From: Nitrospirota bacterium | Lineage (GTDB): Bacteria > Nitrospirota > UBA9217 | Direction: 5' to 3' | Assembly (NCBI GenBank): GCA_029858565.1 | Contig: JAOUEV010000002.1 | Span: forward strand, 102,428-166,427 | Length of the DNA stretch: 64,000 nt | In this document: positions 1 to 64,000 of the stretch, piece by piece | Layout: every line of letters starts with the position of its first letter | Numbering within the stretch: the first letter of the stretch is position 1 | Position numbers and translations under genes: made by a program | Notes under the pieces: generated by a model | Seen by the model: only the letters and a program-made list of their open reading frames with translations | What the model was told of the DNA's origin: nothing | The model's database searches: none

Positions 1-5
1 TTGCA

Positions 6-1088
6 TCAAATCCGACTAAATGCGGTCGCAACAGATTTGTTCACGATTTCCCCCCTGTACGTATTTAACGCGCTTTTGATCTCCGTGCTCTCCTGAATCA
101 CTTTCTCGATCCCCCTGGTCGCCAGCAATTTGATATAGGGCAGTGTTGCGTTCGTGAGGGCGAGCGTGGATGTGCGAGGATAAGCGCCTGGCATGTTTGC
201 CACGCAGTAATGCACGATGCCGTCCACTTCGAATGTCGGATCAGCATGGGTCGTCGGCCGGCTGGTCTCGCAGCATCCGCCCTGGTCCACTGACACGTCA
301 ACGATCACCGATCCTTGTTTCATGGTTCCGAGAATTTTTCTCGTTATGAACACCGGCGTCCTCCCCCCGGGGATAAGGATGGAGCCGACGACGATGTCCG
401 CGGTCCGAATCTCCTGCTCCAGGGTTCGTGGCGAGAGCGGCAGGGTCTCGATCCTGCCCTGGAACATGTCATCGATGACCTTCAGCCGGTCCGTGGTCTT
501 GTTCATGACAAGGACCTCCATGCCTATTCCAGCTGCGACGCGCGCGGCATTGGTACCAACCACCCCGGCGCCGAGTACCAGCATCCTTGCCGGTTTGACA
601 CCCGCGGTGCCGGTCGGCAGGATACCGGAACCGCCCCGATGCTTCTGGAGGTGGAACGCCGCAGCCAGCGGAGCCATCCGTCCGGCGATCTCGCTCATGG
701 GGGCAAGGAGCGGCAGTGTGCCGTCCTTTGACAGAGTCTCGTAGGCAAGCCCGATGATCTTCTTCGCAAGCAGGATGTCGGTCAATTCACGGTTCGGTGC
801 GAGATGCAGATAGGTGAAAAGAGCCTGGCCGTCTCGAAGAAGAGCGTATTCTGCCGGGAGGGGCTCCTTGACCTTGATGATGAGCTCCGCGCGGTTAAAC
901 AGCGTTTTCCGGTCAACGATGTCTGCGTCAGCATCAAGGTACTCATCGTCGGAAAATCCGCTGCCCCTGCCCGCTCCCGTTTCAACAAGGATAGTTGTGC
1001 CGAACCGCTTGACCTCCCGGGCAGCATCAGGCGTCATGCCTACACGGTACTCCTCGGTCTTGATCTCCTTTGGCACTCCGATGATCAT
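6..1088 (-). CDS. ald: alanine dehydrogenase
   Basis: Listed ORF 6..1205(-) has a canonical Ald N-terminus MIIGVPKEIKTEEYRVG at internal Met40, so start is taken at 1088, with GGAGG ~8 nt upstream on the minus strand. Rossmann motif LVLGAGVVGTNAA; ~361 aa. Confidence 0.88.
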   Translation of the reverse strand: MIIGVPKEIKTEEYRVGMTPDAAREVKRFGTTILVETGAGRGSGFSDDEYLDADADIVDRKTLFNRAELIIKVKEPLPAEYALLRDGQALFTYLHLAPNRELTDILLAKKIIGLAYETLSKDGTLPLLAPMSEIAGRMAPLAAAFHLQKHRGGSGILPTGTAGVKPARMLVLGAGVVGTNAARVAAGIGMEVLVMNKTTDRLKVIDDMFQGRIETLPLSPRTLEQEIRTADIVVGSILIPGGRTPVFITRKILGTMKQGSVIVDVSVDQGGCCETSRPTTHADPTFEVDGIVHYCVANMPGAYPRTSTLALTNATLPYIKLLATRGIEKVIQESTEIKSALNTYRGEIVNKSVATAFSRI

Positions 1089-1219
1089 GGTATAAACCTC
1101 CATTTGATAAAAGTATAGCATCTCCTGCAGAAGGCATGCAGGAGTAGAATGCTCTTGACTCGCGGTCGGGTTTTCTGTAGTATTTTCCGCCGAACAGATC
1201 GTCATCCGGAGGATATGGT

Positions 1220-1747
1220 ATGGCTGAAGAGAAGAAGGAACCGTGGCTTAATTATCTTGCGCTCACGACCGTCGTTTTTGCGGTGTGCGCGACCCTTTCG
1301 ACACTGAAGGGCGGAGGGTTTTCCACAAAATCGGTGATGATGCAGGCCCAGGCATCGGACCAGTGGGCCTATTTCCAGTCCAAGAGCATTAAGGGATACC
1401 TGTACGAGCTTCAGCGGGACAAACTGGAGATGGAACTGAAGGCCGGCGTGCGCGGGGCGGCCGGTGAGTACCGGAAAAAGATCGACTATTATCAGCAGGA
1501 GATCACCCGGTACAAGGCCGAAAAAGAGGAGATCAGGAAGAAAGCCGAGGAATTCGAGAAAACGCGCGATGAAGCGCGGACCCACTCAGGTGCATTCGGC
1601 ATGGCGGCAATGTTCCTCCAGATCGCCATCCTGCTTTCCTCCATTGCTGCGTTGATGAAACAGAAGTACTTCTGGTTCCTGGGGATGGGGGCCGGATGTT
1701 TCGGGCTGTTCTATTTCTTCAATGGGTTCTTCCTGTTCATGAAATAA
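1220..1747 (+). CDS. small membrane protein, DUF4337-like (N- and C-terminal TM helices flanking a charged coiled-coil segment)
   Basis: 175-aa ORF with a hydrophobic N-terminus (LALTTVVFAVCATL), a central K/E-rich segment and a hydrophobic C-terminus. Family assignment is from memory of DUF4337 architecture. Confidence 0.5.
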   Translation: MAEEKKEPWLNYLALTTVVFAVCATLSTLKGGGFSTKSVMMQAQASDQWAYFQSKSIKGYLYELQRDKLEMELKAGVRGAAGEYRKKIDYYQQEITRYKAEKEEIRKKAEEFEKTRDEARTHSGAFGMAAMFLQIAILLSSIAALMKQKYFWFLGMGAGCFGLFYFFNGFFLFMK

Positions 1748-1849
1748 GGATGTTTTTCCCGGCGGTTCTCCGGGCAGGACCCGAGGTTTGCTATAATCTA
1801 GTCGTGCGGGATTGACGGGTCGTGCCATGGGTAGAAGGGGGCTGCGACC

Positions 1850-2430
1850 GTGAAACAGATCAGGAACCAGGTTGTACTTGGCGTCACGCTCATTATCATC
1901 TCATCGGCACGCTATGTTGCCCGGATCAGGATTTTTCATTCCGCGCGGAGGACCTTCCTGCTGGGTTTGTTGGAGAACCAGAATCTTCTTGAGCATGAGA
2001 CCTTCACTGAGCTGCTCTGGGGCCTTGATTACATCACCGGACCGGAGATTTCCTTTGTAGTGTTCTTCCTCTTCCCCATATTTCTCGTGACGTGGTATGC
2101 TGGCGAAGGAGCGGGGATTGTCATATCCCTGCTGTCCGGGATAGCATGGTTCACCTCGGACGTGCTGACCTCGGCCTCCGATGCCTATCCCCATCCAGGT
2201 GTCATCGCTCCGGCGATCGCAGGACCGTGAACGGAATATGGCGAGAACGGACTATCTGGCCAAAGTTGACAATTCCAGGTACTTTGCCGAACTTGCGCAG
2301 GCCGAGATCAATCGCGCTGCCCGACAGCGCCGATGGCACGATCAGGACCGCGGACGACTTCATGTGTTCGGTTAAGCACGGAGGCAAGGACCGGATCGAG
2401 CATTGGGAGTTAAAATACAAAGCGGCCTGA
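1850..2430 (+). pseudogene. degraded membrane sensor / GGDEF diguanylate cyclase remnant split over three reading frames
   Basis: Frame of 1850: hydrophobic sensor-like N-terminus. Frame of 2181: RTDYLAKVDNSRYFAELAQAEINRAARQRR, resembling the start of a GGDEF domain (TDxLTGLxNRRxF...). Frame of 2092: IALPDSADGTIRTADDFMCSVKHGGKDRIEH, resembling a GGDEF C-terminus (..LL..AD.ALY.AK..GRNR). The GG(D/E)EF core is absent. Confidence 0.4.
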
Positions 2431-2476
2431 GGATTCAGGCCGCTTGAAGGGTAATTATTCTTTGAAGGGAAGCGGA

Positions 2477-3790
2477 TCAGTTCTTATGCTGGAAATTGTC
2501 TCCCCGCGACAGGCTGTCCCAGCTTTTTTTGACAACTGCGGTTGCAGTACGTGTTTTGACCAGGATGACCTGGACCTCGCCAATCACCTTATTTACACCT
2601 GAGTCGTTCCCGCCGTCGGCATATATAAGGTAGCGGTCCCCGGGATCAACGCCATCCTCTTTCCCTTTGTCCAAATAGACGATATCCACCTGCCCGTTGA
2701 GATCCCGCCGATCGACCACTTCCAGGATCTGCCCGGTAAGGTTCTTTGTCGGCCGCGGAGTCGATGTCGGGTAGATAAGCGTCGGTTCCTGATAGGGCAT
2801 GAGCAGACTCCCTTTTTCGGCCGCGTCAAAGGACAGAATGATGCTTGCGGTTGCGGTCGTGGATCCTTCGTCGTTGACCTTAGTTACTTTCAGGATGCCC
2901 AGGATCTTATACAGTTCACCAAAGTACTTGTTGGTGGCAGGGTGTTTTACCGTGTTGACCGGTTGAAAGATCAGGAACCGGTCGCCGACAGCGACCGCGG
3001 GGCGGGAATGAATCGATATGTAGACGACATCATCATGGCCGAAGATCGTTTTCGCGGCATCGGCTGAAGATCCGATAATATAATCATCGCTATCCTCTTC
3101 ACTGACAAAACCGGCGCTTAACATGATGTACTTATCGACAACAGGCCGCTCTGCTTCCGTGGGCAGGATTAGTCTGCTTCCTGGGGCTGGTTCCTCCTGT
3201 CCGGGAGCGGCGGCATCGATCGACTGCTTCCTGAAGAACGAGGGAAGCACCGGCTGATCCGGTGCTGGCGCAGCAGCGACAGGCGCCGGGGCTTCTTTCG
3301 CCGTGATGGTCTTTTCTTCGACCGGCGCAGGTTCCTGAGGAGCGCTCATTGCTCGTTCCACAGGAGCAAGGCTCGGGATCACCAATTGCCGGCCGGGATA
3401 GATAAGATCAGGATCGGCGATGACTGGATTGGCCTGCCAGATAAGCGGCCACAGGAAGGGATCTCGATAATGGGCAGACGCAATGTCCCAGAGCGTATCA
3501 CCTTCCTTGATGACATATTGTCCCGGTTGGTCCGAAGAGGCAGCTGCCTCGGCTGCTTCGGCCGCAGATGCCGGCTGGTCTTTCTTGTCCCCCGGGGGAG
3601 TGACAGGAGCTCCCGGAAGAGCAACAGTGCCCTGCGATGCCCCCCCCTGGTCCTGTGTGTTGCCTCCGGCCGGTGCGGCGGTGTTCGCAGGTTCCTGGAC
3701 CCACGCGGTCTGGGGGCATGTCAGGATGACAAGTAGGGTGAGTATGATCCCGCTGGCGGGGATGTACCGGATGGACCTCCTGCTGGTCAT
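2477..3790 (-). CDS. LysM domain-containing secreted protein
   Basis: Signal-peptide-like N-terminus and LysM motif YVIKEGDTLWDIASAHYRDPFLWPLIWQANPVIADPDLIYPGRQLVIP. Large C-terminal domain of unknown function. Start ATG overlaps the stop of the upstream gene (ATGA). Confidence 0.8.
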   Translation of the reverse strand: MTSRRSIRYIPASGIILTLLVILTCPQTAWVQEPANTAAPAGGNTQDQGGASQGTVALPGAPVTPPGDKKDQPASAAEAAEAAASSDQPGQYVIKEGDTLWDIASAHYRDPFLWPLIWQANPVIADPDLIYPGRQLVIPSLAPVERAMSAPQEPAPVEEKTITAKEAPAPVAAAPAPDQPVLPSFFRKQSIDAAAPGQEEPAPGSRLILPTEAERPVVDKYIMLSAGFVSEEDSDDYIIGSSADAAKTIFGHDDVVYISIHSRPAVAVGDRFLIFQPVNTVKHPATNKYFGELYKILGILKVTKVNDEGSTTATASIILSFDAAEKGSLLMPYQEPTLIYPTSTPRPTKNLTGQILEVVDRRDLNGQVDIVYLDKGKEDGVDPGDRYLIYADGGNDSGVNKVIGEVQVILVKTRTATAVVKKSWDSLSRGDNFQHKN

Positions 3791-4185
3791 TGCTCCTGCC
3801 TCCTCACGGGCTTCGCTTTCTTATTTTTCTTTTTCACAGTGCTCTTCTGTTTTTTCTTTCCCGACGAAGTGTTCTGACCGTTAGTTTGGGACGATCCGAC
3901 AGATGATCCCGAGTCGGCCGAAGTGATCCGGGAAGCCTGGGAACGCTGCTCTTCGACGGCCTTGAGACGGGTGGTCAGCGCCTCGGTCGTGCTCGTCTGT
4001 TCGTCCAGTTTTCGCCGGGTCTCTTTCTGGAGGGACTGGAGCTCAAGCAGCTGTTTTTGAAGGATGAGGACCTGATCCTTGACTGGATCTGCGGGAGGTG
4101 GGGCTGGTTTTGTGGATGCGCATGCGGTGACAACAAACGCGAGAACGGCAGGAAGTATCGCATGGAGCACCACTCTTCGTTCCAT
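3787..4185 (-). CDS. coiled-coil lipoprotein with lysine-rich C-terminal tail
   Basis: Internal Met28 of ORF 3787..4266 gives MERRVVLHAILPAVLAFVVTAC (lipobox-like VTAC) with GGAGG 5 nt upstream. Heptad-like LQKQLLELQSLQKETRRKLDEQ. Tail KKKQKSTVKKKNKKAKP. Translationally coupled to the LysM gene. Confidence 0.55.
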   Translation of the reverse strand: MERRVVLHAILPAVLAFVVTACASTKPAPPPADPVKDQVLILQKQLLELQSLQKETRRKLDEQTSTTEALTTRLKAVEEQRSQASRITSADSGSSVGSSQTNGQNTSSGKKKQKSTVKKKNKKAKPVRRQEQ

Positions 4186-4340
4186 CCATCCTCCTTCCGG
4201 TCGATTAGCAAGCCTGTTGAGCACCGAATTGCACTTAAGATAGCCGAGAAACCCGTTGTTTGTCAAGAGAATTCCTCGATGACGCCGGCGCAGGGAGCAT
4301 GTGGCGCTGCCCTTTACGCTCTATCCGCGGCATGTGTTGA

Positions 4341-4425
4341 CAGCGGACATGCGGTGACAGCGGACATGCGGTGACAGCGGACATGCGGTGACAGCGGACA
4401 TGCGGTGACAGCGGACATGCGGTGC
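4341..4425. repeat. 17-bp perfect tandem direct repeat x5 (cagcggacatgcggtga) in the divergent promoter region
   Basis: Read directly: five head-to-tail copies. The last copy ends in gtgc and runs into the GTG/ATG of the listed ORF 4405. A degenerate copy lies upstream (gcggcatgtgttga). Confidence 0.9.
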
Positions 4426-4464
4426 CTTGCTTTCCCTGGGCTATTTTGGTATTCTGCCGTCATC

Positions 4465-6633
4465 ATGAACCATGATGAACCACAGGTGGTGAAGCGGGTG
4501 AGCTTCAAGGGAGTGCTGTTCCTTGCGGCTTTTGTTATCCTGACCGCGGCAGCCATCGTCCTGCAGATCCGCTTTCGCGGATTCGGGGGCCCGCTTTCGG
4601 ACAACCTGCTCATTCTGATCCTGATCAACGCTAATTTCCTCCTCCTGGCAGCCGTCATATTCATGATCGGCAGGAGCCTCTGGAAGCTTTCAGCGGAACG
4701 CAGAAGCAAAGTCCTGGGAGCGAAGTTCCGCACCCGCCTGGTGGCCGCCTTTGTGAGCCTTTCGTTCATCCCGACGGTGCTCCTGTTTGTCATCGGCAGC
4801 GGCATCTATACCCGCGGCATGGAGCGTCTTTTCAGTCTCCGGCTCGAGAACACCCTGCAGGAATCGGTTTCGGTGTCTCAGGCCTTTTATGATCATTTGA
4901 CCGGCCAGGCACGGGGATTCTCCCGGCAGATCAGCGGGCAGCTGACCGAGGAACGGATGGTGGCCCGGTTCGAACCCGCGGTGCTTCGCGACTATCTGAC
5001 ACGGAAGTCGCAGGAATACGGCATCGGAGCGGTCGAACTCTACGGAGAGAACCGCAGACTGCTCACATCGGTCGTGACGTCCCAGTTCCCAGCCCGGACA
5101 TTCTCCGGAGCCGACCCGGGACTTGTCGCTGCTGCTTTTGAGGCAAAGGAGGCGACGGACAGGACGGACCTCGGAAGAAAGGGAGAGATCGTGCGTGCCG
5201 CCGCTCCGCTCTACGGGGTCGAGACCGGATCAACGGTGGTCGGCGCTGTGGCCGTGAGCTATTATGTTTCCTCGAGCCTGACCAGCAAGATCGATGAGAT
5301 CCGCGCCGGGTACATAGAATACCGGTCGGCATTCAAGAATAAGGAACTGCTCAAGCTGTCCTATCGGCTCGGCTTTCTGGCGGTTATGCTCACACTGGTT
5401 CTGGCTGCCATCTGGGTCGCCCTTCGGGTTGCGGCGGGCATCACCGTTCCGATCAGAAAGCTTGCCGAGGGGACCGTCGAGGTTGCGCGGGGAAACCTGG
5501 ATTACCGGATCGACGATCCGTCAGGCGACGAGGTCGGTCTGCTGGTGGGATCCTTCAACCGGATGACGGCAGATCTGAAGCATTCCAGCGAGCAGCTCCG
5601 CCAGGAAGTATCCAACCGCGAGATCATCCTGACGACCATTGACGCGGGTGTCGTGTCCCTTGACCGAAGCGGCAGGATCACCACGATCAATCCCGCTGCA
5701 TCAAGGATCCTCGGTGTGGTATCCGAAGACCTGCTCGGACGGCGGTATGATGACGCTTTCGGATTCATTGATCTCAAACCGATCCGCAGACTGTTCCGGA
5801 AGCTGGAGGAAGGTCATGGACGGACCGAGGAAGAGCTCACGCTGTCGGTCCGGGGGAGGACCCTCACCCTTCGGATGCGCGTGTCCACGCTTCGGGACAG
5901 CGCCGGAACGCTGATGGGGTCCGTGATCACCTTTGATGACCTGACCGAGTTGCTGCGCGCGAAGAAGGCTGAGACCTGGCAGGACGTGGCGCGCAAGATA
6001 GCTCACGAAGTGAAGAACCCGCTTACCCCTATCAAGCTGTCCGCTGAACGCCTCCGGAAGAAATATCTGGAACGTTCGCCGGATTTCGACCGGGTCTTCG
6101 ACGAGTCGAGCCAGACGATCATCCAGCAGGTCGATGGCCTGAAGGGACTCCTGGACGAGTTCTCCGAATATGCGCGGATGCCGCGGCCCAATCCGGCGCC
6201 TCAGGCGCTGGGGCCGGTCGTGGACAGCGTTGTGAAGCTCTACGACGGTATGCATAAAGGGATACAATTCCGGCAGGAGATACCGCAAGGGCTACCCGAC
6301 CTGCCGATTGATCAGGAACAAATGAAACGGGTGTTCATCAACCTTGTCAAGAACGCAATTGAGGTCATGGACCAGGGTGGTACGATCGGCATCACGGCGC
6401 AGGCAGATGCGGCGGGAAACACCATTCGTATCGATGTGTCCGATGACGGCCCCGGTATCTCCGAGGAGGACGTGGTCCGCCTCTTCGAACCGTATTTTTC
6501 GCGGAAGAAAAAGGGTGGTGGCCTCGGGCTGGCCATTGTTGAGCGCATCGTCGCCGATCACAACGGAACGATCCGTGCCGAGCGGAACCATCCTCAGGGG
6601 GCCAGGTTCATCATTGAGTTGCCCGTGAAGTAA
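4465..6633 (+). CDS. NtrY-type sensor histidine kinase (TM-HAMP-PAS-HisKA-HATPase)
   Basis: H-box IAHEVKNPLTPIKLSAERLRKK, characteristic of the NtrY family. HATPase motifs NLVKNAIEVM and GGGLGLAIVERIV. Two N-terminal TM helices, and PAS between HAMP and HisKA. Start chosen at MNHDEPQ (4465), which gives a positive-inside N-terminus; the listed ORF starts with GTG at 4405 inside the repeat. Confidence 0.82.
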   Translation: MNHDEPQVVKRVSFKGVLFLAAFVILTAAAIVLQIRFRGFGGPLSDNLLILILINANFLLLAAVIFMIGRSLWKLSAERRSKVLGAKFRTRLVAAFVSLSFIPTVLLFVIGSGIYTRGMERLFSLRLENTLQESVSVSQAFYDHLTGQARGFSRQISGQLTEERMVARFEPAVLRDYLTRKSQEYGIGAVELYGENRRLLTSVVTSQFPARTFSGADPGLVAAAFEAKEATDRTDLGRKGEIVRAAAPLYGVETGSTVVGAVAVSYYVSSSLTSKIDEIRAGYIEYRSAFKNKELLKLSYRLGFLAVMLTLVLAAIWVALRVAAGITVPIRKLAEGTVEVARGNLDYRIDDPSGDEVGLLVGSFNRMTADLKHSSEQLRQEVSNREIILTTIDAGVVSLDRSGRITTINPAASRILGVVSEDLLGRRYDDAFGFIDLKPIRRLFRKLEEGHGRTEEELTLSVRGRTLTLRMRVSTLRDSAGTLMGSVITFDDLTELLRAKKAETWQDVARKIAHEVKNPLTPIKLSAERLRKKYLERSPDFDRVFDESSQTIIQQVDGLKGLLDEFSEYARMPRPNPAPQALGPVVDSVVKLYDGMHKGIQFRQEIPQGLPDLPIDQEQMKRVFINLVKNAIEVMDQGGTIGITAQADAAGNTIRIDVSDDGPGISEEDVVRLFEPYFSRKKKGGGLGLAIVERIVADHNGTIRAERNHPQGARFIIELPVK

Positions 6634-6750
6634 GACTTGTACTGACCGCAGATCGCGGATCGAGCGGAAACGTTCACGTGGATGACACGGGAATCGGCGA
6701 TCCGATATCCGGGATCTGCAGGCGGTAATTTTTGCTGAGGAGGTTGTATC

Positions 6751-7122
6751 TTGGATACTTTTTCCATAGTACTGATCGTGTTTTTCGGCGCATATGTTGC
6801 TATCAAGCTCCTGGGCTATCTGAGCAGGCTCGGGATCAAGCAGGTGACCGCGCGTCAGATCGATCAGATGAAGGGCATCATGCTCCTCGATGTGCGCTCG
6901 GACAAGGAGTTCAAACAGGGGCACATCCCGGGATCCATCCACATTCCCCTTGAAGAAGTGGGGAGCAAGGCAAAGAAGCTCCGGAAAGACAAGGAGCTTG
7001 TCGTGTACTGCCAGAGCGGGAACCGGAGTATCTGGGCGATCAAGCGGCTCATGGGGATGGGATTTACGAACCTTCATAATCTGAAGGGCGGCTATCATGC
7101 CTGGAAGCGCATCCATCGTTGA
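6751..7122 (+). CDS. single-domain rhodanese-like sulfurtransferase with N-terminal TM anchor
   Basis: Active-site loop VVYCQSGNRS with the catalytic Cys. 123 aa; hydrophobic N-terminus IVLIVFFGAYVAIKLL. Confidence 0.85.
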   Translation: MDTFSIVLIVFFGAYVAIKLLGYLSRLGIKQVTARQIDQMKGIMLLDVRSDKEFKQGHIPGSIHIPLEEVGSKAKKLRKDKELVVYCQSGNRSIWAIKRLMGMGFTNLHNLKGGYHAWKRIHR

Positions 7123-7750
7123 ACTGAAGCGGGACTATCGGGCGAAGAAGCGAGCCATCGAGTCCCGGCTCAGGGAGTTCCGGAAGGTCCTCCCACGGGG
7201 TGATGAAGCGGTCTTCGAGGAGCTTTGTTTCTGCATACTCACTGCCGGCAGCAGCGCGCGCATGGGGATGAAGACCATCGCGGCCCTGCGCGACCTTCTT
7301 CAGACCGGGAGCGAGGAGGAACTGCAGGAACGGGCGGGAAAGAACCGTGTCCGGTTCTGGAGAGTGCGGCCATCCTATATCTACCAGACCCGGGAGTACC
7401 TTCGTCAGCACTGCGGACTGCGGCTACGGGAACTTCTCGTCTCCTTTGAAGATCCCCAGGAACGCCGTGATTTCTTCGCCGGGAACAGGGCGATCAAAGG
7501 CCTGGGGTACAAGGAGACCAGCCACTTTTTGCGGAACATCGGCTTTGGCGGCTACGCGATCCTGGACAAGCATATCGTGAACAGCCTGCGGGAACTGGGC
7601 GTGATCGGTAAACAGCTTAAACCGACGACCCGGAAGGGATATCTTTCGATCGAGAATAAGATGAGGCGGTTCGCCGAAGAGATCGAAATCGATATGGACC
7701 ACCTGGACCTGCTGCTGTGGTCGCGCAAGACCGGGGAAATACTGAAATAG
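7097..7750 (+). CDS. N-glycosylase/DNA lyase, Ogg2-type 8-oxoguanine DNA glycosylase (HhH-GPD)
   Basis: ELCFCILTAGSSARMG matches the archaeal-type Ogg2 signature (ELCFCILTAN.SA). HhH motif with Lys: KGLGYKETSHFLRNIGF. Catalytic Asp in ILDKHI. Overlaps the rhodanese gene by 26 nt. Confidence 0.75.
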   Translation: MPGSASIVELKRDYRAKKRAIESRLREFRKVLPRGDEAVFEELCFCILTAGSSARMGMKTIAALRDLLQTGSEEELQERAGKNRVRFWRVRPSYIYQTREYLRQHCGLRLRELLVSFEDPQERRDFFAGNRAIKGLGYKETSHFLRNIGFGGYAILDKHIVNSLRELGVIGKQLKPTTRKGYLSIENKMRRFAEEIEIDMDHLDLLLWSRKTGEILK

Positions 7751-7844
7751 ACGGCAAGCCGGAGGGTGGTCTTCCGTAGGTCGCACAGGTGGCGGGGAAT
7801 GGAACCATAACCGTAGATCCGCTGAGCGTAGTCGCGAGGGGAAC

Positions 7845-8141
7845 ATGGCTGACAAGGGACTGAAGAAAGCGATCATCATCGGCGCCGCTCTCGGCGCCGT
7901 TCTTACTCTGGGCGTGGCCCTTTCAATGGACTACTTCCTGTCGAGTTCTCTGCAGGGGACCTGGCGGGATGCTGCCGTGAAGGATGTGACCAAAATGTTC
8001 GGACCATCTTGCGGTCAGAACTGGTTCGCGGTCACCCTGGTCCTGGTGTTCGTCATGGCCTTTCTTGCCGGTTTCGGTGCGATACTCGGGACCGTGGGCG
8101 CCGTCATCATCAACCGGTTCTTTAAATTCCTCCTGAAATGA
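7845..8141 (+). CDS. small two-TM membrane protein, hypothetical
   Basis: 98-aa ORF with two hydrophobic helices. No recognisable motif. Confidence 0.45.
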   Translation: MADKGLKKAIIIGAALGAVLTLGVALSMDYFLSSSLQGTWRDAAVKDVTKMFGPSCGQNWFAVTLVLVFVMAFLAGFGAILGTVGAVIINRFFKFLLK

Positions 8142-8283
8142 TTATGATCCCGAAGCGGTTCACAGGCAGCGGGAGTACGTTTCCTCTCTGGTACGCAGGG
8201 ACGCTGTCCGGATTTGTCTTTTTTTTCGACAGGGAAAGTGCGATAATTTTCCGATATCAGCCGCTCCATGACTAGGTCAGCCT

Positions 8284-9510
8284 ATGTTGTTCAATATCCT
8301 TAAACGCTCATTCCTGAACCAGAAGCGCGCGATGGCGGTCATGATCGTGTCCGTGGCCGTCGGGACCGCTATAGCAGCGTCCCTGCTCGCGCTATCCTTC
8401 GATATTTCATCAAAGGTCTCCAGGGAACTTCGTTCCTTTGGCGCGAATATCGTGGTCCAGCCCCGGATAACAGGATTGGCAGGCGTGAGCGGACAGAAAC
8501 GCTATCTGCGCGAGGCCGACATTCCCAAGGCAAAGACCATCTTCTGGAGGCACAACATCCTCGGTGTTGCACCACTGCTCGTTGTGCGTGATGAAAAGCA
8601 GAACGCCCAGGTGCTCGGGACCTGGTACCTCAGGACGATCGCCTTGCCGGGAGAAAAAAAAGGATTCGATACCGGCGCTTCTACGGTCATGCCATGGTGG
8701 TCTATAGAGGGGAAATGGCCAGCGGGGGACAGCGAAATCCTGGCGGGCATCGGCATTGCAGAAAAGAAGAACCTTAAGATCGGGGACCGCGTTGCCGTAG
8801 GAGGAAGGCAACTCAGGATATCGGGCGTCCTGAACGCCGGCGGGAGAGAAGATGACATGTTCGTCGGCGAGCTCGCGACGGTACAGCTCTTATACGGCCT
8901 CCCCGGCAGGATATCCCAGGTCGCGGTGAGCGCGCTGACCACGCCCATGGACGATTTTGCCTATAAGGACCCGGCGACCATGTCCCGGAAGGAATATGAG
9001 AAGTGGTACTGCACGGGGTATGTCACCTCGATCGCAAAGCAGCTCGAAGAGGTCTTCGCAGGCTCGGTTGCCCGTCCCATCTGGCCGGTCGCCGAGGCAG
9101 AGGGAAATGTGTTAAGCCGACTTGAGCTCCTGATCATACTGCTGACCGCAGTGTCGCTCCTTGCCGCAGCCCTGGGTATATCCACGACCATGATCATGAG
9201 CCTGCTTAAGCGGACCGAGGAGGTCGCGCTCATGAAAGGGCTCGGGGCGAACACGCTGCAGACGGTTACCGTGTTCCTTTCCGAGGCGCTCCTCATCGGC
9301 CTGGCCGGCGGCGCGGTCGGTTATCTTCTTTCCCTGGGCATATCAAGCTATCTCGGATATCAGGTCTTCGGCACGGCGCTGGAGCAGAAGGGGATGCTTC
9401 TGCCGATCAGCATCGGCGTATCCGAGGTGATCTCGGTGCTCGGGGCCTACCTCCCGATCAGGCGTGCGCTTCGGATAAAACCAGCAATTGTGCTGAAGGG
9501 AGGCCAATAG
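8284..9510 (+). CDS. ABC transporter permease, FtsX/MacB-LolC/E-like
   Basis: N-terminal TM helix, ~200-aa periplasmic domain, and a C-terminal FtsX block LMKGLGANTLQTVTVFLSEALLIGLAGG with three further TM helices. Confidence 0.85.
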   Translation: MLFNILKRSFLNQKRAMAVMIVSVAVGTAIAASLLALSFDISSKVSRELRSFGANIVVQPRITGLAGVSGQKRYLREADIPKAKTIFWRHNILGVAPLLVVRDEKQNAQVLGTWYLRTIALPGEKKGFDTGASTVMPWWSIEGKWPAGDSEILAGIGIAEKKNLKIGDRVAVGGRQLRISGVLNAGGREDDMFVGELATVQLLYGLPGRISQVAVSALTTPMDDFAYKDPATMSRKEYEKWYCTGYVTSIAKQLEEVFAGSVARPIWPVAEAEGNVLSRLELLIILLTAVSLLAAALGISTTMIMSLLKRTEEVALMKGLGANTLQTVTVFLSEALLIGLAGGAVGYLLSLGISSYLGYQVFGTALEQKGMLLPISIGVSEVISVLGAYLPIRRALRIKPAIVLKGGQ

Positions 9511-9547
9511 TCGATCTGCGGAAGCTTTACGCAAGATACTCTTCCTT

Positions 9548-10627
9548 ATGAATGCCTGGTTCAGATATTTCCTGACACGATCGATCTCTCAGCGGAGGGG
9601 GCGGTTCATACTGTCGTCATCGGCCGTGCTGCTGTCCGTCATGGTGGTGACCGCGCTGGTCACGGTCTCGCTGGGAGTGCGCGAAAAGATCGGCGCGGAG
9701 CTGAAGCGCTACGGCGCCAACATGATAGTGACACACGGGGAAGGACAGTTGATCCCGGGAGCTGTCGCACAGGAGGTTCGTGGTCTTTCTCCGGCGATCA
9801 AGGACGCAGCATCGCAGCTCTACGGCAGCGCAATGCTCCGGCAAACGGCCGTGGAGATCGTTGGGATCGAACCAGGGAAAATGGCCGGCTACCGGGTAGC
9901 TGGCTCCTTGCCGGCCGGCCCCTCCGAACTGATGGTCGGTGTCAATCTGCGCGAGGCCATCAAGGTCAAACAAGGAGGCACGATAGCATTTGACGGTCAT
10001 TCCGGGGAGTTCACCATTTCGGCTTTTTTTGAAAAAGGGCCTGACGACGATTCCACGATCGTGCTGACCCTCGCAGGAGCGCAGAAACTGCTTGCCATGG
10101 ATGGCGTGAGCGCTGTGCTCCTGAACGCGGATTCCGCCCGGCTGCTGGAGGTTGAGCGCCGGGTGCGTGAACGCTGGCCTTTTCTCGAGGTGAAGACCCT
10201 GAAACAGGTTGCTGTTGCCGAGGAGCGGATACTGGGCAGGATCCAGCTGCTCATGCTGCTGGTGACGGTGGTGGTGCTCTTTTCCTCCATGGTCGCCTTG
10301 GGAAGCACAATGGGCGCCAACGTGATTGAACGCATGGAGGAGATCGGATTGATGAAGGCCATCGGTGCGACCCGGGGCGACATCCGCAGTTTTTTCATGG
10401 CTGAGGCGGCCCTGGCCGGGCTCACTGGTTCGCTTGCGGGATACGGAGGCGGCGTTCTGGCTGCCGAGGCTGTTTCTCGCACAGCTTTCGGTTCCTTCGT
10501 TCCCTTGAACGTTCTTGTCATTCCCGGTGCGCTGGTCCTGGGGATGGTCATTGCCATAGCCGCAACCTATATCCCGGTACGAGGCGCCATGAAGGTAGTG
10601 CCAGCCAGGATACTGCGCGGCGAATAG
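9548..10627 (+). CDS. ABC transporter permease, FtsX/MacB-like (second permease)
   Basis: Same architecture. FtsX block LMKAIGATRGDIRSFFMAEAALAGLTGSLAG. Confidence 0.85.
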   Translation: MNAWFRYFLTRSISQRRGRFILSSSAVLLSVMVVTALVTVSLGVREKIGAELKRYGANMIVTHGEGQLIPGAVAQEVRGLSPAIKDAASQLYGSAMLRQTAVEIVGIEPGKMAGYRVAGSLPAGPSELMVGVNLREAIKVKQGGTIAFDGHSGEFTISAFFEKGPDDDSTIVLTLAGAQKLLAMDGVSAVLLNADSARLLEVERRVRERWPFLEVKTLKQVAVAEERILGRIQLLMLLVTVVVLFSSMVALGSTMGANVIERMEEIGLMKAIGATRGDIRSFFMAEAALAGLTGSLAGYGGGVLAAEAVSRTAFGSFVPLNVLVIPGALVLGMVIAIAATYIPVRGAMKVVPARILRGE

Positions 10628-10764
10628 AGTGAAAGGTGAAGCTCCTTTCGCGGAATTAGGATTGCTGCGGGATTTCGAGAGGATTATCCATGTTTCCCGC
10701 TCTTTTGTCAGTATTGAACAACCACCCCTGTTAACGGGCCGGAATCTTGTTGAGGATCGATACA

Positions 10765-11433
10765 ATGTCTTTTATAACCATTGAGAAGGTGAGCAAGGAA
10801 TACGCAACGACCCGCGCGCTGAATGGCGTGGATTGCACGATCGGATCGGGCGAGTGGGTCAACATCATGGGGCCGTCGGGGTCGGGAAAAAGCACGCTTC
10901 TGAACATCCTCGGGGGACTCGACAGGCCCACCGAGGGCATTGTTACCATCAACAGCACGGACATCAACAGACTGTCGGAGGATGAACTTGCACGCTTTCG
11001 GCGGGAGACGATCGGTTTCGTGTTCCAGCAATCGCACCTGATACCTTACCTCGATGCCACCGAGAACGTGATGCTTGCCCAGTATTTCCACAGCATCCCA
11101 GACCGCGGGGAGGCAGAAGAGGCGCTGAAGCGCGTTGGACTGGGCCACCGCCTCCGGCATCGGCCGGCCGAGCTCTCGGGCGGCGAGCAGCAGCGCGTCG
11201 GGATCGCCCGCGCGCTGATCAACAATCCCAACCTGCTGCTCGCTGACGAACCGACCGGCAACCTTGACCGTTCCAATACCAGGAACATCCTCGAACTGCT
11301 CAAAGAGCTTCACGCCCAGGAAAAGTTCACCGTCGTAGTAGTGACCCACGACCCCTTTGTGTCCCAATGGGCCCGTCGGGTGATCTCCATGGAGGACGGA
11401 AGGATCATCAGGGATGAGCCGGTTCGTTCTTGA
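10765..11433 (+). CDS. ABC transporter ATP-binding protein (MacB/LolD-type)
   Basis: Walker [10 protein letters not shown], signature [15 protein letters not shown], Walker [13 protein letters not shown]. Start taken at [10 protein letters not shown] (Met7 of the listed ORF), with GAGGA 7 nt upstream. Confidence 0.9.
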
Positions 11434-12802
11434 AGCGCTGTTCATTGGAGCGAAAGAAGGCGTCAAGCTTTCTTTTTGCACTCTGCTGGTATTCTCGCTT
11501 CTGAGCGGTCGCGAGCGTCTTCCCCTGAAACGGTCCGTGATTGCCGGACTCCTTGTCGTGTTCCTTGCCTCTTTTCTCCTGCTTACCCTGCCGGTCACGT
11601 TCGAAATGCGCGAAATTATCGTTCGGATGATAGGGTATGTCTTTGGAATTTTCTTTTTTCTTTCCATTGGCGCGCTCTTTCACGAGTCAGGGACCGATAT
11701 CATCGGCCCTTTCCGCAGCGTTGGCGGGAAAAGGGTGCTCCAGATCCCTATCCTGCTGGTCTTAACCATTGGTTATTTTGCGCCTGACATGGCCGGCTCT
11801 GCGCTGTTCATTGCAGACCTTGCATCCATGGCACAGGCGCCTATGCCGGTCTTTCTTGCTTCCGGGCTCGGGTTTGTCCTGTTCATTGCCGGGACCGCTG
11901 CCCTTGGCAGGAAGGTACAGCCTGTGTTCCCGCGTCTTTTTGGTTTGCCCCAGGTGCTGCTGACCCTGGCACTCATCAAACTGCTTGCCGGCGGGATACG
12001 GGGATTTGCCGAACTTACTCTCATCCCGGCGGTGCAGGCTGGTCTCATGAAACTGGTCCACGATGTCATTCACCAGACCTTTGTCATGATCCTTGTGCCT
12101 GACCACCCCGTGCTTTCGACGACAACATGGAACTTTGTGGGTTTCTTGTTTCGGGAGACCGCGGGGCTTTGGTTGTCTCTGATCCTGCTGGTAACGCCGC
12201 TCGTCCTGTTCGTGATCAAACATTTCCGGGAGCCCCTTCGGTATCCCGGGAGCATTGATCGTCCGTCTCAAAGACGCATGTTCATCAGGTCTATTCGCGA
12301 TCAGCGGCTTCTCAAATCGCTTCCCGTGCTTTTCTTTTTAGCGGTAATCATCATGACCTGGTTCTCCCAGCAGGACGCGCCCGGTGTAAGCCTGTATCTA
12401 CCGGACCCTAAACCTGTCGCTGCGGACGGAGATGCATTGAATATTCCCATCCAATCGCCGACAGAAGACCTTCGCGACGGCGCTATTCATAAATTTTCGC
12501 TCCTGATTCGTGACGAACAGGTCAGGTTACTGATCATGAAAAAGCCTGACGGGACGCTCACGGCATGCCTCGATGCATGCGAAATATGCCCGCCCGATGG
12601 TTATGGCCAATCACGAGAACATGTTGTCTGCCTTTACTGTAAAACCCCCATCCCCTTTGATACGGTCGGGAAGCCCGGTGGATGCAATCCAATCCCCCTG
12701 CCAACTGTTGTGACGGACAAGGAAGTGCGGCTGACAATGAAGGATATCTCCGAAAAATGGGTCCTGGTGAAGTCCGGGGCATCCAAGACTACTGTAAAAT
12801 GA
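11414..12802 (+). CDS. polytopic membrane protein with FTR1-like N-terminal domain (degenerate RExxE motifs) and C-terminal Cys-rich COG4393/DUF2318-like domain
   Basis: TM1 LFIGAKEGVKLSF and a later TM FLFRETAGLWLSL resemble the two FTR1/EfeU REGLE helices, but with KEGVK and RETAG. C-terminal domain CLDACEICPPDGYG...CLYCKTPIP...GGC. Overlaps the ATPase gene by 20 nt. Confidence 0.55.
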   Translation: MSRFVLEALFIGAKEGVKLSFCTLLVFSLLSGRERLPLKRSVIAGLLVVFLASFLLLTLPVTFEMREIIVRMIGYVFGIFFFLSIGALFHESGTDIIGPFRSVGGKRVLQIPILLVLTIGYFAPDMAGSALFIADLASMAQAPMPVFLASGLGFVLFIAGTAALGRKVQPVFPRLFGLPQVLLTLALIKLLAGGIRGFAELTLIPAVQAGLMKLVHDVIHQTFVMILVPDHPVLSTTTWNFVGFLFRETAGLWLSLILLVTPLVLFVIKHFREPLRYPGSIDRPSQRRMFIRSIRDQRLLKSLPVLFFLAVIIMTWFSQQDAPGVSLYLPDPKPVAADGDALNIPIQSPTEDLRDGAIHKFSLLIRDEQVRLLIMKKPDGTLTACLDACEICPPDGYGQSREHVVCLYCKTPIPFDTVGKPGGCNPIPLPTVVTDKEVRLTMKDISEKWVLVKSGASKTTVK

Positions 12803-13797
12803 AATCGATTGCCGCCCGAATATATGCATTTCTGCGCTCTGCTGCTCTCACGGTCTGGCTTGTGGGATTGTTCCTGTTCTATTATCTCTCGATGGCCGTG
12901 TGGAGCAATGAAGCTTTTGGTATGTACATTGTCCATCTTTCTTCGAATAACCTGTTTCGTGGGTTTTATCTTTTATTCCTCTCCAATGTGGTTCTTCGTC
13001 TCATAGAGAGACTGCAACGCCTTTGGTCAACAAGGGCGCAATTCATTCTCCAATTGCCCTTGTTGGTGGGGCTTTTGCTGTTCCTGCCGGCCTTGTTCCT
13101 GAGCTTGAACATGAGAAAGACACTGCGAACTCCACCGGTTGGCATGGGAGACATCATCACTGTTCCCCACGGCACGGAGAAGTATCAGATCCAGTCTGTT
13201 GAGCCTGCGCTCAAGAAACGCTCTCTCAGGAATGAAGGGGCCGCGGTCTTTGATTACGAACCGGGGCTCATGCTCCTGGATCCTCAGGGAAGAACGTACC
13301 GGGTCGGCGCTTTTCCTCCCAGTCCTGTCGGCTCAACCTATATGCATGTGCTGACATTCGGGATCGGCCCTGGTGTGGAACTTAAAAAGGGGAGAGAAGT
13401 GGTATTTCGCGGATATATAGCGTTGCAGTTGACGCCATTTGGAAATGTCGACGTTTTTGACAATTCTGATTTGCCCTATAAGTTCTATTTGAGCATAATT
13501 CCCAATAGTACAATAAGAAAAGGAAAGGAATCCGCGAATACGTATGACCTTGAGAAACCGCGGTATAATGTCACTGTCGTAAAGGAAGAACAGACCATTT
13601 TAAACGGGGAAACAGATTCTTCGATCAGAATTGATGAAAACCTCACTCTTTCGTTCTTTACGCCATCGGACTGGGTCATAGTTGAAGTTGTTCAAGATAG
13701 GTTTTTGCCATGGTTTGTTCTTTCGATATGCTTAATCTGCGTGGGAATTGTGCCCTTCCTCTTCTCAATGGTGATGTCTAAACTAAGGGCGAAGTGA
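12799..13797 (+). CDS. membrane protein, possibly a short ResB/Ccs1-like paralogue
   Basis: Start ATG overlaps the upstream stop (ATGA), giving MKSIAARIYAFLRSAALTVWLV. Three N-terminal TM helices, a ~200-aa soluble domain, and a C-terminal TM helix (WFVLSICLICVGIVPFLF). Topology and C-terminal region (DWVIVEVVQDRF) loosely resemble ResB. No CcsA partner. Confidence 0.4.
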   Translation: MKSIAARIYAFLRSAALTVWLVGLFLFYYLSMAVWSNEAFGMYIVHLSSNNLFRGFYLLFLSNVVLRLIERLQRLWSTRAQFILQLPLLVGLLLFLPALFLSLNMRKTLRTPPVGMGDIITVPHGTEKYQIQSVEPALKKRSLRNEGAAVFDYEPGLMLLDPQGRTYRVGAFPPSPVGSTYMHVLTFGIGPGVELKKGREVVFRGYIALQLTPFGNVDVFDNSDLPYKFYLSIIPNSTIRKGKESANTYDLEKPRYNVTVVKEEQTILNGETDSSIRIDENLTLSFFTPSDWVIVEVVQDRFLPWFVLSICLICVGIVPFLFSMVMSKLRAK

Positions 13798-14163
13798 ACG
13801 GCTTTTTATTTCGTTTGAAATGCGCAATAGTTGTCGTACATAAGTCCCTATCGGACGGCAGATTAGGATGAACTTGGCTAGTTATTGTTGAGGAACAAAA
13901 TTATTAGGTGTTTTTTTTATTAAATTTCATGGCATTATAAAAAAATTGCTTTGAGCATTATAAGTCTAGCATGTTTGAAAACCAACAAGGCTTTTGAGCG
14001 ATAACACTCAAAATAAGTCATTGGTGTCTTGTAATATAAAGCTAATATATTGATATTTAAAGAATGCCTATGCTGGTATATGAATTGCAAAGTATATTAA
14101 TTGAAAAAGTAATGTATATAAGCTTGGAAATCTATTAAACATATTGATTTTTAAGGAGAAGCG
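13798..14163 (+). promoter_or_regulatory. ~366-bp strongly AT-rich intergenic island; presumed promoter/regulatory region of the multiheme cytochrome operon
   Basis: Read directly: long A/T runs (ttttttttattaaatttcatggcattataaaaaaattg...), in sharp contrast with the GC-rich flanks. Ends with GGAG 6 nt before the ATG at 14164. Confidence 0.5.
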
Positions 14164-14964
14164 ATGGCCACTTGCAATAGATTCACGAAAACCAATCCCT
14201 TTATCTCATTGCTTGCGCTTGGCTTGGTTTGTGTATGTTTTGCTGCTCCGGTTGATGCGCTGACAATCGTCGGTAGCAAGCATGATTTTACATCGACTGC
14301 CTCGGGCACGAACAATTTCGCGGATAATTTCTTTGTGCCGGATCCGGCAACGGGATTCCCAACGCCGATCGATCAGGTCTGCGTTTTCTGTCATACGCCT
14401 CACCATGCAGCGCTCGGCGCAGCCGCCCCTCTGTGGAACAGGACCTCGTCGCCTCCTGATGCGACGTATACATTCAAAATGTATACAAGCGAGTCCTTCA
14501 CGTATGGTCCTGTTGGCGGTCCCACGGGCATCAGCGCCTTGTGCATGAGCTGCCATGATGGTGTATCGTCTATCGCGGTGAGCACGCTTCTGAACCCCCC
14601 GGGAGACGCGACGCCCGATCAGGTCACTACATCGATGTCCTCCAATGGTGCAATAGGTGCGGTGTATAATGGTGATCCTCTTACGAATGGATGGGGCGCG
14701 AACCTTGGTAATATTGACCCCTTGTTCCCGGGAACCAAGATCATAGACCTGAGCAACGATCATCCGATTTCATTCGTCTATCCGACCAGTGCTTCGGGCA
14801 TCTATCCTTCTACTTCGATAGATACTCGTCTCCGTCTCTTTGGTGCTAGCAAGGACATGGTCGAGTGTGCGACCTGTCATTTGGTGCACGACAACCAGTA
14901 CGAGCCTTTCCTGGCAATGCCGAACAACGGCAGCCAGATGTGTCTATCCTGTCATCAAAAATAG
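14164..14964 (+). CDS. tetraheme c-type cytochrome (doubled-CXXCH type)
   Basis: Signal peptide, then four CXXCH motifs: CVFCHTPHH, CMSCHDG, CATCHLVHD and CLSCHQK. GSKHDF precedes the first motif, as in the Geobacter doubled-CXXCH domain. Confidence 0.85.
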   Translation: MATCNRFTKTNPFISLLALGLVCVCFAAPVDALTIVGSKHDFTSTASGTNNFADNFFVPDPATGFPTPIDQVCVFCHTPHHAALGAAAPLWNRTSSPPDATYTFKMYTSESFTYGPVGGPTGISALCMSCHDGVSSIAVSTLLNPPGDATPDQVTTSMSSNGAIGAVYNGDPLTNGWGANLGNIDPLFPGTKIIDLSNDHPISFVYPTSASGIYPSTSIDTRLRLFGASKDMVECATCHLVHDNQYEPFLAMPNNGSQMCLSCHQK

Positions 14965-15045
14965 ATCCGGAACTGCAGCCATCTGTAGTCGGAAATATTT
15001 ATGAAGAATTATTTAAGAAGAGTGAACGCGGCCTCGGAGGTGGGT

Positions 15046-17787
15046 ATGAAAACGGTGAAGATTTCGATCATTCTGATGATTGCCATCGTGGCAGTGGCCA
15101 GTGCTGCCTTCGCGGCCCCGGTCCGGATCGGGACCCTGGAGCAGAATATCTCGGACCCTGTGCGGGTGGCTTTGGATGCTCAGGGGAATATATATGTGAC
15201 CGAGGCACAGCGCGACCTCGTCCTGGTTTATACCAGTAAAGGTCAGCATAAGACTGGCCTTTCGGTTCCTCGACCGCTCGGTGTTGCGGTTGACGGGAAC
15301 GGAACGATTTATGTAAGTTCTGGAAATCAGAGGACCAAAAACCCGGTGTATGTATTCACCCCGGACTTTGTGAAAGCCGGATGCCTGGGTGGGGCATCAT
15401 GCGCGGAATTTGTAAAGCCCATCGATGTGGCTGTTGATGGAAAAGGCAATGTGTATGTCGTAGACAATGACCCTGATTATAGTGTGGTCAAGGTGTATGA
15501 CGGTGCAGGCTCACTTATCCGTACGATTGCCGGCAGTGGCGCATCGCGGTTGAATAAACCCATGAGTGTTGCCATCGACGATACAGCCGGGGAAATCATA
15601 ATTTCCGATCAGCCGGATGTGATTGTTGCTGGTCAAAAGGCGATTGGCGCACGGATCCAGGCTTTTGATGGATCTGGAATTGCTGTGCGGACGATTGGTC
15701 AGTATGGGATCGAGGTCGGTCAGTTCAAAGAAGCTACAGATATTGCCATTGATGCCAAGGGGCAGCTGTATGTTACTGACGGCGCTTTGGGTGTCACTAA
15801 TATTATCAATGCCTCCGACGGGAACATCGTCGGTATTCTTTATGACGCCGGCAAGCCTGGTTATAACCCTAACGGTGTTGTGGTAAGCAAAAATGGACTT
15901 GCGTATGTGGTCATGCAAAAAGGCGAAGGCAGCAAGGGCAGGATTGACATTTACGCTCTTGAAGGATATGTGACGATGGCGGCTGCGCCTGCAGCGCTGA
16001 TGTTCGAGGCTCGGCAGTTCTCGGGCAATCCTTCCGCTCAGACGGTATCGGTAAGCAACAGCGGCAGCGGCACTCTCAACTGGACGGCATCGAAGAGCCA
16101 GTCGTGGATCGTGCTGGGGCAGGATGCAGGTACGGCGGGACCGAATGGATCTTCCGGTCTTCCCGTTGGTATAGACATCTCCGCGTTGAAGGCGGGAATT
16201 TATACAGGCACTGTTGCGGTCGTATCGGATTTCGGCCAGACGGAGTCAGTCGGTGTTTCTGTGAATGTGCTGAATCCGCTGATCCTGAATATCAGCAAGA
16301 GCACGATGACATTTACTGCTAAGAAGGGCAAAACAGCGGCTGCCCAGTCTCTTGCAACAGGGATCGACAACGTCACCACGGCAACGGCGTGGAGCGCGAA
16401 GTCCGATTCAACGTGGCTTTCTGTAACACCGGCATCGGGAACTGCGACTGCCGCGTCTGCGGTTGCTGGTGCAAACGTAACGATCAACACCGCTGGCATG
16501 GGTGTTGGAACCTATAAGGGTGCTATCACGGTATCTGCCCCCGGAGCTATCGGAGATGGCAGTGCTGTTATGGTTATGCTTACGATAACCCCGACCACGA
16601 AGATCACCGTAAATACGAACAATGAAAATGCCAAGTTCTCGGTAAGCGGCCCGTCGACATACAATGGTAGCGGCTCATCATGGAGTGTGGAAGATGTTCC
16701 TGCGGGCGATTATAAGGTCAACTTTGAGCCTGTTGCCGGCTATCGCAAACCGAAGGCAGCGATGGGGGCTGTCCCGGCGGATGGCGAGGTTTCCTTCTCG
16801 GGAAATTATACGTCCTTCGCTGATATTGCTGCGCGGCGGAATATCCTTGTGGCCGGTGCTCTTGGCGTAAAAGCGCGTGATTCTGAGGTCAGTGTGTATA
16901 GCAATACGGGTGCTCTTTCGCAGGCAATTGATCTGTCAGCGAATTACGGTGCCAGCGTGGCGGTCGCCGATGTTGACAATGACGGCGCAGAAGAGATTAT
17001 TGTTAGTGCCGCAGAAAAGGGGAGCAATCCCGCGACGGTTACGGTTATGAAAGCTGACAGGACCGTACTGAACAGCTTCGTTCCTTTTGCGAATGCCAAT
17101 GCTGTTCGGGTCGCGGCAGGAGACATGGATGGAAATGGGTCTGCGGAAATTGTCGTCATCCCAGCGCCTACCAGAAACGGCGCTGCCGGGACCGCAGCAG
17201 TGTATACCTACGACAGTGCGAGCGCGAAGATGATCGAAGTCGCGGCAGTGACCATGTATAAGAAGACGTCAATAGTTGACGTTGCTGTCGCGGATATTAA
17301 TGGTGATGGAAAAGCGGAACTTTTAACACTAGCCGCGTTTGAAGGAAAATCAGCAGGAATGGTAAAAGCCTGGAGCGTGAGCGCTGCAAAGGGTGGTTGG
17401 TCAGCAGCCTTGATCAACGATATCACCATGAACGGTGAAATGATGGGCGCTGCAGTGGCCGGTGGCGATGTCGATGGAGACGGTGTAAGTGAGATTATTG
17501 TCGGTTCCGCGGCAGATGCGGGTGGTATGCTGACCATCATTAAAGGCGACGGAACTCAGACGAAGGTGAAGGTCTTTGGCAGGAAGGATGTGGCTGGTAT
17601 GACGCTGGCCGTTGCTGACCTCGATGGCGACGGTAAGGCTGATCTCGTTGCGGCGCCTGTGCTTGAGAGTGGGAATGCGAAGAAGGATGGTGCGATCGAG
17701 GTCCTGAATTCGAATGGCACCTTGATGTTCTCGATCGATGTCAAGGCGGATGGTGCGAATGTTGCCATCGGTGAACTTGGTCTCTAA
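15046..17787 (+). CDS. secreted NHL-repeat beta-propeller / Ig-like x2 / PEGA-like / FG-GAP beta-propeller protein
   Basis: Start at Met16 of the listed ORF, with GGAGG 5 nt upstream and a signal peptide MKTVKISIILMIAIVAVASAAFA. NHL-like repeats: PRPLGVAVDGNGTIYVS and PIDVAVDGKGNVYVVD. Two Ig/BACON-like domains. FG-GAP repeats: VADVDNDGAEEIIVS, AGDMDGNGSAEIVV, VADINGDGKAELL, GGDVDGDGVSEIIVG and VADLDGDGKADLV. Confidence 0.8.
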   Translation: MKTVKISIILMIAIVAVASAAFAAPVRIGTLEQNISDPVRVALDAQGNIYVTEAQRDLVLVYTSKGQHKTGLSVPRPLGVAVDGNGTIYVSSGNQRTKNPVYVFTPDFVKAGCLGGASCAEFVKPIDVAVDGKGNVYVVDNDPDYSVVKVYDGAGSLIRTIAGSGASRLNKPMSVAIDDTAGEIIISDQPDVIVAGQKAIGARIQAFDGSGIAVRTIGQYGIEVGQFKEATDIAIDAKGQLYVTDGALGVTNIINASDGNIVGILYDAGKPGYNPNGVVVSKNGLAYVVMQKGEGSKGRIDIYALEGYVTMAAAPAALMFEARQFSGNPSAQTVSVSNSGSGTLNWTASKSQSWIVLGQDAGTAGPNGSSGLPVGIDISALKAGIYTGTVAVVSDFGQTESVGVSVNVLNPLILNISKSTMTFTAKKGKTAAAQSLATGIDNVTTATAWSAKSDSTWLSVTPASGTATAASAVAGANVTINTAGMGVGTYKGAITVSAPGAIGDGSAVMVMLTITPTTKITVNTNNENAKFSVSGPSTYNGSGSSWSVEDVPAGDYKVNFEPVAGYRKPKAAMGAVPADGEVSFSGNYTSFADIAARRNILVAGALGVKARDSEVSVYSNTGALSQAIDLSANYGASVAVADVDNDGAEEIIVSAAEKGSNPATVTVMKADRTVLNSFVPFANANAVRVAAGDMDGNGSAEIVVIPAPTRNGAAGTAAVYTYDSASAKMIEVAAVTMYKKTSIVDVAVADINGDGKAELLTLAAFEGKSAGMVKAWSVSAAKGGWSAALINDITMNGEMMGAAVAGGDVDGDGVSEIIVGSAADAGGMLTIIKGDGTQTKVKVFGRKDVAGMTLAVADLDGDGKADLVAAPVLESGNAKKDGAIEVLNSNGTLMFSIDVKADGANVAIGELGL

Positions 17788-17865
17788 TTCATGATCGTGA
17801 CCAGCATGAACATGAATGGAATTAAAAGATTGATACGGCGTACTCTGCAAGAAGGAGCGGTGACT

Positions 17866-20800
17866 ATGAAGAAATCTACTCTACTTACGATTTCAATTCT
17901 GATTATGCTGTTCGGCATGCTGATTGCCGTGCGGGACGTCGCGGCACTCGATGCCCCGCATAACGCGAACGACGTATCTCGGTCGATCACCTGCTCCACG
18001 TGCCACGTTTCTCCATTGGGACCGACCCCGACGTGGAAAACAATCCCGACGACCACGGACAATACCTATACAAACAATCTTTGTACAAGCTGTCACGCGA
18101 GCGGCAAGCTCACGACCAGCAAGTATGAGGATATTAAGACCCACTCTGCGGCGAACACGGGAAGCACCCGGTGGGGCGGTGGCTGGACGGTTGAGTGTCG
18201 TGTCTGCCATCATGCCCATAACCAGGCGCAGCAGACCACGTTCTATTCAGATGCTAATAATAATGTGCTGACCGGTACGGTGGCGGCGCTGACGTCGTCG
18301 GTATCTGCGACCATGTCCACGCTTACTGCGTCCGCGGGGTCGATGGGAACCGATGGTTACGTTGGTTACCTTCTTATCCCGAATACCGCATATCCTACGA
18401 TCATGTATCGTGTTATAGCCAATGACGCGACGAAGTTTACCGTGAAAGGTGCTATTAACCTGGCTCGTACGGCAGTGGGAAAGACCTGGGCACTGCGCTA
18501 CGGCAAAATGGTGAAAACGCAAATTGCCTATACGAACCCGACTTCGGTGAATGCCTCGGTCAAGTTCTACAATAATGCAGGCAACAATTCCTTTGCAGAA
18601 ACCGCGAGCCCATCAACATCCCTTTGCATGGTCTGTCATACCCAGACCAAGCATTTCAAGAATGACGGAACATTTGAGACTGCAGGTCATCCGGCAGCTG
18701 TCGGAACGGCCTGCACTTCCTGCCATAAACATAATACGGGCTTCAAGGCAAGCGGATGTAATGGCTGTCACGGCCAGAGCGGATCGACCGGCGCGCCTCT
18801 TGTTGCCGGTGATCTTGTCTCGCCAGCAACCGGCCACGCCGAAGGCGCACATCTGCGGCATGCGGTGACCCTGTCTCTGAGTTGTGCTGTCTGTCACGCT
18901 GGAAATACCATGCCTGCGCTCGACAGCGAGATAACCATGTCGTTCAGCGACGCGGCAGCAGGTGGAGCATATCAGGGCACTGCTCTCAACGCTCCTTACA
19001 CCTATAGCGCCAATGTCACCCTGGGCGGCACGCAAACCTGTTCCTCTTTATATTGCCATAGCTCGGGTCAGAGTGCCACGGGTGGTTCGCTTGCCGGCGG
19101 AGACTACAAGTCAGTGAACTGGACAGGAGCCGGCCTGAACTGCGGCAGCTGCCACGTTGATATGGATGCAAGCGCATCGGCAACTGGCAGCCATATTAAG
19201 CACGCACAGGATAAGGCCATTGCTTGTGCGACCTGCCATGATGGATACACAGAAACGTCAACGGCCGCGGCAACGCACGCAAATGCCTCGATCAATCTGA
19301 GCTTCAGCGGTAGGGCTGCTGGCTCGACATACTCCCAGGGAAACTCCCATGCTGTGCAGAACGGATACGGCCAGTGTTCAACGAACGATTGCCATAGCAC
19401 CGGCCAGGGTTCCGATGGCAGTTCGTCCGGCATTACCTATGCGTCTCCGACGTGGGGCGGAACGGTGAATTGCAGCTCCTGCCACAAGAACATGGATGCT
19501 GATGCGACCGCACCGGGCAGCCATGTGAAGCACGCGCAGAGCGCGGCGATTGCCTGCGCCACCTGTCACAACGGATACACCGAGACCACCGCAGCCGTGG
19601 CAACCCATGACGACGGCACGGTGGACATGAGCTTCAGCGGTCCGGGAGACGGCACGTTCTACACCGGCGGTACGACGAGCGGCAACTACGCGCTCGGCGG
19701 CGGTTACGGTTCTTGCTACACCAGCTCCTGCCACAGCTCGGGCCAGTCCGCCACGGGTACGGCCTCGCCGCTGACCTATGGTTCACCGGTATGGGGCGGT
19801 ACCTTGGACTGCGGTTCCTGCCACACGAACATGGATACTGATGCGACCGCACCGGGCAGCCACGTGAAGCATGCCCAGAGCGCGGCCATCGCTTGCGCCT
19901 CCTGTCACAGCGGTTACACTGAGACCACGGTTGCGGTTGCAACGCATAATAACTCGACAGTCAACGTGACGATGGCGACCGGCTTCTACACCGGCGGCAC
20001 AACGAGCGGCAACAACGCGCTCGGCGGCGGCTATGGTTCCTGCTACACCAGCTCCTGCCACAGCTCGGGCCAGTCAGCCACGGGTACGGCCTCGCCGCTG
20101 ACCTATGGTTCTCCGGCATGGGGAGGTACACTGGACTGCGGCTCCTGCCATAAGAACATGGATACTGATGCGACCGCACCGGGCAGCCACGTGAAGCATA
20201 CCCAGAGCGCGGCCATCGCTTGCGCAACCTGTCACAACGGTTACACCGAGACCTCGGTTGCCGCGGCATCGCATAACAACGGCACGGTGGATATGAGCTT
20301 CAGCGGGACGGGTGCCGGGACGTTCTACAGCGGCGGCACAGTGAGCGGCGACAACGCGCTCGGCGGCGGCTACGGTTCCTGCTACACCAGCTCCTGCCAC
20401 AGCTCAGGCCAGTCAGCGACGGGTACGGCATCACCGTTGACCTACGGCTCTCCTGCGTGGGGCGGAGCGCTGGATTGCGGCTCCTGCCACAAGAACATGG
20501 ATACGGATGGAACTGCGCCGGGAAGCCACGTTGGCCATGCACAGACAGCGGCGATTGCGTGCGCAACCTGCCACAGCGGGTACACCGAGACGACGGTTGC
20601 GGCTGCAACGCATAATAACTCGACAGTCAACGTGACGATGTCGACCGGCTTCTACAGCGGCGGCACGGTTTCGGGTGACAATGCGCTGGGCGGCGGTTAT
20701 GGAACCTGTTTCACAACGAACTGCCATGGCTCATCCTCACCCGTCTGGGGCACGAACACCACGAATGCTTCCTGTACGAAGTGCCATGGTGTTTCCGGCG

Positions 20801-21747
20801 CAACCCCTGCGCAGTATACCGCGGATAACAATATAGCGGCGCCTGGATATGTTTCTGTCGCTCCGGTCGGTACCGGTCGCGCAACATCTGGTGCGACAGC
20901 TGCGACAGATCCGAAGGTCGGAGCTCATAACGCACACCTTAAGGGCGTGAGCAACTATTCGGATCCCATTGCCTGCAGCGCCTGCCACAATACGTCATCA
21001 GGGCACATGGATGGTTCCGGCACACTGACATTCAGCGGTTTGTCTACATCGAACGGCGCCGCTGCAAATTATAGCGCGCCGAATTGTTCAACAACCTACT
21101 GTCATTTCGGTAAATCGATCAATTTGTACTCGCCGGCAGTTTCGAGCGCTACAGTGACCTGGAATGATACGGCTTACCTGAGCGGCACACCGAGCATCGG
21201 CGGAGACTGCGCGAAGTGCCATCTCTCACCGCCTTCGGCAACAGGGACCCATGCAGGCTACAGCACCTTCACAGACTGCAACACCTGTCATCCTCATGTG
21301 AGCACAGACGGTACGTTCAACAACAAATCGCTGCATATCAACGGCGTAGTCGAAGCCGCAAGCGGTTGCGACGGCTGCCACGCATATCCGCCTGCAATAG
21401 GCGACGGCAAGGCGTATAAGGGTTCCGCGCTGCTCGGTAAAGGAGCGCATACATCCCATGTCAACTATCTCCTCCTGAGGACCGGATTGACCCTTAGCGC
21501 TAAGGGTGATACTTATACCGGTGCAACGGTTGCGGCGATCTGCGGCGTTTGTCACAACACGTCAGCCGATGCCTTCCATAAGAATGGCAATGATGTCCGT
21601 GACCTCCTGATCCCATCGTCTTACCTCTTTGGTACGGGGACGCCGACATATAACGGGAATCCCGCGACTACGACCAATAAGAACTGCTCGAATGTCAGCT
21701 GCCATTTCAATGTAACTCCGCTGTGGCAGCAGACCGCGGGTCAGTAA
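17866..21747 (+). CDS. giant multiheme c-type cytochrome (~31 heme-binding motifs: 23 CXXCH + 8 CX4CH; Geobacter-type CX4CH...CXXCH repeat domain)
   Basis: Start at Met26 of the listed ORF, with AAGGAG 8 nt upstream and signal peptide MKKSTLLTISILIMLFGMLIAV. Motifs counted by eye include CSTCH, CTSCH, CRVCH, CMVCH, CSSLYCH, CGSCH, CATCH, CYTSSCH x3, CFTTNCH, CSTTYCH and CSNVSCH. Triheme module CX4CH-CXXCH-CXXCH repeated about six times. Confidence 0.9.
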   Translation: MKKSTLLTISILIMLFGMLIAVRDVAALDAPHNANDVSRSITCSTCHVSPLGPTPTWKTIPTTTDNTYTNNLCTSCHASGKLTTSKYEDIKTHSAANTGSTRWGGGWTVECRVCHHAHNQAQQTTFYSDANNNVLTGTVAALTSSVSATMSTLTASAGSMGTDGYVGYLLIPNTAYPTIMYRVIANDATKFTVKGAINLARTAVGKTWALRYGKMVKTQIAYTNPTSVNASVKFYNNAGNNSFAETASPSTSLCMVCHTQTKHFKNDGTFETAGHPAAVGTACTSCHKHNTGFKASGCNGCHGQSGSTGAPLVAGDLVSPATGHAEGAHLRHAVTLSLSCAVCHAGNTMPALDSEITMSFSDAAAGGAYQGTALNAPYTYSANVTLGGTQTCSSLYCHSSGQSATGGSLAGGDYKSVNWTGAGLNCGSCHVDMDASASATGSHIKHAQDKAIACATCHDGYTETSTAAATHANASINLSFSGRAAGSTYSQGNSHAVQNGYGQCSTNDCHSTGQGSDGSSSGITYASPTWGGTVNCSSCHKNMDADATAPGSHVKHAQSAAIACATCHNGYTETTAAVATHDDGTVDMSFSGPGDGTFYTGGTTSGNYALGGGYGSCYTSSCHSSGQSATGTASPLTYGSPVWGGTLDCGSCHTNMDTDATAPGSHVKHAQSAAIACASCHSGYTETTVAVATHNNSTVNVTMATGFYTGGTTSGNNALGGGYGSCYTSSCHSSGQSATGTASPLTYGSPAWGGTLDCGSCHKNMDTDATAPGSHVKHTQSAAIACATCHNGYTETSVAAASHNNGTVDMSFSGTGAGTFYSGGTVSGDNALGGGYGSCYTSSCHSSGQSATGTASPLTYGSPAWGGALDCGSCHKNMDTDGTAPGSHVGHAQTAAIACATCHSGYTETTVAAATHNNSTVNVTMSTGFYSGGTVSGDNALGGGYGTCFTTNCHGSSSPVWGTNTTNASCTKCHGVSGATPAQYTADNNIAAPGYVSVAPVGTGRATSGATAATDPKVGAHNAHLKGVSNYSDPIACSACHNTSSGHMDGSGTLTFSGLSTSNGAAANYSAPNCSTTYCHFGKSINLYSPAVSSATVTWNDTAYLSGTPSIGGDCAKCHLSPPSATGTHAGYSTFTDCNTCHPHVSTDGTFNNKSLHINGVVEAASGCDGCHAYPPAIGDGKAYKGSALLGKGAHTSHVNYLLLRTGLTLSAKGDTYTGATVAAICGVCHNTSADAFHKNGNDVRDLLIPSSYLFGTGTPTYNGNPATTTNKNCSNVSCHFNVTPLWQQTAGQ
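19040..21030 (+). repeat. tandem ~327-339-bp DNA repeats (about six units; four near-identical between ~19376 and 20706) encoding triheme cytochrome modules
   Basis: tgctacaccagctcctgccacagctc recurs at ~19714, 20041 and 20380. cataataactcgacagtcaacgtgacgatg recurs exactly ~660 bp apart. Long and short unit variants alternate, suggesting a ~660-bp higher-order repeat. Confidence 0.8.
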
Positions 21748-21881
21748 GGGAGGGTGTGGACGTGTATACCGTACTGAGGTATAATAGCCAGCCTGCATGC
21801 AAGGCTGCAGTTCATAATCAGAAACGCTCAGCCGCATCCGTGGAATCGACCGGCAGAGCTCTTACAGAAGGCGAGGTACTT

Positions 21882-24425
21882 ATGATGAAGAAAGCTTGTA
21901 ACGATAGCGCGGTAAGCCGGCTCACATGGCTGGGGCTTGCGGTAGTCCTGATCATGCTGATCTCCGCATTCGTTGCTGTACCTCAGGCAACAGCCGGAAC
22001 GTATACGGTAGATACGTGCGGCGATTGCCACGCATACTCCACGGGAACGTTCACGGACGGTTCGGCCCGGAATAATCCGGCCGGCGCCTTCCCGGGCTCG
22101 CATCAACAGCATGTGACGACCTACCAGATGGCCTGCACGGTCTGTCACATCAACAACGGAGCTAATTTTGCCCATCGGAACGGCAATGTTGATATAAATG
22201 CCTCGATCAGCGGAGGCACATACAGCAAAGGTTCATTCTCCCAGGTTAATACGACATCTCTGGGTCGGTGCACTAACGTCTCTTGCCATAGCAACGGAAC
22301 CCCGCTGAACGGTACAGCAACATTCGCAACAGCGACCTGGGGTTCTCCGGCAACAGGTGCTTGCGGAACCTGCCACGGCGTCCTGGCTTCCAGCGCTCCG
22401 ACCTCAACGCATCACAGCAAACACGTGGGAGCTGCTGCGGGATATCAAAACGCCTGCGGTTGGTGCCATAGCAGCACGGTGAACATGACAGCGAATTCAA
22501 CCGTTCAGGCGACGGTCACTTCAACTACGCTGCATGTCAACGGAATCAAGAACGTCTCCTTTGAAACCACCACGAACGCCGGGGCGAACGCCTACGGAAG
22601 CGGGCAGGCCTATAGCTGCACCAACCTCTACTGTCATAGCCAGGGGAACACGTTCACATCACCCTATACAGCGCCGAACACGACAGCGCTCTGGACATTG
22701 GCTGCAGGTTCGCTGAACTGCAACAGCTGCCATGGTTCGACCGTAGCAACAACCACTCGCGGTAATGGCAAGCCTGAGTACGCCAACGGCACGCCGAAGA
22801 AGAACAGCCATGCGGGCCATTTCCCGTGGAACACGCTCCAGTCCTGCCAGATCTGCCATTCGGCAACGACCACGGACGGGGTGAGCGTTACGAACAAAGC
22901 GAACCATGTGAAGAAGTCCTACAACGTGGGTTCCTACACGGGAGGCGGTGCCTGGAACACCTTGGCAAACTTCACCTATACCTATAATGCCAATGGCAGC
23001 ACCTGTAATACCAACCAGTGCCATGCTGGGCTGAACGCACAGTGGGGCTCGACAGGAGCCGGCTCCGGCAGCGAATGGAACTGCATTACCTGCCACTCCA
23101 GCTCGTTCAAGAAGTTCCTCGGCACGGGAACGATCCGGCAGGTTGTCGGTACGACCAACGCCGCTGATTTCAACATGTCAACGATCGGGAACGGCGCAGG
23201 TTCGCGTCACCTGTACGGTGCTTCGACAATCGTGAAATGGGACTGCATCATCTGTCACGAGGAAGGTCAGGCAACGGGCGCTCCTGGAAGGGTTGACTGG
23301 CAGAACCATAATGACTTGGGCGGCTTGATCCATCTGCGGAACGTGGACACGATCGATCCTGCGAACTCGGGCTGGGCGATTAACAACAAGTCCTGGACGA
23401 CGACCGATTATCAGAGTATGGACGAGTTCTGCGTCTCTTGCCATGATTCCAACGGGGCAAGCGCGATCGCGGTGAATGCTGCGAACAACGGACTCTTCAC
23501 CGGCACTGCTGCCTGGAACACCTATCGTGCAGGCTGGAAATCAATGGCAGGAACTTTCCCCGGCAGGGCAGCCCTGGCACCGTTCAACTCCACGGACTGG
23601 CGTTCTGGTTATCTGGTTGCATCCACCTCGTCAGTAGGCGCCGGCGAGGGCAGAGCAAAGATCACTGACGTGAAGACCCAATTCTACGCAGGTACTGCAG
23701 GCAACTGGGCGACAACGAACTACAACGGCAATCCGTCGCAGCACGCGGTGCTCGGTACCCGGTACGGCCGGGCCTGGAACACCTGGACCGCCGCAGCCTG
23801 GTCGAGCTACTTCATGAAGAAGTCTCGTGCGAACATCAACGCCATGCGTGAGACCGCGCTACTCTCATGCGCTGACTGTCACGTGCTCGATGCTCCAGGT
23901 GTGGGCGGCAATGCTCATAGCGGTACAGTGAAATACATGCTGTCTACAGTCACTAGTGATGGCATCTGCACAAAGTGTCATTCGACAACTGCCTACGCTG
24001 CGGCGAGCGCTATATCCCGGTGGAATCACAGCTACTCAAGAGGCGGTTACAATGCCTATGGTCTTTCCAACGCAGCAGGTACGGGTTCTCAGCTCGCCTG
24101 TATGATGTGCCATGCTGGCTGGCAGATAGAGTCAACGGTCTCGAGACAGAGGAGCTACGGCGGCATCCATGGATCCTGGACGACCTTCTATCCCATGAGC
24201 ACGGTAGGAAGTGGAAACCTGACGACCTACCGGTTCTTCCCCGGGACCTGGAGAAAGCATTCATATAGTGCTGATAACCAGTGGGGCTCCATGACAGCTT
24301 CGACCTGTTACTTCGGGGCTACAACCGATAATAGCGGATTTGCGAGCTGTACGTCACATGGAAGCGCGACCGGCAGAACTGGAACGACGTACACGCCGAC
24401 GTACACGCGTCCGGTCAAGTACTAA
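21882..24425 (+). CDS. multiheme c-type cytochrome (~15 heme motifs: 12 CXXCH + 3 CX4CH)
   Basis: Start at MMKKACNDSAVSRLTWLGLAVVLIML (Met54 of the listed ORF), with GAGG upstream. Motifs CGDCH, CTVCH, CTNVSCH, CGTCH, CGWCH, CTNLYCH, CNSCH, CQICH, CNTNQCH, CITCH, CIICH, CVSCH, CADCH, CTKCH and CMMCH. Confidence 0.85.
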   Translation: MMKKACNDSAVSRLTWLGLAVVLIMLISAFVAVPQATAGTYTVDTCGDCHAYSTGTFTDGSARNNPAGAFPGSHQQHVTTYQMACTVCHINNGANFAHRNGNVDINASISGGTYSKGSFSQVNTTSLGRCTNVSCHSNGTPLNGTATFATATWGSPATGACGTCHGVLASSAPTSTHHSKHVGAAAGYQNACGWCHSSTVNMTANSTVQATVTSTTLHVNGIKNVSFETTTNAGANAYGSGQAYSCTNLYCHSQGNTFTSPYTAPNTTALWTLAAGSLNCNSCHGSTVATTTRGNGKPEYANGTPKKNSHAGHFPWNTLQSCQICHSATTTDGVSVTNKANHVKKSYNVGSYTGGGAWNTLANFTYTYNANGSTCNTNQCHAGLNAQWGSTGAGSGSEWNCITCHSSSFKKFLGTGTIRQVVGTTNAADFNMSTIGNGAGSRHLYGASTIVKWDCIICHEEGQATGAPGRVDWQNHNDLGGLIHLRNVDTIDPANSGWAINNKSWTTTDYQSMDEFCVSCHDSNGASAIAVNAANNGLFTGTAAWNTYRAGWKSMAGTFPGRAALAPFNSTDWRSGYLVASTSSVGAGEGRAKITDVKTQFYAGTAGNWATTNYNGNPSQHAVLGTRYGRAWNTWTAAAWSSYFMKKSRANINAMRETALLSCADCHVLDAPGVGGNAHSGTVKYMLSTVTSDGICTKCHSTTAYAAASAISRWNHSYSRGGYNAYGLSNAAGTGSQLACMMCHAGWQIESTVSRQRSYGGIHGSWTTFYPMSTVGSGNLTTYRFFPGTWRKHSYSADNQWGSMTASTCYFGATTDNSGFASCTSHGSATGRTGTTYTPTYTRPVKY

Positions 24426-24456
24426 CAGCTTCGAGGTCTTGAAGGCAACAAATGTA

Positions 24457-24496
24457 GCGGAGGCTCATATGAGCCTCCGCTTTTTTTTTGTTTTTT
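24457..24496 (+). terminator. rho-independent terminator of the cytochrome operon
   Basis: Perfect hairpin gcggaggctca-ta-tgagcctccgc followed by a run of 9 T, then gtttttt, ~30 nt after the stop codon. Confidence 0.85.
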
Positions 24497-25109
24497 ACAG
24501 CGGTGAAGGCGGTTCCTTGTGTTTAACGATAGGGATGTGTTGGTGCACGGTGAAGGAGCAAGGTAAATTGGACGGGAAGCCCGGTGGCCCAAAGTCCGAT
24601 AAACAAGAGTACGGTAGTGAAGTTGCGGCAGCGATCATCTGGGATGAATAAGGAGCCTCTTTCCTGAATGAACTTTCGATCCGCCCTGGTGATATGTTTC
24701 AGACCTCTTTTTATCGGAGCTAGTGCCAACCGCTGTCGCCAATCGGGAGATGTCAACGAAGTGTGCTCAATCGTCATCAGAAACAGAGTGCATTAGCAAG
24801 GTGTTGAGAACGTCCTCTGGTGTTGCCATAGCGAGAAGCATAAGCGACCAGGCAATCTCGTATTTTATGGAAACGCATAACCAGGAATTTGAGGAGTCTG
24901 ATCCAGGCGAAGGGAATGCAAGATTGCTTTGCTTCGCTCGCAATGACCAGTGCAGGACCTGCTCGGAGAGACACTTGAAGGCATTTTTCAGCAAACAGTT
25001 CGTGAATTGTGAAGAGGGGGTAGGGGGGCAGAGAAGTCCGAGCCGTGGCAGTCCCCAGCTAGGCGCGAACGCAGAAAATCGAACGATATGCTGAAAGGAC
25101 CATAATTTA

Positions 25110-26348
25110 CTACGGCAATGACGGTGAAGAAAGCAGGTAACTGTAGAGAAAAGCAGGGACCATGCGTCCGGTGACGAATGGATACAGATAAAGCCCCCAG
25201 ACTGCAGTGAGGCAAAAGAGAATACTAAAGACCTTTCGGGATCGGCCAGAGCCCATGGTCAAAGATGCAAGCGAGTACGCGATCAGTAGATAGGCAAATG
25301 GCAGCACCGCAAAGGCTGAATAGAGGAACACCGGACGCTTCACCAGGATGAACTGTAAGTACGATGAAGCAAAGAGCAGCAAGACCAGGGGGAGGCTCCG
25401 CTCTCTGCGTTGATACGCATAATACAGCCCATAGACCGCAGCAGGTATGGTCAGGAGCCAGATCGGCGGATTGCTCATGAAGGTGAAGAACTTTCCCCAC
25501 CCGGCATTCACGAAGATCGGTTCGCCGTGTATCAGCGGCTTGACGAACCAGTGCCAGGGAACTGATGGCGAAGAACTAAAGAATTTATCAACAAAGGAAT
25601 CAAGCGCCATGGCCTGGAGGGTATGGTAGGCGTCCTTTTGCCATATGATGAAGTCGAGTAGGTTGGACCCCCGTTTGAACCAGGGATACATCAGGAGTAA
25701 GTAAACGCCTCCAGCGACCACGCCTGACGACGCAAGGTAAGTTGAGCTGAGGATTCGGTCTTGCCCGTCACGGTTCGACCAGATCCGGAGGAGAAGATAG
25801 GCGAAGACAGCGAGAGTCGGCAGGACAAAATACCATTTGCCGGAAAGCGCCAGTCCGAGGGGGATCCCTGCCCATGCCAGTGCGCGCTCGTTCCCCTGCA
25901 TATACAGGGCGATCGCGTAGACAAAGAGCAGGAAGAAGAAGATCGGAATTATTTCCATGAAGTTGGTGCGAGATAGGGAAATATGGAAAGGCTCGATGGC
26001 AAAGAAAAGGCCGGAGAGCCAGGCGACGCGCCGGTCCTCGAAGAGTCGCAGGGCAAGCAGCAAGAGCATCAGCACGGAGAGGCTACCGAAGAGGACGTTC
26101 GGCAGCCGCCAGCCATAGGCATTGTTTCCAAAGAGTTTGATGCCGATCGCGGTCACATGGAAGTTCAAGGGCGGATGGAGCCAGACGACCGGGGCGTAGA
26201 GGCCGTTCTTCTGGAAGTTCTCTGCAGCGGGGATGAACTGGAATTCATCGCCGATGACGTATGGCGGTTCGCCGACGCTCCAGACGCGAAGGGCAAAGGC
26301 CAAGAGAAACAGCAGCAGCACGGTATTCCGATTGTTAAAACGTTCCAT
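25110..26348 (-). CDS. GT-C glycosyltransferase family 39, protein O-mannosyltransferase (PMT)-like
   Basis: Loop-1 signature DEFQFIPAAENF...HPPLNFHVTAIGIKLFGNNAYGWRLPNVLFGSLSVLMLLLLALRLF matches the bacterial Pmt pattern DE..F..A....HPPL.K..A.G..LFG.N..GWR...A.FG. Polytopic, 412 aa. Confidence 0.75.
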   Translation of the reverse strand: MERFNNRNTVLLLFLLAFALRVWSVGEPPYVIGDEFQFIPAAENFQKNGLYAPVVWLHPPLNFHVTAIGIKLFGNNAYGWRLPNVLFGSLSVLMLLLLALRLFEDRRVAWLSGLFFAIEPFHISLSRTNFMEIIPIFFFLLFVYAIALYMQGNERALAWAGIPLGLALSGKWYFVLPTLAVFAYLLLRIWSNRDGQDRILSSTYLASSGVVAGGVYLLLMYPWFKRGSNLLDFIIWQKDAYHTLQAMALDSFVDKFFSSSPSVPWHWFVKPLIHGEPIFVNAGWGKFFTFMSNPPIWLLTIPAAVYGLYYAYQRRERSLPLVLLLFASSYLQFILVKRPVFLYSAFAVLPFAYLLIAYSLASLTMGSGRSRKVFSILFCLTAVWGLYLYPFVTGRMVPAFLYSYLLSSPSLP

Positions 26349-27285
26349 CAGCCTTCCTCAGGTCTGAGATGAATTCGACGGCATGGGTGCCGGAGACGGT
26401 CAGAAGGTCGCAGGTGAGCTTTCCGCGCAGGAGCGGGAGGAGCATCCCGCGCTCCTCTGCCGAGACGCTGTCAGCCTGGAGATTGACGATCACCGGCTCT
26501 TTCAGTCCGGGGAAGTCCTGGAAGCGCATGATCCTGACCGAGATCCCTTCCGCAATGGTCATCCTGAAGCTTCCGCCTGAAGATTCCACGGTCTTGCTGT
26601 TCCCGAGCACTGAGGCGACCGTCTCCCACGCAGTGTCCGAAATGAGGTGATAGACCTTGCGGACCATGCCCGACCGGACGGCCTGGTGCACGTAGTTCCC
26701 GGCTACGATGTGGTACTCCGGCCGTTTTGGACAGTGGTCCGGGTAGGAGTGTTCGAGGATGAGCCTGTTGAGCCGCGCGTAGTCGTCAGCGCTGTTGCGT
26801 GGTATCGGGACCGAGAACGAGTCTGTCAGGGCCAGGTAGCCGGCAAGGCTCGTGATCTGCCCGGATGGATCGGGAAGCCCTTTTCTCAGGAACAGGGGAT
26901 AAAGGCTGAATCGCCTCAGGACGTCAGTGTTCAAGCCCTTGATCGTACAGGAGAAGGTGTCCTGTACGCTTCCCTGCAGGTCCGTCCTGAGCGCATCGCA
27001 GAGCCGGTTCAGGCTTGCCGTATCTCTGAATTCAGTGTCCTGGAACTCATCGGTCCTGTCCTCGATGTCAGCATTCAGATGCCTGTCTATGAGCACGAGC
27101 GTCCTGCCGTGCATCCCCTGCTCGCGCCAGACAGCAAAAGCATCTTGGGGAACGTTCACCTGCCTGACCAGCGGGGAGGGCAGGATCGTCCGGTGCGATG
27201 CGCCGTATTGCTGCAGGAACAGCAGGACACTGATGCAGAACAGGAGCGATATTGCTATGACCGCGATCTTCGATTCCTTGCTCAT
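26335..27285 (-). CDS. membrane-anchored protein of an uncharacterised GT39-associated family (member 1)
   Basis: N-terminal TM anchor. Shares EPVIVN(L/V).(A/D) ... VSG(T/S) blocks with the proteins at 38801..39508 and 41120..42562. Overlaps the downstream GT39 gene by 14 nt. Confidence 0.5.
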   Translation of the reverse strand: MSKESKIAVIAISLLFCISVLLFLQQYGASHRTILPSPLVRQVNVPQDAFAVWREQGMHGRTLVLIDRHLNADIEDRTDEFQDTEFRDTASLNRLCDALRTDLQGSVQDTFSCTIKGLNTDVLRRFSLYPLFLRKGLPDPSGQITSLAGYLALTDSFSVPIPRNSADDYARLNRLILEHSYPDHCPKRPEYHIVAGNYVHQAVRSGMVRKVYHLISDTAWETVASVLGNSKTVESSGGSFRMTIAEGISVRIMRFQDFPGLKEPVIVNLQADSVSAEERGMLLPLLRGKLTCDLLTVSGTHAVEFISDLRKADGTF

Positions 27286-28697
27286 CTTGATGTCCCGAGT
27301 GAGACCGCTGCCCTTGCGTACGCGGCCAGCTCGTTCATGGACCGCACCTTGGAGAGCCGATTGAGGATATATCCGGGCCGCAGGTAGTACTTCCTGACGG
27401 CCTTGTGATGGAGACCGTCAATCTCCTGCCTGGTCAGAGTGTGGCCTTTGACGACCGCGGAACCGTAAGCATATTCGAACAGGCAGCTGTCAGCCGGGTC
27501 CTTGGTTCCGAACAGTCCGTTCTCGACCGCGTACCGGAAGAATGCCGTGCCCGGGAAGGGCGTGGCAACGAAGAAGTTGGCGAAGTCGGTCCTCAGGTCA
27601 CGGGCCAGTCGCATGGTCTGCTCCGCGGTCCCGGTCGTCTCCCAGGGGAGGCCGGTCATGTAGTAGGCAAAGGAAGCGATGCCCGTGCCGCGGATGAGCC
27701 GCACGGAATCCCTGATCTGCTCCACGGAAACCTTCTTGCCGATCTTGTCGAGGATCTCCTGGCTGCCGCTCTCGATGCCGAGGCTGATGAGCGAGCAGCC
27801 CGCCTCCTTCATGAGCGTGAGCGTTCCCTGGTTGATGTTGTCCGCCCGCATGTTCGAGGCCCAGGTGAACCGCAGGCCCGATGCACGGATTGCCTGGCAA
27901 AGCCGCCTCACCCACCCGTCGTCGAAGTTGAAGACATCGGACCAGAAGATGAAGTCCTCGATTCCGTAGGTCCGCAAGCAGTGCCGGACCTCGTCGAGGA
28001 TGTTCTCCGGGCTACGCATCCTGACCTTGCGGCCCGAGACCGGCGTTGCCAGGCAGAAAAAACAGTTGTACGGGCAGCCGCGGGAGCACTTGATGATGCC
28101 CTGGGGCCTGCCCTTGTCCGGCCGGACATAGCGACGGTTATCGATGAGGTGGCGTGCAGGGAACGCCAGGGCATCGAGATCGCTCTGGAACGGCGCATCA
28201 TCGTTCCGGAGGACCTCTTCGCCCCGTCTCCAGGTTATGCCGTGAACCGTTTCCAGGGACTCCCCGGAGACGATCCTTTTGATCAGCGGCTCGGGCTCAC
28301 TGCGCAGCAGAATGTCCACCTCGGGATGGGCCCGCAGGACCTCACGGTCAAAGACCAGGAAATGAGCTCCCTTGGCGATGATCGTCAGGCCCGGCAGGGC
28401 CTTTTTCGCCTCCCTGCATACGGTCAGGTCGGCCAGGAGCGTTGGTGTCGTCGTGCTCAAAACCAGAAGGTCCGGCTTATATTCACGCAGGATAGCTGTA
28501 AATGCGGCCATATCAAGTCTGCTTGCCGGACAGTCCAGGACCTGGCACTCAGCCCCGGCAGCCTCTGCGGACGCCGCCATGTACAGGAGGTCTGTGGGCG
28601 GAAGGGTCGGCGCGATCGGAACTTTACCGGTCGGGACCTGGCATCTGTCCTCGCGGTTAATTAGCCCGGTAGGCGGATATGCAAAGAGAACCTTCAT
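27282..28697 (-). CDS. B12-binding (class B) radical SAM enzyme
   Basis: N-terminal cobalamin-binding-like domain (LVLSTTTPTL). Radical SAM cluster CSRGCPYNCFFC. ~470 aa. Confidence 0.85.
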   Translation of the reverse strand: MKVLFAYPPTGLINREDRCQVPTGKVPIAPTLPPTDLLYMAASAEAAGAECQVLDCPASRLDMAAFTAILREYKPDLLVLSTTTPTLLADLTVCREAKKALPGLTIIAKGAHFLVFDREVLRAHPEVDILLRSEPEPLIKRIVSGESLETVHGITWRRGEEVLRNDDAPFQSDLDALAFPARHLIDNRRYVRPDKGRPQGIIKCSRGCPYNCFFCLATPVSGRKVRMRSPENILDEVRHCLRTYGIEDFIFWSDVFNFDDGWVRRLCQAIRASGLRFTWASNMRADNINQGTLTLMKEAGCSLISLGIESGSQEILDKIGKKVSVEQIRDSVRLIRGTGIASFAYYMTGLPWETTGTAEQTMRLARDLRTDFANFFVATPFPGTAFFRYAVENGLFGTKDPADSCLFEYAYGSAVVKGHTLTRQEIDGLHHKAVRKYYLRPGYILNRLSKVRSMNELAAYARAAVSLGTSR

Positions 28698-28700
28698 AGC

Positions 28701-30119
28701 TCAATCCTGGATCGGAAGGCGGCCCACGATACGAGACCGTTCCCGCATGGTCTCCGCGTCTATGTTGCCGGCCAAATAGTCAGCGACGAGGAAACCTTTG
28801 CCGATAGCATTGTGTGCGTTGTTGTAATCGCTTGAGGCCTCTCTTCCACAGAGGACTATGCCGGAATTTTCAAAGAAAGCCTCGATCCTGTCCTGGGCCT
28901 GATATCGCTCATGGTTCAGCACGGGATATGCACCCGGGCAGCGAACGTTGAACGCCCGGAGGATATCGTTCCTGCCGAACCATCCGAGCTCGAGGACAGC
29001 CTCGGTAAGCACCTGGTCGAACTGCTCATTTGACATAGTATCATAACGGCTGCCGTGATCGCAAATAACATCGCACAGGATGATCGCCTGCCCATCAGGG
29101 CAGAGTTCGGGTGAGAACTGGTCGAATGAAGATAGTCTGTTGAAAATGATATGTTCTTCCGGGAATATGATCACCCTCGCCGGGAGCTGGAAATTCCTGA
29201 CCGCAAGGATGCCGAGCCGCATGGTTCTGGACGGGAAAGCTTCGGCGAGCGGCATGATGGGCGAGGCAAGCGGGGCGGCAAGGTATCCGATCAATGTCCT
29301 GTTGGATATCGTGCTGACCATACGATCGGCGACCAGGTGGTGCTCGCGGCCGTTCTTTTCGTAGGAAATGTGGAAGGGGCCTTTGATCGTCTCTGCCTCG
29401 ATCCGCCTGATGTTCGCGGTGAGCTCGATCACCTGCCCCTGTGACCGGACGAATTCTGCCATCGCATCGGGGATGCGGCCGAATCCCTGCCTTGGGTAAT
29501 AGAACATGCTGACGCCGGGAAGCGACCGACCCCTCAAAAATCGCTTCAGCATTGTGCCAATCGTCGGAAGTTCGAAGCGGATCCGGGCAAAATCCTCATG
29601 CAGGTCTTTTGTTCCCCAGACCTTCCTGATCATCGGAAAGGCGACCATTTCGCTGAAAGGCCTGCCGAAGGAATGCAGGATGATGTCCTCAAAGGTAGTG
29701 TTATCAGTCCGGCGGGAGCTGAGCATTCTGAGAACGGCCTGTGAGCGGGCACGCAGCCAGCCTGCGGCGAAGACCGTGGTAAATTTCAGGCTTGATGCAC
29801 TGCACATGTTCCGGAGTTTCGGGGGATAGGAGTATACGGTCCCGTTAAAGTAGACCCCGTGCTCATTCTCCAGTTCGAGGAGGTCAATTCCCGGCAGTCC
29901 GCGGATCTTCTCCACGATGCCCGGGAGCTGCGGTGAGAGGCGATGCGGGCCGATATCGAATCGGAGACCGTCGTGCTCCAGTGTTCGTGAAAGCCCTCCG
30001 ACTGCCGGCGCTGCCTCAAGCAGGGTCACCTCGAGGTTCTTGCGCCCGCATAGGCCCCAGGCAACGGAGAGGCCGGAGCATCCAGCACCAATGATAACGA
30101 TCCGTGTCTTGTGCATCAT
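28701..30119 (-). CDS. FAD-dependent oxidoreductase (amine-oxidase/PPOX/UDP-galactopyranose-mutase-like fold)
   Basis: Dinucleotide-binding motif IVIIGAGCSGLSVA...LLEAAPAVGG at the N-terminus. GPHRLSP resembles the UGM GPHIF segment. Precise subfamily not resolved. Confidence 0.7.
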   Translation of the reverse strand: MMHKTRIVIIGAGCSGLSVAWGLCGRKNLEVTLLEAAPAVGGLSRTLEHDGLRFDIGPHRLSPQLPGIVEKIRGLPGIDLLELENEHGVYFNGTVYSYPPKLRNMCSASSLKFTTVFAAGWLRARSQAVLRMLSSRRTDNTTFEDIILHSFGRPFSEMVAFPMIRKVWGTKDLHEDFARIRFELPTIGTMLKRFLRGRSLPGVSMFYYPRQGFGRIPDAMAEFVRSQGQVIELTANIRRIEAETIKGPFHISYEKNGREHHLVADRMVSTISNRTLIGYLAAPLASPIMPLAEAFPSRTMRLGILAVRNFQLPARVIIFPEEHIIFNRLSSFDQFSPELCPDGQAIILCDVICDHGSRYDTMSNEQFDQVLTEAVLELGWFGRNDILRAFNVRCPGAYPVLNHERYQAQDRIEAFFENSGIVLCGREASSDYNNAHNAIGKGFLVADYLAGNIDAETMRERSRIVGRLPIQD

Positions 30120-31531
30120 GATCTTCCGCCGAGCAGCATCTTGACTCCCATGCCGATCTTGCGGCCTAGCTGGCCGAACCGGAGATGGGTGATATCGCTC
30201 CAGGCTTCCTTGGCCACAAAGGAGGGGGCGAGATAGAACTCCCGCATCAGGCCGTCCCGGATGTCCGTGAAGGCCCTGTCCAACGCATCGCCCCGCCAGG
30301 ATGGCAGCCGGAAATCCTTGACCGGGTGCAGCACGAATTCCTGCCAGTGGTCCCGGTCATAGACGCCGCTCTTCACGAGCTCGAAATAGAAGTCTGAGAA
30401 GGGGACCGGCAGGAGCGTGTTCATCAGGATGAAGTCCGGCTTGATGAGCTTGATAAAATCGCGAGTTGTCCAGGCCTCCTCGGGGGTCTGGTTCGGGAAC
30501 CCGATGATGAAATAGGCCAGGGACTCCAGCTTGTGGCGGTGCAGGATCTCGAAACCGCGGAGGATATCGTCGACCGTGGTTCCCTTGTTGATGTACTGCA
30601 GGATCCTCGGGTCATGGCTTTCGACCCCTGCCGTGAGCCGGAAACAGCCGGCCTCCTTCATGGCCGCTGCCATCTCGTCGTCAAAGGGCTTCAAACGGGC
30701 CCTCGTGGACCAGCGGAACTTCAGGCCGCGCTGAAGGATCTTGGAGCAGATCTCGTTGACCCGCGATTTGCTGATGTTGAAGGTGTAGTCCAGGATGTGG
30801 ATCTCGTCGAATCCCAGCGACAGGATCTCCTCGATCTCGTCCACGATCCGGTCGGCGCTCTTCGTCGCGTAATACCGGGGCACGTTGCAGAAAGTGCAGC
30901 GGAACGAGCAGCCCCGCGACGCGGTCATGGTGGTCATGACATGCCGGTCCGAGAGGGAGACGTATTTCCTGATGTCGAGCCGCTTCCGGTCCGGGAAGGG
31001 GAAATCATCCATGTTCTTGAGGGGATTTGTCCGGGTGGATCTCACCGAGCCGTCCGGCCCCCGGTAGTGCAGATTATCCACGGCGGAGATATCGCCGGTC
31101 CTTCCCGATGCGTACCACTCCACGAAGCGCGGGAAGGTCTGCTCCGCGGGGCCGGTCAGCATGAAGTCGAAGACCGGGTGCGTCATCGTTTCGGAAGGAT
31201 AGAGGTCGGTATGGGTGCCGCCCACGATGATACCGGTCTCCGGCAGGAACTGCTTCACGTCGGCGGCGAGCCTGACGACCCCGTAGAACCGCTCCGTGAC
31301 CGCCGAGATGCCGAGCAGGTCGGGCTTTTCCCGGAGGATGTTCTCGAGCAGGGTCTGGTAGGGCGTATCGTGGGCATCGTAGAGGATGACCTCGTGCTCG
31401 GGACCGATGTTCCGGACGATGGAGAGCAGGCCGAGGGGCGGATACTTGATGAAATCGTCAAGTACATACTGGGGATTGTAATTGAGCACCGATTCCCCTT
31501 CTCGGGGGCTGATGGTGAGGATGATCTTCAT
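30116..31531 (-). CDS. B12-binding (class B) radical SAM enzyme
   Basis: Radical SAM cluster SRGCSFRCTFCNV. B12-like N-terminal domain. Start at MKIILTI (Met18 of the listed ORF), overlapping the upstream gene stop. Confidence 0.8.
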   Translation of the reverse strand: MKIILTISPREGESVLNYNPQYVLDDFIKYPPLGLLSIVRNIGPEHEVILYDAHDTPYQTLLENILREKPDLLGISAVTERFYGVVRLAADVKQFLPETGIIVGGTHTDLYPSETMTHPVFDFMLTGPAEQTFPRFVEWYASGRTGDISAVDNLHYRGPDGSVRSTRTNPLKNMDDFPFPDRKRLDIRKYVSLSDRHVMTTMTASRGCSFRCTFCNVPRYYATKSADRIVDEIEEILSLGFDEIHILDYTFNISKSRVNEICSKILQRGLKFRWSTRARLKPFDDEMAAAMKEAGCFRLTAGVESHDPRILQYINKGTTVDDILRGFEILHRHKLESLAYFIIGFPNQTPEEAWTTRDFIKLIKPDFILMNTLLPVPFSDFYFELVKSGVYDRDHWQEFVLHPVKDFRLPSWRGDALDRAFTDIRDGLMREFYLAPSFVAKEAWSDITHLRFGQLGRKIGMGVKMLLGGRS

Positions 31532-32745
31532 CGTGCTCTGCCTGATATTCCGGAAACGGTCCGTCGGATGATCCTGTCCCAATCGATGCGCGACAGGAGG
31601 TCCTCGGCGATGAGCTTGTTCCCCCGATCGCCAAGATGGCAGCGGTCATAGAACAGCTCGGGGCGTGCGTCGAACAGCCGTGAATGGTCGATGAAGGTGA
31701 ATTCCTCCTGTTCCGAGAGGCCGCCGGCCCCGTGCGCCAGTGATGCGTACAGAGGGGACACCTTCGACCGCTCTTGCTCCCGGACAGGCTGCAGCACATA
31801 AGCGTAAGGGATCTCGCGGGCCTTCAAGTAGGAACTGACGATTCGGATATTTTTCAGTGCCTTTCGGGGGTAGTCGGAGGCCTGAAAATTCTCGCCGGCC
31901 TTTGTCATGATAAGATCGAACATGTCGCGGCCGTGATTGAACAGCTCGTATTCCTCGATCGCGTAGAGAAAATATTCGCCGTCAACGTCATATTGATTGA
32001 GCAGGTCGGTTTTTCTCAGGTGGACCTGGAACAGGTCGTTGTGGCCGGAATAGGAGATGATCATGTCGGGTTCGTACTCGGTGATGCGATTGAAGATCCA
32101 TGTCCGCTCCTGGGTCGAGGTCCATCCGCCGGCTGCCGCGGTTATGACCTTGATGTCCGCGCCCTCGTACCGTTCGCGAAGCGCCTGCTGAAGATATCCT
32201 GCGATGGTATGGTCCGTATCGGTAGCAAAGGCCCCCCATGCGGTCGAACCGCCGGTCAAAAAGACGCGAACTTCGTTCTCCTTCTTCCTGCCGAGATCGT
32301 CCGGATAGCGGAACTGCTGGTAGTTGTGGAATACCAGACCGTTGATATCACCTGCTGCCGGCGCGTAGGTCGTGAAGGGATCGGGCACCATCGTGGTGTG
32401 CACCACCACCGGTCTGGTCGGTTTCTCAAAATAGAGGGCCGCAGGCAGTTCTTCAGGGAATCGTACGACCATGAGCGGATGATTGGTCTTTTCGGGCAGG
32501 GGATTCTCCTCATAGATATGGATCTTCCGCGTTCCGCTGGAGTAATAGAGCGGTTTGTCCTTCCCGAGTTCGAAGAGGCGGGCAGCGATCCTGTCGGAGA
32601 CGGCGCGTACCCGGACGAACAACAGGCCGTGATGTCCCCGCAGGATATAGCTGGGGTATACGGAAAAGATAAAGATGCCTGTGAGCAGGGTGACGGGGAC
32701 CCAGAGGGCAGCGACCAGAGCGTATTTGATGAATTTCCTGCGCAT
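31528..32745 (-). CDS. membrane-anchored SGNH/GDSL-family hydrolase
   Basis: N-terminal TM helix. Block I-like FLTGGSTAWG. Block V DRCHLGDRGNKLIAE (DxxH). Confidence 0.65.
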   Translation of the reverse strand: MRRKFIKYALVAALWVPVTLLTGIFIFSVYPSYILRGHHGLLFVRVRAVSDRIAARLFELGKDKPLYYSSGTRKIHIYEENPLPEKTNHPLMVVRFPEELPAALYFEKPTRPVVVHTTMVPDPFTTYAPAAGDINGLVFHNYQQFRYPDDLGRKKENEVRVFLTGGSTAWGAFATDTDHTIAGYLQQALRERYEGADIKVITAAAGGWTSTQERTWIFNRITEYEPDMIISYSGHNDLFQVHLRKTDLLNQYDVDGEYFLYAIEEYELFNHGRDMFDLIMTKAGENFQASDYPRKALKNIRIVSSYLKAREIPYAYVLQPVREQERSKVSPLYASLAHGAGGLSEQEEFTFIDHSRLFDARPELFYDRCHLGDRGNKLIAEDLLSRIDWDRIIRRTVSGISGRAR

Positions 32746-32847
32746 GAATATCCTTGGACAATCGAACCATTATAACACGCTGAGACGCTTTCGGAAAAGG
32801 ATAGAAAGGCCGTCCCCGCGAGGAAGCTTGAGACGAGGAAATTAGCC

Positions 32848-33555
32848 TTGACGGACACCGTTCATGAACGGTACAATCAACCACGCCTGCGCGCCCGGAC
32901 GTTCCTGCGCCGGAGCAGAGGCGACCTGCCGGGACAGAAGGGCACCAGGAACGGAATGGAAGACCAGGAACGGACAGCAGGGATCCACGGTGACGAGCGC
33001 GCTGGAGCACAGGCTGTTCTCCCTGCCGTGCTGGGGCTGCTGCTTGCTCTTATCGTCTCCTTCGGCGCTCATGGCGGATATGAACATTTCCGTTTCTATG
33101 CCCACGGGTATCTGCGGCAGCAAGAGACAGCAAATGTTGAGGCCACCATCAAGCTTTTCAGCAGCTCTGTTGCGGGTTTCTACGCCACAGGATATACCGT
33201 CGGTCTCAAACAGTTCCCTGCCGACAACATGGTCAAACGACGGATCTTCCAGGACATCAGGAACTGGGAGGAGTCAGGCAAGTTCTTTGTCATGGACCGG
33301 GACCGGATCGCGGTGAGGAACGTGGAGTTCCTCGCGCCGGACATGGCGGTGGCGCTGGTCGATGAGACCTGGTTCAGCGTATTTCAGAACCGGTCGACCC
33401 GCAGGCCGATCTCGGAAAAACAGGCGAACATCCTCACGGTCCGCTATTACCTGAAGAAGAAGTGGGGCCGGTGGATCATTTTCGAATACGAGGTTTTCCC
33501 GCAGGGGAAGCCGCTCCCGCCTGTCCCTGTTGACATGGTGCTGAAATGGGAATAG
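32848..33555 (+). CDS. hypothetical membrane-anchored protein
   Basis: Single TM helix (AVLPAVLGLLLALIVSFGA) followed by a ~150-aa soluble domain. Start is ambiguous (32848 or Met37 at 32956). No recognisable motif. Confidence 0.45.
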   Translation: MTDTVHERYNQPRLRARTFLRRSRGDLPGQKGTRNGMEDQERTAGIHGDERAGAQAVLPAVLGLLLALIVSFGAHGGYEHFRFYAHGYLRQQETANVEATIKLFSSSVAGFYATGYTVGLKQFPADNMVKRRIFQDIRNWEESGKFFVMDRDRIAVRNVEFLAPDMAVALVDETWFSVFQNRSTRRPISEKQANILTVRYYLKKKWGRWIIFEYEVFPQGKPLPPVPVDMVLKWE

Positions 33556-34589
33556 ACTTCGGCACATACCGACGGCCCTCACGCGTGTTTGTGCTCATCA
33601 CGACGGTATCCTACCTCGCGGGTTATGTCCTGCTGCGGTACTCAGGGCTCTTTTCGCTCCCTCCGGAAAATATCTTCCGGGCGCTCCATGCCTGGCCCGC
33701 GCTGCTCGGCGCCGGGATGCTCGTCCTGGTCGGGGCTGCGGGGTTGGCGGCGCTGCGGTCGAGAGCCGGGGAGGACCCTATCCGGCTCTCCGGCAATCTC
33801 GCGGCAGGGGCAGGCTGGCTGGGACTCCTGTTGATCGGTGCCGGCATCGTGACCAGCAGCTTTACGAGGTTCGAGGGCAGCGTCACGCTTCACGAGTCTC
33901 AGGAAGCGGCGCTCGCGGCCACGGTCTATGATGCGGGAACGCTCTACCGGCGCAGGTTCTCGCGGGAGCCGAACGGCGGCATCCTGATGGAAGCTGTTGC
34001 ACCCTTCCCGCAGGCAGGCGGACCGGTAGTACGGGGATTTTCAGCGGAAGCCCGCCTTCGGAAAGACCCGGCCTCTCCGCCACGTGCTCTCAAGATCGGC
34101 TCCCTGTTCCCGGCCATGGCGGACGGCTTCCTGTTCCGGATTGCGGAGGCGGGGTATTCCCCCCACCTGTTCCTTTTCGATCTGAGCGGGAACAGCCTCC
34201 TGGATATCTACGCCATCATGCGGCTGTACCCGCCGGGAGCGGAAGACTCGTTTCGCTTCGACAAGATCATTCCGCATACGTTCTACCTGAGGTACTATCC
34301 TGATGTGTCGCTCCTGTCCTCCGCAACGGGGACCGTCGGGATCAGGTCCGGGCCTGCCTACGAGGTGCGGATCGTGCGCAATCTCGACCTGCTCGCTGAC
34401 CGGTACGCAGCACCGGACGAGCTCATCCGTTTCGATTCCCTGTTCCTGTCCGTGGGTGACAGCAGGCGATGGGTGAGGATTACGATCGTCAGGGATCCCG
34501 GGATGGTCCTGCTGCTCGCAGGTCTTGTCCTGACCATCCTCCGGGCGATCAGTCTTGGGATCAGGAGGACGGAAACCATCCGCTATTGA
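33546..34589 (+). CDS. membrane protein, possibly a short ResB/Ccs1-like paralogue
   Basis: Topology: three N-terminal TM helices, a soluble domain, and a C-terminal TM helix. C-terminus RWVRITIVRDPGMVLLLAGLVLTIL resembles the conserved ResB terminal segment (..vkdPG..lvylGfvll.lG). Confidence 0.4.
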   Translation: MGIDFGTYRRPSRVFVLITTVSYLAGYVLLRYSGLFSLPPENIFRALHAWPALLGAGMLVLVGAAGLAALRSRAGEDPIRLSGNLAAGAGWLGLLLIGAGIVTSSFTRFEGSVTLHESQEAALAATVYDAGTLYRRRFSREPNGGILMEAVAPFPQAGGPVVRGFSAEARLRKDPASPPRALKIGSLFPAMADGFLFRIAEAGYSPHLFLFDLSGNSLLDIYAIMRLYPPGAEDSFRFDKIIPHTFYLRYYPDVSLLSSATGTVGIRSGPAYEVRIVRNLDLLADRYAAPDELIRFDSLFLSVGDSRRWVRITIVRDPGMVLLLAGLVLTILRAISLGIRRTETIRY

Positions 34590-34635
34590 CGACGCGGAAA
34601 AGGGAAGGGAGCGGCTGTCCAGGGTAGTCCGAAAA

Positions 34636-34680
34636 GAAAAGCGCCTCCGGTCCTTCCTGGAGGCGCTTTTTTCGTATGGA
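34636..34680. terminator. bidirectional rho-independent terminator between convergent genes
   Basis: Hairpin gcgcctcc-ggtccttcct-ggaggcgc with ttttttcg downstream on the plus strand and a T-run (aaaagaaaa on plus) on the minus strand. Coordinates approximate to +/-2 nt. Confidence 0.7.
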
Positions 34681-34687
34681 GCCGGTC

Positions 34688-35113
34688 TCAGGGCTTGACG
34701 AGGAACCACAGGCCATCCATCCCATGGCCCTTTCTGTCTCCCGGCTTCTTGTCCCCGGCGAAATTATAGAGCGGCATGCCCTTATAGGCCAGATGATCCT
34801 GGTCGTTGTCGGTGCGGTGGAAGGATACGAAATCCGACTGCTTGAGCCCCCTGGACAGGGATATCTCCTCGGCCGTATAGCAGTAGACCGGCCAGGTTTG
34901 CGTGCAGGAACCCGTGCATTCGCTTTTTCCGGGTCCGTCCTTCTTGTAATAATACAGCGCCCGGCCGTTGGAGTTCGTCAGGTACTTCCCCAGCTTCTTG
35001 TCGACCGCGATCTTGACCAGTTCCTTTTGCTCCTGCGCGGCAGCGATGCCTGCCATTGGCCCTGCAAGAAACAGAACTGCCACGATCGCCCCCACCACAG
35101 CTTGTTTGCTCAT
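34688..35113 (-). CDS. secreted lipoprotein_15/COG4315-family repeat protein
   Basis: Signal peptide, and two copies of the family motif G.xLYx(F/Y)xxD: GRALYYYKKDGPG and GMPLYNFAGDKKPGD. Confidence 0.7.
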   Translation of the reverse strand: MSKQAVVGAIVAVLFLAGPMAGIAAAQEQKELVKIAVDKKLGKYLTNSNGRALYYYKKDGPGKSECTGSCTQTWPVYCYTAEEISLSRGLKQSDFVSFHRTDNDQDHLAYKGMPLYNFAGDKKPGDRKGHGMDGLWFLVKP

Positions 35114-35231
35114 ACGTGCCCCCTCATGTGCTCTCTGAAAGATCGTCCATCGTACGGAATAAGCATATCATACTGTTTCTAAACTGTCAAAACCACGGTC
35201 CTGACGCGGTCCTGAACGGGCATGGCGGTTT

Positions 35232-37505
35232 TCACCTCCCCTTCAGGGAATCCCGAAGCATAGGGTATTCTTTCTTCGCGAGCGGGTGCCCGGCCTTTGC
35301 CGCCGTGCGCAGCACCCGGAGCGCTTGCACTGGATGTCCATACTGCCGCAATACCATGCCATGCCAGTACAGGGACTCCCGGGAGCCGTCCTGCGCCCAG
35401 CGGCCAAAGAGGCGCAGGATGGGGTCATCAAGGATGATCAGCGGCGGATGCGCGCCGGCAGTGGACAGATAGAGCAGAGCGCCCTCCCGGTACCGTCCTG
35501 CCCTGCTCAGCGCGGCAGCCAGGTAGATCTTTCCTTTCACATAGTCCGGCTGCAAGGCAGCGAGCCGTGCAAGATGGTCAACAGCCTTCTGCGGCTCATC
35601 GCTCTCGAGGCACGCACGGCCGAGGAAGAGGTGTCCGTCCGCATCGTCATAGTACCGGAAAAGGCGCTCGACAGGGGCTTCCTCGCCGGTCATGCAGCCG
35701 AGCAAGGCGAGGACCTCGGGATCACCGGGACTCCTCCGGAGCGCCTCGCGCAGGTACTGAACGGCTTCCTCGCGCTTCTTCCGGAGAGTGGCTATGCGGC
35801 CGAGGTGGTAGAGCGGCTCCGGGTTCCGGCCGTTCAGGGGATCGAAGCGGATGCCTTCACCGGCCAGCGCCGTCAGGAGGTGCTCAGCCTCGTCCAGCCG
35901 GCTGAGCTCGATCAGCAGCAGCGCCCGGTCAAACCGCGCTGAAGGGGTATCCCCGCTGCGCGAGGAGAGCAGATCGACGGCGCCGGCGAGCAGCGTTGAC
36001 GAGTCCGCAGTCAGTCCGGCCGGCCTGCCGGATCCCATCCTCCATGGGGAGGCCGCAAGCATTTGGGCGGTCTTTTGGAGCGCTGTTGGATGGTCAAGTG
36101 CGTCGCGTGCCTGCATCGCCTCCGGAAGGAGGGACGCTGTTCGCGCAATACCCTCCCAGAGGTGGCGATCATCGCGCATGCGGTCGCTTGGGAGCGACAG
36201 GACGAGCGCAAGGGGCAGGAAGACGCTGATGGCGACGAGCCTGCCGCGTTTATGGGTTAGGAGCCATGACAGGCCGAGAACGGCAAAGTAGATGAAGAAG
36301 GGGTAGAGGCCCACCCGCTGCCGGTCCGTTGCATAGGTCAGGGCCATGAGGGCTGCCTGGTTAAGGAAAACCGCATAGGCGAGGAAATGCTGTCTCCAGG
36401 AAAGGGAAGCGGCTGCCATGCCCACGAGCGCCAGGGCGGAAAGCGGGGCAAAGGGGAAGAACGGCATGCCGCGTTTCTCGAGGACCTCGTCCGCGGACCA
36501 GGCGGTCGCAAGGTCGTACCATCGGTAGCTGTGGAACAGGAGGAAGAGGCGGCGGGCCGTGAGCGCAAGGAACCTGCCCGGATGGTCCGACAGGTAGGCA
36601 GCAGCCTTCCCGGCCCAGAACCTGTTCGCCTCGGTCGGGGAAATGCTGCTCCCGGCCACGGCCCGGGCCACCTGGCGGTAGACGGCATGCTCGTAGTCGC
36701 TCTCCCCCGGGAACTGGTCAGCCATATCATTGATGAGCGGGGGGTAGGCTGCCCGCGTGCCCTCGGACAATGGATTGTTGCCGTCGAAGAAGACGGTGCC
36801 CGGGCTCATGAACCACAGGGAGACCTGCCCCTGGAGGAGGTAGTTCCTGATACCGATGAACAGGAACCCCATGATCACGGGGAGGAGGAAGAGCATGATC
36901 CCGGGCAGCGCCTGCCGAAGGCCCCGGTGGCGCAGGACGAAGTACAGCGGCACGATCAGGATCAGGGGAAAGAAGGTAGGACGCGTCAGGATGCAGAGGG
37001 TCAATGAAATGCCTGCAGCGGCCGCGCTCAGGGGATCCCGCCGGCCGGCGAAGTAGACTAGCGCCACCAGGAAAAAGAGCATGAAGGGCTCCGGTTCGAA
37101 GACATACCCGAAGATCACCACGCTCCTGCTGAGCAGGAGCACGACGGCGCCTCCCAGGGAGAGGGCGCGGCCGGCATGGCGGCGGAGGATCAGGTAGGTG
37201 AGCGCGGCGGCGAGCGAGAGGACACTGATATGCATCCAGAGCATGGTCCCGAGGGGGTCCGCCATGAACCGGAACGCGGCGATGTGGAGGCCGAGATAGA
37301 GGGGGCTGAAGTCCAGGAGCCGCTCGGGAGCCATCGCGCTGCCGAGGTACTGCAGGGCGGCTGTGGGATACTTGGAGAACTGGCTCGCGGCGTCCTGGAG
37401 GCCGAATATCTGCAGGGAGAAGAGGAGGGCCGCGGCGAGCGCGATCGCGGACGCGATGAGGCGATCGTTGCGGCCTGCCGCTCGCTGTTCTGGGGTCAGC
37501 TCCAT
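35232..37505 (-). CDS. polytopic membrane protein with C-terminal TPR repeats (possible GT-C-like or polymerase/ligase-like)
   Basis: Roughly 12 predicted TM helices in the first ~450 aa, then TPR-like helical repeats (LYHLGRIATLRKKREEAVQYLREALRRSPGDPEVLALLG). Lacks the DD..Y motif of the TMTC-like paralogues. Confidence 0.6.
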   Translation of the reverse strand: MELTPEQRAAGRNDRLIASAIALAAALLFSLQIFGLQDAASQFSKYPTAALQYLGSAMAPERLLDFSPLYLGLHIAAFRFMADPLGTMLWMHISVLSLAAALTYLILRRHAGRALSLGGAVVLLLSRSVVIFGYVFEPEPFMLFFLVALVYFAGRRDPLSAAAAGISLTLCILTRPTFFPLILIVPLYFVLRHRGLRQALPGIMLFLLPVIMGFLFIGIRNYLLQGQVSLWFMSPGTVFFDGNNPLSEGTRAAYPPLINDMADQFPGESDYEHAVYRQVARAVAGSSISPTEANRFWAGKAAAYLSDHPGRFLALTARRLFLLFHSYRWYDLATAWSADEVLEKRGMPFFPFAPLSALALVGMAAASLSWRQHFLAYAVFLNQAALMALTYATDRQRVGLYPFFIYFAVLGLSWLLTHKRGRLVAISVFLPLALVLSLPSDRMRDDRHLWEGIARTASLLPEAMQARDALDHPTALQKTAQMLAASPWRMGSGRPAGLTADSSTLLAGAVDLLSSRSGDTPSARFDRALLLIELSRLDEAEHLLTALAGEGIRFDPLNGRNPEPLYHLGRIATLRKKREEAVQYLREALRRSPGDPEVLALLGCMTGEEAPVERLFRYYDDADGHLFLGRACLESDEPQKAVDHLARLAALQPDYVKGKIYLAAALSRAGRYREGALLYLSTAGAHPPLIILDDPILRLFGRWAQDGSRESLYWHGMVLRQYGHPVQALRVLRTAAKAGHPLAKKEYPMLRDSLKGR

Positions 37506-37550
37506 GGGGTACCGTCCTTTGTGCGCCCGAGAGCGGCAGGGCCGCCCGCG

Positions 37551-38819
37551 CTAGCGATGGGGCGTATAGAACTCGGCAAGCGGCTTCATCCACGCATGGT
37601 CGAGCGCCTGGAACGTGGACATCGGATACATGATTGCCGAGAGCGCGAGAACGAACGCCAGGTACACGATGACCGTCCTGGCCGAAAGGGCTCTCCGTTC
37701 CAGGAGCGCGTCAACAGCATAGGACGACAGCGTGAACGCGAACACCAGCAGCGGCGTCGCGATGAAGACCCAGATGGAGCGGGTGGTCAGCAGGAGCGGG
37801 AGATAGGAGGCAAAGAATATGGCGAGCACATACCCGAGCTCGAACGTCCTGCTGCGGAGCCATTCTCTGACGGCAAAAAAGAGGGCGGGAAGCGTCAGCA
37901 CCCACGCAAGGAGATTGCCCATCGCGATGCTCAGGTACGCCTTGCCCTGGTGGAACACGAAATCCACCCAGGCAACAGGCCAGAGGAACCATTGGTAGGC
38001 CCGGTGCGAGAGGATGTCCTCGGTATAGGGCGTGCCCTTCCAGAAGTACTGGTGCTTGACGAGCCAGGCCTGCAGGCCGGCGAAATCCCCGAGCGAATAC
38101 CCCCGCTGGAGCCAGGGGAGGTAAAGGGCCGTATAGATGGCAACAGGAACGACGAGGTAGGCGGAGAAGGCCGTCAGCAGCCGTTTCCCCGGCTGCCGCT
38201 GTTCTGCGCGGTCCCTGCACAGCCAGGGATAGAGCAGATAGGAGGCCGCGGAAACGGCCCAGGGGAAGAGGCCGTTCCACTTCGACGCGGATGCGATGCC
38301 GTACAGCGCCCCGGAAAGATAGCAGAGAAGCACATTATCCTTTCTGATGGCGTGAAGCGAGGCGAGGGTCCCTGCGACGATGAAGAAGGAGGTGGTCGTT
38401 TCCTGAAAGGCCACCCGCGAAAGATAGATGTGGAGAGGGTCGACAGCGAGAAAGAAGGCGGCGATATAGGCGGCGGTCCGCTTTCCGAAGAGGCCGTGGA
38501 CCAGGTATCCCAGCAGCAGGACCGCGGCGCTCCCGAAGAGCAGGCTGCCGCCCCGCAGGCCCCATGCACTGTATCCGCCGAAGAGCTTGCCCGCGGTCAG
38601 GATGACGATGTTCCGCAGGGGCGGATGGTACCACATCACCTGGCCGAACAGCCCGCTGGTCACATAGTTCAGGGCCGCGGACGCCGTGCCGACCTCGTCA
38701 TCGGTCGGCGGCTGCGCAGGGAGCCCGTAGGCGCGCACGAAGAGTGCCAGGGCGAAGATCCCCCACAGTACGGCATGATGGTTGCCCCACAGTCGCCTCA
38801 TCATCCGCGACTGCTCCAT
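37551..38819 (-). CDS. GT-C glycosyltransferase family 39, PMT-like (second copy)
   Basis: DDEVGTASAALNY...WYHPPLRNIVILTAGKLFGGYSAWGLRGGSLLFGSAAVLLLGYLVHGLF, the same loop-1 signature as the copy at 25110. 422 aa, polytopic. Confidence 0.75.
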   Translation of the reverse strand: MEQSRMMRRLWGNHHAVLWGIFALALFVRAYGLPAQPPTDDEVGTASAALNYVTSGLFGQVMWYHPPLRNIVILTAGKLFGGYSAWGLRGGSLLFGSAAVLLLGYLVHGLFGKRTAAYIAAFFLAVDPLHIYLSRVAFQETTTSFFIVAGTLASLHAIRKDNVLLCYLSGALYGIASASKWNGLFPWAVSAASYLLYPWLCRDRAEQRQPGKRLLTAFSAYLVVPVAIYTALYLPWLQRGYSLGDFAGLQAWLVKHQYFWKGTPYTEDILSHRAYQWFLWPVAWVDFVFHQGKAYLSIAMGNLLAWVLTLPALFFAVREWLRSRTFELGYVLAIFFASYLPLLLTTRSIWVFIATPLLVFAFTLSSYAVDALLERRALSARTVIVYLAFVLALSAIMYPMSTFQALDHAWMKPLAEFYTPHR

Positions 38820-39508
38820 GCTTTTTCGAATTGCCGGAGACGCTTCCGGTCCCCGTCGACGACCTCCGGTTCATCGCGGCTTCCCGAGACCACGATCAGC
38901 CGGATGTCGGGACACTTCTCGCGAAGCCCGGCGAGCACCCTTCCGGGGTCCTCGCCGAACCCGAAGTACCCTGCATCGACGTTCACGATGACCGGCTCGC
39001 GGATCGCCGGCATGGCGTCGAGCGTTGTTACCGTCAGGGGCATGTCGTGGGTGTATCCCCGGACGATCTCCCCGGACACGGAAAAGGCGAAATCGCCTTC
39101 GAACTGGACGAGGCGCTCCCGCAGCACCGGCGCCGGAAGGACCACGGTAACCGTTCGCACCATTCCCGTGCGGTTCGCGATGAACAGCCAGTTATGGCTG
39201 TCGAGGCCCTTCTCGTAGAGCGGCCGCACGTCCCCCACCCTGACCGGGAAGGGCATGGTGACGTTCTCCTCGCGGGGAAGGTAGTCCACCAGGTTCAGGA
39301 AACGGTTGAGGTGCACCACCCGCGCGCCCCAGAGGCCGCTCCGCTGGTAGACCACGTAGATGTCCTTCTGCGAATCGACACGGACCATCAACGGTCCCTG
39401 TGCACTCCTGGCCGGGAACACCCGAGCAGCTTTCGCGCTGCCGTCCATCCAGAGGAAAAGAGCGAGGGCGGCGATCACGACCGCGATATGGAAGGTTTGT
39501 CTCGTCAT
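38801..39508 (-). CDS. membrane-anchored protein of the GT39-associated family (member 2)
   Basis: N-terminal TM anchor. Shares REPVIVNVDAGYFGFGEDPG and ...IVVSGS blocks with members 1 and 3. Overlaps the downstream GT39 gene by 19 nt, the same gene order as the first pair. Confidence 0.55.
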   Translation of the reverse strand: MTRQTFHIAVVIAALALFLWMDGSAKAARVFPARSAQGPLMVRVDSQKDIYVVYQRSGLWGARVVHLNRFLNLVDYLPREENVTMPFPVRVGDVRPLYEKGLDSHNWLFIANRTGMVRTVTVVLPAPVLRERLVQFEGDFAFSVSGEIVRGYTHDMPLTVTTLDAMPAIREPVIVNVDAGYFGFGEDPGRVLAGLREKCPDIRLIVVSGSRDEPEVVDGDRKRLRQFEKAWSSRG

Positions 39509-39537
39509 GCCTGTCCGACGGCCCTGTCCGTTCCGAC

Positions 39538-40710
39538 CTAGGGGAGGAGCCGCTCTTTCCTGAGGAATTGGAGGACCTCGCCTGCGATACGGCGGTGGCC
39601 GTCAGCGGTCCAGTGGTGATCGGAACGATCGACGGTGTAGAGGGACAGGCCCTGCCGGCACTGGGTGCGCGAAAAGGGGAGGAGGTCCAGGTAGGGGATC
39701 CGCTCCCTCCGGCTGAAGGCCGACAACGCCGCGCTCAACGCGGAGTTGCGTTCATAGGTGCCTTCCTTGACCCCCTGGAGCTGGACCCTTCCGGAGCGGT
39801 CCTCCTCCTTCTCCGGGATGAACACCAGGACGAAAGCCGCTCCCGACGCCTCCGCGGCCTTCCTGCTCTCCCTGATCAGCCTGAAGGCGATCTCCCGGAC
39901 CTGCTCCGGCGGATTGGTCAGGACCGGGATGTCCCCGATGTCCTGACTATATTCTTCCGCGAGGCCGAGGTTGATCAGCAGCAGCCGTATCTCGGGATTG
40001 CTGTTGAGCCGTCCCATGATGAACTGGTAGGTGTGCGTATGGAACCGCAGGAACTTCTTGACCTTCCCGAAGAGGGTCCGGGGCTTTCCGAAGGTCTTGC
40101 GGTCCGTCTGCTCGCTCCGGGGGACCGGCACGTTCTTGAGGACCAGTTCGCCGCCCTCGAGCATGAAGAGGGGCTTGGGAGAGTAATACTGCACCGAACT
40201 GGCGATCTCGTCGAGGTCGTTCGCTGCGGTGAACCCGAAGAGCACGATGTTTGGCTGAAGCGAGAGCCCCGCGTGCTTGAGCCAGAGGTGCGCCTGGTCG
40301 GTCCCGTAGCCGGTGGTCCCTCCATTCAGGACCTCGACCGCAGGGGGAAGTTCCTTCTGCAGGACCGCGGACAGCACGTTGTCATCGGAAACGCCGTACC
40401 CCCAGAAGAACGAATCCCCGACGAGGAGGATCCTCTTCGTTCCCCGCGGCTTCTCCTTGGTGGTCTCAGGGCCGCGCAGCCCGAGGCTGTTGTGACGAAC
40501 CTGGAAGAAGCGGTCGCGGGCGAACTCGAAATGGACTCCCTCGTCCTTGAGCGGCTTGTTGACCCATCCCATGACCGGGTCGTAGGTCTCGTGGTAGGGC
40601 TGGATCCTGAGCTTGTGCGGGGCGAACAGGGCAAGTGACAGTTCCAGCAGCAGGAAGAACGTCGCGATCGACGTGAAGAGGAGGAGGATGTTGTTCAATC
40701 GGGGTCTCAT
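39538..40710 (-). CDS. membrane-anchored SGNH/GDSL-family hydrolase
   Basis: N-terminal TM helix. Block I LLVGDSFFWGYG. Block V DHHWTADGHRRIA. Confidence 0.75.
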   Translation of the reverse strand: MRPRLNNILLLFTSIATFFLLLELSLALFAPHKLRIQPYHETYDPVMGWVNKPLKDEGVHFEFARDRFFQVRHNSLGLRGPETTKEKPRGTKRILLVGDSFFWGYGVSDDNVLSAVLQKELPPAVEVLNGGTTGYGTDQAHLWLKHAGLSLQPNIVLFGFTAANDLDEIASSVQYYSPKPLFMLEGGELVLKNVPVPRSEQTDRKTFGKPRTLFGKVKKFLRFHTHTYQFIMGRLNSNPEIRLLLINLGLAEEYSQDIGDIPVLTNPPEQVREIAFRLIRESRKAAEASGAAFVLVFIPEKEEDRSGRVQLQGVKEGTYERNSALSAALSAFSRRERIPYLDLLPFSRTQCRQGLSLYTVDRSDHHWTADGHRRIAGEVLQFLRKERLLP

Positions 40711-41119
40711 GTTGTTAGGAACGGGCCGGCAACGAGCCCGGCAGGATGCCGGCCGGCCCGTCCTGGCCGGTGTTCCGCCCCTGTCGGTCTCCTGTTGTCG
40801 CGCACGGTATCAATCTAATGAATGCGCCCCCCCTTGTCAATCGATATTATGCCGCACCGGGCAGCGGTCGGGTAGGCTGATGATGCGGCCGCGGCATGTC
40901 CGGCGAAGACCGCGCAGGAAGCGCCCACCCCTGGTCCGAGCGATGCAACCATGGGCAAAACAGTGATGAAAAGGCAGGGTCGCTATGGTATAATGAACAG
41001 CGTGATGAGAGGATTCAGAGGACCGGTACGCTGATCCGCCTCGCGGGAATCGCAGACAGCTGTTCTCGCCGTCTTCGTCAGCCTTGTCAGCAGGATATCT
41101 GCAGCAATCTACTCGATAA

Positions 41120-42562
41120 ATGATGCATTCAACAGTACAATCGAAACAGCAGGCCATCCTGCCGGTGGTTCTGCTGGTCATGTTCCTCTCCGGCGCCTGT
41201 ACGCAGCGACCTGCAGGGACAGAACCCCTGCGCCTGCTCGGGACCGATCCCCTCACCGCAGTGTCCGTGACCGGGTACCACGAGGTCCTTGTAACCTGGA
41301 TGCAAAGGGGCCTTCGGAACATGACGGCGGTCCATGCGGGGCCGAAGGACGGACTTGCATTCGTCCCGCCTGCCCGGGTGAAGACGATCAAGGATCTCCT
41401 GCAGAACGGGGGCTCCGGCACGGATGTCGGGGACCTGGTCACTGCCGACAACTATCTGTTCCTGGCCCAGCGCCTCGGTCTGATACGCCGCGTCTTCTGG
41501 GTCATTCCCTACCACCATGTCGACTATATCAATGCAGAACTGCGCGTCCAGGCCTTTCTCCGCAACGAGACATCCCATTTCAGTCCGCAGGATGTGGGCT
41601 CCATGCGGTTCCGGAACGGTTGCGTCTCCGGGACCCTTGCCGGCATCGAGGTGCATGTCTGCAGTCCGACGACTCTGCCGCGCCTCGCAGAACCGGCCGT
41701 TGTCACGATCGATCCCGGGTTCTTTCCGCTCTATGCGGCGAACCGGGGCCCGAGCGGTCTCGGCGCGACGAAGGAGTTCTTCGACCTCATGGCAATTAAG
41801 CGGATCGGCACCCGGGCAGTGTCGGTCGCCGCTTCCCCGGAGTTCCAGGGGATGCGGGGGTATCTGTCAGAAGAGATCGTCAGCATCCTGAAGGACCCGG
41901 AAATCCTCCAGAGCACGCAGCCGCCTGACCTCTGGGCCCTCCGTGAGCAGGCTGACGGGATGCTGACGCGCGGGGACGTGAAGGAGGCGGCCGGGCATCT
42001 GGAAAAGCATGGTGCTGCGTTTCCCGCCGATCCCTATTTGCATCTGATGCGGTGGACGGCCCAGGCCCTTCTGTCGAAGAGGGCGTCGGCGCTCAATGCG
42101 CTGACGGCTCTCTGCGTGAAGGATCCCGTGCTGTGCAGCGGCATCGTCGATGCCGGCGTCCTGCTCCGGGAACAGGGCGACCTGGCCGGAGCGGAGGAAT
42201 TCCTGAGGAAAGCGGTCTCCCTGCAGCAGCTGCGTCCCGGCCGCGCGCGACGGGAGTACGCGGTCACCCTCTACCAGGCAGGAAAGTATGCCGATGCGCA
42301 GCGGGAGGCGTCACCCCTGGTTGCCGATCCGGCATACACCGTCGCGGGCGGTCTGCTGCTGGGAGATTGCGCGTACGCATTGCAGCAGAACGACGAGGCC
42401 GTGCGCCGGTACGAAGGAGCGCTCAGTTCCTACCGGGAGGCCGGAGGATACCGACTGAGCAAACGGGAGCAGGAAAGCATCAGCAGGCTGAAGTCGCTCT
42501 ATCAGCGGAGGAACGACAAGCGCGGCCTGCGGACCCTGGAGGGAACACCTGCCTTTGAATAG
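41120..42562 (+). CDS. putative lipoprotein: GT39-associated-family domain fused to C-terminal TPR repeats (member 3)
   Basis: Lipobox-like FLSGAC. N-terminal domain shares RRV...VDY, EPAVVTIDPGFF and VSVAAS blocks with members 1 and 2. C-terminal TPR-like repeats (AEEFLRKAVSLQQ..., YEGALSSYREAG). Confidence 0.6.
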   Translation: MMHSTVQSKQQAILPVVLLVMFLSGACTQRPAGTEPLRLLGTDPLTAVSVTGYHEVLVTWMQRGLRNMTAVHAGPKDGLAFVPPARVKTIKDLLQNGGSGTDVGDLVTADNYLFLAQRLGLIRRVFWVIPYHHVDYINAELRVQAFLRNETSHFSPQDVGSMRFRNGCVSGTLAGIEVHVCSPTTLPRLAEPAVVTIDPGFFPLYAANRGPSGLGATKEFFDLMAIKRIGTRAVSVAASPEFQGMRGYLSEEIVSILKDPEILQSTQPPDLWALREQADGMLTRGDVKEAAGHLEKHGAAFPADPYLHLMRWTAQALLSKRASALNALTALCVKDPVLCSGIVDAGVLLREQGDLAGAEEFLRKAVSLQQLRPGRARREYAVTLYQAGKYADAQREASPLVADPAYTVAGGLLLGDCAYALQQNDEAVRRYEGALSSYREAGGYRLSKREQESISRLKSLYQRRNDKRGLRTLEGTPAFE

Positions 42563-44036
42563 CGAACTCGAAAAGGGGACGCCCGCCGCGCCCCGCTCTT
42601 TCCGGGAGGTTGCCGAAGGGATCTATCGTTCCTTCCGGCGGCCGCGGGTAACGGTCATCATCATTTCGGCGCTGCTTGCGCTGTTCCTCTCCGGGCTGCT
42701 CATTCCCCAGAAAACGCTCTTCACATCACGGGAACAGTTCGAGCAGTGGAACGCGGACCATCCGCTCCTGTCGCTGGTGATCACTGGCCTCAAGCTCAAT
42801 GAGATCTATGTTGCGCCGGTCACCGTGGTCTTCCTGGCGCTCTTTTTCCTGAACCTCCTGGCGGTCCTTGCGCACCGGGTCCCCCATGTGCTCAGGCGGG
42901 CATATGTCATCGACCGGCGCAGCGCCGTCGAAGGCCTTGAGAAGGTGAAGAACGACCCACAGGCGCACACCATCGTCCTGCGCGGGACAACGCAGGGTGC
43001 GGCGGGGGTGGCCGCAGGACAGGCTGCTTCGTTCTTCCGGAAGCGGTTCTGGTCCGTGATGACCGCTGATGACGGCCGTTCGTTCATCGCCGTCCGGAAC
43101 CGTCTGTCCCCGTTGGGATTCCTGCTGTTCCATGTCAGTTTTTTTCTGTGTCTTGCCGGCGGGCTTCTCGTGATGTACACGCGGTTTTCCGGCAACCTGC
43201 TGCTGACCGAGGGGGAGGAATTCCAGTCGAACATCGCGCAGTTCCGGAAGATCAGCCGGGAGCCGAAGATATTCCATGCGCTTCCGGAGCTCAGGATCGC
43301 CTTGCGCAAGGTGTTCCCCACGTATGAAGGCAGCACCGGAACGGACCTGAAGGTCTCGATGCAGATACAGTATTTCAAGGAAGCCTTCGAAGCGGTCAGC
43401 AGGATCAATGAGCCGATCAGAAAAGGGGCGATCTCGATCCTGCCGGAGAACATCGGGATCTCGCCCCTCTTTGTCCTGCACGGGCCGGGCGGGGCCGAGG
43501 CGTCGGGGGGCTATTTCATCCTGAACGTGTTGAAGGGCGAGGAGGACTCGTTCCAGTTTCCCGACCTTCCCTATACCGTCTTTGTGCGGTTCTACCCGGA
43601 TTTTACCGAAGAGGCAGGCAAGCCGGTCAGCAGGTCACTGGACATAAGAAATCCGGTCTTCCATATCCGGGTGCAGGAGGGGGAGCGGACGCTTGCCGAG
43701 GGCTATCGGAGGCCCGGAGAGGGGATCCGGTTCGGAGCGCATGAGCTCTCCTGCAGCGAGATCCGGTACTGGGTCGACCTGCTCGTGGTGCGCGAGTACG
43801 GGGACACGCCGATCGCGGTGGGATTCATCCTCGGGGCCGTGGGCCTGATCATGCGGCTCATCTTTTACCAGAAGACCGTTCGCGTGCACATCGAGGAACT
43901 CGATGATGCGACCGTCCTGTACGTCGGCGGAAACGGTGAATACTATCAGCATACGTTCCGGGAGGAACTGGAGCGATTGGCCGCAGCCTTGACCAATGCT
44001 CTCCAGCAGACCCGGGAGGGGGGGACGGCACTATGA
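42555..44036 (+). CDS. resB: cytochrome c biogenesis protein ResB/Ccs1 (system II)
   Basis: TTG start per the ORF track. N-terminal TM then a large periplasmic domain. C-terminus YWVDLLVVREYGDTPIAVGFILGAVGLIMRLIFY. Directly followed, with a 4-nt overlap, by CcsA. Confidence 0.75.
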   Translation: MNSELEKGTPAAPRSFREVAEGIYRSFRRPRVTVIIISALLALFLSGLLIPQKTLFTSREQFEQWNADHPLLSLVITGLKLNEIYVAPVTVVFLALFFLNLLAVLAHRVPHVLRRAYVIDRRSAVEGLEKVKNDPQAHTIVLRGTTQGAAGVAAGQAASFFRKRFWSVMTADDGRSFIAVRNRLSPLGFLLFHVSFFLCLAGGLLVMYTRFSGNLLLTEGEEFQSNIAQFRKISREPKIFHALPELRIALRKVFPTYEGSTGTDLKVSMQIQYFKEAFEAVSRINEPIRKGAISILPENIGISPLFVLHGPGGAEASGGYFILNVLKGEEDSFQFPDLPYTVFVRFYPDFTEEAGKPVSRSLDIRNPVFHIRVQEGERTLAEGYRRPGEGIRFGAHELSCSEIRYWVDLLVVREYGDTPIAVGFILGAVGLIMRLIFYQKTVRVHIEELDDATVLYVGGNGEYYQHTFREELERLAAALTNALQQTREGGTAL

Positions 44037-44872
44037 GCTGGATCGAACCGATTCTTGCGTGGGGGATCATCTATCTGTATGCCATATGTTCGATCCTGCT
44101 GCTGACGGCGTTCGTCTTTGAGAAGGACCGCCTCCTCAGGCTGGTCCCCTACATCCTGGTCCCCGCGTTCGTTGCCCATACCGCGGTCTTCGTCGCGCGC
44201 TGGGTGCGGACCGGCTACTTCCCGGCGAACGGGGAGTTCGAGAACGCGATCAGCGGCGGCTGGTTCACCATCCTGTTGACCCTCGGCCTCTTCTTCCGGA
44301 AGAAGGAGCTCTCGGGCGTATCCCTCATCACGGTCCCGGTGACCCTGCTGTTTCTCGGCTACGGGATCATGAAGAATCCCGCGGCCCTTCCCCATGCTGC
44401 CACGCTGAAAAGCTCCTGGCTCGTCATTCACGTGCTCTTTGCGCAGCTTGCATTCGGGGCGTACCTGATCGCATCCGGCTTCGGCGTGGTGTACCTCCTC
44501 AAGGAGAGCAAGACGCGAACGGGAGGGACCTCGCCGATCTATGACAAGCTGCCACAGCTTACGGTCATCGAGGAGCTCATGTTCAAGTTCGTGATCTACG
44601 GATTCATCGCTGACGCGATCATGATCGCCGCGGGAACGATCTGGGCAAAGGACCTCTGGGGCAGCTACTGGAGCTGGGACCCCGTCGAGGTCTGGTCACT
44701 GGCCTCGTGGCTCATCTACGGGCTCTCGATCCACCTGAAGGTGCAGATGGGCTGGCGGGGCCGCCGGCTGGCTTGGGTCTACGTGTTCGCGGTCCTCGGT
44801 ATCATCATTACCTACTGGGGCGTGGACCTGTTCGTGAAGAACACCCAGCATGTCTTCGGTGTTCAGTCGTGA
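44033..44872 (+). CDS. ccsA: cytochrome c assembly protein CcsA/ResC (system II heme lyase subunit)
   Basis: Tryptophan-rich WWD motif WAKDLWGSYWSWDPVEVWSL. Multiple TM helices, conserved His residues. 279 aa. Confidence 0.85.
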   Translation: MSWIEPILAWGIIYLYAICSILLLTAFVFEKDRLLRLVPYILVPAFVAHTAVFVARWVRTGYFPANGEFENAISGGWFTILLTLGLFFRKKELSGVSLITVPVTLLFLGYGIMKNPAALPHAATLKSSWLVIHVLFAQLAFGAYLIASGFGVVYLLKESKTRTGGTSPIYDKLPQLTVIEELMFKFVIYGFIADAIMIAAGTIWAKDLWGSYWSWDPVEVWSLASWLIYGLSIHLKVQMGWRGRRLAWVYVFAVLGIIITYWGVDLFVKNTQHVFGVQS

Positions 44873-44942
44873 ACGCGGGGGGGCTGCGGCGGATCACCAC
44901 GACGGACCGGCCGGGACGCGGCACGCGGGAGAAAGGGGTCTG

Positions 44943-46907
44943 ATGCTGCGGCTGGCAATGGATAGGAACCTGCACCGCCTTGCCCTCGTCATGCTCTTCA
45001 TGGTGATCGGTCTCGCCCTGTACGGGCAGGTCATCCTGCACGGTGAGTTCCTGTTCGACGATTTCGAGTATATTGTCAACAATCCGATGATCGCCGATGT
45101 CCTTTCGCGCGGCAGCATGAGCGATCCGCGGTACGTCGGGTATCTCAGTTTCTCGCTCAATCATGCCGTTGCCGGCGAGGACCCCGTGGGGTTTCACCTG
45201 TTCAACGTCCTGGTGCACATAGCCAACAGCCTGCTGGTCTTTGCCGTGGCCGGCCAGTTGTTCAACATCCTCAGCGGGTTTGCCGTACCCACGCGGATGA
45301 CCCGTCAGGCAGCGTTTCTGGCAGCCCTCTTGTTCCTCGTCCATCCGGTGCAGACACAGGCGGTTTCCTACATCACCCAGCGATTTACCTCGCTTGCGAC
45401 GTTCTTCTACCTCCTGACAACGTGGCTGTATCTGAGCGCCCGCATTCGCCTTGAGCGGTACGAAGGTTCCGGAAGGGCACATGCTTTCTATGCGCTGTCG
45501 GTCCTCAGCGCCGTGCTGGCCATGAAGACCAAGGAGATCGCCTTCACGATCCCCTTCATGCTTCTGCTCTTCGAGGCATTGGTGCTGAATCCGTCGAAGC
45601 TCCACCACCGGAAGCGGTTTCTCTATCTTGCCCCCTTTGCCGCAGCATGTCTCATCATCCCGCTCTCGCTCCTCGGTCCGGACCTGGGGATCAGCAGGCC
45701 GGACGACGGCATCGCCGAGGTCACGCGGGCGGCGAAACTCCATGATCTGACCAGCTATCCAGTGCTTCCGTACTTTTTCACGCAGATCCGCGTTGTCGTC
45801 GTATATATTAGGACACTCCTCCTGCCCGTCGGGCTCCGTGCGGTGTATGATCTCCCGATCTCCTATACCTTCTGGGACGCCAGGGTCATCGCGTCCTGCA
45901 TGCTGCTCCTGACGCTTGCCGGCGGCGCGTTCTTCCTGTGGAGGAAAGGCTCCGCTGCCGGAAAGGGGGGTGAGTCATCGCTGGCCGCCCGGATGATCGC
46001 GCTTGGCATCTTCTGGTTCTTCATCGCCCTTTCGGTGGAGTCATCGGTCATCCCGATCAAGGACATCATCTTTGAGCATCGCATCTACCTGCCCAGCGTC
46101 GGATTCCTCATGGCCGGCGCCACCCTGCTCAGCCATATGAGCGAACGGCTCCTCCGGTCACGGGGACGCCTCCTGACGGTCGGGGCGCCGGTCGTGCTCC
46201 TGGCGGTGCCGCTGGCGACAGGGACGTACGTGAGGAACGAGGTCTGGACCGATGAACTGAAGCTGTGGCAGGATGTTGTGCAGAAGTCACCGGCGAAGGC
46301 CATCGGCTACAACAATCGCGGCGTCTCGTATGCAAAGCGGGGTGCGTTCGAATCGGCCCTGGAGGACCTCACGAAGGCCATCAGTTTCTATCCAAAGAAC
46401 ATCAATGAGCGGGCGAAATGGGAGAATGCGGACCTGAATGCCGAGAACCTGGCCCGGGTCCTAAGCTCCCGGGGAGACGTCAACATCGCCCTTGGCAACT
46501 ATGAACAGGCGCGGGAAGACTTCCGGAAGGCGAAGCAACTTGCCTCCATGCCTGTTGACGTGGACTCCCTGCTCAGGCTCGCCGACGGGTATGCAAAACG
46601 CGGGGCGTATAAGCACGCGATCGAGGAATATAATAAGATCCTGCAGTGGAACCCGGAACATATCGAATCGCTGAACGACCGGGCAAATGCCTATTCCTAT
46701 CTCGGACGCTACGATGAAGCGGTCAATGACTTCACGAGGATCATTGCCCTTGACCCGGACTTTATCCTTGCCTATCATAACCGGGGCATTGCGCTGTCAT
46801 GGACCGGAAAGAGCGAACGGGCGATCCGGGATTTCGAGCACGCGTGCACGAGGGGGTTTCGCCCGTCCTGCGAGAGCATTGAGGTTGCGCGTCAGGGCGG
46901 CAGGTAG
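44943..46907 (+). CDS. TMTC-like GT-C protein: DUF1736-type membrane domain + C-terminal TPR repeats (paralogue 1)
   Basis: Start at Met32 of the listed ORF. N-terminal signature GEFLFDDFEYIVNNPMI...YVGYLSFSLNHAVAG...GFHLFNVLVHIANSLLVF, typical of DUF1736/TMTC. TPR repeats in the last ~250 aa (AIGYNNRGVSYAKRGAFESALEDLTKAI). Confidence 0.7.
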   Translation: MLRLAMDRNLHRLALVMLFMVIGLALYGQVILHGEFLFDDFEYIVNNPMIADVLSRGSMSDPRYVGYLSFSLNHAVAGEDPVGFHLFNVLVHIANSLLVFAVAGQLFNILSGFAVPTRMTRQAAFLAALLFLVHPVQTQAVSYITQRFTSLATFFYLLTTWLYLSARIRLERYEGSGRAHAFYALSVLSAVLAMKTKEIAFTIPFMLLLFEALVLNPSKLHHRKRFLYLAPFAAACLIIPLSLLGPDLGISRPDDGIAEVTRAAKLHDLTSYPVLPYFFTQIRVVVVYIRTLLLPVGLRAVYDLPISYTFWDARVIASCMLLLTLAGGAFFLWRKGSAAGKGGESSLAARMIALGIFWFFIALSVESSVIPIKDIIFEHRIYLPSVGFLMAGATLLSHMSERLLRSRGRLLTVGAPVVLLAVPLATGTYVRNEVWTDELKLWQDVVQKSPAKAIGYNNRGVSYAKRGAFESALEDLTKAISFYPKNINERAKWENADLNAENLARVLSSRGDVNIALGNYEQAREDFRKAKQLASMPVDVDSLLRLADGYAKRGAYKHAIEEYNKILQWNPEHIESLNDRANAYSYLGRYDEAVNDFTRIIALDPDFILAYHNRGIALSWTGKSERAIRDFEHACTRGFRPSCESIEVARQGGR

Positions 46908-47039
46908 AGGGCTTTAATAGATTGCGGGGGCCACCAGGGCCTGGACGGCCTTTACCACGGCCTCCAGACGTGACCGGAGGCGATCTCGTCGCGTCGCATC
47001 CCTCGGAGATGCGGCCGGGAAGGAATTGGGAAGACGCAC

Positions 47040-49016
47040 ATGCAAGGAACGAATAAGGGCCGCTACCTGCGTAGCCACCCGACCGTGGGCGTTATAGTCC
47101 TTTACGCGGTGGTCGGCTTCATCCTGTATTTTCAGGTGATCAGTGAGGCGGGGTTCGTGTTCGATGATCTCGAGTATATTGTCGACAACCCGATCCTGTT
47201 CGATCTACCGTCGTTGCTCAGGAACTTCAGCGATCCCCGGCAGATCGGCTATCTGTCCTTTGCCATCAACTATCTGGTCGGCGGGACGGATCCGCTGGGG
47301 TACCACCTGGTCAATGTGGTGATCCATATTGCGAACGCCGTGCTCGTGTTCTTTCTGGTGAGCAGGCTGCTGGCCTTGGCGGGATGGAGCCGGGAGCAGC
47401 TCGGCTCCAGGACCCTGTTCACGCTCCCTGCGGCTGCGGGGCTGCTCTTTCTCGTCCATCCGCTCCAGACCCAGGCCGTGTCCTATGTGACCCAGCGCTT
47501 CACGTCGCTGGCCGTGCTCTTCTATCTCCTTTCCGTCGTGCTGTACCTGGAGGCGCGAGCGAGGATGGACGGATCAGGCCAACGGACCCGGGGCATGACG
47601 CTGTACTGGCTGGCGGTCCTGAGCGCCCTGCTGGCCATGAAGGTCAAGGAGATATCCTTCACCCTTCCGCTCGTGATCCTGGCCGTAGAGATCCTCCTGA
47701 TCGGCGGATACCCGGTGCGGGCGAAGTCGATCTATCTCGTCGTCCCGTTCCTGGCGACCATGGTCATCATTCCACTTTCGATCATCGGACCGGAATGGGG
47801 GTTGATCGAACGGAGCGTCGGGGTGGCGGAATCGACCCGCGCGCTCAAGATCATCGATCTGACCACGCGCTCTCCGCTCGAGTATTTCGCCACCCAGATG
47901 CGGGTGCTGGTCATCTACCTTCGGCTGCTATTCCTTCCCTATTCACAGAGCGTGGTGTACGAGATCACGGCATCGAGAAGCCTCTGGGAGCCGAAGGTCC
48001 TGCTCTCGCTCTTCCTGCACCTCAGCCTGTGTGCGGGCGCGGTGGTCCTCTGGTTCCGGTCGAGTCGCGAAGGGATTTCACGGGCTCCTTTGCTGCGGCT
48101 TGCGGCGCTCGGGATCGGCTGGTTCTATGTGACCGCGTCAGTCGAGTCCTCGGTGATCCCCATCAAGGACCTGATCTTCGAGCATCGCGCCTACCTTCCC
48201 GGCGTCGGGATCCTGATGGCGGTGTGTTCGGCCGCGCTGCTCCTTGCCGGCACGGGTGATGAACGCCGGCTGGCCGCCCGCTTCCCCATCGCCGTGCTGG
48301 CGGTCGTGGTGGTGTTTGGCGGCGCCACGATCGCCAGGAACAAGGTGTGGCTCAACGAACTCGTCCTGTGGGACGATGTCATCGTAAAAGCCCCCAACAA
48401 GGCGATCGGCTACAATAACCGGGGTAATGCGCTGAAAGGTCTCGGACGGCTAGAGGAGGCGATCCAGGACATCAACACCACGATCCGCATCGTTGAAAAG
48501 ACCATCGGCCGTCCGCTCGCCTGGGAAGAGGCGGATTACACGCAGGAGAACCTGGCGAAAACCTACCTTGGCAGGGCGGAGATCCATCGGGCGCTGGGGG
48601 ATTACGAACAGGCCGATGCCGACATGCGCACCGCGAAGTTCATGATGATGAGCACGACGCCGATCCCGCTCGAGCAGGAGCGCGCGCGGGCCGCTTCGCT
48701 CTTTGAGCAAGGGGCCTATGCGGAGGCGGTGCAGGTCTACTCCACCATCCTGGCGTGGTTCCCTGATGACCTCGACGCCATCATCGGCAGGGCGAATGCT
48801 TTCGCCGGACGGGGGACGTACGACAACGCCCTGCATGATCTCGATGCAGCTGTCCGGCGCCATCCGGGCTCGCCCGTGCCGCTCTACTATCGAGGGATCA
48901 CGTACCTGCGCATGGGGAAGCGGGAAGCAGCGGCAGCGGACCTGGAGCGTTCGTGTACCATGGGCTATCCGCCTGCCTGCGAAGGCAGGGCCACCATCCG
49001 GCAGGGAGAGCGGTGA
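47040..49016 (+). CDS. TMTC-like GT-C protein: DUF1736-type membrane domain + TPR repeats (paralogue 2)
   Basis: AGFVFDDLEYIVDNPIL...IGYLSFAINYLVGG...GYHLVNVVIHIANAVLVF, colinear with paralogue 1. TPR repeats at the C-terminus. Confidence 0.7.
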   Translation: MQGTNKGRYLRSHPTVGVIVLYAVVGFILYFQVISEAGFVFDDLEYIVDNPILFDLPSLLRNFSDPRQIGYLSFAINYLVGGTDPLGYHLVNVVIHIANAVLVFFLVSRLLALAGWSREQLGSRTLFTLPAAAGLLFLVHPLQTQAVSYVTQRFTSLAVLFYLLSVVLYLEARARMDGSGQRTRGMTLYWLAVLSALLAMKVKEISFTLPLVILAVEILLIGGYPVRAKSIYLVVPFLATMVIIPLSIIGPEWGLIERSVGVAESTRALKIIDLTTRSPLEYFATQMRVLVIYLRLLFLPYSQSVVYEITASRSLWEPKVLLSLFLHLSLCAGAVVLWFRSSREGISRAPLLRLAALGIGWFYVTASVESSVIPIKDLIFEHRAYLPGVGILMAVCSAALLLAGTGDERRLAARFPIAVLAVVVVFGGATIARNKVWLNELVLWDDVIVKAPNKAIGYNNRGNALKGLGRLEEAIQDINTTIRIVEKTIGRPLAWEEADYTQENLAKTYLGRAEIHRALGDYEQADADMRTAKFMMMSTTPIPLEQERARAASLFEQGAYAEAVQVYSTILAWFPDDLDAIIGRANAFAGRGTYDNALHDLDAAVRRHPGSPVPLYYRGITYLRMGKREAAAADLERSCTMGYPPACEGRATIRQGER

Positions 49017-49077
49017 GCGGATTATAAGATCGCGCGCCTGCGCCGGCGGTCCTGACCGGCCAGGGAGGAGGAACAGT

Positions 49078-50007
49078 ATGGCAAAGGTCCTTATTATCAA
49101 GCTTGGCTACTCCGAGACCATTGATCCCGAGATCAGCAGGACATCCAGCCTCGGCGATGTTCTGCGGACCACGGTGATCCTCTATCCCTTCAAGGACAAC
49201 CATGTCACCTGGCTCGTGGACCAGGCTGCCTATCCGCTGCTCGAGGGCAATCCCTTCATTAAGCGCATACTGGTCTTCGATCTGGCCACGGTCCTGCAAC
49301 TCCAGCGGGAGAAGTTCGATACGGTGATCAACCTGGAGAAAGTGCCGGGTGTGTGCGCGTTGGCTGATTCGATCTCGGCCTGGAGGCGGTATGGCTTCCG
49401 GTTCGATGAGCTCAAGGGCGAGGCGGAGGCTTACGACCGCTGCGAATATATCTTCGACCTCTGCAAGGACTCGGAGCTCAAGAAGGCTCATAAAGGGAGT
49501 TGGCAGCAGATGCTGCTGGAGGTCGTGGGCGCGAAGTGGGATGGCCAGGAATACGTGCTCGGCTACAAGCCGAAGACGCAGGAAACCTATGATGTGGGGC
49601 TGAACTGGGCGGTCGGGTCCAAGTGGCCGAACAAGGCCTGGCCCAAGGAGAACTGGGAAGCGCTCAAGAAGCTCATGGAGGGGAAGTATTCCTACTCCAT
49701 GCAGCAAGGGCTTGACAGCCTGCACAAGTATATGGACTGGATCAACTCCTGCCGCCTGCTCGTGACCAATGACAGTCTCGGGCTCCATATCGCCCTTGCG
49801 CTCAGGAAAAAAGTGGTGGTTCTGTACGGTCCCACGAATCCGAACGAGACCTACTTCTATGGACGGGGAGAGGTCCTATATCCTTCCGTTGACTATGACT
49901 GCGTTCCCTGTCTTGCTCCGGAGTGCACCCAACCACAGGTCTGCATGCAGTTCATCCGGCCTGAAGATGTCATACAACGGATAGATCTGCTGCTGAAAGT
50001 GAAATGA
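49078..50007 (+). CDS. glycosyltransferase family 9 (heptosyltransferase-like)
   Basis: Start at MAKVLIIKLGYSETI with GGAGGAGG upstream (Met126 of the listed ORF 48703..50007). C-terminal GT9 signature LLVTNDSLGLHIALALRKKVVVLYGPTNP. Confidence 0.8.
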   Translation: MAKVLIIKLGYSETIDPEISRTSSLGDVLRTTVILYPFKDNHVTWLVDQAAYPLLEGNPFIKRILVFDLATVLQLQREKFDTVINLEKVPGVCALADSISAWRRYGFRFDELKGEAEAYDRCEYIFDLCKDSELKKAHKGSWQQMLLEVVGAKWDGQEYVLGYKPKTQETYDVGLNWAVGSKWPNKAWPKENWEALKKLMEGKYSYSMQQGLDSLHKYMDWINSCRLLVTNDSLGLHIALALRKKVVVLYGPTNPNETYFYGRGEVLYPSVDYDCVPCLAPECTQPQVCMQFIRPEDVIQRIDLLLKVK

Positions 50008-51983
50008 TGCAGGATACCGACCATTCATCCCCGGCGGAGGGGAGGGCGTATCTGGGCGACACGAGGAGGATGAGTCCGCTTATCCGGTACAGCGGGTTCA
50101 TCGCTCCGCTACTGATACTGGCAGCGGTCTTCCTGGTATACTCAAATACGCTGCACGGACAGTTTCTCCTTGATGAACGGGTCTATCTCCTGGAGAACCC
50201 CTTCGTGACTGAGGCGGATGCCACCTTGCGAAGCCTGCCGCCGGGAGGGGAACTGTACAAGTCGGTCGTTCAGCGATATATCGGCTATCTTACTTTCACG
50301 CTCAACCATCGCCTCCATGGGTTTCAGGTCGAAGGGTATCACATCGTCAACGTGACGATCCACTTTCTCAACAGTCTCCTTGTCTATTTTGTCGTACTTT
50401 TGACCTTTCGCGCCCCCCGGCTTGCAGATTCTGCCCTGCACGGTCACGCGGGCATAACGGCATTCATGACCGCGATGCTCTTTGCCGTGCATCCGGTGCA
50501 TACCGAGGCAGTCACGTACGTCATGCAGCGGTTTGCCTCACTTGCAGCGTTCTTTTCGCTCGTGGCACTGCTCTGCTACATTCAGTGGCGGCTTGCGGGA
50601 GGAGACGGGGGCCGGGATCAACGGCGCATATGGTGGTACGCAGGCTCCCTACTGTCATGCGTTCTCGCCATGAAGACGAAGGAGAACACGCTGCTCTTGC
50701 CGATCGCTATCGTACTCTATGAGGCGATCATTTTCCGGGGCGATGCGAGACGACGGGTGATAGGCCTGCTGCCGATATTGACGACGATGCTGATCATCCC
50801 CCTGACGGCAGTCTTCCTCGCGCGGGACGGCGCAGGGATGCCTATCTCAGAGATGGCGGCCGGCGGATCCGCAACGGTTCCCTGGCGGACCTATCTGATC
50901 ACACAGGTCCGGGCTCTCATTACCTACTATCGGCTTCTCATCGCGCCGGTACGCCAGAATTTTCTCTATAACTATCCGATCTACGATTCGTTCGGTCATC
51001 CTGAGGTCGTTCTCTCGGCGATCCTTCACGCCTGTGTGATTTCGGGAGGGGTCTTCATTCTTGCCAGGCCGCACCGCTTCGATCCGGCACTGAGGACCAT
51101 CTCCTTCGGGATCTTCTGGTTCTATTTGATGCTCTTTGTGGAATCAGGTATGATCCCGCTTCCGATCATGCTCTGCGAATATCGGCTCTACTTACCGTCG
51201 GTCGGTTTCTTCCTTGCTACAATGACCGCTGTCCAACTCGTATTCGTGAAGGTCCGCTCGCGGAGCGTGCTGCTGGCGGGGGCGGTCGTTATTCTCGTCC
51301 TGCTGCTGGCAGCGGCTGCTGTCGCGTATCGCCGGAATGCATTGCTGAGCGACCATGTCGCGCTCTGGGAGGATACCGTCCGGAAGAGCCCGAATAGTGC
51401 GAAAGCGCACACGAATCTTGGAACAATGTATCTAGAACAGGACCGCCTCGACGAGGCATTGGATCAGTTCCAGACTGTCTTGCGCATTGATCCCGGCGGG
51501 TATCGCAGCCGTCGGAACATTATCATCACCTATGTCCGTCAGGGCAGGTTCGAAGACGCGGCTGACGAGTTCAGAAAGACCCTCAGTGACGGTGTGGACG
51601 CAGTCCAGGCGCACAAGCGCCTGGGCGACCTCTACATGGAGAACGGCGCTATCAAACAGGCGAGCGAGGAATATCAGATTGCGCTCCGCCAGGAGCCGAA
51701 CAACATTGAGATCCGCTATGATCTCGGCAACGCCTTCGCCCAGCTTGGGAGCCGAGAGGGAGCGATAGCCGCATACCAGGAAGTGATCAGGCAGGTGCCC
51801 GGCCATAGCGAGGCACGGAACAATCTTGCCGGTGTATATGCGCAGCTTGGGCGCTATGATGATGCCCTTCGTGAGCTTCAACACGTGCTGGACCGAAATC
51901 CCAAGGATGAGAACACACGGTACAACGTCAAGATAGTTCTGGAACAACTCGAGCAGGATCGCGGTCACGCAACCGATCGATGA
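50004..51983 (+). CDS. TMTC-like GT-C protein: DUF1736-type membrane domain + TPR repeats (paralogue 3)
   Basis: HGQFLLDERVYLLENPFV...IGYLTFTLNHRLHG...GYHIVNVTIHFLNSLLVYF. TPR repeats (AKAHTNLGTMYLEQDRLDEALDQFQTVLRIDP). Start overlaps the GT9 stop (ATGA). Confidence 0.7.
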   Translation: MMQDTDHSSPAEGRAYLGDTRRMSPLIRYSGFIAPLLILAAVFLVYSNTLHGQFLLDERVYLLENPFVTEADATLRSLPPGGELYKSVVQRYIGYLTFTLNHRLHGFQVEGYHIVNVTIHFLNSLLVYFVVLLTFRAPRLADSALHGHAGITAFMTAMLFAVHPVHTEAVTYVMQRFASLAAFFSLVALLCYIQWRLAGGDGGRDQRRIWWYAGSLLSCVLAMKTKENTLLLPIAIVLYEAIIFRGDARRRVIGLLPILTTMLIIPLTAVFLARDGAGMPISEMAAGGSATVPWRTYLITQVRALITYYRLLIAPVRQNFLYNYPIYDSFGHPEVVLSAILHACVISGGVFILARPHRFDPALRTISFGIFWFYLMLFVESGMIPLPIMLCEYRLYLPSVGFFLATMTAVQLVFVKVRSRSVLLAGAVVILVLLLAAAAVAYRRNALLSDHVALWEDTVRKSPNSAKAHTNLGTMYLEQDRLDEALDQFQTVLRIDPGGYRSRRNIIITYVRQGRFEDAADEFRKTLSDGVDAVQAHKRLGDLYMENGAIKQASEEYQIALRQEPNNIEIRYDLGNAFAQLGSREGAIAAYQEVIRQVPGHSEARNNLAGVYAQLGRYDDALRELQHVLDRNPKDENTRYNVKIVLEQLEQDRGHATDR

Positions 51984-51993
51984 TGACAACAGC

Positions 51994-53376
51994 ATGAACA
52001 TCGCGCTAATCATCCCGCCTTCGCCGGGCAGGACAAACATCATCAGGATGATCGACTGCAGCCATGAGGCGAAGGCGAACTATCTCTGGCAGCCGAATGA
52101 CTTCATGATCATCACCTCCCGGGCCGAGCCCGATGACGACGTGCAGTTCGTCGACGGCACGGCTGATGCGCTGGATAACGACCAGTTCCTGGAACTGATC
52201 GATGCTGTCCGGGGGGATCTTGTGATCATCGCGCTCTCCAGCGTGTGCTGGGAGTCCGACTACGCCTATTTTCTGAAGGTCAAAGAGCGGTTCGCGGCGA
52301 TACCACTCTATGTGCTGGGCGACATCTTCCTTGAGGAGGCTTATCGTCGACACATCCTCGAACACTGTGACGGGATCATTGTCAATCCTTACGTGCTGGA
52401 CCTGCGGTCCCTCGCGACGCAGCGAAAGGACAGGACCGGGAGACTTTCGGGAGTCTGTATCACGGCCGATGGCCCGTTGTTTCCCGAAGGCAAGCGGGCG
52501 GTTGCCGTTACTAGCAGCCCCCCGCGTCACGAGCTGTTCCAGAAGACCGGCTACCGATTTCCTTTCGCAATGCATGTCCGCTTCACGACGGTTACCACCA
52601 TGTGGGGCTGCCCCTTCACCTGCACATACTGCTCGGACTCGAAATTCCCCCCTATCCTACGGTCCTACGAGGATGTTCTACGCGAGCTCGTCCATGTCGC
52701 GAATCTCGGCATCCGAGAGATTTTCTTCGCGGACAAGGTCTTCGGATTCAACCGGAAGAGCATTGATCCGTTGCTCGCGACAATGCGCGAGCGGTTTTCC
52801 TTCTCCTGGAGCTGTTATTTCCATCCGCAGCTCTGTGATCGGAACCTCCTCCAGGACATGAAGGCGGCCGGCTGCCACACGATTATCATCGGCGTAGATT
52901 CGGCCGATGTCCGCTCGCTGAAACGATATCGCCGCTACACAGAGAGGGAGCAGGTCGAACGCGTCATAGCGGAAGCAAACGATCTGCGGATCGATGTTTG
53001 TGCGGACTTCATCCTAGGGCTGGAGCATGAAGACGAAGCGGACATCCTTCGCACGATCGAATATGCCCTTGAAATTCCAATCGATTTCGCATCGTTCAAT
53101 ATTGCCGCGCCACTGCCCGGGTCGGATATCAGGCGGTCGATGAATGAGGCGGGGGTCTTGAAGTTCGGCAGGGAAGGCTTCGATACCTGTGGACGGTCGG
53201 GGATCCTGGGCAACAGGAACATCACTGCGAGACGCCTGCGCGAACTGCGGAAAACTGCGTTCCGCCGTTTCTACCTGCGGCCATCCTATCTTCTGCGACG
53301 ACTTCGGCGGACGAGGTCGGTGGAACATCTGCTAATCCAGGTGCAGGAAATGATCTCGATGATCCGGAAGATCTGA
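51994..53376 (+). CDS. B12-binding (class B) radical SAM enzyme
   Basis: Radical SAM cluster MWGCPFTCTYCSDS. N-terminal B12-like domain (DLVIIALSSV). 460 aa. Confidence 0.8.
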   Translation: MNIALIIPPSPGRTNIIRMIDCSHEAKANYLWQPNDFMIITSRAEPDDDVQFVDGTADALDNDQFLELIDAVRGDLVIIALSSVCWESDYAYFLKVKERFAAIPLYVLGDIFLEEAYRRHILEHCDGIIVNPYVLDLRSLATQRKDRTGRLSGVCITADGPLFPEGKRAVAVTSSPPRHELFQKTGYRFPFAMHVRFTTVTTMWGCPFTCTYCSDSKFPPILRSYEDVLRELVHVANLGIREIFFADKVFGFNRKSIDPLLATMRERFSFSWSCYFHPQLCDRNLLQDMKAAGCHTIIIGVDSADVRSLKRYRRYTEREQVERVIAEANDLRIDVCADFILGLEHEDEADILRTIEYALEIPIDFASFNIAAPLPGSDIRRSMNEAGVLKFGREGFDTCGRSGILGNRNITARRLRELRKTAFRRFYLRPSYLLRRLRRTRSVEHLLIQVQEMISMIRKI

Positions 53377-53427
53377 CGACGGACAGCCGACTAGGATCCC
53401 CTACCGCTAGCCGACAGGAAGACAACG

Positions 53428-54906
53428 ATGAAGGATGAACGGACCGTACTGCTGATTAATCCCTGCTACGACAAAAGCGATATGCTGGGCCCCTTTGCAC
53501 GCTATATTTCTTCCCAGCTCCCGCTGTCGCTCGGACTGCTTGCCGGCTATTTGCTGGAAAGAGGGATTCCCGTTGAGATTGTTGACGAACAGTTGCGGCA
53601 GGCCGACGGCCAGCACTTGCGCGCTCTCCTTGATACGGGGGCAGTCCGCGTCGTCGGGATCTCGGTTCTCACCCTGACCTCAGCACGGGCATATGAGCTA
53701 GGAGCCCTGATCAAGCGTTTGTGGCCGCAGATAACCGTTGTCATGGGCGGTGTTCATGTCACGCTTCTGCCCGAAGAGCCCCTCGCCAGGGGGGCTGCAG
53801 ACATTGTGGTGAGAAATGAGGGCGAGGTCACCTTTTATGAGATCGTCAGCCGAATCCACGCTGGTAGCCCGTACGGCGATGTTGTGGGGGTCTCCTACGT
53901 GCGGGAAGGAAAGGTCGTTCATAATCCGGAGCGGACGCCCGTGGACGAGCTCGACAAGCTTCCTGTCTTCCCCTATCACCTTTTTGAGGAGAATAGTGCA
54001 CGATACCAATTTGGCAATATGCTGACATCACGCGGATGTCCCTACGAATGCATCTTTTGCTCCCAGCGGGCGATAAGCGGTCGCCGATACCGCGTTCAAT
54101 CTCCTGAGCGGACCTTTCGGGAGCTTGAGCGGCTTGTGTTCCACTATGGTCAGAGGTTCATTTTCATCAATGATGATAATTTCCTGGTACAACCGCAAAA
54201 GGTGCGTAGATTGTGCGAACTGATCATTCGACGGGGATTTCCTGACGATGTCAGGATCGGATTCAACGGGCGGGGCGATTCGCTGGACCCAGACCTGCTC
54301 CGGGACATGCGAGCAGCCCGTTTTTCTTTCATACTTATCGGTTTTGAGACCGGTTCCGAACGGCTGATGAGCATGGTAAAGAAGGGTGAGACGGTCAGCC
54401 AGATCGCTGAGGGGGTCAGGGTGGCAAAAGAGGCCGGCTTCACCGTAGGCGGACAGTTTATCCTTGGTTTTCCGACAGAGACGCGGCGCGAGTCTTTCCG
54501 GACCATTTGGCATGCACTTCGGCTCCCTATTGATTTCGTCCGGTTCAATCTCCTGGTGCCGTATCCAGGGACCGAGGTGCACGCTATGGTGCGTCGAGAA
54601 AAGGATCGCCTGGCACACGACTGGACCGGCTATGCGACCCATGGGGGGCTCACGGGAAAGGGCGCGCCCTATGTTCCGGAGGGACGGTCTGCGCGGGAGC
54701 TGGTGTCCCTTCAGTGGATCGGCCATCTGCTCTTCTACCTCCGTCCCCGCCAGCTCCTGAACATGGGGAACATGCGGTATGCCACGGGCGGGCAGGTAAT
54801 GGTGCCCGAGACCACCTCGCTGCGGGGTTGTCTTGAGTTTCTGGGATTTGCCTTCCAGTTGCTCATGTACCTGGTCGTAGGTGCGGTACGGAGCAAAAAG
54901 CGCTGA
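53428..54906 (+). CDS. B12-binding (class B) radical SAM enzyme
   Basis: Radical SAM cluster SRGCPYECIFCSQ. N-terminal B12-like domain (VRVVGISVLT). 492 aa. Confidence 0.85.
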   Translation: MKDERTVLLINPCYDKSDMLGPFARYISSQLPLSLGLLAGYLLERGIPVEIVDEQLRQADGQHLRALLDTGAVRVVGISVLTLTSARAYELGALIKRLWPQITVVMGGVHVTLLPEEPLARGAADIVVRNEGEVTFYEIVSRIHAGSPYGDVVGVSYVREGKVVHNPERTPVDELDKLPVFPYHLFEENSARYQFGNMLTSRGCPYECIFCSQRAISGRRYRVQSPERTFRELERLVFHYGQRFIFINDDNFLVQPQKVRRLCELIIRRGFPDDVRIGFNGRGDSLDPDLLRDMRAARFSFILIGFETGSERLMSMVKKGETVSQIAEGVRVAKEAGFTVGGQFILGFPTETRRESFRTIWHALRLPIDFVRFNLLVPYPGTEVHAMVRREKDRLAHDWTGYATHGGLTGKGAPYVPEGRSARELVSLQWIGHLLFYLRPRQLLNMGNMRYATGGQVMVPETTSLRGCLEFLGFAFQLLMYLVVGAVRSKKR

Positions 54907-55107
54907 GAAGATCCGGGCGGGGAAGAAACAGGAGGCATCCCTTGTGTCCGGCCGTGCCTCTCCTCGTAGCCGGCGACACACTCGGGGCCGGTCACGGGCG
55001 AGCTGCAAAGGCTTGAGCGGTGCGAGTACTGGTTGAGGCATTGAATGCAGCAAAATGCTAGTTGTGACATCGGCTGCTGATTCCTCCTCAAAGATCCCTG
55101 GAGAAAG

Positions 55108-56069
55108 ATGAACATGGATGTGACAACCTGGATCCGTCGCAATCCAAAGAAGTCCCTGGTGATCTCGCTGGCGCTGTTTTTCATCGGTCTTGATTTTACC
55201 CTGGAAAAGATCTATTTTCCCGTGGACCTGAACACTCGATCCGCCCGGATCCACCATGTTTTTTACCATCACGGACTGAAGGAGAACTGCCACTCCGAAG
55301 GATGGTGGGGACACGTCTATTACATCATCGAGACGAACTCCCTCGGCTTCAAGGACCGCAGGGTCCGTGATGTTCCGCTGCGAACAGCGGGACGGCGGAT
55401 CGTGTTCATGGGGGACTCCTTTACGGAAGGCCTTGGCATACCTGAGGACAAGACCTTTGTCGGGCTTGTGGAGGACCTGTTCGGAGGCAGGGGATATGAC
55501 ATCCTGAACGCCGGTGTGGTTTCCTCCTCTCCGATCGTGTATTACAACAAGACGAAGTACTATGTGGAAAAGAAAGGATTGCAGATCAACGACCTGTTCG
55601 TTTTCCTCGACATTTCCGATGTGCATGACGAATATATTTACCAGGAGAAGGAACACTTCGTTTCTCGTGAGGAAGAGGGGTTGTCCGAAAGGGTTATCGA
55701 TGCCGTGGACCAATTCCTGGTCGACAATTCCTTACTCTCACCATCGCGGTTTATCCCTGGACCAATCTGGTGGATCGGCGGGACCAGGAATCCATCCAGG
55801 TGACATTCTGGAGGGATTTCGCGAAGCGTAATAACATCGGATTTCTCAATTATTTCCCCTTGTTCATAAATAACACTCCCGCGCAGGTCATTAACGACCG
55901 GTATTGCATTAAGAACGACATTCACTGGAACGAGGCAGGCCATGCCTTGATCGCGGGCCAGCTTATCGACTTGATCCGGAACCGGGAGGGCGGGAACCGA
56001 AAATTACGTGCTGAGTATTTCCCACCCCGGGGATGGGGCTGGCAAAGAAAAGTTTCCTCCGGTAGATGA
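55108..56069 (+). pseudogene. SGNH/GDSL hydrolase interrupted by a frameshift near 55740
   Basis: ORF 55108..55803 carries block I IVFMGDSFTEG. ORF 55770..56069, in another frame, carries block V DIHWNEAGHALIA. Both frames read as plausible protein across the junction (..VDNSLLS | TIAVYPWTNLVD..), so this is a single-base indel, either genuine or an sequencing/assembly error. Confidence 0.5.
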
Positions 56070-56166
56070 TCTCCGATTTCACAATCCCTTCCGGTAGTGC
56101 GGCATTGGTGAGGCGCAAAAGATCCGCCTGCAAACCCAGCGAAATCCCAAACAGGAGAAAACCATA

Positions 56167-56195
56167 TTGACATACCTGTCATGTTATGGGAATAT
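56167..56195 (+). promoter_or_regulatory. sigma70-like promoter upstream of the radical SAM/SPASM gene
   Basis: TTGACA, a 17-nt spacer (tacctgtcatgttatgg), then GAATAT, ~30 nt upstream of the ATG at 56226. Lies in a locally AT-rich stretch. Confidence 0.35.
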
Positions 56196-56225
56196 GCATA
56201 ACAAATTGAATTTATAGGAATTTCA

Positions 56226-57296
56226 ATGTCTGATGAGTTTCGCATCGACAGCCATAAGCTTATCTTCCATCCGCGGCGGGTGGCGGAATGGTTGGCTGGC
56301 GATCAGATATATCCTCTGTACGCCGAGATATCCCCTTCCGGTGCCTGCAATCATCGTTGTACCTTCTGCGCTCTCGATTACATGGAATATAAGCCACGGT
56401 TCCTTGATACGGCCGTTCTGAAGGACCGCCTCACGGAAATGGGCCGTCTGGGGCTTAAAAGCGTCATGTATGGAGGAGAAGGAGAGCCCTTTCTGCACAA
56501 GGACATTGGTGAGATCATCGTTCATACGAAACGATCGGGTATCGATGTCGGGATAACCACGAACGGCGTGCTGCTGACCGAGAAGCTCTCGACCCGTATC
56601 CTTGGCAGCACGGCCTGGATCAAGGTCAGCCTGAACGCAGGATGCGCGGAAACCTACGCCAAGGTCCACCGGACCAAGCCTGATGATTTCGACCGGGTCT
56701 TCGAGAACCTCAAGATGGCCCTCAAGATCAAGCAGGAGTCCGGCGCCGGCTGCACCATCGGCGTGCAGACCCTGTTGCTTCCGGAGAATGCCCAGGAGGT
56801 CGAACAGCTTGCTGAGAAGGCAAAGGAGACCGGTCTCCGATACGTGGTCGTCAAACCCTATTCCCAGCATCATAAGAGCCGCACCCAGACCTATCGTGAT
56901 GTGGACTATGCACAATTCCATCACCTCAGGGATAAGCTTGCCCGGTTCCAGAGCAAGGACTTCAGCGTTATCTTCCGCGAACAGACCATGAAAAAGATGA
57001 AGCGCACGATGCGGGGGTATGAACGCTGTCTGGCGCTGCCTTTTTGGTCCTATATCGATTCGGGCGGCAATGTATGGGGTTGCAGCGCCTATCTTGGCGA
57101 TGACCGGTTCCGGTACGGGAACATTCACGAACAGACCTTTGAACAGATCTGGACCGGGCCGCTTCGCAAGGCGAACCTGAGCATGGTGGCCGAACAGCTC
57201 GATCCCGAAGCGTGTCGCATGAACTGCCGGATGGATGAGATCAATCTCTACCTCTGGGAACTTACCCATCCGAAGGACCATGTGAATTTCATATAA
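56226..57296 (+). CDS. radical SAM protein with C-terminal SPASM/twitch-like Cys-rich domain
   Basis: Cluster CNHRCTFC. C-terminal cysteines (CLALPFW...GCSAY...CRMNC) and GNIHEQTFEQIW typical of SPASM domains. Tail NLYLWELTHPKDHVNFI is shared with the paralogue at 60145. Confidence 0.7.
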   Translation: MSDEFRIDSHKLIFHPRRVAEWLAGDQIYPLYAEISPSGACNHRCTFCALDYMEYKPRFLDTAVLKDRLTEMGRLGLKSVMYGGEGEPFLHKDIGEIIVHTKRSGIDVGITTNGVLLTEKLSTRILGSTAWIKVSLNAGCAETYAKVHRTKPDDFDRVFENLKMALKIKQESGAGCTIGVQTLLLPENAQEVEQLAEKAKETGLRYVVVKPYSQHHKSRTQTYRDVDYAQFHHLRDKLARFQSKDFSVIFREQTMKKMKRTMRGYERCLALPFWSYIDSGGNVWGCSAYLGDDRFRYGNIHEQTFEQIWTGPLRKANLSMVAEQLDPEACRMNCRMDEINLYLWELTHPKDHVNFI

Positions 57297-57338
57297 ACAG
57301 TAGCCAGTAGCATGTAGCCAGTAGCCGGGAACATATCC

Positions 57339-58313
57339 ATGCGAAAAGAAATATCAAAGGATATATTGCAAAAGCTCTTCACCACCATGCTTACCATCCG
57401 CACGGTGGAGGAGCGGGTGGCCGAGCTCTATTCCGAACAGGAAATGAAATGTCCGGTCCACCTCTGCACAGGGCAGGAAGCGATCGCCGCGGGTGTCTGT
57501 TCCCATCTTGCGAAGGATGATACGATCTTCAGCACCCACCGGTCCCATGGACACTGCATCGCTAAAGGGATGGACCTGAAACCGCTCGTGGCCGAGCTCT
57601 ACGGCAGGACAACGGGCTGCGCACGGGGCAAGGGCGGTTCCATGCACCTGGTCGCCCCGGAGCTTGGCATCCCCGGCACCACGGCAATCGTGGGCGGATG
57701 CATTCCCCTTGCTGTTGGAGCGGCATTGTCCTCAGTGCTTCAGGGAAAGAGGGGGCAGGTGTCAGTGGCGTTCTTCGGCGACGGTGCTGTTGACGAAGGG
57801 ACCTTCTACGAAAGCATGAACTTCGCGTCCCTCAAGGGCCTGCCCGTGGTCTTTGTGTGCGAGAACAATAATTACGCCACCAACTCTCCCCAGTCAGCGC
57901 GCCAACCGGCAGTGCCGATCGTTGACCGGGCGCCGGCGTACGGCATTCCCGGTGTTGCTGCAGACGGGAACGATGTCCTGGCTGTCCATCGCGCGGCAGG
58001 AGAGGCCATTGAACGGGCGCGGAACGGAGCCGGTCCAACTCTTCTGGAATTCCGGACCTATCGCTGGAAAGGCCATGTGGGGCCGACGTCGGACATCGAA
58101 TCCGGATGCCGGCCCGCTGATGAACATGAGGAATGGCTCAGAAGATGCCCCCTTGACCGGTTCAAAGCCTATTTGCGGGAGAAGGACCTCCTGTCCCAGC
58201 ATGATATGAACCACGTTACTGTCGAAGTGGAGCGGTTGGTGAACGATGCGATCGAGTTCGGGAAGAAGGGACCATTCCCCGACGCGGCGGAGCTGTACGA
58301 TCACGTGTGGTAA
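57339..58313 (+). CDS. TPP-dependent 2-oxoacid dehydrogenase E1 component, alpha subunit
   Basis: E1_dh family motifs: TPP-binding GDGA..EG (FFGDGAVDEGTFYESMNFA) followed by CENNNYA. Also HLCTGQEA and GKGGSMH. 324 aa. Confidence 0.85.
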   Translation: MRKEISKDILQKLFTTMLTIRTVEERVAELYSEQEMKCPVHLCTGQEAIAAGVCSHLAKDDTIFSTHRSHGHCIAKGMDLKPLVAELYGRTTGCARGKGGSMHLVAPELGIPGTTAIVGGCIPLAVGAALSSVLQGKRGQVSVAFFGDGAVDEGTFYESMNFASLKGLPVVFVCENNNYATNSPQSARQPAVPIVDRAPAYGIPGVAADGNDVLAVHRAAGEAIERARNGAGPTLLEFRTYRWKGHVGPTSDIESGCRPADEHEEWLRRCPLDRFKAYLREKDLLSQHDMNHVTVEVERLVNDAIEFGKKGPFPDAAELYDHVW

Positions 58314-58321
58314 CAAAAACT

Positions 58322-59371
58322 ATGCCCTGGACAAAAATACAAGCAGATGAGGCCGGCCGGCCGGGGATCTTCGGAGCTTCCGCGGGAACAGCCCGGGAAC
58401 TGTCTTATCGCGACGCGATCAAGGAGGCGCTTGCACAGGCCCTGGAGCGCGACAAGCGCGTGTTCCTGATCGGCGAAGGCATTGACGATCCCGGCGGCGT
58501 GTTCGGCACCACGGTCGGCCTGAAGGAAAAATTCGGCAGGGACCGTGTCATGGACATGCCGATCGCTGAGAACGGCCTGACCGGCGTGGTGAACGGGGCC
58601 GCCATGACGGGCATGCATCCCGTGATGATCCATATGCGGGTCGATTTCCTGCCCATGGCCATGGACCAGATGGTGAACCACGCGGCAAAGTGGAGCTACA
58701 TGACCGCGGGCCGGGTGAAGGTGCCGGTCACGTTTCGGGCCATCGTGGGCAGGGGCTGGGGTTCCGCTGCTCAGCATTCCCAGAGCCTCCAGTCGCTCTT
58801 TGCGCATATTCCGGGGATCCAGGTGCTGATGCCAGCTTCTCCCTACGATGCCAAGGGCATGCTGCTTTCCTCGATCGCCGGCGACCGGCCAACGCTGATC
58901 ATCGAGCATCGTTGGCTCTACGACCAGACAGAGGCAGTGCCTGAAGACCCCTATTTTGTCCCGTCCGGAAAGGCGCTCGTGCGAAGACCGGGCAAAGACA
59001 TCACGATCGTTGCTACATCCTATATGGTCTACGAGGCCATGCGAGCCGCAGCGGAACTGGAAAAAGCGGATATAAGCGCCGAAGTGATCGATCTCCGGTC
59101 GATCCAGCCGCTTGACGGGAACGCGATCATTGATTCGGTGAAGAAGACCGGCAGACTCATAGCCGCGGACATGGGATGGAAGCTCTGCGGCGTTTCCGCA
59201 GAGGTCGCCGCGATCGCGGCTGAGCACGCACACGATAAGCTCAAGGCGCCGGTGCGGCGCATTACCCTGCCGGCGACGCCGACGCCTGCGAGCAATGTGC
59301 TCGAAAAGGCCTATTATCCGACGTTCGAGGATATTGTGAGAACGGCAAAGGAAATGATTGGCAACGTATGA
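58322..59371 (+). CDS. TPP-dependent 2-oxoacid dehydrogenase E1 component, beta subunit (transketolase-like)
   Basis: Start at Met6 of the listed ORF. Motifs LIGEGIDDPGGVFGTT, ENGLTGVVNGAAMTGMHP and the C-terminal transketolase-C-like domain. 349 aa. Confidence 0.85.
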   Translation: MPWTKIQADEAGRPGIFGASAGTARELSYRDAIKEALAQALERDKRVFLIGEGIDDPGGVFGTTVGLKEKFGRDRVMDMPIAENGLTGVVNGAAMTGMHPVMIHMRVDFLPMAMDQMVNHAAKWSYMTAGRVKVPVTFRAIVGRGWGSAAQHSQSLQSLFAHIPGIQVLMPASPYDAKGMLLSSIAGDRPTLIIEHRWLYDQTEAVPEDPYFVPSGKALVRRPGKDITIVATSYMVYEAMRAAAELEKADISAEVIDLRSIQPLDGNAIIDSVKKTGRLIAADMGWKLCGVSAEVAAIAAEHAHDKLKAPVRRITLPATPTPASNVLEKAYYPTFEDIVRTAKEMIGNV

Positions 59372-60132
59372 ATACTTACCAGATCACCGCTGTCATGCCC
59401 TCTCTGAACGAGGAAAAGAATTTATCTTCGGCGGTCCAGAACGTGCTCGATTCCTACCAGCGCCTCGGCATCAAGGGCGAGGTCCTGATCGTGAACGACG
59501 GCAGCACCGACGGGACCGGCAGGCTCGCCGAGGAGTTCAAGCACAAGGATCCCTCGATCCAGGTCATCCACCACGCTGCGCCGCAGGGCATCGGCGGATC
59601 CTTCTGGGACGGGGTCAAGGCTGCACGCGGCGAAGTGGTGGTCATGATACCCGGGGACGGGGAGAACGACGCAGCAGAGATCCTGCGCTATCTGCCGCTC
59701 ATGGAGCAGGTGGATATGGTAGTCCCGTATGTGTTCAATCGCCAGGTGCGGTCCTGGTTCCGCAGAAAGCTTTCGAACCTCTACCGGGGGATCATCAACA
59801 TCACCTTCGGAACCACGCTCAATTACATGAACGGCACTGTGCTGTACCGGAAATGCATTCTCGACGACATCGAGCTCAAGGCGCGCGGATTCTTCTATCA
59901 GACGGAACTTCTGATCAAGTGCATCCGCAGGGGATATCTCTATGCCGAGGTTCCTTATGCGCTGCTGCAGCGGGCCGCGGGAAGGTCGAAGGCCACGAGC
60001 CTGAGGTCACTTAAGAACGTGATGCAGGCCTATCTCACCCTGCTGCTGGAGATACATATTGCACGTCCAAGCCACACTGCTCCTGCTGTTGATTCGCGGA
60101 CCGCGGCCCGGTGGAAAGGCCTGCAAGCCTAG
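59368..60132 (+). CDS. GT2 polyprenyl-phosphate sugar synthase (Dpm1/Ppm1/GtrB-like)
   Basis: GT-A motifs AVMPSLNEEKNL, IVNDGSTDGT and the DxD-type PGDGEND. 254 aa. Start overlaps the E1-beta stop (ATGA). Confidence 0.8.
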   Translation: MNTYQITAVMPSLNEEKNLSSAVQNVLDSYQRLGIKGEVLIVNDGSTDGTGRLAEEFKHKDPSIQVIHHAAPQGIGGSFWDGVKAARGEVVVMIPGDGENDAAEILRYLPLMEQVDMVVPYVFNRQVRSWFRRKLSNLYRGIINITFGTTLNYMNGTVLYRKCILDDIELKARGFFYQTELLIKCIRRGYLYAEVPYALLQRAAGRSKATSLRSLKNVMQAYLTLLLEIHIARPSHTAPAVDSRTAARWKGLQA

Positions 60133-60144
60133 AACCGTGAGATT

Positions 60145-61263
60145 ATGAGCGATAGAACCACTGACAAGATCATCCTCGACGGCCACAAGATCGAATGGCA
60201 CCGGGACCGGGTAGAGGCCTGGCTCCGGGGCGAACGCATCGCGCCGATCACGATCGACTGTGCGCTAACCCGGGCCTGCACCTACCGGTGCGTCTATTGC
60301 TATGGCCAGCTCCAGGCGAACGACGAGAAACAAATGACCAGGGACGTCATCTTTCGGTTCCTCGACGACGCGGCCGAGATCGGCGTGAAGGCCGTCAGCT
60401 TTGTTTCGGACGGGGAGAGCACCTGTTCGCCCCATCTTTACGACGCCATCCTGCGGGGGAAGCACAACGGCCTGGATATGGCGCTCGGCACGAACGGTTA
60501 CCTCTTGAAGGACGAGCGGCTTGAAGAGATCCTTCCTGCCCTGACCTACCTCCGGTTCAATATCTCCGCGGCGGACCCTAAGCGGTACGCTGAGATCCAC
60601 GGTTGTACGGTCAAGGAATATGAAAAGGTCATCGGCACCATCAGGAAAGCCGTGGCGATCAAGAAGGCGAAGAACCTTGAGGTGACCCTCGGTCTCCAGA
60701 TGGTACTGCTGCCGCAGTTCCAGGACCAGATCATCCCGCTGGCGAGGCTCGGGAAAGACCTCGGTGTGGACTACCTGGTGATCAAACACTGCAGCGACGA
60801 TGAGCAGGGCAGCCTGGGCGTGGACTATTCCCGCTACGAGGTCATGGTGGACATCCTGAAGGAGGCTGAGGAACTGTCCTCGCCGGATTATCTCGTGCGC
60901 GCCAAATGGTCCAAGATCCTGTCCGGCGGGAAACGGTGCTATTCCCGATGCTATGGTCCGCCGTTCATCATGCAGTTCTCCGGTTCGGGACTTGTGGCGC
61001 CCTGCGGCATGCTGTTCAACAGCAAGTACAAGAAATACCATATCGGGAACATTGCTGAAAAGTCGTTCAAGGAGATCTGGAAGAGCGACCGGTATTGGGA
61101 AGTGATCGACCTGATCGCATCGGAGCAGTTCGATGCCCGGACCATGTGCGGTTCCCTTTGTCTCCAGCACAAGGTGAACGAGTACCTCTGGGAGCTGAAG
61201 CTCGGGAAGATCAAGCTTCGGACGCCGGGCGGCGCTCCGCCGATGCACGGGAATTTCATCTGA
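60145..61263 (+). CDS. radical SAM protein with C-terminal SPASM/twitch-like domain (paralogue of 56226)
   Basis: Cluster CTYRCVYC. C-terminal CYSRC...CGMLF...CGSLC cysteines. Tail NEYLWELKLGKIKLRTPGGAPPMHGNFI, colinear with the 56226 product. Confidence 0.7.
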   Translation: MSDRTTDKIILDGHKIEWHRDRVEAWLRGERIAPITIDCALTRACTYRCVYCYGQLQANDEKQMTRDVIFRFLDDAAEIGVKAVSFVSDGESTCSPHLYDAILRGKHNGLDMALGTNGYLLKDERLEEILPALTYLRFNISAADPKRYAEIHGCTVKEYEKVIGTIRKAVAIKKAKNLEVTLGLQMVLLPQFQDQIIPLARLGKDLGVDYLVIKHCSDDEQGSLGVDYSRYEVMVDILKEAEELSSPDYLVRAKWSKILSGGKRCYSRCYGPPFIMQFSGSGLVAPCGMLFNSKYKKYHIGNIAEKSFKEIWKSDRYWEVIDLIASEQFDARTMCGSLCLQHKVNEYLWELKLGKIKLRTPGGAPPMHGNFI

Positions 61264-61297
61264 GGGGGCCGGGGATGCTGCGCAAGGCGAAAGAGAC

Positions 61298-62629
61298 ATG
61301 AAACTCCTGCTGATCTGCCCGCCCTTCAGTGAACACAGCCAGAAGGACAAGGGAATGCCGATCGCTCCGCCGGTGCTCGAGTATCTGGCGGGGCTCACCC
61401 GGCGGCTGCGGCCGGACATCGAGATCGCGCTTCTCGATGCAAAGCATGAGCACTTCGACGCCGGGCTGATCGACGCGGACCTTGTCGGTATCTCGGTCAT
61501 GACGGCCCAGGCCACATGGGCCTACCGCGCCGCGGACGCGCTCCGGGAACGCGGTATCCGGGTGGTGCTGGGCGGCATCCATCCGACTGCCATGCCGGAG
61601 GAGGCATCGGCCCATGCCGATGCCCTGGTGCTGGGCGAGTGCGAGAATGTCTGGGCCGAGGTGCTGCGGGATGCGGAGCAGGGAAGGCTCGGACCCCGCT
61701 ACCAGGGAGGGCTGCCGGAGCTGAACGATCTCGCTCCGCCGGTCACGGACCGCTGGAACCAGCGGTACATGTTCGGCTATTTCCAGACTGCCCGCGGGTG
61801 CCCGCACCGCTGTAGTTTCTGCTCGGTCCACAAGTTCTTCGGAAACCGGATCAGGCTGCGCCCGATCGGCGAGGTGATCCGCGAGGTCGCCGCGAACGAA
61901 CGGCGGCTCTTCTGGTGCATCGACGACAATGTCTGGGGCGTGAACCCGAAGCGCTCGATCGAGCTGTTCCGGGAGATGAGCACCACGGTACGCGGGAAGT
62001 GGTGGTTCGGGTCCGGTGACCTCCGGACGGTGCAGCAGCCCGAGGGGGACCAACTGCTCAAGTACGCGCGGCGGGCCGGGCTCACGGCAGTGATGCTCGG
62101 CTGGGAGACCGAGAACATCGCCAGTCTCGAGGAATACCGCGCAATGACCAAGCAGGGGAGCGACCGGCGGGACGCGCTCAGAAGGATCCGCGACCACGGC
62201 ATCGATGTGATGCTCTTCATCGTCGTCGGCGGCAGGAATGACACGAAAAGGGATTTCGATGACATCCTGAAGCTCTGCGATGACCTGCAGGTCTCGGCCC
62301 ATCCGGTGATGTTGACCCCGCTGCCCGACACGGAGCTGTTCAGGCAGTATGAGCCCTACCTCTACCCGGAGATGGACTGGGACCTCTACGACGGGAACCA
62401 TGCGGTGTTCGATCATCCCACCATGGACCCGCTGGAGCGGGAAGCCGAGTTCATCAAGCTTCGAACGGCGATCTTCACCCCCGGGCGCATCCTGTCGCGC
62501 ATCCGGAAGGTCTCGTGGAAAGGATTTCCCATGAGCCATTTCTCGTCGTTCATGCTCCAGTATCCGCAGGGCAGGGCGTTCAAGGACTATGCACGGACGT
62601 GGATGCAGAAGCATCCGGAGTACTCGTAA
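61298..62629 (+). CDS. B12-binding (class B) radical SAM enzyme
   Basis: N-terminal B12-like domain (MKLLLICPPF...DLVGISVMT). Cluster ARGCPHRCSFCSV. 443 aa. Confidence 0.85.
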   Translation: MKLLLICPPFSEHSQKDKGMPIAPPVLEYLAGLTRRLRPDIEIALLDAKHEHFDAGLIDADLVGISVMTAQATWAYRAADALRERGIRVVLGGIHPTAMPEEASAHADALVLGECENVWAEVLRDAEQGRLGPRYQGGLPELNDLAPPVTDRWNQRYMFGYFQTARGCPHRCSFCSVHKFFGNRIRLRPIGEVIREVAANERRLFWCIDDNVWGVNPKRSIELFREMSTTVRGKWWFGSGDLRTVQQPEGDQLLKYARRAGLTAVMLGWETENIASLEEYRAMTKQGSDRRDALRRIRDHGIDVMLFIVVGGRNDTKRDFDDILKLCDDLQVSAHPVMLTPLPDTELFRQYEPYLYPEMDWDLYDGNHAVFDHPTMDPLEREAEFIKLRTAIFTPGRILSRIRKVSWKGFPMSHFSSFMLQYPQGRAFKDYARTWMQKHPEYS

Positions 62630-62646
62630 GGAAGGGGAGCTGTTCA

Positions 62647-64000
62647 TTGAAGACGGATCGAATCCTCCGGCGCGTCAAGGAAACGAGCGGTTGGAGCCGC
62701 GCCGCGGTCGTCCTGATCGTCCTGCTTGCGCTGTTCCTCTCGGTGCGGGCGGCCGATGAGTATCACTGGAGCGACTGGGGCTTCGGCGACGCCCAGAGCC
62801 TGCTCTCGCTCCGGCAGTGGGAGGAGGGGGGCTGGTTCAAGAACTACTTCCTCTTCAAACCCCAGGGATACGCCGAGGTCATCGACCTGCTCGATGAGCC
62901 GGAGCTGCGGCATCATGCCCACGGCACCTGTCCGGGCAGTTCGCCGAACGTCGGCCCCCGATTGTGGTACACGCACTACCCGGCGGGCTATCTGATACCC
63001 TATGCGCTGCTGTTCAGGCTGGGCCTGGACAGCATGTTCGCGGTGCGCCTGCTTTCGATCGCGTTCTCGGCCGGCGGGCTTGCGCTGATGTTCGTTCTCT
63101 TCTCCCGGATCACGAATCCGGCGATCTCCTTCCTGTCGGTGCTGTTCTATGGGCTGTCGTCGGCCTTCCTGGGATATGCCGACAGCCTCGCGAACCAGCC
63201 GGTCGACGATCTGCTCCGTTTCGGCTTCATGCTGGCGGTCGTCCTGTCGACACGGACGGCCACGGAAACGCTTCGGCAACGATGGCTCGTCGCGGCCTGG
63301 ATCATGGAGTTCTGCCTTTCCCTGGTCTCCTTTGATTCGGTCTTCTTCCTCTACGTCTGGCTCATCGGCTGGGACTGGATCGACGGGAAAGGGTTCCGGT
63401 GGAAACGCTATCTCCTCTTTTCCCTGGCGCCTGTTTCCGCCCATGGCCTTCAGTTCCTGCAGAACGTATGGTATCTCGGGTTCAAGGATGCCGTGCTGGA
63501 TATCAAGGACGCGTTCCTGCTGAAGCACGGTTCGGTCACTGGTTACAACCAGGGCCAGGGGCGGCTGGCGGTCATCTTCACGTCCCTCTGGATCGTCCTC
63601 GAAAATATCTATCGTCCGCTGTGGCTCATCGCCCCGGTCCTTGCTCTCTATGCGGCATTCATCCTCTATTTCCGGCCGGGCAGCGAATTCCCGTCGCTGA
63701 GACTGCTGCTGGTCCTGTTCCTTTCAGGTCTTGCATTCATCTTCGTGCTTCCCCACGCCGCGCGCATGCCCTACGAGGCGCGCCAGATGCTGCCCTTCAG
63801 CTCGATGCTCATGGGTGGATTGACCTGGTCCTGCTTCCTGGTGGTCCTGAAGGCGGTCCGGCATGACGACTCCGGCGAGGGGCGCGCTGCCGCGTTCAAC
63901 GTGCGCGTTGCCGCGCCCTACCTGCTGCTCTCCATGGTAGTGCTGCTGGTCGTGTGGTTCCGCCATGCGACCGTCGACCGTGCATCGGTGTATGAGCTGG
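62647..64000 (+). CDS. GT-C glycosyltransferase, PMT/ArnT-like (GT39/GT83 family), 5' partial - runs off window end
   Basis: Translated by hand from a TTG at 62647 with an RBS-like aggggag upstream; no stop before 64000, so absent from the ORF track. Contains DEYHW (DE loop motif) and WYTHYPAGYLIPYALLFRLGLDSMFAVRLLSIAFSAGGLALMF, resembling the HPPL...LFG...R...FG block of the other two GT39 copies. Polytopic. Confidence 0.5.
   Translation, partial: MKTDRILRRVKETSGWSRAAVVLIVLLALFLSVRAADEYHWSDWGFGDAQSLLSLRQWEEGGWFKNYFLFKPQGYAEVIDLLDEPELRHHAHGTCPGSSPNVGPRLWYTHYPAGYLIPYALLFRLGLDSMFAVRLLSIAFSAGGLALMFVLFSRITNPAISFLSVLFYGLSSAFLGYADSLANQPVDDLLRFGFMLAVVLSTRTATETLRQRWLVAAWIMEFCLSLVSFDSVFFLYVWLIGWDWIDGKGFRWKRYLLFSLAPVSAHGLQFLQNVWYLGFKDAVLDIKDAFLLKHGSVTGYNQGQGRLAVIFTSLWIVLENIYRPLWLIAPVLALYAAFILYFRPGSEFPSLRLLLVLFLSGLAFIFVLPHAARMPYEARQMLPFSSMLMGGLTWSCFLVVLKAVRHDDSGEGRAAAFNVRVAAPYLLLSMVVLLVVWFRHATVDRASVYEL

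Follow-up and report, generated by a model that had tools for sequence, protein, structure and literature searches.

The five genes at positions 8284-13797 (plus strand) of the 64-kb window, the name given here to the whole stretch of DNA analysed, follow one another in the order FtsX1-FtsX2-ATPase-DUF2318 protein-ResB-like, and they constitute an operon whose products probably form one inner-membrane complex. I propose, tentatively and at somewhat less than an even chance, that this complex uses ATP to assist System II cytochrome-c maturation and is no longer an iron importer working through an FTR1 channel. The locus may accordingly be regarded as a variant form of the Fet accessory module, one that would have been recruited to cytochrome-c maturation, and its frequent adjacency, in related bacteria, to heme-attachment genes suggests an undescribed helper system for multi-heme cytochromes, not an ordinary iron importer. 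The shift of the likely role from Fe/Mn transport towards cytochrome-c maturation is argued because of the ResB-like fifth gene and of the recurrent same-strand adjacency of CcsA or ResB in related genomes. A broader reading offered in a preliminary description of this locus, that of a metal handling or redox-coupled module, may still apply.

Gene order and the ABC motor

The operon opens with FtsX1 (8284..9510, +), a MacB-fold, type VII ABC permease, and continues with FtsX2 (9548..10627, +), a second MacB-fold permease, and with an ABC ATPase (10765..11433, +). The start of the latter is the ATG at 10765 called on the source contig (L004, 222 aa), the mechanical open reading frame beginning at TTG 10747. 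Next come the gene of the 462-aa protein (11414..12802, +), predicted from PF10080, hhalign and the AF2 model to combine an 8-TM, FTR1-derived domain with a periplasmic DUF2318 domain, and that of a 332-aa ResB/CcsB paralogue devoid of the conserved transmembrane His (12799..13797, +; hhalign, Foldseek). The preliminary description, whose open reading frame coordinates are all retained here, counted four genes; the gene at 12799-13797, not described there, raises the number to five. The overlapping stop and start codons that it reported are indeed found, for the end of the ATPase gene and the beginning of the 462-aa gene share 20 nt (11414-11433), an overlap also present in loci L001, L002 and L006. 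Likewise, the stop of the DUF2318 gene and the start of the ResB-like gene form an ATGA overlap, pointing to translational coupling of the fifth gene. An AT-rich spacer of 366 bp (13798..14163) separates the operon from the first cytochrome gene, and no terminator-like site was seen in it.

Both permeases carry the Pfam domains FtsX and MacB_PCD (3.6e-15 and 2.4e-9 in FtsX1, 3.9e-17 and 5.3e-8 in FtsX2) and the ATPase carries ABC_tran (2.2e-37), in agreement with the two FtsX permeases and the ATPase first reported. In phmmer comparisons with E. coli proteins, FtsX1 matches FetB at 7e-90 and FetC at 2e-37, FtsX2 matches FetC at 1.4e-44 and FetB at 3e-37, and the ATPase matches FetD at 4e-71. 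These one-to-one matches bear out the initial likening of the gene set to the accessory genes of P19/FTR1 (FetMP) loci; by homology, FtsX1 (FetB), FtsX2 (FetC) and the ATPase (FetD) are shown to be the counterpart of FetBCD, a predicted heteromeric MacB-fold ABC motor. A Lol, MacB or FtsX equivalog was also considered and was rejected because the NCBIfam scores amount to 20-47 bits against cut-offs of 225-966, the top matches of the ATPase, LolD and MacB, being all under cut-off.

The FTR1-derived membrane domain and the DUF2318 domain

The 462-aa protein has more than 180 full-length homologues, and its AF2 model reaches a pLDDT of 79. Pfam yields no match between this protein and PF03239 (FTR1) even at E 10, and the profile is matched by 3 of 31 homologues, weakly (best E 0.0099). 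When profiles are compared with profiles, the N-terminal domain aligns over 274 columns (hhalign 99.4%, E 2.3e-21) with FTR1-DUF2318 fusions, comparison proteins with two REGxE motifs and Pfam FTR1 matches of 1e-31 to 7e-45. The membrane domain is hence derived from FTR1, its motifs having degenerated, and this descent is visible only by profile-profile comparison.

The two RExxE motifs of TM1 and TM4 are missing, the aligned positions being occupied by KEGVK and PDMAG. The former (residues 14-18, TM1; 11453..11467, +) aligns with LREGxEAAL of the FTR1-DUF2318 proteins and represents a degenerate first REGxE, in which conservation is at least 90% at K14, E15 and G16; the latter (residues 124-128, TM4; 11783..11797, +) aligns with FREGxExxLF and is the actual counterpart of the second REGxE, with P124, D125 and G128 again at least 90% conserved. 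The protein had been introduced as FTR1-like with degenerate motifs, its first and fourth helices reading KEGVK and RETAG; the descent and KEGVK stand, while a Pfam match to FTR1 and RETAG as the second motif do not. Both strings are present in the protein (14-18 and 247-251), but RETAG (12152..12166, +) sits in helix 7 of the model and not in the fourth; it is not conserved (consensus LFGxxxxLW) and aligns with the helix-7 segment of the FTR1-DUF2318 proteins, and it was rejected as a second REGxE. One acidic residue is left per former motif, E15 and D125, and some cation passage may therefore still be possible.

Another peculiar feature of the membrane domain is an insertion of 28 residues, missing from the REGxE-bearing relatives, with the core H216 D217 xx H220 Q221 ... 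P229 D230 H231 (12059..12106, +; alignment). The HDxxHQ...PDH pattern is invariant in 31/31 sequences. The insertion occurs in 38 representatives, 37 of which are without RExxE, and is absent from all 52 representatives that have at least two REGxE. According to the positive-inside rule it would face the periplasm, beside the Cys-rich DUF2318 domain, and a cluster of three His and two Asp is a typical metal site.

The DUF2318/FtrD-like domain (residues 354-447; 12473..12754, +) scores 84 bits against PF10080, with a cut-off of 26.3, and the same profile is matched by 31/31 homologues; the C-terminus is thus of the DUF2318 type, as had been supposed. The CxxC...CxxC...C arrangement mentioned along with it resolves into C389xxC392-x13-C406xxC409-x14-C424, all invariant, and a further cysteine, C385, lies in the domain. 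This spacing fits the published DUF2318 pattern, CxxC-x13-CxxC-x14/15-C (PMC6083913).

The ResB-like gene, its surroundings and the role of the complex

The profile of the fifth gene aligns with bona fide ResB over 313 columns (hhalign 99.4%, E 3.8e-21), and the best PDB match of its model in Foldseek is CcsBA 7S9Y (E 1.1e-4, prob 1.00). PF05140 (ResB) has no Pfam match to the 332-aa protein itself and matches 15 of 33 homologues weakly (best E 1.9e-5). In 8 bona fide ResB sequences F192 and H193 ('FH') are invariant; the position of this His, a transmembrane residue which I take to be a heme ligand in CcsBA, is occupied by Leu or another residue in 11/11 aligned DUF2318-linked paralogues, in every lineage examined. 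By homology and sequence, the fifth gene is shown to be a ResB/CcsB paralogue that has kept the periplasmic beta-domain and lost the presumably heme-ligating transmembrane His; because of this loss, the subunit is unlikely to handle heme as CcsB does.

Among the 29 loci related to the window module (class a), 28 have a ResB-like gene after the DUF2318 gene, versus 0/32 canonical FTR1-DUF2318 loci (L053-L084) taken for comparison. Loci bearing it span MAGs labelled Actinomycetota, Geobacteraceae, Geothermocultor, Thermodesulfobacteriota and Coriobacteriia, and the five genes are kept together across several phyla, in two gene orders, and their stop and start codons overlap. A CcsA gene is located no more than 10 kb away in 11/29 class-a loci versus 1/32 canonical ones (Fisher p = 8e-4) and multiheme cytochromes within the same distance in 8/29 versus 0/32, these counts not being independent because most class-a loci come from one phylum. 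A same-strand CcsA or ResB abuts the module in 11 of 45 loci (e.g. L001, L018, L020, L029 and the Geobacteraceae locus L038), and in L001, L018, L020 and L029 a ResB-CcsA pair directly adjoins it. Most related loci, many of them short contigs, show no CcsA nearby, and the Actinomycetota locus L037 has housekeeping neighbours only.

In the window, the operon and its spacer are followed by a cluster of multiheme cytochromes (266, 1318 and 900 aa) that also includes an NHL/FG-GAP/BACON protein (14164..24425, +; Pfam, motif count), where 39 CxxCH and 11 CxxxxCH give 50 motifs, in line with the approximately 50 hemes estimated beforehand. The gene next to the fifth gene is therefore a cytochrome and not CcsA; the bona fide pair of ResB (42555-44036, PF05140 5.8e-29) and CcsA (44033-44872, PF01578 3.6e-32) lies 29 kb from the module (42555..44872, +), and the window CcsA has its own ResB. 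A further pair, p182 and a ResB-fragment-like gene (32848..34589, +; phmmer 6e-27 and 6e-20 versus L001 genes), recurs in L001 and L018, where it separates CcsA from the module, and in L014, where it is the module's neighbour. Its L001 homologue matches PF05140 at 2.6e-5, and beside that paralogous pair lies the only thioredoxin-related signal, a weak Redoxin match.

If the complex assists cytochrome-c maturation, its work would be done on the periplasmic side, with no iron import via the FTR1 channel. The pseudo-CcsB subunit would dock the apocytochrome or the CcsBA synthase, while the cysteines of DUF2318, together with the His/Asp site, might handle metal or heme, or maintain the proper redox state of the CxxCH thiols, and the MacB-type motor would turn cytoplasmic ATP into conformational work. 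It is the very large multiheme cytochromes of the adjacent cluster that would benefit. Counted against a maturation role are the 29 kb to ResB-CcsA, the AT-rich spacer before the cytochrome genes, the lack of a nearby CcsA in most related loci, the housekeeping surroundings of L037, the acidic residues left in the former motifs and the lost transmembrane His of the ResB-like subunit.

Unlikely, though to be taken seriously, is that the module still serves the acquisition or homeostasis of iron or another metal. The FTR1-derived protein would then pass or bind Fe, with the His/Asp site and the DUF2318 cysteines replacing P19 and RExxE; the FetBCD-type motor would help in the way it does in Fet, and the ResB-like protein would be a mere periplasmic adaptor in a system feeding the iron demand of heme-rich cells. 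Such a role would suit the retention of E15 in TM1 and D125 in TM4 and the metal-site character of the His/Asp cluster, as well as the fact that FTR1-DUF2318 permeases, which have two REGxE, are the closest relatives that can be recognised; moreover, the Ca. Methanoperedens FTR1-DUF2318 gene is followed by a gene whose N-terminus, read by eye, is DtxR-like, as in metal regulators. All characterised or annotated relatives are iron-linked, and the only characterised ones, FetA, FetB, FetC and FetD, are proteins that C. jejuni requires to grow when iron is limiting (PMC10783030), which at the same time counts against maturation. However, both RExxE, the family's defining iron-translocation residues, are gone, and the family of the obligate partner is known only from cytochrome-c biogenesis. 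Neither the operon nor the 64 kb holds a P19, an oxidase, a thioredoxin or a metal regulator, and no Fur-box-like site was found upstream of the operon, where the Fur motif searched may not be that of this lineage. The absence of P19, cupredoxin and canonical FTR1 from the window, already remarked upon, is upheld for the window open reading frames that were scanned with Pfam, and phmmer searches with E. coli FetM, FetP and FetE returned no match, either in the window or in the class-a loci, each taken with flanks of 10 kb.

Quite improbable is a membrane-bound module serving extracellular electron transfer, in which DUF2318, with a Rieske-like fold, would carry an Fe-S cluster and electrons would pass between the neighbouring multiheme cytochromes and the membrane or cytoplasm. 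PF10080 is labelled 'membrane iron-sulfur containing protein' by Pfam, the Foldseek matches of the DUF2318 domain are all Rieske domains, and some 50 hemes of cytochrome stand directly beside the operon; yet those fold matches are weak (E 0.04-0.5, with prob 0.99 at E 0.04, and TM ~0.15 over the whole protein), and cytochromes are nearby in only 8/29 related loci. Furthermore, neither quinone-site or heme-b features in the protein nor conserved transmembrane Cys or His pairs in the homologue alignment were seen, and a MacB-type ATP motor and a ResB-like subunit would have no part in such a relay. Nor is a periplasmic domain inserted through Sec known to have an obvious way of obtaining an Fe-S cluster.

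A generic MacB/LolCDE-type exporter of lipoproteins, peptides or drugs, with the DUF2318 and ResB-like genes merely adjacent, is strongly disfavoured, since the FtsX and MacB_PCD domains and the sub-threshold LolD and MacB matches that would speak for it are outweighed by equivalog scores far under the cut-offs, by FetBCD being the best-matching characterised system found, by the linkage of the five genes through overlapping codons in several phyla and two gene orders, and by the lack of a detectable membrane-fusion or TolC partner in the operon or its immediate neighbours (Pfam).

Comparison with known systems

The module proposed here as an accessory to cytochrome-c maturation is related in part to four known groups. 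With FTR1/EfeU/FetM (PF03239) it shares the membrane fold, indirectly, in that E. coli FetM matches the fusion proteins at 1e-9 to 1e-19, whereas the window protein has no direct profile match, no RExxE pair and no oxidase or P19 partner.

The uncharacterised FTR1-DUF2318 fusions of Acidobacteriota, Planctomycetota, Chloroflexota, Spirochaetota and Ca. Methanoperedens (L053-L084) are homologous to the 462-aa protein over their full length (23-26% identity over residues 5-446) and share with it the number of helices, an RRK-rich loop ahead of the last TM, DUF2318 and FetBCD-like ABC partners. Unlike it, they have two canonical REGxE, lack the 28-residue insertion and follow the gene order D-X-X-A, with a ResB-like neighbour or nearby multiheme cytochromes in 0/32 loci.

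Along the same line, the fifth-gene protein resembles ResB/CcsB (CcsBA 7S9Y/7S9Z) in its N-terminal TMs, periplasmic beta-rich domain and C-terminal TM, but is ~130-160 residues shorter, lacks the 'FH' His and is partnered with a DUF2318 protein instead of CcsA.

Finally, the E. coli plasmid NZ_CP147560.1 (locus L085) was the reference for fetMP-fetABCDEF (C. jejuni, E. coli; PMC6083913, PMC10783030). The two FtsX/MacB_PCD permeases and the ATPase correspond one-to-one to those of FetABCD, and the 462-aa protein, like FetA, has 8 TM helices and closes with a periplasmic DUF2318 domain, which shares the Cys pattern of FetA and is 32% identical. The gene order differs (B-C-D-A in the window versus A-B-C-D), the YHS domain of FetA (8 TM + DUF2318 + YHS) is missing, and the membrane domain of E. 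coli FetA is not alignable with that of the window protein (hhalign prob 0.3%). Without FetM, FetP (P19) or TlpA-like FetE/F nearby, the window module adds instead the ResB-like fifth gene and the His/Asp insertion, and its neighbours are cytochrome-biogenesis and cytochrome genes in place of iron uptake.

A five-gene operon upstream of multiheme cytochrome genes

Five co-directional genes fill positions 8284-13797 of the window, all on the forward strand: two genes for MacB-type permeases, FtsX1 (8284-9510) and FtsX2 (9548-10627), an ABC ATPase gene (an ORF running from TTG 10747, ATG 10765 being the start called on the source contig), and the genes of a 462-aa (11414-12802) and a 332-aa membrane protein (12799-13797). 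The last 20 nt of the ATPase gene, stop included, are also the first 20 nt of the 462-aa gene; the next stop and start overlap as ATGA, and both overlaps are seen again in distant homologous loci. An AT-rich spacer of 366 bp lies between the operon and the first cytochrome gene; a terminator and promoter scan from operon to cytochromes gave counts close to the shuffled expectation, with no site inside the spacer, and a Fur-box search returned none upstream of the operon and a single chance-level match elsewhere in the window. The preliminary description had put the downstream cytochromes at some 50 hemes, and 39 CxxCH plus 11 CxxxxCH motifs are indeed counted. GC content is 0.48-0.50 at 12001-16000, against 0.56-0.60 on both flanks, this stretch comprising the ResB-like 332-aa gene, the spacer, the first cytochrome gene and the start of an NHL/FG-GAP gene. 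Just upstream of the operon is a 98-aa membrane ORF (7845-8141), which falls outside the conserved module, since a homologue in that position occurs only in the related locus L009.

Pfam assigns FtsX and MacB_PCD domains to both permeases and classes the ATPase as a standard ABC_tran protein. Compared by phmmer with the annotated fetMP-fetABCDEF cluster of an E. coli IncF plasmid (L085), FtsX1 matches FetB (7e-90), FtsX2 matches FetC (1.4e-44) and the ATPase matches FetD (4e-71). These one-to-one matches identify the transporter as being of the FetBCD type, as had been surmised from the resemblance of the gene set to Fet accessory genes. A Lol, MacB or FtsX identity was rejected, all such NCBIfam equivalog models scoring far under their cut-offs. 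Transporters of the MacB fold are mechanotransmitters.

An FTR1-derived protein and a ResB paralogue

The 462-aa protein ends in a PF10080 (DUF2318/FtrD-like) domain at residues 354-447 (Pfam, 84 bits), whose cysteines, C389xxC392-x13-C406xxC409-x14-C424, follow the published DUF2318 pattern (PMC6083913), in line with the C-terminus originally described. It was the only match in Pfam and NCBIfam scans of the 462-aa and 332-aa proteins; Pfam FTR1 did not match the 462-aa protein and gave weak matches in 3 of 31 homologues (best E 0.0099). Single-sequence scans could show neither FTR1 nor ResB, both of which emerged from alignments and hhalign.

Scanning GTDB genomes yielded 77 loci. Distant homologues, 23-26% identical over the full length, occur in Acidobacteriota, Planctomycetota, Chloroflexota, Spirochaetota and Ca. 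Methanoperedens. The distant FTR1-DUF2318 fusion proteins begin with 'M(L/F)E..(I/V).LREG.EAAL', bear a second FREGxE in helix 4, and match both Pfam FTR1 (1e-31 to 7e-45) and PF10080; E. coli FetM matches 32 of 32. The N-domains of the window clade (A2) and of the fusions (A3) were compared alone, so that DUF2318 made no contribution, and the two profiles match with 99.4% probability (hhalign; E 2.3e-21, 274 columns); the membrane domain of the 462-aa protein is therefore FTR1-derived. In this alignment KEGVK (residues 14-18) falls on REGxE-1 and PDMAG (124-128) on REGxE-2, with K14, E15, G16, P124, D125 and G128 at least 90% conserved within the window clade. The FTR1-like domain with degenerate motifs that had been proposed thus stands on its profile match, not on any Pfam FTR1 match in the window protein, and KEGVK is indeed its first motif. 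Its presumed second motif, RETAG (247-251), has to be abandoned in favour of PDMAG: the AF2 model (pLDDT 79) puts RETAG in helix 7, and the string is unconserved, its partner in the alignment being an unrelated helix-7 segment. No PDB match to the membrane domain came from Foldseek.

Helix 6 is followed in the window clade by 28 residues that the REGxE-bearing proteins lack; within this insertion H216, D217, H220, Q221, P229, D230 and H231 are invariant. Taking the Arg/Lys-rich loops 31-40, 167-178 and 271-301 as cytoplasmic, the positive-inside rule would make both the insertion and the DUF2318 domain periplasmic. An exhaustive profile search gave 1555 clusters (50% identity) at E <=1e-3 and 152 at E <=1e-30. 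Among the best 150 representatives, 'HDxxH...(P/T)DH' is present in 38, of which 37 are without RExxE, and in 0 of the 52 that have at least two REGxE, intermediates such as 'LKEGLE' also being found; by these counts, gain of the His/Asp site accompanies loss of the iron-translocation motifs.

The fifth gene (12799-13797) had gone undescribed. Its 332-aa product has no Pfam match of its own, and 15 of 33 homologues match PF05140 (ResB) weakly. Its profile (A4) matches that of bona fide ResB proteins (A5, which takes in the window's own ResB, 42555-44036) with 99.4% probability (E 3.8e-21, 313 columns), and its AF2 model (pLDDT 86) has as top PDB match the CcsBA cytochrome-c synthase 7S9Y (E 1.1e-4, probability 1.00). 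An 'FH' in a transmembrane helix is invariant in bona fide ResB, and its His, the transmembrane heme ligand in CcsBA, is replaced in the window protein, as it is in every DUF2318-linked paralogue aligned, across five phylum-level lineages. From the weak ResB matches, the profile match, the CcsBA fold and the lost His, it follows that the fifth gene encodes a shortened, histidine-less ResB paralogue. H183, considered as a functional His, was discarded, being invariant in the Nitrospirota clade and not across phyla. This gene and the misplaced motif aside, the earlier observation was largely correct, and its interpretation is partly supported.

Gene context in related loci and in the window

Mapping of all loci by phmmer revealed two arrangements, namely class a, in which the RExxE pair is lost as in the window, and class b, with two REGxE. 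Class a loci read FtsX-FtsX-ABC-DUF2318-ResBlike (26 loci) or DUF2318-ResBlike-FtsX-FtsX-ABC (3), and class b loci show the Fet order DUF2318-FtsX-FtsX-ABC (32). A ResB-like gene lies directly 3' of the DUF2318 gene in 28/29 class a loci, the sole exception stopping at a contig edge, and in 0/32 of class b. Cytochrome-biogenesis and cytochrome neighbours are likewise enriched: CcsA is found within 10 kb in 11/29 class a versus 1/32 class b loci (Fisher p = 8e-4), and an ORF with at least three CxxCH in 8/29 versus 0/32, the class a counts not being independent because they come mostly from Nitrospirota. MAGs labelled Actinomycetota, Geobacteraceae, Ca. Geothermocultor, Thermodesulfobacteriota and Coriobacteriia carry the five-gene unit as well. 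CcsA or bona fide ResB stands directly beside the module, on the same strand, in 11 of 45 non-duplicate loci; the order ResB-CcsA-(p182-ResB-fragment)-module recurs in L001, L018, L020 and L029, the Geobacteraceae locus L038 reads MHC-CcsA-p138-module-...-ResB-like-CcsA-ResB, and the cross-phylum locus L037 has housekeeping neighbours only. Homologues of FetM, FetP (P19) and FetE were found neither in the window nor in any class a locus, and Pfam scans of the window ORFs showed no P19, FTR1 or cupredoxin, confirming the absence first noted by eye.

In the window the partners of the module are present, but dispersed. The ResB and CcsA genes lie at 42555-44872. A p182 gene and a ResB-fragment-like gene (32848-34589; ORFs of 235 and 347 aa, no Pfam matches) are homologous to the pair that, beside CcsA/ResB, adjoins the module in L001, L014 and L018; in L001, the counterpart of the second ORF resembles a C-terminal fragment of ResB. 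A B12 radical-SAM gene (61298-62629) is the orthologue (phmmer 5e-201) of one found near the module in many Nitrospirota loci, just downstream of it in L001, L006, L011 and L030, and often accompanied by an SRPBCC gene and a 120-140-aa membrane protein. The window has five radical-SAM genes, four with B12-binding domains (27282-28697, 30116-31582, 51994-53376, 53428-54906 and 61298-62629).

Several further features were observed. Genomes with the module also hold a second, paralogous DUF2318 and ResB-like pair without any ABC transporter (L001:17646-20560, reverse strand; L006:17384-20252; L008:4534-6785; L011:15858-18100), often preceded by a B12 radical-SAM gene and, in L001, adjoining a 98-aa protein with a weak Redoxin match (E 0.002). 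Two giant multiheme cytochromes (1318 and 900 aa; 17791-24425) account for 35 CxxCH and 11 CxxxxCH and match the PF09698 'CxxxxCH...CXXCH' family; extra CcsA/ResB-like paralogue pairs in related loci (CcsA2 and p239) could be motif-specific heme lyases. Directly after the ResB-CcsA pair come three large TPR proteins (685, 658 and 659 aa; 44850-51983), one with a sub-threshold CcmH/CycH TPR match (37 bits, cut-off 42). Between the cytochrome cluster and that pair are two PMT-family glycosyltransferases and two GDSL/SGNH hydrolases (25110-26348, 37551-38819, 31528-32745 and 39538-40710, all on the reverse strand), which may relate to cell-envelope or protein glycosylation.

Possible role, and comparison with Fet systems

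The five proteins would form one complex working on the periplasmic side, in which the pseudo-CcsB could dock apocytochrome or CcsBA, and the DUF2318 cysteines and the His/Asp site could handle metal, heme or thiol. My tentative preference is for a module that gave up iron import for a supporting role in System II cytochrome-c maturation. More speculative, as a joint proposal, is an undescribed ATP-driven System II accessory machine of multiheme-cytochrome-rich anaerobes (Thermodesulfovibrionia-like Nitrospirota, some Geobacteraceae, Geothermocultor, Coriobacteriia and others), possibly built from a repurposed FTR1-DUF2318 permease that lost RExxE and gained the periplasmic His/Asp site, a FetBCD-type mechanotransmission motor and a histidine-less pseudo-CcsB. 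The main rival, that iron or metal acquisition continues by a modified mechanism, has the FTR1 ancestry and FetBCD kinship on its side, and the lost RExxE pair and the ResB-like partner against it, and appears less likely. An Fe-S electron relay is improbable; Foldseek gave the C-domain weak Rieske-domain matches only, its 'Rieske-like' character being a lead and nothing further. A sequence search of the PDB with the profiles of both the 462-aa and ResB-like families returned no matches. A generic exporter, for all its MacB_PCD domains, is very improbable beside the one-to-one Fet matches.

FetABCD occurs widely and is required when iron is limiting; the window clade offers a natural experiment on the FetBCD/DUF2318 core, here parted from P19/FetM and joined to a cytochrome-biogenesis paralogue. 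Were the link with System II functional, cytochrome-c maturation would gain a new component class (MacB-type motor, pseudo-permease and pseudo-CcsB), in organisms whose cytochromes bear dozens of hemes and the unusual CX4CH sites, and the module would be a clear example of translocation motifs being lost from a transporter fold as a putative periplasmic binding site was gained. The accessory machine, if true, would suggest that FetABCD is a general periplasmic redox or metal 'engine' and not an iron transporter; if merely an iron system, the module nonetheless marks out an FTR1-superfamily branch that depends on neither P19 nor RExxE.

In C. jejuni and E. coli, fetMP-fetABCDEF imports iron by FetM (FTR1) and FetP (P19), and iron limitation makes FetA (8 TM, DUF2318 and YHS), FetBCD and the thioredoxins FetE/F each necessary (PMC6083913, PMC10783030); for FetABCD, published work goes no further than proposing a vague relay of 'reducing power' (PMC10783030). 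According to Liu et al. (PMC6083913), Fet-type clusters are where DUF2318 genes 'almost always' map. Full-text literature searches, in which Fet papers alone came up, found no link of DUF2318/PF10080 to ResB or cytochrome maturation. The class b fusions (L053-L084; e.g. L055:10007-14477, L060:10001-14889), with two canonical REGxE, are followed by FetBCD-like genes and have no P19 or separate FTR1 nearby; such loci, found in Ca. Methanoperedens, Acidobacteriota, Planctomycetota and Chloroflexota, look like an undescribed minimal FTR1 system, and in Methanoperedens the N-terminus of the next gene's product resembles, by eye, DtxR-family metal regulators.

E. coli FetA was rejected as a close whole-protein homologue of the 462-aa protein, the DUF2318 domain alone aligning: the two membrane domains cannot be aligned, yet that of the window protein aligns well with the FTR1-DUF2318 fusions. 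Unlike fetMP-fetABCDEF, the window module is without FetM, FetP, FetE and FetF, lacks the YHS domain of E. coli and C. jejuni FetA, and differs in gene order, whereas the FetBCD core and the DUF2318 domain are common to both. The window module represents a new and uncharacterised form of the Fet-type accessory module that is plausibly linked to cytochrome biogenesis.

What the first reader, a model, noticed from the sequence alone, without database searches (positions are those of the whole stretch)
12799..44872. Eleven non-canonical CX4CH heme motifs plus three ResB-like genes: possible dedicated maturation of unusual heme sites
The two large cytochromes carry 8 + 3 CX4CH motifs (CSSLYCH, CSTNDCH, CYTSSCH x3, CFTTNCH, CSTTYCH, CSNVSCH; CTNVSCH, CTNLYCH, CNTNQCH). 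Non-standard heme-binding spacings in other organisms require specialised system-II heme lyases. The window holds one canonical ResB-CcsA pair (42555-44872). It also holds two shorter ResB-like membrane proteins without CcsA partners, at 12799 immediately upstream of the cytochrome operon and at 33546. These could be specificity paralogues.
Basis: inference. Interest (0 to 1): 0.55.

Follow-up and report, generated by a model that had tools for sequence, protein, structure and literature searches.

The report
His-less ResB-like proteins beside giant cytochromes
The eleven CX4CH motifs belong to an already catalogued heme-binding repeat, and the two short "ResB-like" genes are real but remote ResB relatives that lack the heme-ligating histidine, so they look like accessory membrane proteins (one always paired with an iron-permease-like protein), not dedicated CX4CH heme lyases.

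Summary
The two cytochromes carry 23+8 and 12+3 CXXCH/CX4CH motifs. In the larger one, every one of its 62 cysteines lies in a motif. A complete ResB-CcsA pair sits at 42555-44872.

The CX4CH motifs are the known Geobacter-type CxxxxCH/CxxCH domain (PF09698, TIGR01904), arranged partly as a 339-nt tandem repeat.

Both short proteins fail Pfam's ResB threshold. Family profiles, pairwise BLAST and, for A, a confident AlphaFold model (best PDB match CcsBA) still place them in the ResB superfamily. I call them A (12799-13797) and B (33546-34589).

Both lack three canonical features:
- the TM3 histidine that ligates heme in canonical CcsB;
- the cytoplasmic loop;
- the C-terminal extension.

A is translationally coupled to a DUF2318/EfeU-like membrane protein in 17 of 17 loci, usually with a MacB-type ABC transporter. 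This resembles Campylobacter FetABCD. B follows a 183-aa anchored protein and, in relatives, sits directly after ResB-CcsA.

CX4CH cytochromes flank A in only 4-6 of about 13 informative loci. System II genes flank it in about 6.

Verdict: these are uncharacterised accessory modules genomically tied to cytochrome c production. CX4CH-specific lyase activity is not supported.

The parts
8284..9510 (+). MacB-type ABC permease (FtsX + MacB_PCD), FetB-like
   Evidence: Precomputed Pfam PF12704 and PF02687 on the identical public gene. Conserved upstream of the FetA-like/A pair in 10 or more loci.
9548..10627 (+). Second MacB-type permease, FetC-like
   Evidence: PF12704 and PF02687. Synteny.
10765..11433 (+). 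ABC ATPase, FetD-like; overlaps the next gene by 20 nt
   Evidence: PF00005. Synteny.
11414..12802 (+). FetA-like membrane protein: EfeU/FTR1-like polytopic N-domain with a degenerate REXXE (KEGVK), plus a C-terminal DUF2318 Cys-rich domain (CxxC...CxxC...C)
   Evidence: PF10080 at E 9e-24. 7 of 14 family members hit NCBIfam EfeU NF041756, best E 5.6e-6. Alignment A4.
12799..13797 (+). Short ResB-like protein A (332 aa): 4 TM helices plus a periplasmic beta domain, no TM3 His; ATGA overlap with the FetA-like stop codon
14164..14964 (+). Secreted tetraheme cytochrome c (4 CXXCH)
   Evidence: Conserved after A in L001, L015, L017 and L022.
15001..17787 (+). Secreted NHL / BACON / FG-GAP repeat protein (928 aa)
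   Evidence: Syntenic in L001, L015 and L017.
17791..21747 (+). 31-heme cytochrome (23 CXXCH + 8 CX4CH); likely start at 17866 (MKKSTLL); contains a 339-nt tandem repeat at 19435-20619
   Evidence: TIGR01904 at E 2.8e-46 with 8 stretches, and PF09698.
21882..24425 (+). 15-heme cytochrome (12 CXXCH + 3 CX4CH); the ORF is open from 21723 and the likely start is MMKK at 21882
   Evidence: TIGR01904 at E 1.1e-16 and PF09698 at E 1e-11.
32956..33555 (+). 199-aa membrane-anchored protein of unknown function; conserved upstream partner of B, overlapping it by 10 nt
   Evidence: Homologues directly precede B in L002, L007 and L008.
33546..34589 (+). Short ResB-like protein B (347 aa), no TM3 His (Trp in its place)
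41120..42562 (+). 480-aa protein preceding ResB (faint TPR_12); proteins of similar size (386-396 aa) precede ResB or the 183-aa/B pair in L002, L007 and L008, but their homology to this one was not tested
42555..44036 (+). Canonical ResB/CcsB with TM3 His193, a cytoplasmic loop and a C-terminal extension
   Evidence: PF05140 at E 5.8e-29. Alignment A5.
44033..44872 (+). CcsA/ResC with the WWD motif (WGSYWSWDPVEVW) and His133, His233 and His273
   Evidence: PF01578 at E 3.6e-32. TIGR03144 scores 160.6 bits, below its 187.6 cutoff. Alignment A6.

Best explanation
The window encodes an extracellular-type electron-transfer operon: a tetraheme cytochrome, an NHL/FG-GAP protein, a 31-heme cytochrome and a 15-heme cytochrome. 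Its CX4CH sites are the catalogued CxxxxCH/CxxCH heme-binding repeat.

The only complete heme-attachment machine in the window is ResB-CcsA at 42555-44872. By default it matures all 50 sites; this step is inferred.

The two short proteins are divergent ResB-superfamily members. They keep the TM1-3 helices, the periplasmic beta ('beta-cap') domain and TM4. They have lost everything linked to heme entry and transmembrane heme ligation: the TM3 His, the cytoplasmic loop and the C-terminal extension. They therefore cannot form a CcsB-type heme channel (shown from sequence; the functional consequence is inferred).

Protein A is an obligate, translationally coupled partner of a FetA-like protein (EfeU/FTR1-like permease domain plus periplasmic DUF2318 Cys-rich domain), and usually of a MacB-type ABC transporter. 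The most likely role is a membrane-anchored periplasmic cap or binding subunit of this iron/redox-handling module, comparable to P19 with FTR1 and to the CcsB beta-cap over CcsA. The module would supply or manage iron, or reducing power, for mass production of c-type cytochromes (inferred).

Protein B, with its 183-199-aa anchored partner, is an accessory of the ResB-CcsA operon (shown by synteny; role inferred).
For: Motifs and domain.

ResB-superfamily membership:
- BLASTP against the window's ResB.
- HMMs of A and B hit canonical ResBs at 1e-12 to 1e-24.
- AF2 model of A has pLDDT 88.5, with 4 TM helices plus a beta domain.
- Foldseek's top PDB hit is CcsBA 7S9Y at E 8.5e-5, followed by CcmF.
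- 18 of 38 A members give weak PF05140 hits.

Loss of heme-channel features:
- Alignment A5 shows His in 5 of 5 canonical ResBs and none in A, B or the 406-414-aa forms.
- His is present in 50 of 54 long relatives against 16 of 78 short relatives.
- PMC10663686 states that all CcsB carry this TM His.

Partner of A:
- A FetA-like gene lies immediately upstream in every locus with upstream sequence, mostly with a 4-nt overlap.
- FtsX-FtsX-ABC is adjacent in 12 loci.
- PF10080 at E 9e-24; EfeU hits in 7 of 14 members.
- C. jejuni FetA (DUF2318) with FetBCD is needed for growth under iron limitation (PMC10783030).

Link to cytochrome production:
- System II genes are adjacent in L002, L006, L011, L012 and L025.
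- Cytochrome operons are adjacent in the window, L001, L015, L017, L022 and L025.

Context of B. B is a real family: 41 representatives at E<=1e-30, all 300-360 aa.
Against: No experiment exists on any member. The iron/redox role rests on analogy with C. jejuni FetABCD, whose own biochemistry is unknown.

The window lacks FetM/P19 and thioredoxins. The REXXE motif of the FetA-like protein is degenerate, so iron transport is uncertain.

The repeated adjacency to ResB/CcsA and to CX4CH cytochromes also fits a more direct role in cytochrome maturation.

The B model was unusable (pLDDT 41). No complex prediction could be run. A few short B-like relatives do retain the TM3 His (16 of 78).
Confidence: 0.6

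Rival explanations
1. A and/or B are alternative beta-cap subunits that dock onto CcsA, or onto the ResB-CcsA complex, and reshape the substrate pocket so that the wider CX4CH loop can be ligated. They would be specificity factors for CX4CH.
For: - In CcsBA the beta-cap sits directly over the active site where CXXCH binds (PMC10663686).
- B lies directly after ResB-CcsA in L002 and L007.
- A lies next to CX4CH-rich giant cytochromes in the window, L001, L017 and L025.
- Dedicated System II enzymes exist for CXXCK and CX15CH.
Against: - The known dedicated lyases are complete CcsBA proteins with all four His and a WWD domain. A and B have neither a WWD partner of their own nor the TM His.
- A's invariant partner is FetA-like, not CcsA (17 of 17 loci).
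- In L002, L005, L006, L012, L013, L019, L021 and L026, A has no cytochrome within the available flank.
- B's neighbourhoods (L007, L008) contain no cytochromes.
- PF09698 was defined on Geobacter, whereas the A family was found only in Nitrospirota.
- CX4CH hemes occur in other lineages without such genes, for example heme 3 of hydrazine dehydrogenase (PMC6469936).
Confidence: 0.1
2. The FetA-like/A/MacB-ABC module is a non-motif-specific accessory of System II. The DUF2318 CXXC domain, powered by the ABC transporter, would keep apocytochrome cysteines reduced, taking a CcdA/ResA-like role. A's beta domain would hold the unfolded apocytochrome, a help needed for 15-31-heme substrates.
For: - No CcdA/DsbD or thioredoxin gene is seen in the annotated neighbourhoods of any ResB-CcsA here.
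- DUF2318 has two conserved CXXC motifs.
- The C. jejuni authors propose that FetA and FetBCD relay reducing power to periplasmic thioredoxins (PMC10783030).
- The module is adjacent to System II genes in about 6 loci.
Against: - CcdA/ResA may simply be encoded elsewhere in the genome.
- The four Cys could equally be a structural Zn or Fe site.
- The EfeU-like domain points to metal transport.
- There is no direct evidence that any ResB-like beta domain binds apocytochrome.
Confidence: 0.2
3. A and B are decaying remnants of duplicated resB genes with no function.
For: They lost the catalytic His and about 150 residues relative to canonical ResB.
Against: - 76 A homologues at 41-58% identity share 26 invariant positions, including His183.
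- The B family has 41 representatives at E<=1e-30, all full length.
- Gene order and translational coupling with partners are conserved.
Confidence: 0.03

Closest known systems
CcsB/ResB of System II cytochrome c synthase (PF05140; H. hepaticus CcsBA, PDB 7S9Y)
   Same: Same overall topology: TM1-TM2-TM3, periplasmic beta-rich domain, TM4. There is detectable profile and structural similarity. B sits in a ResB-CcsA operon in relatives.
   Different: No TM3 heme-ligating His, no cytoplasmic TM2-TM3 loop, no C-terminal cytoplasmic extension, and the [VI]NxP motif is replaced. Both fall below Pfam's threshold. A pairs with a DUF2318/EfeU-like protein instead of CcsA.
Second, short CcsB of anammox bacteria (e.g. 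kuste3101, 322 aa, no PF05140 hit, truncated motif; PMC4222556)
   Same: A ResB-like protein of about 320 aa with 4 TM helices that escapes Pfam, present in addition to a canonical CcsB in a cytochrome-rich organism.
   Different: The anammox protein is adjacent to a modified 257-aa CcsA. A is adjacent to a FetA-like protein and B to a 183-aa anchored protein. A closer analogue of the anammox pair is the 254-aa CcsA plus 239-aa ResB-like pair seen in L002, L006 and L026, which the window lacks.
Campylobacter jejuni FetABCD (DUF2318 membrane protein FetA plus FetBCD ABC transporter; PMC10783030, PMC6083913)
   Same: A DUF2318 polytopic membrane protein encoded with two permeases and an ABC ATPase. 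In L025 the order is even FetA-(A)-FetB-FetC-FetD.
   Different: No FetM (FTR1), FetP (P19) or thioredoxins FetE/F nearby, and no YHS domain detected. There is an extra ResB-like gene fused into the operon. The context is cytochrome operons and System II genes, not a Fur-regulated iron-uptake locus.
Dedicated System II lyases NrfI (CXXCK) and CcsA1 (CX15CH) of Wolinella succinogenes
   Same: They are additional System II-related genes in an organism with non-standard heme motifs.
   Different: Those are complete fused CcsBA enzymes with WWD and all four His (PMC10663686). A and B are His-less CcsB-like halves. No dedicated lyase for CX4CH turned up in the literature searches.
Geobacter CxxxxCH...CXXCH domain cytochromes (PF09698 / TIGR01904)
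   Same: Both large cytochromes match above the curated cutoffs. The repeat unit is CX4CH-~34-CXXCH-~28-CXXCH.
   Different: The host is a Nitrospirota (Thermodesulfovibrionales-like) organism, and the operon includes an NHL/BACON/FG-GAP protein.

Membership tests
CcsB/ResB (PF05140) | Score above Pfam's gathering threshold (24.6 bits) | tested here: not met
   A has no hit at E<=0.1. B scores 15.0 bits, E 0.011. The canonical ResB at 42555 scores 101.7 bits. 18 of 38 A-family members give only sub-threshold hits.
CcsB/ResB (PF05140) | Conserved TM histidine that ligates the transmembrane heme (TM3 of CcsB) | tested here: not met
   His is present in 5 of 5 canonical ResBs of the window and related loci. 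It is replaced by L/Y/M in A, by W/F/Y/V in B and by R in the 412-aa forms. Among relatives, 50 of 54 long ones keep His against 16 of 78 short ones. The feature is taken from PMC10663686.
CcsB/ResB (PF05140) | Periplasmic beta-rich ('beta-cap') domain between TM3 and the last TM | tested here: met
   The AF2 model of A has beta strands at residues 107-299 flanked by helices, and its top Foldseek hit is CcsBA 7S9Y. B aligns to ResB residues 194-443 and to positions 150-400 of canonical relatives.
CcsB/ResB (PF05140) | Adjacent WWD-domain partner CcsA | tested here: not met
   The window has a single PF01578 gene, at 44033. A is always preceded by a FetA-like gene. In L002 and L007, B lies two genes after CcsA but behind a canonical ResB.
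CcsB/ResB (PF05140) | Cytoplasmic domain (TM2-TM3 loop plus C-terminal extension) next to the heme entry site in unfused CcsB | tested here: not met
   Both segments are absent from A and B in alignment A5. The feature is described in PMC10663686.
CcsB/ResB (PF05140) | VNx(1-4)P motif used as a CcsB signature (PMC4222556) | tested here: not met
   Canonical sequences have INEP, VNKP, VNEP or INRP. At the aligned position A has AFPP and B has LFP.
CxxxxCH/CxxCH domain cytochrome (PF09698 / TIGR01904) | HMM match above the curated cutoff | tested here: met
   TIGR01904 scores 155.2 and 60.4 bits (cutoff 27). PF09698 scores 34.8 and 45.8 bits (cutoff 21.7).
CxxxxCH/CxxCH domain cytochrome (PF09698 / TIGR01904) | Covalent heme at the CX4CH site | not testable with these tools
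   The evidence is indirect. All 62 Cys of the 31-motif protein are in motifs. CX4CH binds heme in hydrazine dehydrogenase (PMC6469936).
Dedicated System II heme lyase for a non-canonical motif (NrfI / CcsA1 type) | Complete CcsBA with WWD domain, two P-His and two TM-His | tested here: not met
   A and B have no WWD domain and no TM His.
Dedicated System II heme lyase for a non-canonical motif (NrfI / CcsA1 type) | Co-occurrence with the special substrate | tested here: inconclusive
   CX4CH cytochromes lie within 10 kb of A in the window, L001, L017 and L025, and probably in L015 and L022. They are absent from the available flank in 8 other loci. Whole genomes could not be examined.
FetABCD-type module (C. 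jejuni) | DUF2318 polytopic membrane protein plus two permeases plus an ABC ATPase in one operon | tested here: met
   PF10080 at E 9e-24. PF12704/PF02687 twice and PF00005.
FetABCD-type module (C. jejuni) | Linked FTR1 permease FetM, P19 (FetP) and thioredoxins FetE/F | tested here: not met
   None appear among the called genes of window 1414-64000.

The most novel reading that the evidence does not exclude
The FetA-like (EfeU-like + DUF2318) / His-less ResB-like pair, with its MacB-type ABC transporter, may be a previously unrecognised accessory machine of cytochrome c biogenesis in Thermodesulfovibrionia. It would be a fourth functional partner type for the ResB fold, handling iron, heme or apocytochrome thiols for giant multiheme cytochromes. 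It would also give a first functional handle on the enigmatic FetABCD proteins of Campylobacter and other pathogens.
Probability: 0.3. Interest if true: 0.65.

Novelty: new variant of a known kind. Interest (0 to 1): 0.4.

Why it matters
The CX4CH motifs themselves are ordinary: a catalogued domain.

What is not in the literature I could search is the following. The ResB fold occurs in His-less short forms. One subfamily of these is strictly coupled to a DUF2318/EfeU-like membrane protein and a MacB-type ABC transporter, next to System II genes and 30-to-50-heme cytochrome operons.

If that coupling reflects function, it would extend the parts list of System II-type cytochrome biogenesis for giant extracellular cytochromes. 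It would also suggest what the uncharacterised FetABCD proteins of Campylobacter do.

For annotation, it warns against calling such genes 'ResB' or 'heme lyase'.

Tried and rejected
- Sequence search of PDB with the canonical ResB and with the A profile found no CcsBA. Only the fold comparison worked.
- The AF2 model of B from 5 sequences was unusable (pLDDT 41), so no fold search was run on it.
- The search for related loci with the 38-sequence alignment failed for lack of a conserved stretch. With a 12-sequence alignment, the scans returned only 5 loci from genome contigs and 10 from metagenome contigs. Absence of the A family outside Nitrospirota is therefore limited by the search patterns.
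- Look-up of the public 228-aa call of A found nothing.
- Literature searches for a CX4CH-specific lyase found none. I could not retrieve a citable source for my recollection that Desulfovibrio cytochrome c3 CX4CH sites are matured by the general E. coli Ccm system, so that point is own knowledge only.
- Pfam did not recognise the N-terminal domain of the FetA-like protein. NCBIfam EfeU models did, weakly.
- Pseudogene or remnant status was rejected on conservation.
- The CKKQNCH motif in ORF 34676-35182 was rejected as chance. That ORF lies opposite a called Lipoprotein_15 gene.


Full report
**1. Observation**

- ORF 17791-21747 (1318 aa; likely start at 17866, MKKSTLL) has 23 CXXCH and 8 CX4CH.
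- ORF 21723-24425 (likely start at 21882, MMKK) has 12 CXXCH and 3 CX4CH.

In the first protein all 62 cysteines are consumed by these 31 motifs. Upstream Cys occur only at spacings 2 and 4 from a CH. Residue shuffles give on average 0.15 CX4CH, with a maximum of 3. The motifs are therefore not chance.

They recur in a regular unit, CX4CH-~34-CXXCH-~28-CXXCH. Part of it is a 339-nt tandem repeat of 3.5 copies at 82% identity, at 19435-20619.

Both proteins match the curated 'CxxxxCH/CxxCH domain c-type cytochrome' model TIGR01904 (155 and 60 bits; cutoff 27) and Pfam PF09698 'Geobacter CxxxxCH...CXXCH motif'. The non-canonical spacing is thus a catalogued domain. CX4CH is an accepted heme-binding motif, structurally seen at heme 3 of hydrazine dehydrogenase (PMC6469936; listed among known motifs in PMC11492766).

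**2. The canonical pair**

ORF 42555-44036 is a full ResB (PF05140, E 5.8e-29). ORF 44033-44872 is CcsA (PF01578, E 3.6e-32). CcsA carries the WWD motif WGSYWSWDPVEVW and His133, His233 and His273. No other PF01578 gene is among the public gene calls that cover window 1414-64000.

**3. Are the short proteins ResB-like?**

Protein B (33546-34589, 347 aa) scores 15 bits against a threshold of 24.6.

Deeper tests show real but remote homology:
- BLASTP against the window's ResB gives 9e-8 for A and 6e-14 for B. The B alignment covers residues 92-346 against ResB residues 194-443.
- HMMs built from 38 A homologues and 5 B homologues hit the canonical ResBs of the window and of loci L002 and L007 at 1e-12 to 1e-24.
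- 18 of 38 A members give sub-threshold PF05140 hits.
- An AlphaFold model of A (pLDDT 88.5) shows four long helices flanking an all-beta domain at 107-299. Its best PDB match is H. hepaticus CcsBA (7S9Y, E 8.5e-5, probability 1.00), followed by CcmF.
- An exhaustive HMMER search with the B profile finds 41 representatives at E<=1e-30, all 300-360 aa and matched end to end. After these come canonical 420-490-aa ResBs, matched only over TM3, the beta domain and TM4.

Both are conserved gene families. A has 76 homologues at 41-58% identity and 26 invariant positions.

**4. What they lack**

In alignment A5 the five canonical ResBs carry His at the start of TM3 (FLLFHVSFF in the window, His193).
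- A members have L, Y or M there.
- B members have W, F, Y or V.
- Related 412-aa forms have R.

In the wider set, 50 of 54 relatives of 400 aa or more keep this His, against 16 of 78 short ones. The Kranz-laboratory review states that all CcsB/A proteins possess the two TM histidines, one of them in CcsB TM3. It also states that unfused CcsBs have a cytoplasmic domain next to the heme entry site, built largely from a C-terminal extension (PMC10663686).

A and B lack the His, the ~80-residue TM2-TM3 loop and the C-terminal extension. They keep the beta-cap. The [VI]NxP signature used for anammox CcsB (PMC4222556) is also replaced. They therefore cannot build a CcsB-type transmembrane heme site. 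This is an inference from sequence.

**5. Real partners**

*Protein A.* In every locus with upstream sequence, A is immediately preceded by a ~460-aa PF10080 (DUF2318, 'FtrD-like') membrane protein, usually with a 4-nt overlap. These loci are the window, L001, L002, L005, L006, L010-L013, L015-L019, L021, L025 and L026. In 12 of them there are also two MacB-type FtsX permeases and an ABC ATPase.

The N-terminal polytopic domain of this partner is weakly EfeU/FTR1-like. Seven of 14 members hit NCBIfam NF041756, best E 5.6e-6. Its TM1 motif is a degenerate REXXE, (K/R)EG(V/L)K. The C-terminal domain has invariant CxxC...CxxC...C.

This gene set corresponds to fetA (DUF2318) and fetBCD of Campylobacter jejuni. 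Those genes are required for growth under iron limitation, but their biochemistry is unknown (PMC10783030). Here FetM, P19 and the thioredoxins are absent, and a ResB-like gene is added.

Further FetA-like + ResB-like pairs occur in L002, L005, L006 and L026, with ResB-like partners of 320 aa or 406-414 aa. The pairing is therefore recurrent.

*Protein B.* B is always preceded by a ~183-199-aa membrane-anchored protein. In L002 and L007 it follows ResB-CcsA directly. In L002 everything is contiguous: ResB-CcsA-182aa-B-FtsX-FtsX-ABC-FetA-A.

**6. Test of the CX4CH link**

- The tetraheme/NHL/giant-cytochrome operon follows A in the window, L001 (35 CXXCH + 14 CX4CH in the part held) and L017.
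- It probably also follows A in L015 and L022, where the contigs end.
- In the distant L025 a 2290-aa cytochrome with PF09698 lies just upstream of ResB-CcsA-FetA-A.
- In L002, L005, L006, L012, L013, L019, L021 and L026 no cytochrome lies in the available flank.
- System II genes flank the module in L002, L006, L011, L012 and L025.

The module is thus clearly tied to c-type cytochrome production in general. A CX4CH-specific tie is not demonstrated. B's neighbourhoods hold TPR proteins, PMT-type glycosyltransferases and GDSL/ALGX genes, not cytochromes.

Dedicated System II lyases are documented only for CXXCK and CX15CH, and they are complete CcsBA enzymes (PMC10663686; PMC3601427).

**7. Interpretation**

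Most likely, the window's ResB-CcsA matures all sites. A is a periplasmic cap or binding subunit of an EfeU-like/DUF2318 + MacB-ABC module that handles iron or reducing power in support of heavy cytochrome synthesis. B is an accessory of the ResB-CcsA operon.

Two weaker alternatives remain:
- a motif-independent apocytochrome thiol or chaperone role for the FetA-like/A module;

None can be settled without complex prediction, genome-wide co-occurrence or heterologous maturation assays.

**8. Novelty**

The CX4CH domain is known. Short Pfam-negative CcsB paralogues have been noted in anammox bacteria, there paired with a modified CcsA (PMC4222556). The strict coupling of a His-less ResB-like family to a FetA-like protein and MacB-type transporter, next to System II genes and giant cytochromes, was not found in the literature searched. 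It is best described as a new variant of a known kind.

Noticed in passing
window 19435-20619 (and L004): The public contig k141_362376 lacks one 339-nt repeat unit (one CX4CH plus two CXXCH) of the 31-heme cytochrome: its gene call is 1184 aa, against 1293-1318 aa here. This indicates copy-number variation, or assembly collapse, of heme repeats between strains.
   Followed up: partly
window 1-23129 versus 23546-64000: The window is 100% identical to ENA contig k141_362376 from 23546 onward but only 98.2-99.3% identical before that. The switch lies inside the second cytochrome gene. This suggests strain mixing or a chimeric assembly at the cytochrome locus.
   Followed up: partly
L002:13570-15198, L006:14459-16136, L026:14732-16237: A short CcsA (254-255 aa) has an altered WWD motif (YWLWT[SP]KELW) and no C-terminal P-His2. 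It is followed by a 239-aa ResB-like protein and preceded by an SRPBCC protein and a B12-radical-SAM enzyme. It resembles the second, modified CcsA-CcsB pair of anammox bacteria. The window has no such pair.
   Followed up: partly
L002:16252-18866(-), L006:16152-18778(-), L026:17384-20022(-), L005:3146-5397: A second (and in L005 a third) FetA-like + His-less ResB-like pair occurs, with ResB-like partners of 406-414 aa or 320 aa. In L002, L006 and L026 it is followed by four small ORFs of 60-130 aa.
   Followed up: partly
window 25110-32745(-), 35232-40710(-), 44850-64000(+): ResB-CcsA and B are embedded in a large block of B12-binding radical-SAM enzymes, amine-oxidase-like, GDSL/ALGX, PMT-type (GT-C) glycosyltransferases and many long TPR proteins, one with a weak TPR_CcmH_CycH hit. 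The TPR/PMT part is syntenic with B in L007 and L008. It may be a glycosylation or lipid-modification system, perhaps for surface proteins.
   Followed up: no
window 15001-17787: A 928-aa secreted protein with NHL repeats, two BACON-like domains and FG-GAP repeats sits between the tetraheme and the 31-heme cytochrome. It is syntenic in L001, L015 and L017. NHL proteins also accompany multiheme cytochromes in the Uet cluster described in PMC10734462.
   Followed up: no
window 34676-35182 (+): This ORF contains a CX4CH string (CKKQNCH). It lies antisense to a called Lipoprotein_15 gene and has no other heme motif, so it is a chance match and not a cytochrome.
   Followed up: yes
window 11414-12802: The FetA-like family keeps only half of the FTR1/EfeU REXXE iron motif in TM1 ((K/R)EG(V/L)K, Glu15 nearly invariant). 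It has a nearly invariant PDHP His231. Whether it still conducts iron is open.
   Followed up: partly
window 4465-8141 and L001:1425-5042: An NtrY-like PAS/HAMP histidine kinase, a rhodanese, an Ogg-HhH protein and a 98-aa ORF precede the FtsX genes in conserved order in the window and in L001. The kinase is a candidate regulator of the operon.
   Followed up: no

Follow-up and report, generated by a model that had tools for sequence, protein, structure and literature searches.

A candidate OmcE-type cytochrome nanowire cluster of variant composition in Nitrospirota

A 64-kb stretch of a Nitrospirota contig (hereafter, the window) contains a block of four secreted-protein genes, here named A to D, all on the + strand and, according to ORF calls and motif counts, encoding 50 heme motifs in total. 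Judging by sequence homology, we consider it somewhat probable that this block is a Nitrospirota form of the gene cluster for nanowires of OmcE, the Geobacter protein whose polymers are conductive. An earlier note on this DNA had proposed an undescribed extracellular electron-transfer module. The module remains a supported candidate for extracellular electron transfer. However, given that the product of gene A is a clear relative of OmcE and is accompanied by an NHL propeller protein, the block would be a variant, specific to this lineage, of a nanowire cluster already described rather than an undescribed system.

The layout of the block, four co-directional genes between an AT-rich island and a terminator (Table 1), was confirmed by the ORF calls, the GC content of the leader (0.45-0.48, compared to ~0.58 in its flanks) and a strong terminator made of a GC-rich hairpin (24456-24481) and the T9 tract after it. 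The leader contains a ribosome-binding site (AAGGAGA, 14153-14159). No Rfam match was obtained in the leader or in the whole window, indicating no riboswitch, and the 14 sigma-70-like promoter matches were not clearly above expectation (8.8 ± 3.4 in shuffles). The likely starts of B, C and D, taken from the translations (M16 at 15046, M26 at 17866 and M54 at 21882), yield proteins of 913, 1293 and 847 aa, in agreement with the 914, 1294 and 848 aa reported in the earlier note. Its heme counts also held, with four motifs in A, 31 in C and 15 in D (50 in total, and none in B), as did its signal peptides: by inspection, the N-termini of all four proteins look like Sec signal peptides without a lipobox. 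The profile searches it had proposed detected PF09699 in A, NHL and FG-GAP in B and TIGR01904 in C and D. Long ORFs at 39400-40638 (+), 54028-55713 (-), 61256-62647 (-) and 62644-63528 (-) were discarded as Arg/Pro-rich antisense artefacts.

Table 1. Features of the four-gene block and its surroundings, in window positions
Feature	Position	Strand	Description or basis
AT-rich intergenic leader, putative promoter region	13798..14163	+	Sequence read
Gene A	14164..14964	+	266 aa, OmcE-family tetraheme c-type cytochrome
Gene B	15001..17787	+	NHL, beta-sandwich and FG-GAP propeller protein
Gene C	17791..21747	+	31-heme CxxxxCH/CxxCH-domain cytochrome
Gene D	21723..24425	+	15-heme CxxxxCH/CxxCH-domain cytochrome
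Intrinsic terminator	24456..24490	+	11-bp stem, 8 GC pairs, then T9
Modification island, minus-strand part	25110..41000	-	Pfam; association with block probable
GT39/PMT genes	25110-26348, 37551-38819	-	Pfam
B12-radical-SAM genes	27282-28697, 30116-31582	-	Pfam
TPR protein	35232-37505	-	Pfam
resB/ccsB, system II cytochrome c maturation	42555..44872	+	Pfam; homologous to resB/ccsB flanking Geobacter omcE in locus L039
Three membrane glycosyltransferase-like TPR proteins	44850-46907, 47040-49016, 50004-51983	+	TPR matches
GT2 glycosyltransferase	59368..60132	+	Pfam; homolog of GT2 downstream of omcE in L039

All significant matches of A in a PDB sequence search were of the OmcE type. They included the OmcE filament (7tfs_A, E=1.1e-22, residues 33-266 of the query against 24-232 of the chain) and the OmcE bundle subunit of Desulfuromonas soudanensis (9yuq_N, E=3.5e-19, two stretches). 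A matches the Pfam family PF09699 (Paired_CXXCH_1), and its four CXXCH motifs (residues 73, 127, 235 and 260 of 266), together with H40, H80, H200 and H242, do not vary in alignments of 16 and 45 sequences that include Geobacter sulfurreducens OmcE. Both features, four heme-binding motifs and as many distal histidines, have been described as conserved in OmcE homologs (bioRxiv 10.1101/2025.10.22.684050). A is a Sec-exported tetraheme cytochrome with eight histidines for four bis-His hemes and, by sequence, clearly a full-length OmcE homolog that has kept all heme-ligating residues. The earlier reading, in which no filament cytochrome signature was recognised, therefore fails for A; the absence of OmcS- and OmcZ-like signatures stands. 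In the OmcE polymer, one heme is ligated by a histidine from the adjacent subunit (PMC12307469); we infer from homology that A may polymerise, making it a candidate nanowire subunit. An AF2 model of A, built without hemes from the 45-sequence alignment, was poor (pLDDT 54.7) and was kept out of the fold search; a low value is expected when a heme-packed fold is modelled without its hemes.

The OmcE-like family is very large: a search at E<=1e-5 gave 1490 proteins, and its genes occur in more than 588 genome loci. To our knowledge, polymerisation is known for only a few of its members. Many members are domains within 11-heme proteins rather than stand-alone subunits. When 80 OmcE-like proteins were placed in a neighbour-joining tree, which proved star-like, A grouped weakly with the homologs from loci L003, L004 and L067, close to the clade of canonical OmcE. 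The size and mostly uncharacterised state of the family, its many 11-heme members and a window without an export barrel would all suit a non-polymerising multiheme chain for electron transfer or storage, in which no nanowire is made, A is a soluble periplasmic tetraheme shuttle, B is a generic surface or adhesion protein, and C and D act as terminal reductases or heme capacitors, in the periplasm or at the cell surface. We regard this alternative as rather unlikely, given that the eight ligating histidines are placed as in two filament-forming OmcE proteins, that the adjacency of A and B is tight and recurrent, and that the window shares the glycosylation and maturation context of OmcE.

B starts 37 bp downstream of A. 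Pfam detected an NHL match (2.7e-14), two BACON_2 stretches and an FG-GAP match (8.4e-20), and the AF2 model (pLDDT 88.2) comprises a six-bladed NHL propeller, three beta-sandwich (BACON/Ig-like) domains, the third at ~519-590, and a C-terminal, integrin-like FG-GAP propeller. The NHL domain resembles those of TRIM2/3 (Foldseek TM-score, normalised to target length, of 0.82-0.84). Thus, the NHL, Ig-like and FG-GAP domains previously assigned to B were recovered; Pfam gave no match to PEGA, though the model provides a third beta-sandwich. Since the signal peptide ends in ...ASAAFA, followed by AP, and the protein has just two internal cysteines, B has no lipobox and is not a lipoprotein. No membrane-spanning element was predicted in it. 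When grouped at 90% identity, full-length orthologs make up ~39 clusters; at a threshold of 50%, at least 50 were counted.

An NHL propeller accompanies OmcE-like genes almost everywhere: of 52 long genome loci that hold an OmcE-like gene, 49 also have one for an NHL protein. NHL-cytochrome fusions exist as well (P0293; L010, 775-4293), and the fusion of an FG-GAP to the propeller protein was found, among the loci compared, in this lineage only. Beta-propeller genes next to omcE, NHL propellers included, are part of the published definition of the omcE cluster (bioRxiv 10.1101/2025.10.22.684050), and in outer-membrane cytochrome clusters of Desulfovibrio ferrophilus IS5 NHL propeller genes lie among multiheme cytochrome genes, where the suggested role of their products is to stabilise a cytochrome complex at the surface (PMC5815863). 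The claim that a propeller among cytochromes is foreign to described systems is contradicted by both publications, while the unusual double-propeller nature of B is upheld. The likeness to the D. ferrophilus clusters is one of gene arrangement, and the propellers there have no described fusion to a second propeller.

C carries 23 CXXCH and 8 CX4CH motifs, which take up all its cysteines, and D carries 12 and 3, respectively. Both are CxxxxCH/CxxCH-domain c-type cytochromes, with TIGR01904 scores that exceed the 27-bit NCBIfam cut-off (C: 155.2 bits, 2.8e-46, seven stretches; D: 60.1 bits, 1.3e-16, two stretches). C contains tandem repeats of ~339 bp, and its protein has 5-6 tandem tri-heme modules of ~110 aa. 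In another assembly of this contig one tri-heme module of 109 aa is missing, giving 28 hemes instead of 31, and the exact heme count of C is, therefore, assembly-dependent. Neither C nor D has a sequence relative at E<=1 in the PDB, among whose entries OmcS, OmcZ and MtrC are expected.

These results bear on whether the block belongs to a characterised system (MtrCAB, PccABCD/OmbB-OmaB-OmcB, ExtABCD, OmcS/osc or OmcZ/OzpA), to which we assign a nearly negligible probability. Weak sub-threshold matches are all that speaks for it, namely to Mtrc-MtrF_II-IV_dom and, far below the NCBIfam cut-offs, to DmsE (26 bits vs 192) and OmcA/MtrC (20 vs 209). The window has no porin-family match that would correspond to an MtrCAB, Pcc/OmbB-OmaB-OmcB or Ext porin-cytochrome set, no OmcS-like hexaheme or OmcZ-like octaheme subunit, and no subtilisin-type OzpA, with no peptidase family in the scans. 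Porin-cytochrome conduits have outer lipoprotein cytochromes, whereas no lipobox was found in A, C or D. The NCBIfam scores and the empty PDB searches of C and D effectively refute membership in these characterised porin-cytochrome or filament systems. In keeping with the earlier note, no homology over the full length linked the block to Mtr, Pcc, OmcS or OmcZ/OzpA.

The G. sulfurreducens cluster of OmcE (GSU0618; 7TFS; cluster definition in bioRxiv 10.1101/2025.10.22.684050) shares with the window a full-length homologous tetraheme subunit whose heme ligands occupy the same positions, an NHL propeller gene beside it, homologous GT39/TPR and GT2 glycosylation genes, and resB/ccsB nearby. It differs in having a large outer-membrane barrel, which the block lacks. 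By the published definition, its propellers are encoded by two separate lipoprotein genes (the Geobacter propeller homolog in L039 has the lipobox LMAGC), whereas B is one fused non-lipoprotein with two different propellers. Besides the subunit, each cluster has two multiheme cytochromes, but those of Geobacter carry 10 and 8 hemes and appear not to be homologs of the TIGR01904-type C and D, which are three to four times larger than those of L039 and gave no phmmer match to them. Gene order and neighbourhood also differ, as does the host (Nitrospirota versus Desulfuromonadia). The bundled OmcE nanowire of D. soudanensis WTL (9YUQ) likewise shares the homologous tetraheme subunit; its bundle-forming loops are not kept even in close OmcE homologs (bioRxiv 10.1101/2025.10.22.684050).

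The likeness to Geobacter extends to the surroundings, where the window homologs of omcE-locus genes comprise ccsB, resB, NHL, OmcE, the three GT39/TPR proteins and GT2. The three GT39-like/TPR proteins are full-length homologs of proteins located after omcE in the Geobacter loci L039 and L054 (E 1e-17 to 7e-32). The minus-strand island also holds an amine oxidase and two SGNH genes, and at least seven radical-SAM genes were detected in the window. Glycosylation clusters (GT2/4/39, TPR, methyltransferases) are optional downstream of omcE (bioRxiv 10.1101/2025.10.22.684050). The island resembles them in content and is, by this analogy, probably tied to the block.

As suggested in the earlier note, we searched for the block in other genomes. 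The A-B(-C-D) block was found in eight loci, including two (L001 and L002) that are the window's own sequence; the loci with a named source are Nitrospirota. The full A-B-C-D order is present in L003, L004 and L086, while the blocks of L085 (A-B) and L084 (A-B-C) run off their contigs. L025 carries B and C in divergent orientation to A. In a separate MAG, the A and B homologs carry adjacent accessions.

No porin-family or quinol-dehydrogenase gene was detected by domain scans of the 64-kb window, as originally stated. An HMM built from 32 barrel-position proteins, which recovers 43 of 79 genome loci, found no large outer-membrane barrel in the window at E<=10, and none of the unannotated ORFs there was barrel-like. 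Nor does the module have a barrel-family gene closer than 10 kb in L003, L004, L025 or L086. In L084, L067 and L010, however, modules similar to the block adjoin barrel-family genes or barrel-containing modules, with a SurA-like PPIase next to the barrel module in L084. The description of the module as porin-less, thus, holds for its vicinity but is weakened by these three genomes. Because of them, the export barrel is probably supplied in trans, by a canonical barrel-containing module at another place in the genome. A Nitrospirota lineage that makes an OmcE-type wire or conduit without a dedicated barrel would be the alternative: B would replace the propeller lipoproteins and the barrel, serving as platform with C and D as the wire base, or the lineage would take a different route, for example a type II secretion system. 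The absence of barrel genes from the window and from the vicinity of the four modules, the confinement of the FG-GAP fusion to this lineage and the diversity of the fused B family are consistent with such a route. Yet propellers are soluble folds, B has no predicted membrane-spanning element, and the direct adjacency to barrel modules in the three genomes suggests dependence on such a module. We consider this alternative improbable.

A related arrangement occurs in L006, L027 and L011 (Geobacteraceae and Desulfobacterota MAGs). These loci also lack a barrel and encode a secreted propeller protein of 800-990 aa with several Ig-like domains, an OmcE-like protein of 253-268 aa and one to three 20-26-heme cytochromes matching C or D. 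They differ in that the propeller gene precedes the OmcE-like gene, there is no FG-GAP propeller, and the Ig-like domains are of the Glucodextran_B and Big_13 types; the NHL or six-bladed propeller signatures are weak in L006 and L011. Our literature search found no description of this arrangement, nor any support for GSU2885-2887 as a G. sulfurreducens equivalent of the block.

In the osc cluster of G. sulfurreducens the subunit is, by contrast, the hexaheme OmcS, and no OscEFG-like genes or PPIase were found in the window. OscI (GSU2495) presumably carries ~26 hemes. The osc cluster also places a nanowire subunit gene beside proposed secretion and folding factors and further cytochromes, among them OscI and OscJ (GSU2494), both listed as periplasmic (Shen et al. 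2025, as summarised in PMC13194489).

If the block is indeed a Nitrospirota variant of the OmcE-type cluster, A would polymerise head-to-tail into an insulated heme wire in which one distal histidine of each subunit ligates a heme of the subunit beside it. B could serve as a periplasmic or surface scaffold for assembly and anchoring. Between periplasmic carriers on one side and the filament or its targets on the other, C and D may relay electrons or store them. ResB/CcsB would attach the hemes, the downstream GT39/TPR, GT2 and radical-SAM island might decorate the Ser/Thr/Gly/Asn-rich proteins of the block, and the outer-membrane barrel for export would come from a canonical barrel-containing module elsewhere in the genome.

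The export, anchoring and electron charging of cytochrome nanowires are open questions in the field (PMC12307469; bioRxiv 10.1101/2025.10.22.684050). The practical value of the block is limited pending a filament or a complete genome. It offers a natural experiment in which the OmcE-like gene and the NHL propeller are always linked and the other parts are exchangeable: clusters of this type retain the nanowire-like subunit and its NHL partner, have giant cytochromes in place of small ones and a second propeller fused to the first, and have no barrel in cis. A published filter that demands a barrel in the cluster would miss these loci. If true, the barrel-independent alternative would represent a second route of cytochrome nanowire biogenesis. 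The block extends the candidate nanowire producers to uncultured Nitrospirota.

The first gene of the four-gene block (A) encodes a homologue of the nanowire cytochrome OmcE. Compared with all PDB sequences, A matched the filament subunit of G. sulfurreducens OmcE (7TFS, E=1.1e-22) along almost the entire mature protein, as well as 9YUQ (E=3.5e-19), a 218-aa multiheme cytochrome with 16 chains. The size and chain number of 9YUQ agree with the bundled OmcE nanowire that a preprint (bioRxiv 10.1101/2025.10.22.684050) describes from Desulfuromonas soudanensis, and we take the two to be the same. Four CXXCH motifs plus H40, H80, H200 and H242 are invariant in alignments of 16 and 45 members of the A family, one of which contains G. 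sulfurreducens OmcE. The preprint reports four CXXCH motifs and four further histidines conserved over OmcE homologues of five phyla, Nitrospirota included. In OmcE, according to PMC12307469, a distal histidine of the next subunit ligates one heme, and A has the eight histidines that such inter-subunit ligation would require. The earlier note had recognised no filament cytochrome signature, which was wrong given the match to 7TFS and the invariant heme-ligand residues. With H81, which adjoins the conserved H80 but is not kept in homologues, A has one histidine more than its four hemes need, nine in all. The same count was attributed to a filament stopper in a speculation of the OmcE preprint; given the position of H81, the resemblance is probably a coincidence.

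The block (table) is preceded by a 365-bp AT-rich leader with a strong ribosome-binding site and followed, 31 bp past D, by a terminator made of an 11-bp GC-rich hairpin and T9. The intergenic gaps measure 36, 3-78 and ~135 bp, varying with the start codon chosen, and a single transcript across A-D is plausible. The likely starts of B, C and D agree with the 914, 1294 and 848 aa proposed earlier; after each comes a hydrophobic stretch that resembles a signal peptide and has no lipobox. Motif counts on the translations gave 4 CXXCH in A, none in B, 23 CXXCH and 8 CX4CH in C, and 12 CXXCH and 3 CX4CH in D; the total of 50 bears out the previous estimate of about 50 heme sites. HMM searches detected Paired_CXXCH_1 in A and TIGR01904 in C (155 bits, seven stretches) and D (60 bits). 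In B they recovered the NHL, Ig-like (two BACON_2 stretches) and FG-GAP domains called before, while PEGA was not detected.

Coordinates of the features discussed (window numbering unless a locus is named; residues for domains of B)
Feature	Position	Strand or orientation	Basis or remark
A, OmcE-like tetraheme cytochrome	14164-14964	co-directional with B-D	ORF call
B, fused propeller protein	15001-17787	co-directional with A, C, D	ORF; likely real start M16 = 15046, 913 aa
C, 31-heme cytochrome	17791-21747	co-directional with A, B, D	ORF; likely real start M26 = 17866, 1293 aa
D, 15-heme cytochrome	21723-24425	co-directional with A-C	ORF; likely real start M54 = 21882, 847 aa
B, N-terminal propeller	~25-305		AF2
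B, three beta-sandwich domains	~310-590		AF2
B, C-terminal propeller	~598-913		AF2
Insertion upstream of A	8284-13797		
339-bp tandem repeat in C	19435-20619		compared with L001 13703-17257
~346-aa membrane proteins	12757-13797; 33546-34589	+; +	
ResB	42555-44036		
Neighbours of GT39/PMT genes	26335-27285; 38801-39508	-; -	
PD40/Tricorn-type propeller protein, L004	19860-20768		after the block
NHL-multiheme fusion, L010	775-4293		
Barrel-family gene to C-like gene, L084	280-12187	same strand	
Giant-cytochrome loci	L006 7435-13849; L027 7157-13326; L011 6789-20558		

The Geobacter loci L039 and L054 show the published omcE order: purD, resB and ccsB, then 10-heme and 8-heme cytochromes, an NHL lipoprotein, OmcE, a 749-806-aa protein at the position of the large outer-membrane beta-barrel ("barrel") and glycosyltransferases. 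The window and the Geobacter locus share a maturation and glycosylation context, with homologues of ccsB, resB, the NHL protein, OmcE, three GT39-like/TPR proteins and a GT2, whereas the two small Geobacter cytochromes and the barrel-position protein have no homologue in the window. Elsewhere in the window, Pfam detected two PMT/GT39 genes, several further TPR proteins, two genes of the SGNH type and seven or more radical-SAM genes. These modification genes fit the glycosylation clusters of 15 to 70 genes described after omcE (bioRxiv 10.1101/2025.10.22.684050). By its gene content, the block appears to be a variant of the described OmcE-type cytochrome nanowire cluster. Two mutually similar genes (E=2e-5) without a Pfam match each adjoin one GT39/PMT gene on the same strand, in what looks like a repeated two-gene glycosylation unit. 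Two weakly similar membrane proteins of ~346 aa, one encoded directly upstream of the omcE-like gene, weakly resemble the periplasmic part of ResB (pairwise E 1e-5 and 1e-7); speculatively, these proteins might be additional factors for heme attachment, for instance at CX4CH sites.

A is identical to MDH4161400.1 from a Nitrospirota MAG (ENA ERZ27296335, contig k141_362376), and a 305-kb metagenomic contig carries it. A synteny search for the four-gene block recovered the full A-B-C-D order in other metagenomic contigs (L003, L004 and L086), with identities down to ~42-51% for A and ~29-50% for B. Several contigs also have the window's chromosomal neighbourhood in common (alanine dehydrogenase, DUF4337, LysM, NtrY-like kinase, rhodanese, Ogg and a 98-aa ORF). 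Contig ends follow A-B in L085 and A-B-C in L084, in L025 a 5-heme A-like gene is transcribed divergently from B and a 13-heme C-like gene, and A and B homologues have consecutive accessions in one further MAG. Full-length B homologues form ~39 clusters at 90% identity, only two of which bear an organism name, both Nitrospirota. When 1.8 billion representatives were searched with a profile, 50 or more clusters (50% identity) showed a single match along the full length. This diversity, together with the repeated gene order, indicates that the module is a recurrent, diverse, uncultured family and no one-off. Between the rhodanese/Ogg/98-aa ORF genes and the omcE-like gene, the window carries an insertion missing in the syntenic L003, L004 and L086, with two MacB/FtsX-like permeases, an ABC ATPase, an FtrD-like membrane iron-sulfur protein and a ResB-like gene. 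A PD40/Tricorn-type propeller protein comes after the block in L004; its lipobox-like N-terminus (…VFSAGCKKK) marks it as another module-linked propeller lipoprotein.

The AF2 model of B (38 orthologs, pLDDT 88.2) is all-beta, with two propellers flanking three beta-sandwich domains. Foldseek aligned the N-terminal domain with the NHL six-bladed propellers of TRIM2/3 (target-normalised TM-score 0.82-0.84), and the translation of the C-terminal part reads as D-x-D/N-x-D/N-G calcium-type loops of FG-GAP repeats. The claim that a propeller among cytochromes lies outside the described systems does not hold. A scan of one genome per species yielded more than 588 OmcE-like loci, 79 of which were kept. 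An NHL propeller gene was present in 64 of these 79 and, counting only loci of 15 kb or longer, in 49 out of 52. A beta-propeller lipoprotein is part of the omcE cluster definition (bioRxiv 10.1101/2025.10.22.684050), and NHL propellers had been noted in D. ferrophilus cytochrome clusters by Deng et al. 2018 (PMC5815863). The propeller as such is ordinary; B is unusual in that its NHL propeller is fused to Ig-like domains and an FG-GAP propeller, and in having no lipobox. Among the loci scanned, the FG-GAP fusion occurs only in L001-L004, L025 and L084-L086, mostly Nitrospirota (L001 and L002 being the window's own sequence). NHL repeats and CxxxxCH/CxxCH multiheme domains also occur within one protein, in P0293 and in L010; these fusions support a direct functional link between propeller and cytochromes.

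An HMM built from 32 barrel-position proteins of related loci recovers a gene in 43 of the 79 loci; this family has no Pfam model, and its "barrel" label follows the preprint and the gene position. In all reading frames of the window, the HMM gave no match at E<=10, nor did it in L001-L004, L025, L085 or L086, and no other ORF of the window resembles a barrel. The porin-less observation is thus upheld for the window. However, the barrel-free reading is weakened by three loci, in each of which an A-like gene and a giant cytochrome like C or D adjoin a barrel module. In L084, a barrel-family gene comes first, followed by genes for a SurA-like PPIase, an NHL protein and an OmcE-like protein together with a 7-heme one, and directly after these by the A-like, B-like and C-like genes. 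Its PPIase recalls OscH, the folding factor proposed for the osc cluster (PMC13194489). L067 carries an OmcE-like gene and a barrel, and 5.5 kb downstream of them follow A-like, NHL-Ig and 12-heme C-like genes; L010 has a 15-heme C-like protein within a barrel-containing cluster. Read most simply, the window-type module would be an accessory of a barrel module, which may lie elsewhere in the genome.

A further module recurs across many phyla (L005, L008, L013, L017, L018, L022, L028, L031, L032, L041, L046 and about 30 more loci), among them Gammaproteobacteria, Acidobacteriota, Planctomycetota, Verrucomicrobiota, Bacteroidota and one archaeal MAG. It starts with a tetraheme OmcE-like gene and small triheme genes, continues with a barrel-family gene of 580-670 aa and an NHL lipoprotein, and closes with an ~11-heme cytochrome. 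The N-terminal part of this last protein is OmcE-like, and such a cytochrome with at least nine hemes is found in 42 of the 79 loci.

C and D belong to a CxxxxCH/CxxCH-domain family whose matches from named organisms are Nitrospirota, Geobacteraceae and other Desulfobacterota; no relative of either was found among PDB sequences. Five to six tri-heme modules of ~110 aa each, arranged in tandem, make up C, and a 339-bp tandem repeat lies within its gene. C has one more 109-aa tri-heme module in the window (31 hemes) than in the contig's ENA assembly (28 hemes), either because the assembly collapsed repeats or because the copy number truly varies; otherwise, the two differ by a single mismatch in C, and the DNA of A, B and D is identical. 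In loci L006, L027 and L011 of Geobacteraceae/Desulfobacterota MAGs, an OmcE-like paralog is followed by one to three giant cytochromes, similar to C and D, with 20-26 hemes. It is preceded by a secreted protein of 800-990 aa that combines several Ig-like domains with signatures of NHL or six-bladed propellers; in L006 and L011 these signatures are weak. No barrel-family gene was found in these three loci. A second cluster type, with giant cytochromes and no barrel, therefore spans two phyla; our literature search found no paper describing it.

The earlier interpretation stands as a candidate module without a barrel in the window, but not as an undescribed system, since gene A is an OmcE homologue. 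Beyond homology, we infer that A would polymerise, that B may serve as a scaffold or in assembly, and that C and D may relay or store electrons, be it for outward reduction or for inward uptake. These proteins would be glycosylated, and a barrel would probably be supplied in trans. The module informs which parts of the omcE cluster are obligatory, and it extends the candidate nanowire producers to Nitrospirota.
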